Shown here: positions 1-64,000 of the stretch, one piece after another
Numbering within the stretch: the stretch's first letter is position 1
How the letters are laid out: each line of letters starts with the position of its first letter
From: Eledone cirrhosa
Lineage: Eukaryota
Assembly: GCA_964016885.1 (NCBI GenBank)
Contig: OZ024742.1
Coordinates: 329,716,001 to 329,780,000 of the forward strand
Length of the DNA: 64,000 nt
Direction of reading: 5' to 3'
Position numbers and translations under genes: made by a program
The notes under the pieces: generated by a model
Seen by the model: only the letters and a program-made list of their open reading frames with translations
The model's database searches: none
What the model was told of the DNA's origin: nothing

Positions 1-12439: not shown

Positions 12440-14269
12440 ATAGCTAGCAACTACAGGATCTCCTACTTCCTCTCAATGGTTATACGCCCCATAATCAAGA
12501 TGTCCCCAGATTTATGTGAAAGTACAGAGGACCTCCTCAGCAGAATCAGTGAGTGCAACAAAAACAGGAGCCTATCCAACTGCATAATAGGCAGCATGGA
12601 TGTAGTGTCACTGTACCCATCCATTAACATTGATTTTGCTGTGAAAAGATGTGTGGAGATGATCATTGAGAGTAAGGTGGAGTTCTGCGACGTCGACACA
12701 GACGAACTGGGCCTCCTACTTAGACTTACCTACGACACTGACTACCTAGACAGCCATGACCTTAGATGATTCTGCCCTAGTAGACCTATAAGAGGTAGAC
12801 ACCCCACCATAACCTCAATGGCTAAAAAGACTCCCATAGGAAGGTGGATTGGGTGGACCAAAGCCATACGGACCCCCCAAAACACTGATCAGGCAAGAAA
12901 AATGGTCGCACATGCAATAGGGGCTAGTATCAAAACTACCCTAAAGGGCCACATATTTAAGTTCAATGAGAAAATCTACACCCAAAATGAGGGAGCAGCC
13001 ATCGGCGTCAGAATAGCTGGTGATGTTGCCAACCTTTTCATGGTATGGTGGGAAAGGAGACTTAAAGATCTCCTTAATGAAAGCTCCATAGACCTCATCA
13101 TGTACTCTCGTTATGTAGATGATATCAATATAGTTATAAGAACACCCCCACTAGAGAGCACTAACAAGTTTGATTTAGAACGTAGCATGATGGAAAGCAT
13201 CCAGCAGATAGCTAATTCCATACACCAGAGTATAACTGTAACTATAGACTTCCCTTCCAAACACCCTAACAATAGACTACCTGTATTAGACACAGAACTC
13301 TGGATTAACACTATAGACGAGAGAGCCCAAATTCTCCACTCACACTATGCTAAACCCATGGCCTCCAAATACCTGATACTCAAAAACTCAGCAATGTCCA
13401 GTAGTGCTAAGTTTAATATTCTGATCGCAGATTTGGTACGAGTGATGAAGAATGTGTCCAGCATGTGCAACCCAACAGAAATGGAAGGACACATCCAACA
13501 CTTCATCAACCGCATGAAGTTATCTGGCTACAACCAAAGAGACAGAGTCAGAGTATACGAAGGAGCCATGGAAAAGTATAAGACCCTCATAGAACTGGAC
13601 ATGAAAGGAATCTGCCCACTATACAGGAGCAAATCATGGAATAGCTTAGATAGGGCTAGACATAAGGTAGGGAAGGCCACATCATGGTACGACAACCAGA
13701 GATATCAGAGTGTCATGTTCGTGGACGCCACCCCTGGAGGGAAATTAGCTAACCAGTGTAGAAAGGCCCTGAGAAAGACCCACTTAAAAATAAAGGTGGT
13801 AGAAAAGCCAGGACCCACCATAAAATCCCTGATCAGCAAAACCTACCCTTTTAAGAAAATCCACTGTACCAATAGGAAATGTATCATATGTAAGGTGAAC
13901 CCCCGGATAAACTGTAAAACTAGAAACGTAGTCTATAGCATAAGATGTACAGAGGGTACTTGCAGAAACATGACAACAACATACATAGGTGAGACAGCTC
14001 GTAGCATAGGTGAAAGGATAGACCAACACTGGGGGGAACTAAAAGGACGAAAAAACGGGTCAGTACTATACGAACATGCTAGACAACAACATGACGGTAA
14101 CATAGACAACATAGAAATTAGAATAATATCTAAACATAGGAATGACCCAGCAGATAGGCAAATCAGAGAGGCCAGTGAAATAGAAATTAGAAGACCAAAG
14201 CTAAACAGAAAGAATGAGTGGAACAACAACAACACCCAAACAAACAACACTGACCTAAGAGAAGTATAA
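12440..14269 (+). pseudogene. PLE RT + GIY-YIG endonuclease, interrupted by one in-frame TGA (12767-12769)
   Basis: ORFs 12326-12769 and 12818-14269 share a frame. Motifs SMDVVSLYPSI, QNEGAAIG, RYVDD, LPVLD, CIIC..C, VVYSIRC...YIGETARSIGERIDQH, R..EA..I...P.LNRK. Confidence 0.9.
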
Positions 14270-14544
14270 ATAAGTAAATAAAATAAAATAAAATAAGATA
14301 AATAAATGCATACACAAGCACAATAACAACAAGCACATAAACACACACTAGTCACCCAGCAGACACAACACTATACACACTAGTCACACATCACACATAA
14401 CACTATACACACACGCAAACGCATGCGCAAAGAAGACAAAATAAAATAAGATAAACAAACAAGTAAATAAATAAATAAATATATAGACAGACTGAATAAA
14501 AAATGGCGTAGACATACAACACAACAGGAGGAACAATGAATATA

Positions 14545-14590
14545 ACACCACTGACGATGTTGCAGATGTGCAACGAAAGATTTATGTAAA
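14545..14590 (+). ncRNA. Hammerhead-like motif in the family-1 pLTR (mirror at ~12086-12129, minus)
   Basis: CUGACGA-U-GUUGCA gaug UGCAAC-GAAA-GAUU-UA. Core and helix II are good, but helix I pairing is weak. Confidence 0.55.
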
Positions 14591-14801
14591 TTATGTAAAC
14601 TATATATATATATATGTGTTTGTGTCTATATTGTATCTGTATTATTTTTGACCGCCGGTCAGTCAATGGCAACATTGAGGACCGAGTAAGTTAGATCGCA
14701 GATATAATAAAAGACAGCGAGAAGCGAAAACCAACCAAACAGTGAGTGTGTTCTGTTATTAATTCTGGCAATATTACGCAAATATGACCCTCCCCAAGTA
14801 T

Positions 14802-14864
<63 letters not shown>

Positions 14865-15119
14865 TAAAAGGAATTCCAACTTTGTCTGATTTACTCGTGT
14901 TATTTACAATCCATTAACATTTATAATGGTATTATAATGAAATAGTATGATAGATTATTAAATGTTAAGTGTTAATTGAACAAGTACTTTCATGTTTTCG
15001 CAATCTTCAGGTTCATAATGTGTTGTGACAGTGAAGTTTGCAATTTTCAATATATATACATATACTATATATATCATATATATATATATGACTATATATA
15101 TCATATATATATATATGAG

Positions 15120-15168
<49 letters not shown>

Positions 15169-15170
15169 GA

Positions 15171-15229
<59 letters not shown>

Positions 15230-15271
15230 TATATGTATATATATATGAGTATATATATATATGAGTATATG

Positions 15272-15305
<34 letters not shown>

Positions 15306-15322
15306 GTAATATATATATATGA

Positions 15323-15368
<46 letters not shown>

Positions 15369-15388
15369 ATATATTTATATATTATATA

Positions 15389-17104
15389 TTAATTCAGAAT
15401 ATTAACAAAATAGATATTCTTGTGATCAATTATATTTTATTATACATATTTCAGAGGTACTGAATTAAGTTCAACAGTACGTCCTCATTAGATAGAATAA
15501 AATGATACATGACATACCCTGACATGGTAGATGGTTGAGATTTAATCAAGGTAGTGATTAACTTATGACAAAACTCAATATTTATACCCTAATATTGTGA
15601 ACATGAGATAGCGTAATACAAACAATAGAGAGGGTTCGAGTAATATATTTTAAGAAATACGTGGCTTCAATAGACGTCGAAAATCAGGCTTGATTGTTTA
15701 CTGTTGTTCGCGGACTTTGTGCGAGGCTTGGTATGTAGACAAAGCTTTATGAAGGCAATTTGAGAATAATCCACTTTTTGTGTTAATTAAGTTTTCATAA
15801 TTATTAATTATTAATAGGGTCTCCTTTGTACAGAGGTTGCACTTAATTGATATTGAAGAGATTGTATAAATTCCACTATTACAAAGCTTCGTCCGAAAGA
15901 TCGAGTATTTAAATTTTTTTCTTTTAATGACCATATAAACTGTGATAAAGAAGTTGTAGACTTCCTATTAAAATTATTATTTATATTTGAAAGGTATCGC
16001 CTCAACTACGAACAAATCATTTTTTTTTTCTACTTTTGGCACAAGGCCAGCAATCACCCAGTGCATTACTGGTACTTTATTTTATCGACCCCGTAAGGAT
16101 GAAAGGCAAAGTTAACCTCGACGGGATTTGAACTCATATCATACAGGGAGGTAACTCTATGCTTCAAAGCATGGTGTCCGACGCCCTACCGATACTGCCA
16201 ATCCACCGCAACTATGAACAAATAATAAACTATAATCTTGGTATATTATGATCAATACATATATATAGTTGAAAATTCTGACTTCTTTAAGTTTAATTAT
16301 AAGGCCGGTTGATACTTTAGGCACTCAAACTATTTAACAATACATTTTTTAATTATTATAAATTATATTATAGAAACTGTTGTCAATATTATAAGTAATT
16401 TTGGTCGTGGGGATATAAAACATTATATATATATATATATTTTCATTCTCGTGTTTCGTAAATCCTTTGAATTTGTTTTCATTTAATTTGAATTTTAGAA
16501 ATTTAACATAATTATATTATAATATTAATACAAATACCTATTAACTTTTTAAACCTAAAATATGATTATTTACCATGAAATAACATAAATTAAATATTTT
16601 GAAAATTAACCGCCAACTATATTATATAGAAATCTGTGTGTATAAAAAGTTGAACATATATTACTCGCCTTTTGTTTCACTCTCTCTTTAATCATCTTTC
16701 ATCTGTTTTCTCAAGTCGCATACTAAATACGTCATCACATCAGCTGTTTCTTCCTCTATATTTTCCTTTCCCTTCTCTTTCTCTAGTAATTTTTAAAAAT
16801 TAAAAATGTTATAACTGTTATATTGAAGCCATATATTTCTTAAAATATATTACTCGCATCCTCTCTATTGTTTGTATTACGATATCTCATGTTCACTATA
16901 TTAGGGTATAGATATTGAGATTTGTCATAAGTTAATCACTACCTTGATTACGTCTTAACCATCTACCATGGCAGGGTATGTCATGTATCATTTTATTTTA
17001 TCTGATGAGGACGTACTGTTGAACTTAATTCAGTACCTCTGAAATATGTATAATAACATATAATTGATCACAAGAATATCTATTTTGTTAATATTCTGAA
17101 TTAA
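15389..17104 (-). mobile_element. Decayed Naiad-like PLE remnant with inverted pLTRs (15389-15670 and 16821-17104)
   Basis: Minus-strand GIY-YIG C-terminal relic at 15698-16005 (TSLSQFIWSLKEK, KCNLCTKE...LIN..SNCLHK). Hammerhead-like CTGATGA..GTACTG...CAGTAC..GAAA TATG TA at 17002-17050, with a CTAATGA variant in the mirror arm. Confidence 0.75.
16018..16208 (-). mobile_element. SINE with ~15-bp TSD
   Basis: CAACTA(C/T)GAACAAAT at 16003-16017 and 16209-16223. Same core as the other SINE copies. Confidence 0.8.
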
Positions 17105-17220
17105 TATTAATAACTCTGGAAAACATTATAAGTTAGAGTGCTTCCAATCTATTGTAAAACTCATTCTTTGATGTATTCATTGAATCTTGTTTAACTCTTA
17201 TATATATATATATACATATA

Positions 17221-17565
<345 letters not shown>

Positions 17566-17641
17566 CAAAGGAATTGTGGTAAGGAACCAGATGGAACATA
17601 ACGCACCAGAGTACTCAATACTTAGTGTAGTATAGTGGGAA

Positions 17642-18109
17642 ATGGGAAAACATATGACCCCGACGGCAGAGCTGAAGCCGTTTCGACGGCTATTTCTGGG
17701 AAACAACGAATGCCGAGAACGCAACGTGATCTACCAGTGCAACGTGATGACGGACACCTCCACCAAAGCCTATATAGGATTAACCGCGTGTGACTTCAAG
17801 ACCCGACTCTACCAACACCGACATACTTTCCGAAACTCGGTCCGGCGACATGTACCTACGCTTTCGGGCCACAACTGGGACCTCCAAGATAATAATATAA
17901 CATACAATCTCTCTTGGAGCTTACTGTCCAGAGCTAACTCTTACACGGGAGGACGCCGTCCATGTAACCTATGCTCGGAGGAAACATTACAAATGTTGTT
18001 TTCGAAGGAACGACGCCTAAACAAGAAAGACCAACTGGTAACCGCATGCAAACACAGATTGCATTGGACTTACCTCGCCCTCAAACCCCATAACGACCCG
18101 GGTGGGTAG
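17642..18109 (+). pseudogene. Isolated GIY-YIG endonuclease fragment of a Naiad-like PLE
   Basis: C..RNVIYQC...AYIGLT..DFKTRLYQHRHTF..LS.H.W.L...CNLCSEE...LNKK..LVTACKHR. The probable pLTR follows, with a decayed hammerhead at ~18890-18925 (GGAT gtga ATCC GAAA TATA TA GGG). Confidence 0.8.
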
Positions 18110-19560
18110 ACAAGGGCTTATACCCCGCCACCCCCACACTTGCTGAACAAGTTAGGGGAAACCCCAGCTTACATAGGTAGATGTGTCTCTTTTCCTCTAT
18201 GTCTTCTTCTTCCCCCTGTCACATTCTATCACATCCTTCCACCCCCTATTTTCTTCCTCGTCTGCTTTTCTCCTTTCGCCTAACCCGATGCAGCCCATCG
18301 GGCCTCTGTAGCATCAGTTCCCCCACCCCTCTAATTTTAAGATAGAATTGGCCGAATACGCTTTACTAACTACTTATAGCAGATGAGTTAGACCCCTTTG
18401 ATTTTTTCTATTCTCAACTTATTAACTGTAATTTTAAGGTAGCATTGTGATTTTTTTCTTCATTTCTCACTATCTAATTTTATATATTTTTTTATTTCTT
18501 TCTATTATCTTTTATTGTCTCCTACACTCAGTCGGTTTACCTATTCTATAACCTCCCTCCTCCATGTCATACACTATCCTTAGAATCTGCTGTATACATA
18601 TCACTTTCAACGCTTGACCGACTCCACTCACTCCCCTCTTGTTCTATAGGGAAGTTCAGCCACCCCTAACCTCCTACCAAATGCCATGATAGACCTATTT
18701 GTGTTTACAACAAATTTTAACCAATCGTCTTGACAACTACAATCTTCCCATATAAGTAAGTACCCCCTTATCAAGTTCGGGTATTTATTCAAAAGATTTA
18801 TTCAAAAGATATTCAAAACAACGGACAGCGGAGGACACGTTTCGCACCTTTGCGACAAATAACCTTCTCCACCCCACCCCGGAAAAAAAACCCAGTTCAT
18901 GGATGTGAATCCGAAATATATAGGGAAAATTAAATATCTCCCAAGGTAACTCTATCTCGTGTTATTATTTTTATTTTTACGCTCATTCCTACGTTCTTCT
19001 ATACAATTCTTATCAACAGAAATAGCTCTACAATTAAGGAGCCGTATATATATATATCTATTCTGTTGAGAAGAATTTTGACTGCTATTTCTAGTTGTCG
19101 AATACCTTTTCACGCCAGTGAAACGAAACCGCTATCTTGTGTGGACGCAACACGTGGTAACGGATAGTTGAAGAATTGATCTCGCTCTGTAAGCACGAAT
19201 AGCTGGGAATTATCCCTTTCCTTGTTGACAATCCAATAATATCCACTTTCCGTGAATTACCATCTGATTATTTGGTGAAATATATTTCTTTAATGGGATA
19301 TATACAAGGAAGGTTAATCACACTTAAAGGTAAATATTGCCTAAACTAGCTATGCGCGGTTACACGCAAGCTAAAATTATCTCCTGTGATTATTCATGTA
19401 TTTTTATATGTTAATCAATCTCTAGTTATTATAATATGGTCAGATTTATTTATCTTTGAGCTTAAATTTTCAGGATATATGGCGCATGCATTATGTCATG
19501 ACACCCATGATTTCGATTTAGATTAAATTCATTTAATTCATTTATCTTAATTTTGGACTT

Positions 19561-19735
<175 letters not shown>

Positions 19736-21429
19736 GTATTAGTTATACTATTTATGGTTATGTAAACACAAAACCTTAAGCAGTTGTAAGTATTTTACAC
19801 ACACCCTAAATAGTGGTAGGCAGTAATGTATTACTACCTTATTACCAGTAAGTTAAGTAGCTCAATGTAAAAACATCAGATGATTTACAGAGCAGTTATA
19901 TGAAATATAAGAATCAAAGAACTGCTCAAAACATTATTGTGCTTACAGCTGTTTCCTCCAAACCGAGGTTTGGATTCTTCGGAGCAATTTATTAATGCAT
20001 GGACAGTTATATGACCTCCCCTTCAGCCGAGAGACATACCAATACATATTCAAACATTGATACATATTCAAACATTGTGGGTCAACATTCATTACAGAAT
20101 TTAGAGTGGCAGTACACACTTCGAGATTACATTTATATTAATAGGTACAATCAAAAATCAAAGATATAGGTTAAAGTACAACATGAAGATAAGTGGTTAT
20201 ATAGTGCAAATGTTATATGTGTGGCACGCATGTGCGTCTTGTTTATATAGTGTGGCAGAGAGATATGTGTGGTAGAGGCACTTAGGTAGGTAAATAAGAG
20301 TGTTAGGTTGGTAGATCTGGTGGCAAAGTCTTTATATGATTGATATAGTCTGTGTGTGGAGAAATATTATAAGCATTAAAGATAGTGCAAGCATTAAAAG
20401 TGTTATAAGTATTGGAGATGCACAGCGCAGGGATGTCAAGTAATTCATGTACTTCGGTATTTTCATGGTCAAGGGAGTGTATATTTCGATTATATGCCTT
20501 TCACATAATCCACGACAATCCAGTTAGAGATCGTAGTCTGGTGCTCTTTAGTTCGATACAGGTGGTTGTTACGTTTCGAGAGACGCCATTGAATACCGGA
20601 AGTGTGTGTGTGGCTAAGGGGAGTTAATGCATGCGGGGAGGTAACTCTGGGGTTTCTATATCTAGCCATTAAAATGTGTCTCAATATAGACCCTAAATTC
20701 CATGGTGAGGTGCACCTTCCAAGAGAGACTTTTAAAGCATAAAGTGTACTAACTATAGAGTAGTTTAACTAAATTATGCTGAAGGTGATCATATTATTAT
20801 TAGGGTGGATTAACCCATCTTAAGGTGCTACAAATGGAAATTATAGATGATGAGCGAGGATTCTAAATTAATGATCTCCATGGTTGTAGTCTGCTCATAT
20901 GACCAGGCGCGGTGATTGCAGGATTGCTTCAGGACCCAATGATCTCTGGTAAGATCCGGGTCATCGCTTGCTACATTGGATGTCGAAAGATAATCATCCC
21001 CAGGCAGGCCAAAGGTCAAGCCGCAGTCCTCGCGACCCCTCTCTGACCGTCAGATCATCCATATACGTACAACCCGCACGGCAGTTGCATTGCATTCACT
21101 CACTGCGCTCAGCGGCCTGGTCGTACTGGTCAACAGCGCTACTCGATTAAATCATTTTACATCTGTCTAAGGAAGGTGTTTCCTCTGCCCAACACCATCC
21201 AACCGATCAATTCATGCTCAAATTACCCTTAGAGCGGCGTAGTGCCGTCCAGGTGGGTGGATGTTGTCACACCTGCCGTAGAGGTATAAATGGGTATTTT
21301 CCCTGCGAAGGGTTCCAGAGGGATGTCGTTGTTTGTGTTATAATGGATCAGCTAGCGTTGGGTATGTAGTATAGGGTGTGTCTCTGGTGTTTGATGCTAG
21401 ATGTGGTGTTAGGTTCCAGTCCGACATTG

Positions 21430-23220
21430 CTATATATGGGGCTTAAAGTTTTGGAAGGAATGTCTGAGGCGGTGCTGGCAAGTTGCAAACACCTCAGATT
21501 TTTTGTTAAGTAGGTTACGGTTGGAGAAGATAATATTGTGTGTCTCTAGTATACAGAGGTTACAGAATTTATTAGGTGGTTTGTACGAGGTCGCGTTGCC
21601 TATCACTTCCCATTTGAGTGTGTATGGTTTATTTTTAGATTTTAGATAGTGAATGTAGCTAGAAAGTGAGGTGGAGTTGGCTAGGCTGTGCTTTTTGAAC
21701 GAGTGGATGTGCGAGTTATATCTAATTTTGAAGCAGTTAGAAGTGGAGCCTACATAGGTTTCTGAAGAGTTATTAGTCGTGACTGTGCATGAGTATATGA
21801 CATCCTTGGTTAGGCAATTTTTTATCTAAAGGGCAGGTTCTATTAGCTCTACAGTTACAATTATTCTGTGCGTTAGTCCGCTGGTTATAATGCAATGCGG
21901 AAGTCTGTGTGGTGGGTATAGGATTTTGGGTGTTCAGGTTGACAACCCTGGTGTTATTACTTATACTAGTGTTATTTCTATTGTTACTGCCGTTGCTATT
22001 GTTGCTTGCTACAGTGGTATTTAGAGGGTTTGCATCCCGTTGCGATTTTGTTTGTTGGAAGTAAGAACTAATTTTACTATTATTGCTGCTAGCTATGTGG
22101 TATGCTAAGTTAGGCGTCGTGGAGTATGAGATTTTAATGGTGTTTTTGTTTAAGAGGTTGTGGTACTTGTGTCCTAGAGGGAAGTTTTTATCTAGTAGTG
22201 AGAAGAAAGCCCTAGGTATGTTGGTGGAGACATTTAGGTTGAAAGGAGGGTTGAAAAATGTATTATTTCTTCTTCTATTTTTGCTTTTAGTGTTTGGTGT
22301 GTTGCTTCCTCCTAAGGCCTCACAGTAGTTTCCATGGTAATGGTTACTTCCGGTGGCACCCTCCGCTTTGGTGTACTTGTGGTTGCTATTCCTATTATTA
22401 GATTTCCTCATGGACATGTTGTGCGAGATGATGTTGTAGCTATGTGTTTTCTTAGGTAGGAACTCAATTTCTATATTATGGCCGGAGCTAGCTAATGCTT
22501 GATTGTAATATTGTGAGTTTTTGCTAAATATGTTTGCGTCATAGGACAGACTAGAGATTCTATTGGACACCCCCTTAGAGATAGAGTTTAATATTGATCT
22601 AGGGTGATTAGACTTGGTATCTACGTAAATAAGTTTCTCATTAGGCTTATGGAAGGGTGTATATATTTTTGAGTCTAGGTATAGTGTGGCGTCTAGGAAG
22701 TTAACATTTTTAGTGTTTTTGTCCATGGTGATGCTAAGGTTAAAGTTTTTGAATGTCTTATGCAGTTGTTTTCTAGTTCTTTCTATATTAAATTTCTTAT
22801 ATTCTATGAGTAGAAGTGCATCATCGCGGTACAAACCACCGTTGAGGTAAGGGAGGTCTTTATGGATTTCATTGAGGAGGTATAGGCCGACCAAATCAGT
22901 GACCTGCGCCGAGTCACTAGATCCCATGGTTATGTCGAAGTTGTTGTGCGTATCCTTGCGTGTCCATAGTTGGTCCTCGAAGGTGATTATGGTTTTACGG
23001 GCCGCAAGGATGACATCAACCTGGGCTCTAGTCAGGTCGCTATTGGTCATGGCCATGATAAGTGCCTTATTTAATAGGATAGGGGAAATAGAGGTGTAGT
23101 ATGAATTGATATCAAATTGAATAAATTTTTTGTTCTTATTATTCTTGATATCCTTAAACCATTCAATTACTTCACCCGTATTTCCCCATTGTTTAAGGTG
23201 TATCTTGTGTTTAACTTGTG
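21430..23220 (-). pseudogene. PLE RT + C-terminal GIY-YIG; one homopolymer frameshift at 21818-21823
   Basis: Frame is open upstream of 23056 (QWGNTGEVIEWF...FIQFDINSYYTSI). Motifs FDITMGSSDSAQ, GGLYRDDAL, VNFLD, CNC...CPL. After removing one A it reads CLTKDVIYSC...YVGST...FKIRYNSH...CNLC..E...LLNKKSE..TCQHR, stopping at 21430. Confidence 0.88.
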
Positions 23221-23841
23221 TTTAACTTCCGGTATTCAATGGCGTCTCTCGAAACGTAACAACCACCTGTATCGAACTAAAGAGCACCAGACTACGATCT
23301 CTAACTGGATTGTCGTGGATTATGTGAAAGGCATATAATCGAAATATACACTCCCTTGACCATGAAAATACCGAAGTACATGAATTACTTGACATCCCTG
23401 CGCTGTGCATCTCCAATACTTATAACACTTTTAATGCTTGCACTATCTTTAATGCTTATAATATTTCTCCACACACAGACTATATCAATCATATAAAGAC
23501 TTTGCCACCAGATCTACCAACCTAACACTCTTATTTACCTACCTAAGTGCCTCTACCACACATATCTCTCTGCCACACTATATAAACAAGACGCACATGC
23601 GTGCCACACATATAACATTTGCACTATATAACCACTTATCTTCATGTTGTACTTTAACCTATATCTTTGATTTTTGATTGTACCTATTAATATAAATGTA
23701 ATCTCGAAGTGTGTACTGCCACTCTAAATTCTGTAATGAATGTTGACCCACAATGTTTGAATATGTATCAATGTTTGAATATGTATTGGTATGTCTCTCG
23801 GCTGAAGGGGAGGTCATATAACTGTCCATGCATTAATAAAT

Positions 23842-23888
23842 TGCTCCGAAGAATCCAAACCTCGGTTTGGAGGAAACAGCTGTAAGCA
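23842..23888 (+). ncRNA. Type I hammerhead with U4C core variant in the pLTR (mirror at 19940-19986, minus)
   Basis: UGCU-CCGAAGA-A-UCCAAAC cucg GUUUGGA-G-GAAA-CAGCUG-UA/AGCA. Confidence 0.7.
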
Positions 23889-23928
23889 CAATAATGTTTT
23901 GAGCAGTTCTTTGATTCTTATATTTCAT

Positions 23929-24046
<118 letters not shown>

Positions 24047-24230
24047 TATTATAAAATAACAGGAGGCTGGACTGGGGTAATTCCTTAAAAGGGAAACAAT
24101 TGTAACACAACATAAATTGAGTTCAAATGCAGCACTGATTTTTCGCTTTCTATTCTATCATACTCTGCCCACCGGCATACCGCCTCTGGAAGCATCTTAG
24201 CTACCAACAGACACATAGACACAAACACAC

Positions 24231-24397
<167 letters not shown>

Positions 24398-25678
24398 GGT
24401 TTCCGTCCAGTTTCACTCTACGTAATTTCATTCTCACGAATTTTGTCTATCAGCCGAATTCCAGGTAATTTTACTGGAATTCACACAATAAAATCACAAG
24501 AAGAAATATGTAATATGTTAAAATATAATGGTGAGTTTTAAAACCTATATTATAATTTAAATTAATACCCTAGTTGTTCTTATTATTCCGCATTATGCAC
24601 TTGTCTCATTTATAAATTACATGGCGAAAATAGGAAAGGAATGTGTTTTTTGTACACGTGTGACTATTTTAGTAGAATCCTACATGACATAATTTATGTA
24701 GTAAGCATTTCTCTTCGCTTTCAAAGAGGGGAAAATGTGTTGCGAGTTTCGAATTGCAAGCTGCACTTACCATATGTAAGTTCGTGTATCCAATTGCTGG
24801 TCCAACAGAACTAAGTTATGCAAACAACTGACCAAAGCTACTCAAAAAGGAACTGTTTAGGGGAACAAATGCAATGGACTTCAAAGGACGTAACAACCTC
24901 AAGGAATGGAACGGTAAAAATTTCCGGTATCCCATGTGACACACGATACAGATGGTGGACGGAAGTGGTGAACAACTCCTTCATGCAGCGACTCAATGAC
25001 TAGTGAGGGTTAAGTGTATGTAGAAGTGATGTGAACTTGAGCATTCTGTGAAAATCTAGATGAAAAATTAAACATCCACACCGAATATATTCCGGTTGAG
25101 ATTTACATGCAGGGAATAGCAGAAGTCCGTTTCTTCCCAGATACGTAAATTGAAAATATTTCCTTAGATTGTCCTGCAGTAGTGTCCATAGCTATTATTG
25201 GAAGACAACTAAAGTAACAATGTTTTATTGAAGCATATAATTAAAAAATGATTGCTTGCTACACTAATTGCTATAACAATGTTTTAGAAATACTAATTAG
25301 AAACACAGCAGGTTATATACTGCAATGTTAGAACTACAGAATTAATATTGATGAGATGAAAACTCATTTTCTGAAGTGTGTCGAAGTGCAGTGATGCACA
25401 TATATATCATCCCGTATCAAGTAATTGGAAACATGTAATACAACAGCGACAGATTATACTTTGACTCATTTTTGGAGAGTGCAGTTGATAATTACGATAA
25501 TGGTCTCGAAGCTAACGTCCATCATCTACAAGTATTTGCGGGTAATATTGAAGCATATGTAATGCATTCTTTGAAACTGGAATAACACTTTGCTCTTATT
25601 TTATTATATGTACCAATAAATATTTTGATATGACACATTTTCTAGACTTAGCGAACATTTGCTTTTGTTCCTACATGT

Positions 25679-25827
25679 ATAGTGAAATGAAGTCAGCATT
25701 TCAAATATGATGTGGTAATTCAAATAATATGTGGTTATTACGTTATGCCACATAGTGAAAAGAAGTCAGCATTTCAAATATGATGTGGTAATTAAAATAA
25801 TATGTGGTTATTACGTTATGCCACATA
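25679..25827. repeat. 73-bp tandem duplication
   Basis: AGTGAAA.GAAGTCAGCATTTCAAATATGATG... at 25681 and 25754. Confidence 0.85.
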
Positions 25828-26299
25828 ACTACCTATCGAATATATTAATTCAGTATCGTGTAAGGGTGACAGAGTTGAGCGGCCAGTCAAAAGTCGCGGA
25901 TTTGAATTCTGGATGCGGTGACTTTTATCCGAAACCAAACGCTTCATTTTATACTGGTTTACACAATATAAATGGAGACATATCATTTGTACAATAACAT
26001 TGATAGAAGAAGATACATATTTTATGAAAATCGGCTACACAGTCATGGGCTTTAGCCCTAAAGATTGTCATTCATTATTGTTGACCACCGAAAAAATAAT
26101 AATATTGCCACAACTAACTTGGTACATATGTCGCTTTTTTTATAATCTCGAGCCCGGTTTGATTTCAAGGATGTAATGGTAAACTTATGGTTATTACAGC
26201 TAATTTCTCTCCAAGACAAAACTATTCAATGTGTTATATATTTTTTAAGGCAGATGGCAAATTCGAATATGCATTTAGTGCTATTAATATCTAGCCGCA

Positions 26300-26515
26300 G
26301 GTCGGCGGAGTGGCAATATCGGTGGTGTCTCAGATACCATGCTTTGCAGCATAGAGTTACGGCCTTTTGTGATCTGAGTTGAAATCGTACCGAGTTACAC
26401 TTTGCATTTCATCCTTACGGGGTCAATAAAATAAAGTACTAGTAACGTACTGGTGTCGATTTAATCGACTTTCCCCGCACCTCAAATTGCTGGCCTTTTG
26501 ACTATATAAGAAATC
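26300..26515 (+). mobile_element. SINE (same family, diverged), followed by further SINE fragments to ~26930
   Basis: GGCGGAGTGGCA...CTGAGTTGAAATC...TTTCATCCTTACGGGGTCAATAAAATAAAGTAC. Confidence 0.7.
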
Positions 26516-27227
26516 ATTATTATAGGCTCGTAGTTGTGAAGCATGCTTTGTGGCATATACTTCCGTTGTCAGTTCACCTTTTATCCCTGAGTTTAGCTTA
26601 TACAATCATCCTTACGAAGTCGACAAAGTAAAGTTTCAGTAACACATTGGTGCCTACAAGAGAAACGATTATTAAATAGTCTCACCTAGGAATGGGTGGT
26701 GAAGAATTTGGCTTCGCCGCCATGATGTTCTAGGTCCACTGCGACTGAGCATCCTTGCGCAAGCGTCTTCTAGTATGGACACAGGTTTATATCCCGTTGC
26801 TTAACTGTTTGACAAAATCGTCTAGGTTCAATAAGTATGAAATATGAAAAGATAATACTCGGGTCGATATGACAGACTAAATCAAGACAGTGTCCCATCA
26901 TGCTGCAGTATATTGGCAGAAATCCTGAAAAGTATAAAATAATCCTAATATTACCGAATCACCTGCTACATCTGATATTTTAACACTAAACACCGTATAT
27001 TAAAAGTAAACTCCCCGTTAAGAGAGAGCATCAAACTATATCTATTCCAGTTGAAAGCTACTTCCATTCCATTAGACATGAAAGATTAAAATATATAACC
27101 TCATACAAAATGTAGCAATATAATAAATCAATACCTGTTAATAATATTGCAAAAAGTCTCGGCGTTTGATTAATATCAAAATGTTGATATTCATGATGAA
27201 AACGCGAGCAACCACTATGATAATATG

Positions 27228-27277
<50 letters not shown>

Positions 27278-27278
<1 letters not shown>

Positions 27279-30200
27279 TTTTCTTTATTAACCACAAGGG
27301 TTCACATAAAGTAGACATTAAGGACAGTACAGGACAATACAGGACGGTACAAATGGGCATTTCTGCGTGTGAAAAAAACAGAGGTGGAAATAAAATAACA
27401 AAGAAAAATAACAAAGAAAAATTCCCCAATAGGGGGGAGACTTCCAAGGGACATTTGTGGAGAAAGCCCATTAAAAGACCACAGTGGCCCTGACCACCAG
27501 GGCAAGTGCCCTCTCCCAGTTTTCCACCTTTAATTTACAGACACATACTCAGAGAAGGCCCATTCATTCGGGCCATACTTGCTTCTCTCACCCATCTTTC
27601 AACAAAATGCTGGGAAGAGAGCACTTCCCTCTCTACCCTGATTTTCCTTTTCAAATGAAATTTGAAAAAGTTAATCAGGGCATCACCGAAGAGGTAAGTG
27701 CTCGTCTTCAGCCCTTTCAAACGTGTCCACCATACTATCTCTTTCGCCATGGCCACCAGACAGATAAAAACTGCCTGCCCTTCCAGGCTAAAGGAAGGGG
27801 GTGGGGCAATCCTCACGATGGACTCAGCTGATAGCTGGATCCGTCCTACACGTGACAGCAGGTGTTCGACATAAACCCACAAGTCAGCAATGCTCGGACA
27901 CTGGACGAGTGCGTGCAGGACGGTTTCGTCGCCCTGCGCGCATCTCGGACATGCCCGGCTGACGGCACCTCCATGCCTGTAGAGTTTATCCCGAACTGGC
28001 AAAGCTCCTCGGTAGCACTGCCAGGCCAGGGATTTCTGGAAGTTGTCCATAAGCCCCGGCCCGAAAGTCCTTCCGAAGAGATTGGCTAGTTGATTTTCGT
28101 CGACGCCTAGAGTTTCTCCAAGTACCTCGTCACTCTTCCCCTCCACTAATCCCCTATAGAACGCCAAGGTGGAGTTTCCACCGATCACATTGCCCGATTG
28201 GTCGAGGGCTGTGAGCGCCTGAAGACATTCCAGTCTCCAAGCGCTCCCTCTCGGTCTTCGCTTGACCCAGGACTGCAGCTCCGTCAAGGAGACGAGCTGG
28301 GGAAAAACGTGTCTTGCAAACGGCGACCACACCTGATCACCGTCGAGGAAGAGGTGGAGATGTCGTAGCCTGAGCGCGTGTCTGCGCATCATCAGCCACG
28401 GCATGCCCGGCCCTCCACGTAGCGGGTGTTGACAGCAGATGGACCGCCTGACCATCGGAGCGCGTCCCTTCCACAAGAAGCGAAAGAGCAAACGCTCCAG
28501 CTCAGTCAGGCGGGGCTTAGGACAAGGTACGACGGTCAGGCGGTAGTAGATGATGGATGGGGTTGGTGATGCTGGTGTGGATGGTGGCATATCTGTCCTA
28601 ACTTTTTTGTTTCTTAGTTTATTTGTTTCCCTCTGTATTTTGTTTTTGGAGGGGGAAGGAAGAGAATTTTTTCTTTTTTGGTTTCTTTTTTTTTTCCGGA
28701 TATCGTTTCCCACTCCTCGTCGTCACAATCTGTCTCCAGTTGTGATAGGCCGGGGAGTGGAAAATCCTCCACAGCCGTTAGTTTTGGTTGTGGTGTGGTG
28801 GATGGTGTAGGCGCTGGTGCTAGTTCTGAAGCGTTGGGTGGTGGTGGTGTTGGTTTTGCTGGTGGTGGTTGTGGTGTTGGTTTTGCTACTGTTGCTGGGG
28901 TTGTTGCTGTTATAGTTGCTTCTGTTGTTGCTGCTACAGTTGTTGCTGGCATCTCTGCTACTGGTGGTGTTGATGGTTGTGTCACTGGGCTGGGTAGGAG
29001 AGGTGGCCTCAACCTTTTAGCCTGAGGGCAGAAAGCCCTTAGGTGGGTTCCTTCACCACAAACGACACACCTAGGTCTTCTGCCCTCGACAATTACCGTG
29101 AGGTGGCAGCCGTCAGTGAGGTCTATTACCTCTGGGATCTCCTCAATGCTTTTTTGGTCCGCTTGGATCAGGAGCTCCATCCCAGATCCCGACCAGTTTT
29201 CCTGCTTTTCTTTTGCTATTGTTATTATTTTCGTGTTGGCCTCGATGCCGGCGATGACAGCCGCTATTAGCCAGGGAATTTCGATGGCCGGTGGAACGTG
29301 GGTCACCCTGATCTTTACGAGTCTCTGGCCACAATAGCTTGGGACGAGTGTGAAGTCGTCACTTTTTAATGGGGCCATGGAGTGTTCTCTAGCCTCCTCT
29401 GGTGTTTCAAAGAACACATCCACGGTTCCATACTTTTGCCCACGTCTGATGTGGGTTTTTCTTGCCCACACATGTCCCAAAGCTTTTTGGATTTGGGACT
29501 CGGATGCCCGTTCCACTCGGCGCGATTTTACATTTATTGTTCTATACGACACGGTGCACAGGCACCGATGCTCCATTTTATTAGGTGGGGGGGTGAGGCT
29601 GACCCTGTACCCATCTTTCTTTACCATTTGTTTGGCATTTTCTAAATCTTCTTGGGCTACCGTGAACGCTTCGAATTGTTTTGCTACGATGGCGAAACTG
29701 AGGGTCGGTTTTATAATGTCATTGTTGTTGTTGTTGCTATCGTTAATATTAATTTTATTTTCAGTTGTGGTGGTGGTGGCGTCAGTCGTCTTTGGTGGGG
29801 AAGAGTCCATTTTGCTTGATTTCATTTCGACGTCACGAGTTAATTTATTTTTTTCTTCTTTTGTTTCTGTTGTCGCGGTGGTGGTGGTGGTGGTGGTGGT
29901 TGTCGCGGTGGTGGTGGTGGTGGAGGGTTTAACACCTGCAGTCATTGGTAATGGCGGGAAATGAATGTCTGCCTGAGACAAATTTAAAATATTGCCACTG
30001 CTTATATTTTTTTTCGTGTTGGCAAACGTAGTAACATTTACAATGGTGGTGTCGGTGTGAGGTGTTATTTTGTGAGGAAGGCTTTCAGCTACTTCGTGCA
30101 GAGGGGAGTTAGCCATTTTTTTCAAAGAAATTTTTGGATAATAATAAAAGTTAAAATTTTGGGCACAAGGCCCCAATCTTTTTGGGTGTCCTTTTCGGAA

Positions 30201-30324
30201 AACAATGTATGTGTGCTTATAAACAGTTTACAATAAAATTTTCCATAAATGGCAATTTTTAAACAAACGGAAATAACAAACCTTTGCGGAGCTCACGATA
30301 ATACGATTTCCTACGTAGGTCGCC
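27278..30324 (-). mobile_element. Tx1/L1-type non-LTR copy A: type-B 5' UTR/ORF1 joined by internal deletion to the ORF2 3' end
   Basis: ORF1 28614-30176 has CVVCGEGTHLRAFC (CX2CX4HX4C). Junction at ~28550-28556. ORF2 tail has CPRC...HALVQC. AATAAA is followed by (TTA)n at 27228-27277. Confidence 0.88.
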
Positions 30325-30356
<32 letters not shown>

Positions 30357-30619
30357 TTTCTTTATTAACCACAAGGGTTTACATAAAGTAGACATTAAGG
30401 ACAGTGCAGGACAATGCAGGACGGTACAAATGGGCATTTCTGCGTGTAAAAAACAAAAACAGAGGATGTAACAAAAATAACAATGAAAATAACAATGAAA
30501 AATTCCCCAATAGGGGGGGGGGAGACTTCGGAGGGACATTTGTGGAGAAAGCCCAGTAAAAAGCCACAATGACCCTGACCACCAAGGCAAGTGCCCTCTC
30601 CCAGTTTTCCACCTTTAAT

Positions 30620-33600
30620 TTACAGATATATACTCAGAGTAGGCCCATTCACTCGGGCCATTCTTGCTTCTCTCACACATCTTTCAACAAAATGCTGGGA
30701 AGAGCGTACTTCCCTCTCTACTCTGATTTTCCTTTTCAAATGAAATTTGAAAAAGTCAATCAGAGCATCACCGAAGAGGTAAGTGCTCGTCTTCAGCCCT
30801 TTCAAACGTGTCCACCATACTATCTCTTTCGCCATGGCCACCAGACAGATAAAAACTGCCTGCCCTTCCCGGCTAAAGGAGGAAGGCGGGGCATTCCTCA
30901 CGATGGACTCAGATGATAGCCGGATCCGTCCTGAACGCGACAGCAGGTGTTCGACATAAACCCACAAGTCAGCAATTTTCGGACACTGGACGAGTGCGTG
31001 CAGGACGGTTTCGTCGCCCTGCGCGCATCTCGGACATGCCCGGCTGACGGCACCTCCATGCCTGTAGAGTTTATCCCGAACTGGCAAGGCTCCTCGGTAG
31101 CACTGCCAGGCTAGAGATTTCTGGAAATTGTCCATAGGCCCCGGCCCGAAAGTTCTTCCGAAGAGATTGGCTAGTTGATTTTCGTCGACGCCTAGATTTT
31201 CCCCAAGTACGTCGTCGCTCTTACCCTCCACTAATCCTCTATAGAACGCCAAGGTGGAGTTTCCACCGATCACATTGCCCGATTGGTCGAGGGCTGTGAG
31301 CGCCTGAAGACATTCCAGTCTCCAGGCGCTCCCTCTCGGTCTTCGCTTGACACAGGACTGCAGCTCCGTCAAGGAAACGAGCTGGGGAAATACGCGCCTA
31401 GCAAACGGCGACCACACCTCATCACCGTCGAGGAAGAGGTGGAGATGACGTAGCCTGAGCGCGTGCCTGCGCATCATCAGCCACGGCAAGCCCAGCCCTC
31501 CAAGTAGCGGGTGTTGACAACAGATGGACCGCCTGACCATCGGAGCACGTCCCTTCCACAAAAAGCGAAAGAGCAAACGCTCCAGCGCAGTCAGGCGAGG
31601 CTTAGGACAAGGTACGACGGTCAGGCGGTAGGAAGATGACAGACGCGATGTACGCGTTAGCCACCTCCGCTCGACCTTTCAGGGATAGCTTCCTCTCCGC
31701 CCATTTCTGGGTGAGAGAAGCCACCCTGCTCGTCACCTCGTCCCAGTTTTTGTTCGTCTGGAGGTCCGGACCGAACCAGACCCCTAGCAATTTAACCGGT
31801 CCGTCCGTCCAGCGTCCGACGACGCTGTTGGACGGCATGGACCTGCCTCTCCAGGTGCCGAGCTGCAGGCCCACTGACTTTTCCTGGTTGATCATTGCTC
31901 CTGTCACCGCTTCGTATTCTCTTAGTGTAGTGCCGATCGCCTCGATGTGTTTGGCGTTCGACACCACTAAGGTGACATCATCCGCATATGCTGACACGGA
32001 TCTTCCGCATCCTAGTTCGCGCGGGACTCCCCTCAACGTCTCCAGTTTGTGCAGTAATGGCTCGAGAGGCAATACGTACAAGAGGGACGAGAGGGGACAT
32101 CCTTGGCGGACCGAGCGCATGATGTTGAACGGTTCCGACAGGTGACAGTTCACTCTCACCACAGAGCAGATGTCGCTGTGCATGGCAGCGATCCAGCCTC
32201 TGAAGACGGGCCCAAAGCCAGCCGCCCTCAGGACTGCCGCTAGGTAACGATGGTCGACCCTATCGAAAGCATTCGACTGATCTAAATTGATCAAGGACCC
32301 ACCCGTGACAGGTTCCCTAGCTACCCTCTCTACGATGTATCGCATGAGGTGGAGGTTGTCGTGGATGGATCTGTCGGGAATGGCGCATGTCTGCGACTCT
32401 CCCACCAGACCACCAACGACAAGCGCCAACCTCTTTGCTAGCACCTTGGCCAAAATCTTAAACTCTGTGTTTAGCAGAGTTATGGGCCGGAAATTGTCTA
32501 TGTTATCCCCCTTGTTCGGATCCTTTCTCAGCAGTGCCACCGCTCCTCGGCTCACAGAACTGGGAATTCTCCCGTTCTGTTGCCAGTTGCAGTAGACGTC
32601 CACCAAGTGGCCTCCGAACAAGTCTGGCATCTGTACGTAAAGTTCATAGGGCAGATCATCCAAACCAGGCGCTTTGCCCCTTGTGCAGCCAGTCATTGCC
32701 TCCCTTACTTCAGAAGCTGTTATCGGCTTTTCGCAACACTTCAACCTCAGTGGCCGAGAGCCGCGGCAGTCCGTGGAGGTAGACACTAAAGTCCATCCCT
32801 CTACCCGGCCCACCGCTGCCCCCGAACAGCTGAGCGAAGTGTCGCTGAAAAGCTTCACACATTTGCCCGGGATCGAGTAGCATGCGCCCGTCGTGGTCCA
32901 CCAAAGACCGGATCGTGGCTTTGTTGCCACGACGCGCCTCCCCCACTCGCGCCCATTGAACGGCTTTCGTCCCCTCGTGTCTGAGAGCACGCACCCTTGC
33001 TCTGACAACGCAGCCTTCGTGCTTTGCATTGAAGAATTGGTCAAGGGCCAATTTCGCCGCAAGCACGTCGGTCGCAATGCCTGTGCTAAGCGCCTCGTCT
33101 AATTTTCTAACTAGTTCTCCCTCTGCTCTATTTTTCTCTATTGCTAAAGACTTACTAAACCTAATCGATTCTATTCTAATCGCTCTTTTCAGAGCAAACC
33201 ACCACTTGTTGTTGACGATGGCCCCCGTCAACGCCCGCTTAACTAGTTCGCTAATCAGGTCTCTGTAGGCCTTGCGCGCTGGTAAGGACGCGTTTAGCTT
33301 CCAGTAGCCGGGTCCTCGTCTATGAAGCCTATCTAAGTCAAGCACACAGATCACGAATTTGTGGTCCGTGTAGCTGACTATCTTGAATTGTGGACAGCCT
33401 ATGCTAGACTTATCTATTTCCCTACAAAATACTCTATCTAGATATGATCTGGATGACCCTATGCGGTTTGTCCAAGTCCACATTGGCACATTCGGGAAAT
33501 CCAATCGGTACCTGTCAGACAGTTCAAAACGCCTGAGCAGGTTGGTGAGGCTCTTGCACCCTCCACCCCTATCCGCTAATCCCACACAGTCCCAGCGTGC

Positions 33601-34041
33601 ATCTAAGATCTCGTTCCAGTCGCCCACTAACACTAAAGAGCGGGACGTTCCAAGAAAGGTCTCCAGACGCCGGAAGAAATCAGGCCGCCCTGCTCCTGTC
33701 GGGGCATAGACGGCCACTAGCCTGAAAACTTTCCCGTCTCCGCTGGTCAAGTCCAGCACCACCAGCTTACCCTCTGGGTCCAGGAAGATGGCCCGTATGG
33801 CGAGATCCAAACCTCTCCGAAAAAGCACAGCAACTCCTCCACCCGATCCAGGACGGCTGGGAGATGCGTACACATCGTAGCCGCCGAAGATCGGTGCGAA
33901 GGCCCGTGCTTCGGAGATTCTGGTCTCGCTGATGGCCACTACATCTATGTTTAGTGACCTGAGGTCGTTGAGCAGGTGACCCTGCTTCCATGACGACCCC
34001 AAGCCACGCGCATTTATGCTGCCTATTCTGAGTGAGGTCAT
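30620..34041 (-). pseudogene. Tx1 ORF2 (APE-RT-CCHC) of copy B with frameshifts near 32740 and 31632
   Basis: Consecutive ORF-track pieces 32710-34041, 31602-33077 and 30620-31576. Confidence 0.9.
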
Positions 34042-34076
34042 GTTTAAAATAGAGTGGAAAAGATGGGAAAGACCAC

Positions 34077-36209
34077 TTACCGTACTTTTGGTAGAGGAGG
34101 GATGGTTTTTACATCCCTTTTCACTTGATCGTCTGGTGAAGGGACCGTTGAATCGTCCCTTCGGCTGGTCGTCGGCTCTTCTAAGAGAATGTCTGAGTAT
34201 ACTCTTCGATTGATGGTTCCTCCTAAGTCCCTGAAATCACCAACTGCGTTGGGGAATTTCGTTTTAATGTTTGTGTATTGTTTCTGTGCTATTTTTAGCA
34301 GTCTTATGTTAGTTGGCGTTTTGATTGGTGCTGGTATTATGTAGTCCTGTTGTGAAATGTCTGTGTGTTCAATTATGTAAGTCATTAGTTTCTTGTTGTG
34401 TGTATTTATTGCCGTGCATTTGTTTTTCTGGGGGTGGGGTGTGGTTCTGCTATTTTCTTGTCGTTGTTGCTGGGTGTGTGTGTTTTGTTGTTGTGTTTGC
34501 GATGTTGGTGCTTGTGGTGGTGGTGTTGAAGGTGTTGTTGGCGGTGGGGTTGTCGCCGGTGGTGATGGTGGTGCTAGTGTGGGTGGTGATGGTGTTGGTG
34601 TTGTTGCTGCTGTGGGTCTCTTTGCAGTAGACTTTACCCTTTTCTCATTTCTTTCCTCCCTTTTCAAAGGCGACGATGCGCTGCTTCTGCGTTTGTGCCT
34701 TCTTACGACCTTTTGCCATCCCTCTCCCACCTCACACTCCATGTCTGATTCTGTGAGGTCGGGGAGGGGTACCAGCTCCACTCTTTCACTTGTTGTTGTT
34801 GGTGATGTTTGCACTGGAGTCTCTGTTGCAGCTGCATTTGGTATTGCTGTTGTTGTTGTTAATATTTCCACTGCTGCTGCTGTTTTTGATTTCCGTGGAG
34901 TGGGTATGGGTGCCACGGGCCTATCGTTCCTGGTTGCCGCTTGTCCTGTTGCTGGTAGCCGTGGAGCCGGATTCGGAAGGAGGGGGGTTTTCTCCTTTCT
35001 CAGGGTCTTCTCGTTGCAGAAGGCCCTGAGGTGAGTCTTCGATCCACAGCGAAAGCATTTCGGGCGTTTGCCCTCAACACTTATGGGCAGTTGAGTGCCG
35101 TTATCGAAGTCTATCACATCCGGGATAGCTTCGATGCACTCCTGGTTGGTTTGGATTAGCATCTCAATGGAGGAGCCGACCCAATCTTCTCTTACTTTTT
35201 TCTGTACTTGCAGTACAGTTGTTTTGTCCACGATTCCGACGAGGACAGACGCGGCCAGCCAAGAAGGGGTCATTCCGGGGGGGGACGTGGGTCAGTTTGA
35301 CCCTCACAATTTTTTGCCCGCAGTAGGAAGGCACCAACACCATTTCCTCGCTCCTTAGGGTCACTACTGATTGGGCCTTTGCCTCATGGGGTGTGGCAAA
35401 AAGTACTCTACGGTGGCATATTTTTTGCCTCGGGTGATGTGCGTTTTCCGCTGCCACACAGACCCCAAGGCTTTTTGTATTTGGGCCTCTGTGGCTCTTT
35501 CCACCCTACGGGATTTTGTACTTACTGTACGGTACGTGACCGTACAGTGCTCTTGGGTTTCGAAAAAATTTTCCGCTGCCTTGCAGATTGCTCGGTGTCC
35601 GTTCTTTGTCACCATCTTCTTCGCTTCCTCTAATTCCTCATTTGTTATGAGGATTGTTTCCAAGTTTTTCGCAATACCTGCAAATGACATTGGTTTTTCT
35701 CTGCTGTTGTTGTTGTCGTCAGAGCTGCTGGTACTTTTGTTGTTGCTGCAGGTACTACGACTACTGCCTCCGCCGCTGTTGCTGTGGTTGTTGTTGGTGT
35801 TGCTGCTGCTAATGCTGTTGTTATTTATGCTGCTGGTGATGCTGTTGCGGCTGCTACTGTTGTTTTCATTGTCACTGTTGCTGTTGTTATTACGGCTGCT
35901 ACTGCTATTATTCCTGACGTCAGACGAATGAACTGGGTTTTCGTATTTCCCGCACACCTGTTTCGTCGCTGTCGTCGTCGTCGTGGAGAAACCTTGCACG
36001 CTTTGCACGAGACTTTTCTTTTCTTTCGTCACTTGCGAAAGAGAAGGGAGGGAGAGAGACACATTTAAAGAAGGGAGGGAGAGAGACAATCTTCTCTCTG
36101 CTGTAGTGATGATTGAGGAAGAAGAAGACGGAATGAGTGGGAGTGAGGTATGAAATTTCTTTTTCGTAGCCATGTTGTTTTTTTGTTTAAAATGAAATTT
36201 TGGGTACAA
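34077..36209 (-). pseudogene. Tx1 ORF1 type A (Asn/Ser-rich linker, zinc knuckle) with two frameshifts
   Basis: Pieces 35364-36209, 35164-35457 and 34077-35273. Confidence 0.85.
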
Positions 36210-36413
36210 AACCCCAATAACTGTTTATTTAACCCCGAAGGGCCAAATAACGGACAGAAAGACCCCTCTCACGAGGAGGAGGGTGTCTTTATCAACAATT
36301 TGGTTCAAGTTTTAAACAATTTACAATTGTTTTAACGGTTAAAAATTACTATACCTTACAGAGCCGAGCCTCCGTCAACCATGGCATTCAATAATAATAA
36401 TAATAATAATAAT

Positions 36414-39400
36414 GTTTTCTTTATTAACCACAAGGGTTTACATAAAGTAGACATTAAGGACAGTACAGGACAATACAGGACGGTACAAATGGGCATTTCT
36501 GCGTGTAAAAAAAACAGAGATTGAAATAAAATAACAAAGAAAAATTCCCCAATAGGGGGGAGACTTCCGAGGGACATTTGTGGAGAAAGCCCATTAAAAG
36601 ACCACAGTGGCCCTGACCACCAGGGCAAGTGCCCTCTCCCAGTTTTCCACCTTTAATTTACAGACACATACTCAGAGAAGGCCCATTCATTCGGGCCATA
36701 CTTGCTTCTCTCACCCATCTTTCAACAAAATGCTGGGAAGAGAGCACTTCCCTCTCTACCCTGATTTTCCTTTTCAAATGAAATTTGAAAAAGTTAATCA
36801 GGGAATCACCGAAGAGGTAAGTGCTCGTCTTCAGCCCTTTCAAACGTGTCCACCATACTATCTCTTTCGCCATGGCCACCAGACAGATAAAGACTGCCTG
36901 CCCTTCCCGGCTAAAGGAAGGGGGCGGGGAAATCCTGACGATGGACTCAGCTGATAGCTGGATCCGTCCTACACGTGACAGCAGGTGTTCGACATAAACC
37001 CACAAGTCAGCAATGCTCGGACACTGGACGAGTGCGTGCAGGACGGTTTCGTCGCCCTGTGCGCATATCGGACATGCCCGGCTGACGGCAACTCCATGCC
37101 TGTAAAGTTTATCCCGAACTGGCAAAGCACCCCGGTAGCACTGCCAGGCCAGGGATTTCTGGAAGTTGTCCATAGGCCCCGGCCCGAAAGTCCTTCCGAA
37201 GAGATTGGCTAGTTGAATTTCATCGACGCCTAGAGTTTCTCCAAGTACGTCGTCGCTCTTCCCCTCCACTAATCCCCTATAGAACGCCAAGGTGGAGTTT
37301 CCACCGATCACATTGCCCGATTGGTCGAGGGCTGTGAGCGCCTGAAGACATTCCAGTCTCCAAGCGCTCCCTCTCGGTCTTCGCTTGACCCAGGACTGCA
37401 GCTCCGTCAAGGAGACGAGCTGGGGATAAACGTGTCTAGCAAACGGCGACCGCACCTGATCACCGTCGAGGAAGAGGTGGAGATGTCGTAGCCTGAGCGC
37501 GTGTCTGCGCATCATCAGCCACGGCATGCCCAGCCCTCCACGTAGCGGGTGTTGACAGCAGATGGACCGCCTGACCATCGGAGCGCGTCCCTTCCACAAG
37601 AAGCGAAAGAGCAAACGCTCCAGCGCAGTCAGGCGGGGCTTAGGACAAGGTACGACGGTCAGGCGGTAGCAGATGACAGACGCGATGTACGCGTTAGCCA
37701 CCTCCGCTCGACCTTTCAGGGATAGCTTCCTCTCCGCCCATTTCTGGGTGAGAGAAGCCACCCTGCTCGTCACCTCGTCCCAGTTTTTGTTCGTCTGGAG
37801 GTTCGGACCGAACCAGACCCCTAGCAATTTAACCGGTCCGTCTGTCCAGCGTCCGACGATACTGTTGGACGGCATGGACCTGCCTCTCCAGGTTCCGAGC
37901 TGCAGGCCCACTGACTTTTCCTGGTTGATCATTACTCCTGTCACCGCTTCGTATTCTCTTAGTGTAGTGCCGATCGCCTCGATGTGTTTGGCGTTCGACA
38001 CCACTACGGTGACATCGTCCGCATATGCTGACACGGATCTTCCGCATCCTAGTTCGCGCGGGACACCCCTCAACGTATCCAGTTTGTGCAGTAATGGCTC
38101 GAGAGTCAATACATACAAGAGGGACGAGAGGGGACATCCTTGGCGGACCGAGCGCATGATGTTGAACGGTTCCGACAGGTGACAGTTCACTCTCACCACA
38201 GAGCAGATGTCGCTGTGCATGGCAGCGGTCCAGCCTCTGAAGACGGGCCCAAAGCCAGCCGCTCTCAGGACTGCCGCTAGGTAACGATGGTCGACCCTAT
38301 CGAAAGCTTTCGACTGATCTAAATTGATCAAGGACCCACCCGTGCCAGGTTCCCTAGCTACCCTCTCTACGATGTATCGCATGAGGTGGGGGTTGTCGTG
38401 GATGGATCCTCGGCTCACAGATCTGGGAATTCTCCCGTTCTGTTGCCAGTTGCAGTAGACGTCCACCAAGAGGCCTCCTAACAAGTCTGGCATCTGTACG
38501 TAAAGTTCATAGGGCAGATCATCCAAACCAGGCGCTTTGCCCCTTGTGCAGCCAGTCATTGCCTCCCTTACTTCAGAAGCTGTTATCGGCTTTTCGCAAC
38601 ACTTCAACCTCAGTGGCCGAGAGCCGCGGCAGTCCGTGGAGGTAGACACTAAAGTCCATCCCTCTACCCGGCCCACCGCTGCCCCCGAACAGCTGAGCGA
38701 AGTGTCGCTGAAAAGCTTCACACATTTGCCCGGGATCGAGTAGCATGCGCCCGTCGTGGTCCACCAAAGACCGGATCGTGGCTTTGTTGCCACGACGCGC
38801 CTCCCCCACTCGCGCCCATTGAACGGCTTTCGTCCCCTCGTGTCTGAGAGCACGCACCCTTGCTCTGACAACGCAGCCTTCGTGCTTTGCATTGAAGAAT
38901 TGGTCAAGGGCCAATTTCGCCGCAAGCACGTCGGTCGCAATGCCTGTGCTAAGCGCCTCGTCTAATTTTCTAACTAGTTCTCCCTCTGCTCTATTTTTCT
39001 CTATTGCTAAAGACTTACTAAACCTAATCGATTCTATTCTAATCGCTCTTTTCAGAGCAAACCACCACTTGTTGTTGACGATGGCCCCCGTCAACGCCCG
39101 CTTAACTAGTTCGCTAATCAGGTCTCTGTAGGCCTTGCGCGCTGGTAAGGACGCGTTTAGCTTCCAGTAGCCGGGCCCTCGTCTATGAAGCCTATCTAAG
39201 TCAAGCACACAGATCACGAATTTGTGGTCCGTGTAGCTGACTATCTTGAATTGTGGACAGCCTATGCTAGACTTATCTATTTCCCTACAAAATACTCTAT
39301 CTAGATATGATCTGGATGACCCTATGCGGTTTGTCCAAGTCCACATTGGCACATTCGGGAAATCCAATCGGTACCTGTCAGACAGTTCAAAACGCCTGAG

Positions 39401-42249
39401 CAGGTTGGTGAGGCTCTTGCACCCTCCACCCCTATCCGCTAATCCCACACAGTCCCAGCGTGCATCTAAGATCTCGTTCCAGTCGCCCACTAACACTAAA
39501 GAGCGGGACGTTCCAAGAAAGGTCTCCAGACGCCGGAAGAAATCAGGCCGCCCTGCTCCTGTCGGGGCATAGACGGCCACTAGCCTGAAAACTTTCCCGT
39601 CTCCGCTGGTCAAGTCCAGCACCACCAGCTTACCCTCTGGGTCCAGGAAGATGGCCCGTATGGCGAGATCCAAACCTCTCCGAAAAAGCACAGCAACTCC
39701 TCCACCCGATCCAGGACGGCTGGGAGATGCGTACACATCGTAGCCGCCGAAGATCGGTGCGAAGGCCCGTGCTTCGGAGATTCTGGTCTCGCTGATGGCC
39801 ACTACATCTATGTTTAGTGACCTGAGGTCGTTGAGCAGGTGACCCTGCTTCCATGACGACCCCAAGCCACGCGCATTTATGCTGCCTATTCTGAGTGAGG
39901 TCATGTTTAAAATAGAGTGGAAAAGATGGGAAAGACCACTTACCGTACTTTTGGTAGAGGAGGGATGGTTTTTACATCCCTTTTCACTTGATCGTCTGGT
40001 GAAGGGACCGTTGAATCGTCCCTTCGGCTGGTCGTCGGCTCTTCTAAGAGAATGTCTGAGTATACTCTTCGATTGATGGTTCCTCCTAAGTCCCTGAAAT
40101 CACCAACTGCGTTGGGGAATTTCGTTTTAATGTTTGTGTATTGTTTCTGTGCTATTTTTAGCAGTCTTATGTTAGTTGGCGTTTTGATTGGTGCTGGTAT
40201 TATGTAGTCCTGTTGTGAAATGTCTGTGTGTTCAATTATGTAAGTCATTAGTTTCTTGTTGTGTGTATTTATTGCCGTGCATTTGTTTTTCTGGGGGTGG
40301 GGTGTGGTTCTGCTATTTTCTTGTCGTTGTTGCTGGGTGTGTGTGTTTTGTTGTTGTGTTTGCGATGTTGGTGCTTGTGGTGGTGGTGTTGAAGGTGTTG
40401 TTGGCGGTGGGGTTGTCGCCGGTGGTGATGGTGGTGCTAGTGTGGGTGGTGATGGTGTTGGTGTTGTTGCTGCTGTGGGTCTCTTTGCAGTAGACTTTAC
40501 CCTTTTCTCATTTCTTTCCTCCCTTTTCAAAGGCGACGATGCGCTGCTTCTGCGTTTGTGCCTTCTTACGACCTTTTGCCATCCCTCTCCCACCTCACAC
40601 TCCATGTCTGATTCTGTGAGGTCGGGGAGGGGTACCAGCTCCACTCTTTCACTTGTTGTTGTTGGTGATGTTTGCACTGGAGTCTCTGTTGCAGCTGCAT
40701 TTGGTATTGCTGTTGTTGTTGTTAATATTTCCACTGCTGCTGCTGTTTTTGATTTCCGTGGTGTGGGTATGGGTGCCACGGGCCTATCGTTCCTGGTTGC
40801 CGCTTGTCCTGTTGCTGGTAGCCGTGGAGCCGGATTCGGAAGGAGGGGGGTTTTCTCCTTTCTCAGGGTCTTCTCGTTGCAGAAGGCCCTGAGGTGAGTC
40901 TTCGATCCACAGCGAAAGCATTTCGGGCGTTTGCCCTCAACACTTATGGGCAGTTGAGTGCCGTTATCGAAGTCTATCACATCCGGGATAGCTTCGATGC
41001 ACTCCTGGTTGGTTTGGATTAGCATCTCAATGGAGGAGCCGACCCAATCTTCTCTTACTTTTTTCTGTACTTGCAGTACAGTTGTTTTGTCCTCGATTCC
41101 GACGAGGACAGACGCGGCCAGCCAAGAAGGGGTCATTCCGGGGGGGGACGTGGGTCAGTTTGACCCTCACAATTTTTTGCCCGCAGTAGGAAGGCACCAA
41201 CACCATTTCCTCGCTCCTTAGGGTCACTACTGATTGGGCCTTTGCCTCATGGGGTGTGGCAAAAAGTACTCTACGGTGGCATATTTTTTGCCTCGGGTGA
41301 TGTGCGTTTTCCGCTGCCACACAGACCCCAAGGCTTTTTGTATTTGGGCCTCTGTGGCTCTTTCCACCCTACGGGATTTTGTACTTACTGTACGGTACGT
41401 GACCGTACAGTGCTCTTGGGTTTCGAAAAAATTTTCCGCTGCCTTGCAGATTGCTCGGTGTCCGTTCTTTGTCACCATCTTCTTCGCTTCCTCTAATTCC
41501 TCATTTGTTATGAGGATTGTTTCCAAGTTTTTCGCAATACCTGCAAATGACATTGGTTTTTCTCTGCTGTTGTTGTTGTCGTCAGAGCTGCTGGTACTTT
41601 TGTTGTTGCTGCAGGTACTACGACTACTGCCTCCGCCGCTGTTGCTGTGGTTGTTGTTGGTGTTGCTGCTGCTAATGCTGTTGTTATTTATGCTGCTGGT
41701 GATGCTGTTGCGGCTGCTACTGTTGTTTTCATTGTCACTGTTGCTGTTGTTATTACGGCTGCTACTGCTATTATTCCTGACGTCAGACGAATGAACTGGG
41801 TTTTCGTATTTCCCGCACACCTGTTTCGTCGCTGTCGTCGTCGTCGTGGAGAAACCTTGCACGCTTTGCACGAGACTTTTCTTTTCTTTCGTCACTTGCG
41901 AAAGAGAAGGGAGGGAGAGAGACACATTTAAAGAAGGGAGGGAGAGAGACAATCTTCTCTCTGCTGTAGTGATGATTGAGGAAGAAGACGGAATGAGTGG
42001 GAGTGAGGTATGAAATTTCTTTTTCGTAGCCATGTTGTTTTTTTGTTTAAAATGAAATTTTGGGTACAAAACCCCAATAACTGTTTATTTAACCCCGAAG
42101 GGCCAAATAACGGACAGAAAGACCCCTCTCACGAGGAGGAGGGTGTCTTTATCAACAATTTGGTTCAAGTTTTAAACAATTTACAATTGTTTTAACGGTT
42201 AAAAATTACTATACCTTACAGAGCCGAGCCTCCGTCAACCATGGCATTC
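36414..42249 (-). mobile_element. Tx1/L1-type copy C (type-A ORF1; 174-bp in-frame RT deletion)
   Basis: ORF2 36658-39904 reads SVSRG/SIHDN across the deletion. The 5' half matches copy B and the 3' half matches copy D. Confidence 0.93.
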
Positions 42250-42273
42250 AATAATAATAATAATAATAATAAT

Positions 42274-45200
42274 GTTTTCTTTATTAACCACAAGGGTTTA
42301 CATAAAGTAGACATTAAGGACAGTACAGGACAATACAGGACGGTACAAATGGGCATTTCTGCGTGTAAAAAAAACAGAGATTGAAATAAAATAACAAAGA
42401 AAAATTCCCCAATAGGGGGGAGACTTCCGAGGGACATTTGTGGAGAAAGCCCATTAAAAGACCACAGTGGCCCTGACCACCAGGGCAAGTGCCCTCTCCC
42501 AGTTTTCCACCTTTAATTTACAGACACATACTCAGAGAAGGCCCATTCATTCGGGCCATACTTGCTTCTCTCACCCATCTTTCAACAAAATGCTGGGAAG
42601 AGAGCACTTCCCTCTCTACCCTGATTTTCCTTTTCAAATGAAATTTGAAAAAGTTAATCAGGGAATCACCGAAGAGGTAAGTGCTCGTCTTCAGCCCTTT
42701 CAAACGTGTCCACCATACTATCTCTTTCGCCATGGCCACCAGACAGATAAAGACTGCCTGCCCTTCCCGGCTAAAGGAAGGGGGCGGGGAAATCCTGACG
42801 ATGGACTCAGCTGATAGCTGGATCCGTCCTACACGTGACAGCAGGTGTTCGACATAAACCCACAAGTCAGCAATGCTCGGACACTGGACGAGTGCGTGCA
42901 GGACGGTTTCGTCGCCCTGTGCGCATATCGGACATGCCCGGCTGACGGCAACTCCATGCCTGTAAAGTTTATCCCGAACTGGCAAAGCACCCCGGTAGCA
43001 CTGCCAGGCCAGGGATTTCTGGAAGTTGTCCATAGGCCCCGGCCCGAAAGTCCTTCCGAAGAGATTGGCTAGTTGAATTTCATCGACGCCTAGAGTTTCT
43101 CCAAGTACGTCGTCGCTCTTCCCCTCCACTAATCCCCTATAGAACGCCAAGGTGGAGTTTCCACCGATCACATTGCCCGATTGGTCGAGGGCTGTGAGCG
43201 CCTGAAGACATTCCAGTCTCCAAGCGCTCCCTCTCGGTCTTCGCTTGACCCAGGACTGCAGCTCCGTCAAGGAGACGAGCTGGGGATAAACGTGTCTAGC
43301 AAACGGCGACCGCACCTGATCACCGTCGAGGAAGAGGTGGAGATGTCGTAGCCTGAGCGCGTGTCTGCGCATCATCAGCCACGGCATGCCCAGCCCTCCA
43401 CGTAGCGGGTGTTGACAGCAGATGGACCGCCTGACCATCGGAGCGCGTCCCTTCCACAAGAAGCGAAAGAGCAAACGCTCCAGCGCAGTCAGGCGGGGCT
43501 TAGGACAAGGTACGACGGTCAGGCGGTAGCAGATGACAGACGCGATGTACGCGTTAGCCACCTCCGCTCGACCTTTCAGGGATAGCTTCCTCTCCGCCCA
43601 TTTCTGGGTGAGAGAAGCCACCCTGCTCGTCACCTCGTCCCAGTTTTTGTTCGTCTGGAGGTTCGGACCGAACCAGACCCCTAGCAATTTAACCGGTCCG
43701 TCTGTCCAGCGTCCGACGATACTGTTGGACGGCATGGACCTGCCTCTCCAGGTTCCGAGCTGCAGGCCCACTGACTTTTCCTGGTTGATCATTACTCCTG
43801 TCACCGCTTCGTATTCTCTTAGTGTAGTGCCGATCGCCTCGATGTGTTTGGCGTTCGACACCACTACGGTGACATCGTCCGCATATGCTGACACGGATCT
43901 TCCGCATCCTAGTTCGCGCGGGACACCCCTCAACGTATCCAGTTTGTGCAGTAATGGCTCGAGAGTCAATACATACAAGAGGGACGAGAGGGGACATCCT
44001 TGGCGGACCGAGCGCATGATGTTGAACGGTTCCGACAGGTGACAGTTCACTCTCACCACAGAGCAGATGTCGCTGTGCATGGCAGCGGTCCAGCCTCTGA
44101 AGACGGGCCCAAAGCCAGCCGCTCTCAGGACTGCCGCTAGGTAACGATGGTCGACCCTATCGAAAGCTTTCGACTGATCTAAATTGATCAAGGACCCACC
44201 CGTGCCAGGTTCCCTAGCTACCCTCTCTACGATGTATCGCATGAGGTGGGGGTTGTCGTGGATGGATCCTCGGCTCACAGATCTGGGAATTCTCCCGTTC
44301 TGTTGCCAGTTGCAGTAGACGTCCACCAAGAGGCCTCCTAACAAGTCTGGCATCTGTACGTAAAGTTCATAGGGCAGATCATCCAAACCAGGCGCTTTGC
44401 CCCTTGTGCAGCCAGTCATTGCCTCCCTTACTTCAGAAGCTGTTATCGGCTTTTCGCAACACTTCAACCTCAGTGGCCGAGAGCCGCGGCAGTCCGTGGA
44501 GGTAGACACTAAAGTCCATCCCTCTACCCGGCCCACCGCTGCCCCCGAACAGCTGAGCGAAGTGTCGCTGAAAAGCTTCACACATTTGCCCGGGATCTAG
44601 TAGCATGCGCCCGTCGTGGTCCACCAAAGACCGGATCGTGGCTTTGTTGCCACGACGCGCCTCCGCCACTCGGGCCCATTGAACGGCTTTCGTCACCTCG
44701 TGTCTGAGAGCACGCACCCTTGATCTGACAACGCAGCCTTCGTGCTTTGCATTGAAGAATTGGTCAAGGGCCAATTTCGCAGCAAGCACGTCGGTCGCAA
44801 TGCCTTTGCTAAGCGCCTCGTCTAATTTTCTAACTAGTTCTCCCTCTGCTCTATTGTTCTCTTTTGCTAAAGCCTTACTAAACCTAATCGATTCTATTCT
44901 AATCGCTCTTTTCAGAGCAAACCACCACTTGTTGTTGACGATGGCCCCCGTCAACGCCCGCTTAACTAGTTCGCTAATCCAGTCTCTGTAGGCCTTGCGC
45001 GCTGGTAAGGACGTGTTTAGCTTCCGGTCCTTCTATGAAGTCTATGTCAAGCACACAGACCACGAATTTGTGGTCCGTGTAGCTGACTATCTTGAATTGT
45101 GCACAGCCTATTCTAGACCTATCTATTTCCCTACAAAATACTCTATCTAGATATGATCTGGATGACATTATGCGATTTGTCCAAGTCCACATTGGCACAT

Positions 45201-48074
45201 TCGGGAAATCCAATCGGTACCTGTCAGACAGTTCAATACGCCTGAGCAGGTTGGTGAGGCTCTTGCACCCTCCACCCCTATCCGCTAATCCCACACAGTC
45301 TCAGCGTGCATCTAAGATCCCGTTCCAGTCGCCCACTAACACTAAAGAGCAGGACGTTCCAAGAAAGGTCTCCAGGCGCCGGAAGAAATCAGGCCACCCT
45401 GCTCCTGTCGGGGCATAGACGGCCACTAGCCTGAAAGCTTGGCCGTCTCCGCTGGTCACGTCCAGCACCACCAAATTACCCTCTGGGTCCAGGAAGATGG
45501 CCCGTATGGCGAGATCCAAACCTCTCCGAAAAAGCACAGCAACTCCTCCCCCCGATCCAGGACGGCTGGGAGATGCGTACACATCATAGCCGCCGAAGAT
45601 CGGTGCGAAGGCCCGTGCTTCGGAGATTCTGGTCTCGCTGATGGCCACTACATCTATGTTTAGTGACCTGAGGTCGTTGAGGAGGTGACCCTTCTTCCAA
45701 GACGACCCCAAGCCACGCGCATTTATGCTGCCTATTCTGAGTGATATCATGTTTAAAATAGAGTGTAAAAGATGGGAAAGACCACTTACCGTACTTTTCG
45801 TAGAGGAGGGATGGTTTTTACATCCCTTTTCACTTAATCGTCTGGTGAAGGGACGGTTGAATCGTCCCTTCGGCTGGTCGTCGGCTCTTCTATGAGTATG
45901 TCCGAATATACTCTTCGGTTGATAGTTCCTCCTAGGTCCCTGAAATCACCAACTACGTTGGGGAATTTCGTTTTAATGTTTGTGTATTGTTTCTGTGCTA
46001 TTTTTAGCAGTCTTATGTTAGTTGGCGTTTTGATTGGTGCTGGTATTATGTAGTCCTGTTGTGAAATGTCTGTGTGTTCAATTATGTAAGTCATTAGTTT
46101 CTTGTTGTGTGTATTTATTGCCGTGCATTTGTTTTTCTGGGGGTGAGGTGTGGTTCTGCTATTTTCTTGTCATTGTTGCTGGGTGTGTGTGTTTTGTTGT
46201 TGTGTTTGCGATGTTGGTGCTTGTGATGGTGGTGTGGAAGACGTTGTTGGCGGTGGGGTTGTCGCCGGTGGTGATGGTGGTGCTAGTGTGGGTCTCTTTG
46301 CAGTAGACTTTACCCTTTTTTCATTTCTTTCCTCCCTTTTCAAAGGCGACGATGCGCTGCTTCTGCGTTTGTGCCTTCTCACGAACTTTTGCCATCCCTC
46401 TCCCACCTCACACTCCATGTCTGATTCTGTAAGGTCGGGGAGGGGTACCAGCTCCACTCTTTCACTTGTTGTTGTTGGTGATGTTTGCACTGGAGTCTCT
46501 GTTGCAGCTGCATTTGGTATTGCTGTTGTTGTTGTTAATATTTCCACTGCTGTTGCTGTTTTTGATTTCCGTGGCGTGGGTATGGGTGCCACGGACCTCT
46601 CGTTCCTGGTTGCCGCTTGTCCTGTAGCAGGTAGTCGTGGAGCCGGTTTCGGAAGGAGGGGGGTTTTCTCCAATCTCAGGATCTTCTCTTTGCAGAAGGC
46701 CCTGAGGTGAGTCTTAGATCCACAGAGAAAGCATTTCGGGCGTTTGCCCTCAACACTTATGGGCAGTTGAGTGCCGTTATCGACGTCTATCACATCCGGG
46801 ATAGCTTCGATGCACTCCTGGTTGGTTTGGATTAACATCTTAATGGAGGTGCCAACCCAATCTTTTCTTACTTTTTTCTGTACTTGCAGAACAGTTGTTT
46901 TGTCCTCGATTCCGACGAGGACAGACGCGGCCAGCCAATAAGGGGCCATCCCGGGGGGACGTGGGTCAGTTTCAACCCTCACAATTTTTTGCCCGCATTA
47001 GGAGTACACCAACACCATTTCCTCGCTCCTTAGGTTCACTACGGATTGAGCCTTTGCCTCATGGGGTGTGGCAAAAAGTACGTCTACGGTGGCATATTTT
47101 TTGCCTCGGGTGATGTGCGTTTTTGGTTGCCACACAGACCCCAAGGCTTTTTGTACTTGAGCCTCTGTGGCTATTTCAACCCTACGGAATTTTCTACTTA
47201 CTGTACGGTACGTGACCGTACAGTGCTGTTGGGTTTCGAAAAATGTTTCCGCTGCCTTGCAGATTGCTCGGTGTCCACTTTTTATCACCATCTTCTTCGC
47301 TTCCTCTATTTCCTCATTTGTTATGAGGATTGTTTCCAGGTTCTTCGCGATACCTGCAAACGAAATTGGTTTTTCTTTGCTGCTGTTGTTGTTGTTGTCG
47401 TCAGAGCTGCTGTTACTTTTGTTGTTGCTGCAGGTACTACGACTACTGCCGCCGCCGCTGTTGCTGTGGTTGTTGTTGGTGTTGCTGCTGCTAATGCTGT
47501 TGTTGTTGTTTATGCTGCTGCTGATGCTGTTGCGGCTGCTACTGTTGTTTTCATTGTCACTGTTGCTGTTGTTATTACGGCTGCTACTGCTATTATTCCT
47601 GACGTCAGACGAATGAAATGGGTTTTCGTATTTCCCGCACACCTGTTTCGTCGTTGTCGTCGTCGTCGTGGATAAATCTTGCACGCTTTGCACGAGACTT
47701 TTCTTTTCTGTCGTCGCTTGCGAAAGAGAAGGGAGGGAGAGAGACACATTTAAAGAAGGGAGGGAGAGAGACAATCTTCTCTCTGCTGTCGTGACGATTG
47801 AGGAAGAAGAAGACGGAATGAGTGGGAGTGACCTATGCAAATTCTTTTTCGTAGCCATGATGTTTTTTTTGTTTAACATAAATATTGGGTACAAAACCCC
47901 AATAAGCAGTTATTTAACCCCGAAGGGCCAAATAACGGACAGAAAGACCCCTTTCACGAGGAAGAGGGTGTTTTTATCTACAAGTTGGTTTAAGTTATGA
48001 ACAATTTACAATTGTTATAGCGTTCAAAATTTACAATACCTTACAGAGCGGAGCCTCCGTCAACCATAGCATTC
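42274..48074 (-). mobile_element. Tx1/L1-type copy D (type-A ORF1; same RT deletion; extra stops)
   Basis: ORF2 pieces 42518-45750 and ORF1 pieces 45834-47894. (AAT)n at 42250-42273 and 48075-48104. Confidence 0.93.
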
Positions 48075-48104
48075 AATAATAAGAATAATAATAATAATAA
48101 TAAT

Positions 48105-51100
48105 GTTTTCGTTATTAACCACAAGGGTTTACATAAAGTAGACATTAAGGACAGTTCAGGACAATACAGGGCGGTACAAATGGGCATTTCTGCGTGTAAA
48201 AAAACTAGAAACCGAGGATGTAATAATAAAATAATGAAAAAATTCCCCAATAGGGGGAGACTTCCGAGGGACATTCGTGAGAAAGCCCATTAAAAAGCCA
48301 CAGTGACCCTGACCACCAGGGCAAGTGCCCTCTCCCTGTTTTCCACCTTTAATTTACAGACACATACTCAGAGTAGGCCCATTCACTCGGGCCATTCTTG
48401 CCTCTCTCACCCATCTTTCAACAAAATGCTGGGAAGAGAGCACTTCCCTTTCTACCCTGATTTTCCTTTTCAAATGAAATTAGAAAAAGTTAATCAGGGC
48501 ATCACCGAAGAGGTAAGTGCTCGTCTTCTGCCTATTCAAACGTGTTCACCATACTATCTATTACGCCATGGCCACCATACAGATACAAACAGCCTGCCCT
48601 AAAGGAAGAGGGCGGGGCAATCCTCACGATGGACTCAGCTGATAGCTGGATCCGTCCGACACGCGGCAGCAGGTGCTCGACAAAAACCCACATGCTCGGA
48701 CACTGGACGAGTTCGTCCAGGACGATTTCGTCGCCCTGCGCAAATCTCGGACATGCCCGGCGTACGGCACCTCCATGCCTGTAGAGTTTATCCCGAACTG
48801 GCAAAGCTCCTCGGTAGCACTGCCAGGCCAGGCATTTCTTGAAGTTGTCCATAAGCCCTGGCCCGAAAGTTCTTCCGAAGAGATTGGCTAGTTGATTTTC
48901 GTCGACGCCTAGAGTTAACCCAAGTACGTCGTCGCACTTCCCCTCCACCAATCCTCTATAGAACGCCAAGGTAGAGTTTCCACCGATCACATTGCCCGAC
49001 TGGTCGAGGGCTGTGAGCGCCTGAAGACATTCTAGTCTCCAAGCGCTCCCTCTCGGTCTTCGCTTGACCCAGGACTGCAGCTCCGTCAAGGAAACGAGCT
49101 GGGGTAAGACGTGTCTAGCAAACGGCGACCACACCTGATCACCGTCGAGGAAGATGTGTAGATGTCGTAGCCTGAGCGCGTGTCTGCGCATCATCAGCCA
49201 CGGCATACCCAGCCGTCCACGTAGCAGGTGTTGGCAGCAGATGGACCGCCTGACCATCGGAGCGCGTCCCTTCCACAAAAAGCGAAAGAACAAACGCTCC
49301 AGCGCAGTCAGGCGGGGCTTAGGACAAGGTACGACGGTCAGGCGGTAGTAGATGACGGACGCGATATACGCGTTAGCCACCTCCGCTCGACCTTTCAGGG
49401 ATAGCTTCCTCTCGGCCCATTTCTGGGTGAGAGAAGCCACCCTGCTCGTCACCTCGTCCCAGCTTTTGTCCGTCTGGAGATCCGGCGCCCGACGACGTTG
49501 TTGGACGTCATGGACCTGCCTCTTCAGGTGCCGAGCTGCAGGCCCACTGACTTTTCCTGGTTGATCATTGCTCCTGTCACCGCTTCGTATTCTTTTAGTG
49601 TAGTGCCGATCGCCTCGATGTGTTTGGCGTTCGACAACACTACAATGACATCGTCCGCATATGCTGACACGGATCCTCCGCATCCTAGTTCGCGCGGGAC
49701 TCCCCTCAACGTCTCCAGTTTGTGCAGTAATGACTCAAGTATCAATACGTACAAGAGGGACGAGAGGGGACATCCTTGGCGGACCGAGCGCATGATGTTG
49801 AACTGTTCCGAAAGGTGACTTTTCACTCTCACCACAGAGCAGATGTCGCTGGGCATAACAGCGATCCAGCCTCTGAAGACGGGCCCAAAGTCAGCCGCCC
49901 TCAGTACTGCCGCTAGGTAACGATGGTCGACCCTATCGAAAGCTTTCGACTGATCTAAATTGATCAAGGACCCACCCGTGCCAGAATCCCTAGCTACACT
50001 CTCTACGATGTATCGCAAGAGGTGGGTGTTGTCGTGGATGGATCTGTCGGAAATGTGATATGTGTTGCCTCTCCCACCAGACCACCAACGACAAGCGCCA
50101 ACCTCTTTGCTAGCACCTCGGCCAAAATCTTGAACTCTGTGTTTAGCAGAGTTATGGGTCTGAAATTATTTGTTATTCCCCTTGTTCGGATCCTTTCTCG
50201 GTAGCGCCACCGCTCCTCGGCTCACAGCGCTGGGAATTCTCCCGTTCTGTTGCCGGTTGCAGTAGACGTCCGCCAAGAATCCTCCGAACAAGTCCGGCAG
50301 CTGTACGTAAAGTTCATAGGGCAGATCATCCAAACCAGGCGCTTTACCCCTTGTGCAGCTAGTCATTGCGTCCCGTACTTCAGCGGCTGTTATCGGCTTT
50401 TCGCAACACTCCGCCTCAGTGGCCGAGAGCCGCGGCAGTACGTTGAGGTAGACACTACAGTTCATCCCTCGATCTGGCCCGCCGCTGCCTCCGAACAGCT
50501 GTGCGATGTGTCGCAGAAAAGCTTCACACATTTGCTCGGGATCGAGTAGCATGCGCCCGTCGTGATCCACCAAAGAACGGATCGTGGCTTTGTTGCCACG
50601 TCGCGCCTCCGCCACTCGGGCCCATTGAACGGCTTTCATCCCCTCGTGTCTGAGAGCACGCACCCTAGCTCTGAAAACGCAGCCTTAGTGCTTTGCATTG
50701 AAGAATTAATCAAGGGCTAATTTCGTCGCAATTACGTCGATCGAATATGCCTTTGCTAAGCGCCTCGTCTAATTTTCTAACAAATTCTCCCTCTGCTCTA
50801 TTTTTCTCTATTGCTAAAGCCTTACTAAACCTAATGGACTCTATTCTAATCGCTCTTTTCAGAGCAAACCACCACTTGTTGTTGACGATGGCCCCCGCCA
50901 ACGCCCGCTTAACTAGTTCGGTAATCCTGTCTCTGTAGAATTTGCGCGCCTGTAAGGACGCGTTTACCTTCCAGTAGCCGGGTCCTAGTCTATGAAGCCT
51001 ATCTAAGTCAAACACAGATCACGAATTTGTGGTCCGTGTAGCTGACTATCTTGAATTGTGCACAGCCTATGCTAGACCTATCTATTTCCCTACAAAATAC

Positions 51101-53400
51101 TCTATCTAGATATGATCTGGATGACCCTATGCGATTTGTCCAAGTCCACATTGGGACATTCGGGAAATCCAATCGGTACCTGTCAGACAGTTCAAAACGC
51201 CTGAGCAGGTTGGTGAGACCCTTGCACCCTCCACCCCTATCCGCTAATCCCACACAGTCCCATCGTGCATCTAAATCCTGTTCCACTCGCCCACTAACAC
51301 TAAAGAGCGGGACATTCCAAGAAAGGTCTCCAGACGCCGGAGTCAATCAGGCCGCCCTGCTCCTGTCGGGACATAGACGGCCAATAGCCTGAAAGCTTGC
51401 CCGTCTCCGCTGGTTATGTCCAGCACCACCAATTACCCTCTGGGTCCACGAAGATGGCCCGTATGGCGAGATCCAAACATCACCGATAAAGCACAGTAAC
51501 TCCTCTGCCCGATCTAGGACGGCTGGTAGATGCGTACACATCGTAGCCGCCGAAGATTGGTGCGAAGGCCCGTGCTTCGGAGATTCTGGTCTCGCTGATG
51601 GCCACTAAATCTATGTTTAGTGATCTGAGGTCGTTGAGCAGGTGACCCTGCTTCCATGACGACCCCAAGCCACGCGCATTTATGCTGCCTATTCTGAGTG
51701 AGGTCATGTTTAAAATAGAGTGGAAAAGATGGGGAAGACCACTTACCTTACTTTTCGTAGAGGAAGGATGATTTGTCCATCCTTTTCACTGCCTGTGGCA
51801 TCCTCCGGAAGGATGTCCATATAAATCCTCCTGGAGAGTGTTTGTCGGAAATCTCCGATGTCTTTCGGGAATTTTTGTTTTAGTGTTGTGTTCGTTTTCT
51901 TTGTGATGCGAGTGAATTGTATGTGTGGAGTGTGTGTGAACTTTTGGGATGTTGTGTACTTTTTTTCTGTGATGCTGGTGTTGTGTTGCATGTAGTGTAA
52001 TAATTGGTTGTTGTTCTAATGTAATGCTGTGTAGTATGTAACGTTTTGGTTGTTTTGTTTTGTTTGCGTTTGTTGTGGGTTTGTTTCTGTTACGTTTTTT
52101 GGTGACTTTTGTGGTCTTAGTGATGGTGGTGTTGGGGTTAATGATGGTTATGGTGTTGGTGTTTGTGGTGATGGGGTTGGTGATGCTGGTGTGCATGGTG
52201 GCATATCTGTCCTAACTTTTTTGTTTCATAATTTATTTGTTTCCCTCTGTATTTTGTTTTTGGAGGGGGAAGGAAGAGAAATTTTCTTTTTTGGTTTCTT
52301 TTTTTTCTTTTTTCCTGATACCGTTTCCCACTCCTCGTCGTCACAATATATCTCCAGTTGCGATAAGCCGGGAAGTGGAAAGTCCTCCATAGGCGTTGGT
52401 TTTGGTTGTGGCGTGGTGGATGGTGTAGGTGCTGGTGCTAGTTCTGGCGCGTTGGGTGGTGGTGGTGTTGGTTTTGCTATTGTTGCTGGGGTTGTTGCTG
52501 TTACAGTTGCTTCTGTTGTTGCTGCTACAGTTGTTGCTGCCATTTCTGCTGCTGGTGGTGTTGATGGTTGAATGACTGGGGTGGGTAAGAGAGGTGGCCT
52601 CAACCTTTTAGCCCGAGGGCAGAAAGCCCTTAGGTGGGTTCCTTCCCCACAAACGACACACATAGGCCTTCTGCCCTCGACGATTACCGTGAGGTGGCTG
52701 CCGTCAGTGAGGTCTATTACCTCTGGGATCTTCTCAATACTTTTATGGTCCGCTTCGATCAGGTGCTCCATCCCAGTTCTCCTGCTTTTCTTTCGCTATT
52801 TCGATTATCTTGGTGTTGGCCGCAATGCCGGCGAGGACGGCAGCCATTAGCCAGGGAATTCCAATGGCCGGTGGAACGTGGGTCACCCTGATCTTCACAA
52901 GTCTCTGGCCACAAGAGCTTGGGACGAGTGTGAAGTCGTCACTTCTTAATGGGGCCATGGAGTGTTCTCTGGCCTCCTGTGCTGTTGCAAAGAACACGTC
53001 CACGGTTCCATATTTCTGCCCACGTCTGACATGGGTTTTTTTTTTGCCCACACATGTCCCAAAGCTTTTTGGATTTGGGACTCGGATGCCCGTTCCACTC
53101 CTCGCAATTTGATGTTAATTGTCCGATAAGACACGGTGCATAGGCGACGATGCACCATTTTATTAGATGGGGGGGTGGGGTGGGTGTGGGTGAGGCTGAC
53201 TCTGTACCAATCTTTCTTTACCATTCCTTTGGCTTCTTCTAATCCCTCCTGAGTTACCTGGCTCTCTTCGCAGGTTTTTGCTACTCTGGCAAAACTCCGG
53301 GTAGTTTTCTTAATTTCATTGTTGATGTTGTTGTTATCGTTATTTTTGTTATTGTTAATTTTAGTTTCAGTTGTGGTGGTGGTGGCGTCAGTGGTGTTCA
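48105..53400 (-). mobile_element. Tx1/L1-type copy E (type-B ORF1, degenerate, 5' end missing)
   Basis: ORF2 fragments up to the ATG at 51707. ORF1 fragments 51743-53395 are homologous to 28614-30176. Confidence 0.88.
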
Positions 53401-53402
53401 CA

Positions 53403-56302
53403 TGTCCACATTGACACATTCGGGAAATCCAATCGGTACCTGTCAGACATTTCAAAACGCCTGAGCAGGTTGGTGAGGCTCTTGCACCCTCCTCCCCTAT
53501 CCGCTAATCCCACACAGTCCCAACGTGCATCTAAGATCCCGTTCCAGTCGCCCACTTACACTAAAGAGCGGGACGTTTCAAGAAAGGTCTCCAGACGCCG
53601 GAAGAAATCAGGCCGCCCTGCTCCTGTCGGGGCATAGACGGCCACTAGCCTCAAAGCTTTCCCGTCTCAGCTGGTCACGTCCAGCACCACCAACTTACCT
53701 TCTGGGTCCAGGAGGATGGCCCGTATGGCGAGATCCAAACCTCTCCAAAAATGCACTGCAACTCCTCCCGGACGGCTGGGAGCTTCGTACACATCGTAGC
53801 CGCCGAAGATCGGCGCGAAGGCCCGTGCTTCAGAGATTCTGGTATCGCTGATGGACACTACATCTATGTTTAGTGACCTGAGGTCGTTGAGCAGGTGGAC
53901 CTGCTTCCATGATGACCTCAATCCACGCGCATTTATGCTGCCTATTCTGAGTGAGGTCATGTTGAAATGGAGTGGAAAAGATGGGAAAGACCACTTCCCT
54001 TACTTCTCGTAGAGGAAGGATGGTTTCTCCATCCCTTTTCACTTGATCATCTGGTGAAAGGACCGTTGAATCGTCCCTTCGGCTGGTCGTCAGCTCTTCT
54101 ATGAGTATATCCGAATATACTCTCCGGTTGAGAGTCCCTCCTTGGTCTCTGAAATGACCAACTGCGTTGGGGAATTTCGTTTTAATGTTTGTGTATTGTT
54201 TCTGTGCTATTTTTAGCAGTCTTATGTTAGTTGGCGTTTCGATTGGTGCTGGTATTATGTAGTCGTGCTGTGAAATGTATGTGTGTTCAATTATGTAAGT
54301 CATTAATTTCTTGCTGTGTGTATTTATTGCCGTGCATTTGTTTTTCTGGTTGTGGGATGTGGTTCTGCTATTTTAGTGTCGTTGTTGCTGGGTGTGTGTG
54401 TTTTGTTGTCTTGGTGGTGTTAAAGGTGTTGTTGATGTTGGCTGTGGGGTTGTCGCCGGTGGTGATGGTGTTGGTGGTGTTGCTGCTGTAAGTCTCTTTG
54501 CAGTAGCCTTTACCTTTCTTCATTTCTTTCCTCTCTTTTCGAAGGCGACGATGCGCTGCTTGTGCGTTTGTGCTTTCTCGCGACCCTTTGCCATCTCTCT
54601 CCGACCACTCATTCCATGTCTGATTCTGTGAGGTTGGGGAGGGGTACAAGCTCCACTCTTTCACTTGTTCTTGTTGCTGATGGTTGCAGTGGAGTCTCTG
54701 TTGCAGCTGCAGTTGGTATTACTGTTGTTGTTGTTAATACTTACACTGCTGCTGCTGTTCTTCATTCCGAGGCGTGGGTTTGGGTGCCACGTACCTATCT
54801 CTCGTGCTTGCCGGCTGTCCTTTTGCTGGTAGCAGTGGAACCGGTTTCGGAAGGAGGGGCGTTTTCTCCTTTCTCAGGGTTTTCTCGTTGCAGAAGGCCC
54901 TGAGGTGAGTATTCGACCCACAGCGAAAGCATTTCGGGTGTTGCCCTTAACACTTATGGGTAGTTGAGTGCCGTTATCGAAGTCTATCTCATCCGGGATA
55001 GATTTGATGTACTCCTGGTTGGTTTGGATTAACATCTCAATGGAGGTGCCGACGCAATATTCTCGTACTTTTTCTGTACTTGCAGTACAGTTGTTTTGTC
55101 CTCGATTTCCGACGAGCACAGACGCGGCCAGCCAAGAAGGGGCCATCCCGGGTGGGGGGGGGGGGGGGCGGTCAGTTTGACTCTCACAATTTTTTGCACG
55201 CAGTAGGAGGACACCAACACCATTTCCTCGCTCATTAGGGTCACTAAACATTGAGCCTTTGCTTCCTGGGGTGTGGCAAAAAGCACGTCTACGGTTGCAT
55301 ATTTCTTGCCTCGGGTGATGTGCGTTTTCCGTTGCCACACAGACCCTATGGCTTTTTGTATTTGAGCTTTTGTGGCTCTTTCAACCCTACGGGATTTTGT
55401 ACTTACTATACGGTACGTGACCGTACAGTGCTGTTGGGTTTCGAAAAATGTTTCGGCTGCCTTGCTGATTGCTCGGTGTCAGGTTTTCGTCACCATTTTC
55501 TTTGCTTCCTGTAATTCCTCATTTGTTAACCTGGATGGTTTCCAGGTTCTTTGCGATACCTGCAAATGAGATTGGTTTTTCTTTCTTGTTGTTGTTGTCG
55601 TCAGAGCTGATGTTACTTTCGTTGTTGCTGCAGGTACTACGACTACTGCCGCCGCCTCTGTTGCTGTGGTTGTTGTTGTTGTTGCTGCTGCTAATGCTGT
55701 TGTTGTTTATGCTGCTCATGATGCTGTTGCGGCTGCTACTGTTGTTTTCATTGTCACTGTTGCTGCTGCTGTGGTTATTACGGCTGCTACTGCTATTATT
55801 CATGACGTCAGACGAATGAAATGGCTTTCCGCATTTACCGCACACATCTTTCGTCGTTGTCGTCGTCGTGGAGAAATGTTCCTCGGTTTGCACGTGCTCT
55901 TGGAAACTATTAGAAACTATATCTTTCTATTTCTTTACTGGCGTCGCATGCGAAAGAGAAGGGAGGAACAGAGACACATTTAGAGAAGGGAGGGAGAGAG
56001 ACAATCTTCTATCTGGTGTATTAACGATTGAGGAAGAAGAAGACGGAATGAGTGGGAGTGACTTGTGAACATTATTTTTTGTAGCCATGTTTTTTGGGGT
56101 TTAAAGTGAATATTGGACACAAAACCCCAATAAGCGGTTATTTAACACCGAAGGGCCAAATATCGGGCAGAAAGACTCCTCTCACGAGGAGGAGGGTGTT
56201 TTTGTCTACAATTTGGTTAAAGTTTTAAACAATTTACAATTGTTATAGCATCTAAAATTTACTATACCTTACAGAGCCGAGCTTCCGTCAACAATGGCAT
56301 TC
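53403..56302 (-). mobile_element. Tx1/L1-type copy F (type-A 5' UTR/ORF1 plus start of APE; 3' part missing)
   Basis: ORF2 start at 53960 (MTSLRIGSINARGL) and ORF1 fragments. The 5' end GAATGCCATTGTTGACGG abuts (AAT)n at 56303-56364. Confidence 0.88.
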
Positions 56303-56364
<62 letters not shown>

Positions 56365-57070
56365 GAGCAGGCCCTCAATACGAAGTGGCTGAAAGACCAT
56401 ATTTACATGGAGGAGGCTAGCCCACTGTGTAGGATGGGTGGAGAGAGAGAGGAGACTGTGGCTCACATTGTATCCGAGTGTAAACACCTAGCCCAGACAC
56501 ACTATAAAGGCTGGAGACATGATGGGCAGGGTGATCCACTGGCACCTGTACAAAGTAAACAATTTACCACATTCTGAGAAGTGGTATGAGCATAAGCCAG
56601 AGGCGGTGATAGAAAACGATCAGGTGAAGGTGCTGTGGGAGTTTAGGATACAGACGGACATGAAACTGGAACACAATAGACCTGACGTGGTTGTTTTGGA
56701 CAAGGAAAAAAATCGTGACTGATTGTGGATGTAGCCTGCCCATTTGACACAAGAGTGTAAGAGAAGGAGAGGGAGAATATTAAACAATACCAGGACTTAA
56801 AGTGGGAGGTAAAAAGGATTTGGAACTGCCATGAAGTCAAAGTGGGCCCGATTATCATAGGCGCACTAGATAGTATCTCAAAGAGTTTCCAAGGATGGTT
56901 AAAGAAAATTGGTTCCGCCCCGCTTTTTGGAACACTTCAAAAGGCATGCTTGCTGGGAACAGCAAGAACCCTGCGATACATCCTGAATATCTGAGGCTGG
57001 AGGTAGTGGCTTGATATTCATTTCAACAAACTTTCCAGTTAAATAACATCAATGACTGAGACTCAAAGAA
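56365..57070 (+). mobile_element. 3' fragment of R4/Dong family 2 (CCHC/RLE region plus 3' UTR)
   Basis: Matches 60364-61067. Motifs HNRPDVVVLD and LLGTARTLRYILNI* (stop 56994). (AAT)n on both sides. Confidence 0.88.
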
Positions 57071-57071
57071 C

Positions 57072-57109
<38 letters not shown>

Positions 57110-57120
57110 TAATAATAATA

Positions 57121-57437
57121 AAGAAAAACCAGCAAATGGAAATCTCCAGGAAAAAAAAAACCAAATTTTTGGATAAATGCCTTCACAGAGTCTCATGAGT
57201 TGTTAGCCCAATTTTACAATGAAATAGTTAAGGAGCAGAAAGGATACTAATGGGAACTGCCCATATAATAAGGAAGATTCTGTCAATATAAGTACATCAC
57301 AAGTCTAAACACCTAAAGATGCATGTGTGCGTATGTATGTTCTTTCTTGAACATGGCGCACCTTGTTGTCTCTTGAGATCAATGGTTATGACTTGCTGAT
57401 AACTAGTATGAACATAAAGCAAGGAAAATGCAACTGC

Positions 57438-57438
<1 letters not shown>
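57121..57438 (+). mobile_element. Short internally deleted derivative of R4/Dong family 1 (the 8.7-11.7 kb element)
   Basis: 57121-57240 matches RKTSKWKSPG..NFWINAF.ESHELLAQ.YNEIVKE. 57241-57438 matches ..LMGTAHI.RKILSI* plus the 3' UTR (reverse complement of 8657-8845). (AAT)n on both sides. Confidence 0.85.
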
Positions 57439-57483
<45 letters not shown>

Positions 57484-57485
<2 letters not shown>

Positions 57486-60400
57486 GTCACGTGGAGTGAC
57501 CAAACCACCGGAGACAAGTAATTCACCGGTGGTTATGTAACCATACATTCGCCAATCCTCGATAAGAGTGTTTAAATGTCGAAACTAAACAGTTCGAATA
57601 ACGGTGAAATGGAGACTAGAAGTTCATGTGACAGACTCTCACCCAACAGGTGCTACCTGGCTCAGCAGCAGGGTCCTGGCTATCAACAAAATACTGCTGG
57701 TGTCGGAGGAAGAAGAAGAAGGAAAGGGACCAGAACCAACTGGACGAAATAATTGAATAGAACTGTTATGCAATGATACCTGAAGAGTAACCCCAAGGAG
57801 AAAGGCTATAGGAAACGGATGCATAACTTCTGGAACGAGATTGGTCCATTTAAATTAGATGAACCAAAACTGGCCGGGCAGGCTCCGGTAATAAGAACTA
57901 ATGGGTGGATAAGCGAGCTGGAACTGGAGGAACTGAGCAGAGAGATTAGCTTGGAGATGGAGGGTGGAGTATGCCAGGCAAACGTGCCAGTGGGAAATGA
58001 AGGTGAAGAGGTCGAGAGAACGGAGGAACCACCCCAAACAGACAATGATCTGAATGCTGAGATAAATAATACCTGGTACAGAGATACGACATTGAGGAGA
58101 TGAATGCTGACGGGCTAGGGCAAGATTTGGGAGATATCCTAAACTTAGTGGTAGATGAATTGAACAATGATAGTGGGAGACTTATGAACCTAAGATTTGT
58201 AGACAGGAAAAAGTTAAAAGAAACAACAGCTAAGGGAAACAAAGTCATCCCATACCGTGAGGCGAGGAGCCTTCAACAGTGAAACAATATCCTCAAAGCA
58301 ACAGCAAATACGGTGAGTAAACTACTTGGTATAAAAGCGAGAGGAAACAACAGACAAGAAAGAGCAGAGCCTTGGTGGAAGAAACGACTGAGTGGTCAAA
58401 TCAGGGAAATGAGAAATGACATTGGAAAGCTTGAGTCCCTACTGAATGGGACACTCAAAAACATAGACACTAAAATTAGACTGGAAATAAAGTACACAAC
58501 TAGGAGGAAAAAGCTAAATATTATCATAGAGGAACTGAAGCAACGCATTGTAGCAAAGAGTGCAAAAATCAGACGATACGAGAACAGAGTCAGCCAGTAT
58601 AGACAGAACCGCATGTTCGACAACAACCAGAATATGCTGTTTGGACAGATTGAAGGGAAAGAAAGAGGCAACGACTTGATCCCTGAGGCGGAACAAACTA
58701 AAACATTCTGCAGAGGAATATGGGAGCAGGATGTTAAGCATAATGACCAGGCAGTGTGGATTGAGACAGTACAGAAGGAGATCAGTGAACAGGCACACCA
58801 ACAAACTGATTTGAGTATCACAGTTGAAACTCTTAAGTGGCAGGCCAAAAAACTAACCAACTGGAAATCACCAGGCCCAGATGGTGTGCAGGGGTATTGG
58901 ATTAAAAACATAACATCCCTCCACCCGAAACTGACAACCATGTTCAATGACTGCTTGATGTCAGGTGAGGTACCAGAGTGGTTGACAAAAGGTACCACAG
59001 TTCTGATAATGAAAGATCGAATCAAGGGTAATGATGTTACCAACTATAGACCTATCACATGTCTGTCCGTAATGTGGAAACTGTTGACAAGCTTTATGTC
59101 TGAGGAAATCTACCATCACCTCCACACAAACAACTTGTTACCGGACGAACAGAAAGGATGCCGAAAGAAGTCACGTGGTACAAAGGACCAGTTACTTATT
59201 GATAAGATGTTAATGAGGAATTGCAAGAGGAGACATACTGGTCTTGCCATGGGATGGATAGACTACAAAAAGGCATTTGACATGGTGCCTCATTCTTGGA
59301 TCACCAAAAGCCTGGAGATCTTCAAGGTGGCAGATAACATCAGACGGTTGTTGGGCAAAAGTATGAAGTCCTGGGAAACAGAGTTAACATCAAATGGAGA
59401 ATCCTTGGGAAGCGTGAAGATCAAGAGAGGTATCTTCCAGGGAGATAGTCTGTCCTCTCTGTTGTTTGTCCTTGCCCTGACGCCCCTGACCAGTGTACTG
59501 CGAAAAGTGAGAGCAGGATACAGGTAGGGAAAGGGTGGGCTTACCATCAATCACCTCCTCCTCATGGACGATCTTAAGCTCTTCGGGAAGAGTGAGAAGG
59601 AGTTGGATGTACTTGTTGACACTGTCCGTATTTTCAGAAATGATATATGTATGCAATTTGGTATTAGTAAGTGTGGAGTCATTGTGATGAGGAGGGGTAA
59701 GTTGAGCAGAGGTAACGGAATCCAGATACCAACAGGTGATATGATAAAGGAAATTGACTCTGAGGAAGGATACAAGTATTTGGGTGTTCTGGAGGCTGAT
59801 GGCATCAAGAACAAAAAAAGGAAGGAATTGATAAGAACTGATTACCTTCGGAGAGTAAGGAGTGTGTTAAAATCACATCTGAACAGTAGGAATGCCATAA
59901 GTGCAGTAACTTCCCGAGCTGTGTCTATTATTAGGTACAGTGCGGGAATTCTGAGATGGAATGTTGATGAACAAAAAGAAATGGATAAGAAGACTAGGAA
60001 GCTATTGACTATCTACAATATGTTCCACAAGAGGAGTGATGTCGATAGACTCTACTTAAGGAGATCTGAAGGTGGAAGAGGTCTTATCATTATAGAGGAC
60101 TGTGTTCAGATGGAGAAAACAACCTACACAAATACGTGACTGATAGTAAGGAGCCAATGCTCAGAACTGTACTGAAGGAGGAGGCAATAGGCCAGAGGAT
60201 GTCCAAGGAGGAAATAACATCAAGGAGAAAGAGCAGCCTCCAGGAAAAATCCCTTCATAGTACCTTCTTTGAGAAAACTGAATTTAGAGATCCACAGACA
60301 TGGAAATAGTTTAAAAGAGGAGACCTTAAAAAGGCTACAGAAGGAATGTTAATGGCTGCGCAGGAGCAAGCCCTCAAAACGAAGTGGTTGAAACACCACA

Positions 60401-61067
60401 TTTACAAGGAGGAGGCTAGCCCACTGTGCAGGATCTGTGGAGAGAGAGCGGAGACTGTGGCTCACATTGTATCCGGGTGTAAACACCTAGCCCAGACTCA
60501 CTATAAGGGCTGGAGACATGATGTGATGGGCAGGGTGATCCACTGGCACCTATGCAAAGTAAACAATTTACCACATTCTGAGAAGAGGTATGAGCATAAG
60601 CCAGAGGCGGTGATAGAAAACGATGAGGTGAAGGTGCTGTAGGATTTTAGGATACAGACGGACAAGAAACTGCAACACAATAGACCTGACCTGGTGGTTT
60701 TGGACAAAGAAAAAGGATTGCGCCTGATTGTGGATGGGGCCTGCCCATTCGACACGAGAGTGCAAGAGAAGGAGAGGGAGAAAATTAACCGATACCAGGA
60801 CTTAAAGTAGGAGGTAAAAAGGATTTGGAACTGCCATGAAGTCAAAGTGATCCCGATTAAGCGCACTAGGGACTATCTCAAAAAGTTTCCAGGGATGGTG
60901 AAAGAAAATTGGCCCCTTCACGGTTTTTGGAACGCTCAAAAGGCATGCTTGCTGGGAACAGCAAGAACCCTCCGAAACGTCCTGAATATCTGAGGCTGCA
61001 GGTGGTGGCTTGATATTTATTTCAACAAACTTTCCCGTTAACTAACATCAATGACTGAGACTCTAAA
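57484..61067 (+). mobile_element. R4/Dong family 2, apparently full length, with multiple stops and frameshifts
   Basis: N-terminal GYRKRM..W...LAGQ..WISELELE, then KSPGPDG, NYRPITCL, WIDYKKAFD, GIFQGDSLS, LMDD, YKYLG, CRIC..HIVSGC, RHD, RPD. Final stop at 60993. (AAT)n at 57439-57483 and 61068-61147. Confidence 0.9.
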
Positions 61068-61147
<80 letters not shown>

Positions 61148-61149
<2 letters not shown>

Positions 61150-61502
61150 TGGATTGTGGATGTGGCTTGGCCATACGACACGAGAGTGCAAGAGAAGGAG
61201 AGGGAGAAAATTAACCGATACCAGGACTTAAAGTGGGAGGTACAAAGGATTTGGAATTGCCATGATGTCAAAGTCATCCCGATTGTCATAGGCGCACTAG
61301 GGACTATCTCAAAAAGTTTCCAGGGATGGTTAAAGAAAATTGGCCCCTTCACGCTTTTTGGAACGCTTCAAAAGTCATGCTTGCTGGGAACAGCAAGAAC
61401 CCTCCGATACGTCCTGAATATCTGAGGCTGCAGTTAGTTGCTTGATATTCATTTCAACAAACTTTCCAGTTAACTCACATCAATGACTGAGACTCAAAGA
61501 GT
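61148..61502 (+). mobile_element. Short 3' fragment of R4/Dong family 2
   Basis: WIVDVAWPYD..EKINRYQDL..IVIGALG..LLGTARTLRYVLNI* plus 3' UTR. Confidence 0.88.
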
Positions 61503-61525
61503 AATAACAACAATAATAATAATAA

Positions 61526-64000
61526 GGATTTCTTTATTGGCCACAAGGGCTGATATCAAGAAAAACATCACAGACAGAACAGGACGGTACGATGTGGTTT
61601 TTGTGCGTGTAAATATTTTTATTATTTATATAAGAAAAGAAAAGACATAAAACATATATATATATATATATATATAAACAATAAAATGAAAATTGAAACA
61701 ATGAAAAATTCCCCAATAGGGGGGAAACCTCCGAGGGTTACTCGTGGCAAAACCAACACAAAAGACTACAGCCACCCTGACTACCAGGGCAAGCGCCCTC
61801 TCTCAATTTTTCCATCTCAGACCATTCTCGCTACTTTTACCCACCTTTCAACAAACTTGCTAGAAAGCAGCACTTGCCTCTCCACCCTGATTTTCCTCTT
61901 CAAGTGAAACTTGAAAAAGTTAATCAGGGATTCGCCGAATAGGAAAGTGTTTGTCTTTAATAATTTTAACCTTGTCCACCACACAATCTTTTTCGCCATG
62001 GCCACCAGGCAGATGAAAACCGCCTGCCCTTCCTCCTCAAAGGAAGACGGCGAGACCATCTGCACAATGGACTCAGTCGACAACCGGATTAGTCCCACAC
62101 GTGATAGCAACTGTTCGACATAGCTCCACAAGTCAGCAATGCTCGGGCACTGAACGAGTGCGTGCACAACGGTTTCGTCGCTATGCGCGCATCTCGGACA
62201 AGATCGGCTGACGGCACTTCCGTGCCTGTAGAGCTTATCTCGAACCGGCAGCGCTCCCCGGTAGCACTGCCAGGCCAGGGATTTTTGGAAGTTATCCATA
62301 GGCCCCAGGCTGAAAGTTCTCCGGAAGAGGGCAAGCAGCTGATCTTCTTCGACGCCCAGGATCTCTCCGAGAACGTCGTCGCTCTTCCCCTCCACCAGTC
62401 CTGTATAGAACGCCGAGGTGGATGTTCCACCGATACTGGTGTCCAACTGGGAGAGGGCAGTGAGCGCCTGGAGACATTCCAGTTTCCAAGCGCTATCCCT
62501 CGGTCCTTTTCTGACCAGGACTGCAGCTCCGTCAAGGAGACGAGCTGTGAGAAAATGTGCCTGGCGAACGGCGACCACACCCGTTCACAATCAAGGAAGC
62601 ACCTGATTTATCGCAGCCTCAGTGCATGTTTGCGCATCATCAGCCATGGCATGCCCAGTCCTCCACGCAACGGATGTTGACAGCAGATGGATCGTCTGAC
62701 CATGGGAGCGCGTGCCTTCCACAAAAAGCGGAAGAGGAGGCGCTCCACTTTGGTGAGAGTTGGGCTGGAGCAAGGGACGACGGTGAGGCAGTAGCAGATG
62801 ACGGATGCGATGTACACATTCGCCACTTCCGCCCGGCCTTTCAGGAACAGCTTCCTCTCAGCCCATTTCTGGGTGAGGGAGGCCACACTGCTCGTCACCT
62901 CGTTCCAGTTTTTCTCCATCTGGAGGTCCGGTCCGAACGAGACCCCAAGCTATTCAACCGGTCCGTCCGACCATCGCCCCACGACGCTGTCGGACGGCAT
63001 GGACTTGCCTCTCCAGGTGCCTAGCTTCAAGCCCACCGACTTTTCCTGGTTTATCTTTGCTCTTGTCACCGTTTCGTATTCCTTGAGAGCGGTGCCGAGC
63101 ATCTGGGCGTGTCTGGTGCTCGACACCACCACGGTGACGTCGTCAGCGTAAGCCGACTCAGATTTCCCGCATCCTAGTTCGCATGGGACGCCCCTCATCA
63201 CCCCCAGTTTGTTCAGTAACGGCTCGAGAGCCAATACGTACAAGAGGGACGAGAGGGGACAACCCTGGCGGACTGAGCGCATGATGCTGAACGGCTGCGA
63301 CAGGTGACCATTCACCCTCACAACTGAGCAGATGTCGCTGTACATTGCTGCGATGCAACGCCTGAAAACTGGCCCGAAACCGGCTGCCTCGAGGACCGCC
63401 GCCAGTTACCGATGGTCGACCCTATCGAATGCTTTGGATTGATCCAAGTTGATCAGGGCCCCACCCTTGCCAGGTTCCTTAACCACCCTCTCTATGATGT
63501 ATCGCATGAGGTGGAGGTTGTCGTGTATTGATCTGTCCGGGATGGCGCATGTCTGCGCCTCTCCCACCAGACCCTTGACGACAAGCGCCAACCTCGTTGC
63601 TAACACCTTGGACAAAATCTTGAACTCTGCGTTTAGCAGAGTTATGACCTGAAATTATCAATAACATCCCCCTTGTTCGGGTCTTTTCTCAGCAGCGCCA
63701 CTGCTCCCCGGCTCACAAAACTGGGAATGTTCCCGTTCTGCTGCCAGTTGCAGTAGATGTCTGCCAAGAGGTCACCGAACAAGTCTGGCATAAATGCATA
63801 AAGCTCGTATGGCAGACCATCTAAATCTGGCGATTTACCTCTTGTGCAGTTAGCCATCGCTTCCTGTATTTCACCGGCTGTTATTGGCTTTTTGCAACAC
63901 TGTGCTGCGGTCGTCGAGAGCCGAGGCAGTCCGTCGAGGTATGCACTGAAGTCCATGTCCCGATCCGGCCCGCCGCCGCTCCCGAACAGTTCAGCAAAGT
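61526..64000 (-). mobile_element. Tx1/L1-type copy G (more diverged subfamily), runs off the window
   Basis: RT fragments (LDQSKAFD, RQGCPLS, YADD), CPRC..HALVQC, and AATAAA followed by a short (TTA)n tail at 61503-61525. Confidence 0.9.

Follow-up and report, generated by a model that had tools for sequence, protein, structure and literature searches.

Opposed Tx1-type and R4/Dong-type retrotransposons chained on AAT microsatellite tracts in Eledone cirrhosa

In the 64-kb stretch of DNA analysed here (the window), positions 27228..64000 are occupied by 11 retrotransposon segments. On the minus strand lie seven Tx1-type elements with an apurinic-type endonuclease (APE), and on the plus strand four R4/Dong-type elements with a restriction-like endonuclease (RLE). 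The locus raises the question whether such an arrangement is a special, telomere-array-like system, as a first-pass annotation of the sequence had proposed, or the local outcome of a general insertion rule.

Layout and composition of the chain

The 11 segments and ten (AAT)n tracts of the first-pass annotation were all recovered in place, and the chain extended beyond the window to window coordinate 82734. In total it measured 55,505 bp, with 15 segments (A to O) and 14 tracts.

27230..27277, plus: (AAT)16, bounds the chain on the left, preceded by host DNA
27278..30324, minus: A, TxA (Tx1 subfamily), both ends intact, internal deletion of ~2.85 kb; 98% identical to an intact copy located elsewhere
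30325..30354, plus: (AAT)10 junction
30355..36389, minus: B, TxB (Tx1 subfamily), full-length, ORF2 split over three frames
36390..36413, plus: (AAT)8 junction
36414..42249, minus: C, hybrid Tx1 copy, matching D exactly in its 3' part and B at 99.9% identity in its 5' part
42250..42273, plus: (AAT)8 junction, duplicate of the tract at 36390
42274..48074, minus: D, TxB-type Tx1, full-length, broken ORF2, 172-bp deletion common to C
48075..48104, plus: interrupted (AAT)10 junction
48105..53398, minus: E, TxA without its first 532 nt, fused to F
53401..56302, minus: F, 5' 2.9 kb of TxB, fused to E (E/F, 48105..56302, 88-90% identical to young copies)
56303..56362, plus: (AAT)20 junction, head to head (Tx1 5' end against Dong truncation point)
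56363..57071, plus: G, Dong1 (R4 type), 5'-truncated, with zinc knuckle and RLE region
57072-57119: (AAT)n tract between G and H
57121..57437, plus: H, Dong2 (second R4-type family), 5'-truncated and internally deleted
from 57438: (AAT)15 tract between H and I
57483..61067, plus: I, Dong1, lacking ~1 kb or more of 5' UTR, ORF with stops
from 61068: (AAT)27 tract between I and J
61149..61502, plus: J, Dong1, 5'-truncated
61503..61523, plus: short (AAT)n (x4 at 61503/61512), tail to tail, the common tail of Dong J and Tx1 K
61524..67416, minus: K, TxK (third Tx1 family), full length, ~80% identical to TxB (window ends at 64000)
67462-70371, beyond the window: L, Dong1
70397-73180, beyond the window: M, TxB
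73211-76898, beyond the window: N, Dong2
76937-82707, beyond the window: O, TxA
8655..11678, minus, outside the chain: solo Dong2, RT-CCHC-RLE frame open over 957 aa

Element homology or tracts accounted for 99.5% of the chain, the rest being a Dong2 ORF and an inverted Dong piece, and no host DNA lay between the segments. The E/F fusion was the only junction without a tract in the window, as first described; a second one (L/M) was found beyond it. At the far edge of the chain, the last tract was abutted by an old, plus-strand Tx1-like relic. In 600 kb of sampled genome (60 evenly spaced 10-kb stretches), (AAT)≥4 occurred 11 times on one strand. This corresponds to approximately 4e-4 per 20-bp junction, so the tracts at the chain junctions are not due to chance. 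In the left flank, no tblastn match was obtained with three element proteins, and its comparison with the right-edge relic gave no match, so that an older element split by the chain was not demonstrable there.

The Tx1 ORF2 contained the Pfam domains Exo_endo_phos, RVT_1 and zf-RVT, i.e. an N-terminal APE, a reverse transcriptase (RT) and a C-terminal zinc-binding region, and its best PDB match was human L1 ORF2p (E 2e-52). In a tree built without reference Tx1, Kibi, Koshi or L1 sequences, the Tx1 RT fell into a clade (97/97) of proteins from fish, turtle and lancelet that also included one from alligator named TX1 (37-44% identity). Target-sequence specificity, a trait of the Tx1 clade, was present with (ATT)n as the target. 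Every Tx1 ORF2 in the chain was broken; intact two-ORF copies were present elsewhere in the genome, including a natural copy with intact ORF1 and ORF2 (locus L216). Relatives at 80 loci in metagenome contigs were just 24-41% identical, and any 4-unit tract was present at four of them.

The Dong protein (P0001) contained the motifs CRVC..H..S.C and RPD..D..K downstream of the RT, which we take to be a CCHC knuckle and a PD-(D/E)xK RLE. The single Dong ORF encoded the RT followed by the knuckle and the RLE, without an APE, which is the organisation of the R4 clade, and the (TAA)n target typical of Dong was also found. Its PDB matches were R2 proteins only, and none of the 120 RT homologues listed (of 173) was named Dong or R4. 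The Bombyx mori Dong carries an HDV-like 5' ribozyme. Here, by contrast, none was detected with Rfam at four loci or in seven stretches with a home-made descriptor run without a positive control.

Insertion polarity and target across the genome

The polarity of the chain followed a genome-wide targeting rule rather than a local feature. All full-length Tx1 5' ends scored lay on (ATT)n in the element sense (60/60; TxB 30/30, TxA 30/30), as did 29 of 30 full-length Dong1 5' ends on (AAT)n/(TAA)n, the exception (locus L113) lacking a tract; these flank sets comprised top-scoring young copies and included loci of the present chain and tandem duplicates. Tracts at 5' flanks are evidence for targeting, since the element's own tail cannot explain them. 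The proposed convergence of APE and RLE elements on the two strands of one microsatellite was thus borne out. Two further sets fell outside the 5' counts: the Dong2 query started within the element, with element sequence upstream at 28/30 loci, and in another set of 30 loci, 29 showed Dong 5' UTR upstream. The solo Dong2 in the window had (TAA)n on both sides in the element sense and the same polarity as the Dong copies of the chain.

Across loci L001-L288, 353 of 354 element ends at tracts were concordant in polarity, with an 80% identity filter that excluded the plus-strand relic at the chain edge and with split tracts in places counted twice in flank and end counts. The discordant end belonged to an inverted Dong piece (locus L066). 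Random 5' flanks or mixed polarity, which the first-pass annotation had named as grounds against its reading, were not the pattern at these loci: 83/83 Tx1 and 104/105 Dong 5' ends at tracts were concordant (Dong ends being mostly truncation points). Strictly opposite polarity, as originally worded, held for all 11 segments and for the 353 ends, but not for the relic and the one discordant end. Genome-wide, Tx1 insertions read (ATT)n-element-(ATT)n and Dong insertions (AAT)n-element-(AAT)n, whether they sat in a host tract or in a tail of the other group.

A tRNA-type SINE carried a Tx1-like 3' end and had an ATTAT target. Among 20 full-length copies, 16 were flanked by a duplicated target, 9-22 bp long and with ATTAT at its start, compared with 2.9 in mismatched pairs. 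The common 3' end suggests that the SINE is connected to Tx1. Together with the (ATT)n/(AAT)n flanks, these duplications agreed with the earlier proposal that the target persists on both sides of each insertion.

Growth, decay and alternative explanations

In our reading, which we hold with high confidence, the chain consists of target-specific LINEs of two unrelated groups nested in one another. It likely grew by insertion into AAT tracts left by earlier insertions and by DNA-level duplication and deletion, and likely reflects selfish build-up in a target where insertion does no harm, without a role for the host here. The Tx1 APE protein would, during target-primed reverse transcription, nick the (AAT)n strand, probably at the T/A step, a position proposed because the 5' flanks end in ATT (59/60) and the 3' flanks begin with ATT; the Dong RLE protein would nick the (TTA)n strand. 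If the second cut is staggered by approximately 15-18 bp, tract would be left on both sides; the stagger was measured on the SINE, LINE target duplications being unreadable inside pure tracts. With tract kept on both sides, one target becomes two, and longer chains would gain insertions faster. Adjacent similar copies may then recombine unequally (copy C) or be deleted (A, H, E/F, L/M).

Chain members were ~80-98.5% identical to young copies, a spread that indicates arrival in layers. Copies decayed through deletion and frameshift, and deletions removed tracts and element parts, leaving the fused or shortened copies A, H, E/F and L/M. Copy C was a B/D hybrid, corresponding to a 5.86-kb tandem duplication with a switch at ~38480-38737 or to an assembly join. 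It differed from B by three substitutions and one 3-bp indel over ~3.8 kb and from D by nothing over ~2.3 kb; zero differences were also found over 6,048 bp (C28 u2-u3) and ~5.3 kb (C3:57 Mb). Unit C arose by DNA-level duplication or is a misassembly, and misassembly of C alone has a sizeable minority likelihood. Indefinite growth by insertion, as first proposed, is thus an incomplete account, given unit C and the deletions.

The identical stretches could also point to an assembly artefact, affecting the whole chain or its near-identical units. Contigs from three read sets (one sample and one related organism) covered the unique left flank to 27213 and broke at the tract; none crossed the left junction, and no empty allele was seen in these contigs. 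Most segments, however, diverged by 5-20% and carried private deletions, B and C were separated by four differences, and the polarity rule recurred at hundreds of separate loci. An artefact would explain unit C at most, and as an account of the chain it is very improbable.

The upstream neighbour was another Tx1 or Dong at 21/30 TxB, 27/30 TxA and 25/30 Dong1 loci. At 18/30 TxB loci, a Tx1 3' end lay directly upstream of a Tx1 5' end, as expected if head-to-tail runs arose mainly in single events by template jumping or read-through (3' transduction). Such an origin is most unlikely, as neighbours were unlike in family and age, one cDNA cannot give opposite-strand Tx1/Dong joins, and in near-identical neighbours the sequence switched internally, in a manner typical of recombination at the DNA level. 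Of six further clusters inspected, five combined different families or groups under the same polarity, and the other one (C2) contained TxB and TxA only. Mixed chains also occurred in unselected stretches (L202, L275, L282) and on many chromosomes. Tx1/Dong-family matches covered 34.6 of the 600 kb sampled, in which 9 of 14 tracts of ≥8 units adjoined Tx1 or Dong. A preference for element tails over host tracts was not shown, as the neighbour rates of 70-90% compare with this 9/14 baseline. Copy numbers were taken as lower bounds (at least 437, 2027, 1345 and 448 candidate matches).

Opposite polarity creates head-to-head and tail-to-tail copies, which could yield double-stranded transcripts, and the chain samples at least five families; both would suit maintenance as host-useful telomere-like, centromeric or piRNA-producing chromatin. 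The locus, however, was mapped to 329.7 Mb on C3 (378.9 Mb), 49 Mb from the contig end, which confirmed its interstitial position, and contained no TTAGGG dimer. Similar chains are dispersed over many chromosomes, copies decay, and a crude geometric model (neighbour probability 0.7-0.8) predicts a 15-member chain at 0.7-4% among thousands of copies. The proposed special telomere-array-like system was thus not upheld, the locus being one among many dispersed chains, and maintenance for the host is improbable. A broader version is rather unlikely: that in octopods two unrelated LINE clades and a SINE provide one another with a niche, their tails supplying most long (AAT)n, and that thousands of self-assembling bidirectional chains serve as dual-strand piRNA traps, dispersed and self-updating, for their own builder families. 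A host function of the chain is unsupported.

Relation to known systems and implications

Several components were already known: the insertion of Dong at TAA and of Tx1 at other microsatellites, convergence between APE and RLE lineages, and opposite polarity. Dong is reported to target the TAA microsatellite (PMC3812793) and to belong to the R4 lineage (PMC3774820), and among the recently active LINEs of O. vulgaris, Dong-R4 is listed as the largest group (PMC13282606, Table 1). While the TAA target is shared with B. mori Dong, DongAg and DongBg, here two Dong families and Tx1 occupy one target in long mixed chains. Kibi on (TC)n, Koshi on (TTC)n and crocodilian families on (TTCC)n/(TTTC)n are described as microsatellite-inserting, two-ORF APE-RT LINEs of the Tx1 clade (PMC4494074); the present target, (ATT)n in the element sense, differs from theirs and is complementary to that of Dong. 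Parallel evolution of one target, the U2 snRNA genes, is reported for Keno (Tx1, APE) and Utopia (RLE) (PMC4640811). Their identical 3' flanks imply the same polarity on a low-copy gene, in contrast to opposite strands of an abundant microsatellite and mutual nesting here.

SART1 and TRAS1 are both APE elements of the R1 clade. They insert in opposite directions into silkworm (TTAGG)n, with the endonuclease described as the main determinant (PMC7265360). Opposite insertion into one repeat is thus shared, but that pair is APE-only and telomere-confined, whereas the present pair is APE plus RLE, dispersed and interstitial. The chromosome-end or telomeric-repeat location of the HeT-A/TART and SART/TRAS arrays was not found here. 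In crocodilians, Tx1-Mar is reported to mobilise SINEU-3, and sequential insertion to produce tandem copies sandwiching a target duplication (PMC4494074); the present SINE differs in that it is of tRNA type, has a 3' end resembling that of Tx1 and targets ATTAT. In a literature search, no report came up of a Tx1 that targets (ATT)n and shares this target with Dong, or of the present SINE with its Tx1 3' end.

With these elements, (ATT)n joins the target list of the Tx1 clade, and an abundant SINE of octopods likely has its LINE partner in Tx1. In assemblies, chains of such LINEs are liable to tandem duplication, both real and false. The two endonucleases, an APE and an RLE of different folds, apparently work on opposite strands of a target that could not be simpler. 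Since intact Tx1 copies are available, this natural pair makes it testable whether the nuclease or RNA-DNA pairing sets polarity. Finally, the chains offer an explanation for clustered LINE DNA in large octopod genomes.

Make-up of the chain

The chain of retrotransposon segments starting at 27230 totalled 55,505 bp and comprised 15 segments (A–O; nine Tx1-type, six R4/Dong-type), 14 (AAT)n tracts and two tract-less junctions. Four segments (L, M, N and O) lay in DNA adjoining the window, for which window numbering is extended rightwards. The ten tracts and eleven segments of the first-pass annotation were all recovered at its positions. Element homology and tracts covered 99.5% of the chain, and the remaining 235 bp was element sequence as well. 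Evenly spaced samples amounting to 600 kb contained 11 (AAT) tracts of ≥4 units on each strand, so ten tracts at ten junctions are far beyond chance.

Minus-strand segments carried APE, RT and zf-RVT domains. Among named proteins, the nearest relative of the Tx1-type RT came from Argonauta hians (73% identity), which makes an octopod host likely. The Tx1 side contained three types: TxA and TxB, with common 3' halves (about 94–95%) and different 5' halves, and TxK, with about 80% identity to TxB. Between loci L290 and L216, ORF2 and the 3' end were common to TxA and TxB (about 94–95%), while the 5' UTR and ORF1 start were unrelated; the difference is a 5'-end swap between subfamilies. Within the window, three plus-strand segments (G, I, J) were of the RLE family Dong1 and one (H) of a second RLE family, Dong2. 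The Dong protein was of the RLE R4 type, in agreement with the lineage given in passages of PMC3774820 and PMC4640811, but not with the listing of Dong among APE elements in part of a review (PMC3812793).

The otherwise distinct Dong1 and Dong2 had a common 5' head of ~100 nt (L303:410–520, L306, L298) and 5' UTRs of ≥1 kb with low complexity and internal duplications; a SINE-like fragment was fixed in the Dong2 UTR (4/4 copies examined). At L009:6330–6400 (window coordinates 70345–70397), Dong1 ended in a 25-bp inverted self-copy followed by a truncated TxB, and other Dong1 truncations (L038, L060, L069) started near the same place.

The window also contained other repeats. At 11865–14809, 570-bp inverted repeats (99.3%) flanked a 499-aa RT-like frame (12770–14266), probably a Penelope-like element. 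An element similar in style (19897–23931) had 707-bp perfect inverted repeats around a 482-aa minus-strand frame (21776–23221) with no Pfam match. A 478-bp unit was repeated 4.2 times at 98–99% identity at 2546–4598, with an inverted copy at 4535–5318.

Polarity at the junctions

Because an element could itself make a 3' tail, 5' junctions were the deciding test. (ATT)n preceded 30/30 TxB and 30/30 TxA 5' ends (best 30 each), with the flank in the same phase, ending in ATT, at 59 of these 60. (AAT)n preceded 29/30 Dong1 5' ends, in some cases separated from them by a short (AAG)n or by a few further bases; the remaining one was fused into a Tx1.

Every tract of ≥4 units in L001–L288, loci chosen by similarity to element ends and including the chain itself, was scored against element matches of ≥80%; 353/354 ends were concordant, although split tracts may count twice (Tx1 5' 83/83, Tx1 3' 54/54, Dong 5' 104/105, Dong 3' 112/112). 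At 306 tract sides there was no Tx1 or Dong neighbour at ≥80% identity. One exception to the rule, an old relic, directly followed the last tract:

82752–84335 (L010:8752–10000 and L011:1–335), plus strand, Tx1-like relic: ORF1 end and APE, 48–59% protein identity

Its nearest copy elsewhere had 73% identity only. With this relic and an inverted Dong piece in L066, opposite polarity holds, but not strictly as had been claimed. Polarity is a targeting rule and a genome-wide habit, real and well supported. Compound tracts with (TTC)n beside (ATT)n occurred at several junctions (L035, L046, L216, L108, L115, L302, L307) and recall the target of Koshi.

In target-primed reverse transcription (TPRT), synthesis is primed from a nick in the strand complementary to the RNA. 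By this pathway, priming would take place on the (AAT)n strand for Tx1 and on the (TTA)n strand for Dong, and the choice may be set by the nuclease or by pairing of the transcribed repeat tail. For SART1/TRAS1, the endonuclease is described as the main determinant, with a contribution from short RNA–target pairing (section of PMC7265360). AATAAA directly preceded the Tx1 tail, so Tx1 transcripts could plausibly finish with a few AUU units.

Insertion, duplication and loss

Identity of chain members to young copies ranged from 98.5% down to about 80%, with families alternating, which fits successive arrivals. None of the nine Tx1 members had an unbroken ORF2, each showing frameshifts, stops or truncation; intact two-ORF TxB and TxA copies were present elsewhere in the genome. 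TxA is very young, as its 5' ends were 100% identical in 40/40 scored matches.

Target duplications were unreadable for the LINEs because pure tracts hide them. An abundant tRNA-type SINE, about 190 bp long and with A-box and B-box-like motifs, had a 3' end (CCTTGTGCC.AA.GTAGAAAC) close to that of Tx1 (CCTTGTGG..AATAAAGAAA.C). At least two ATT followed 50/65 copies, AAT none (0/65), and duplications of 9–22 bp starting ATTAT flanked 16/20 full-length copies (control mean 2.9). The SINE is likely a Tx1 passenger. Were Tx1 to mobilise it, every insertion would leave about five copied repeat units on either side and so regenerate the target. The SINE was a third member of chains elsewhere, occurring with (ATT)n tails in Tx1 polarity at L217–L221, L049, L128, L275, L290 and many unselected stretches. 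OR2 is an octopus CORE SINE (excerpt of PMC4758252).

Segment C had no differences from D over about 2.3 kb (3' part of C), a 172-bp deletion included, and three substitutions and a 3-bp indel relative to B over about 3.8 kb (5' part); (AAT)8 was repeated along with it. Such a unit is the product either of unequal exchange involving D and B or of a join made during assembly. Similar units were found at C28, where 6,048 bp showed 0 and 5 differences, at C3:57 Mb, where about 5.3 kb including an opposite-strand Dong was identical, and at C2:43 Mb; all were selected for closeness, which inflates their frequency. Deletions were seen in A, H, C/D, E/F and L/M. With insertion and duplication alongside loss, growth is self-reinforcing yet opposed by deletion; indefinite growth by insertion, as once envisaged, is an incomplete account, given these deletions and the duplication, or join, at C.

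Precedents and genome-wide occurrence

Parts of the literature describe Dong on TAA in silkworm, mosquito and snail (PMC3812793) and Tx1 families on (TC)n, (TTC)n, (TTCC)n and (TTTC)n (PMC4494074). Keno/Utopia resemble Tx1/Dong here in APE/RLE convergence on one site (passage in PMC4640811), and SART/TRAS in opposite polarity (passage in PMC7265360). Dong-R4 and L1-Tx1 both appear in lists of recently active elements in O. vulgaris, and the available portion of that account makes no mention of their targets or nesting (PMC13282606). The literature searched contained no description of a Tx1 that targets (ATT)n or of chains in which Tx1 and Dong are mixed; Repbase, Dfam, paper supplements, Kojima and Fujiwara 2004 and a 2025 STITCHR survey may have one. 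The ingredients have precedents, and the combination appears unreported.

Candidates were dispersed over many contigs (at least 437 for the TxB 5' end, 2027 for the TxA 5' end, 1345 for the Dong 5' head and 448 for the Dong2 5' region). The upstream neighbour was another Tx1 or Dong in 21/30 TxB, 27/30 TxA and 25/30 Dong1 loci, and six other clusters, picked for closely spaced matches, had the same build. Among 60 unselected 10-kb stretches, four held a young copy and three mixed Tx1/Dong runs; family matches covered 34.6 kb, adjoining 9/14 tracts of ≥8 units and 3/14 shorter ones. A crude geometric model (neighbour probability 0.7–0.8) gave 0.7–4% for 15-member chains.

The window occupies 329,716,001–329,780,000 of the 378.9-Mb contig C3 (assembly 3.0 Gb); the chain is interstitial, as had been surmised, and contained no TTAGGG dimer. 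Given the dispersed clusters of the same build, a special, telomere-array-like locus is not borne out, and the host-function reading, though conceivable, is without support. The chain locus is ordinary for this genome.
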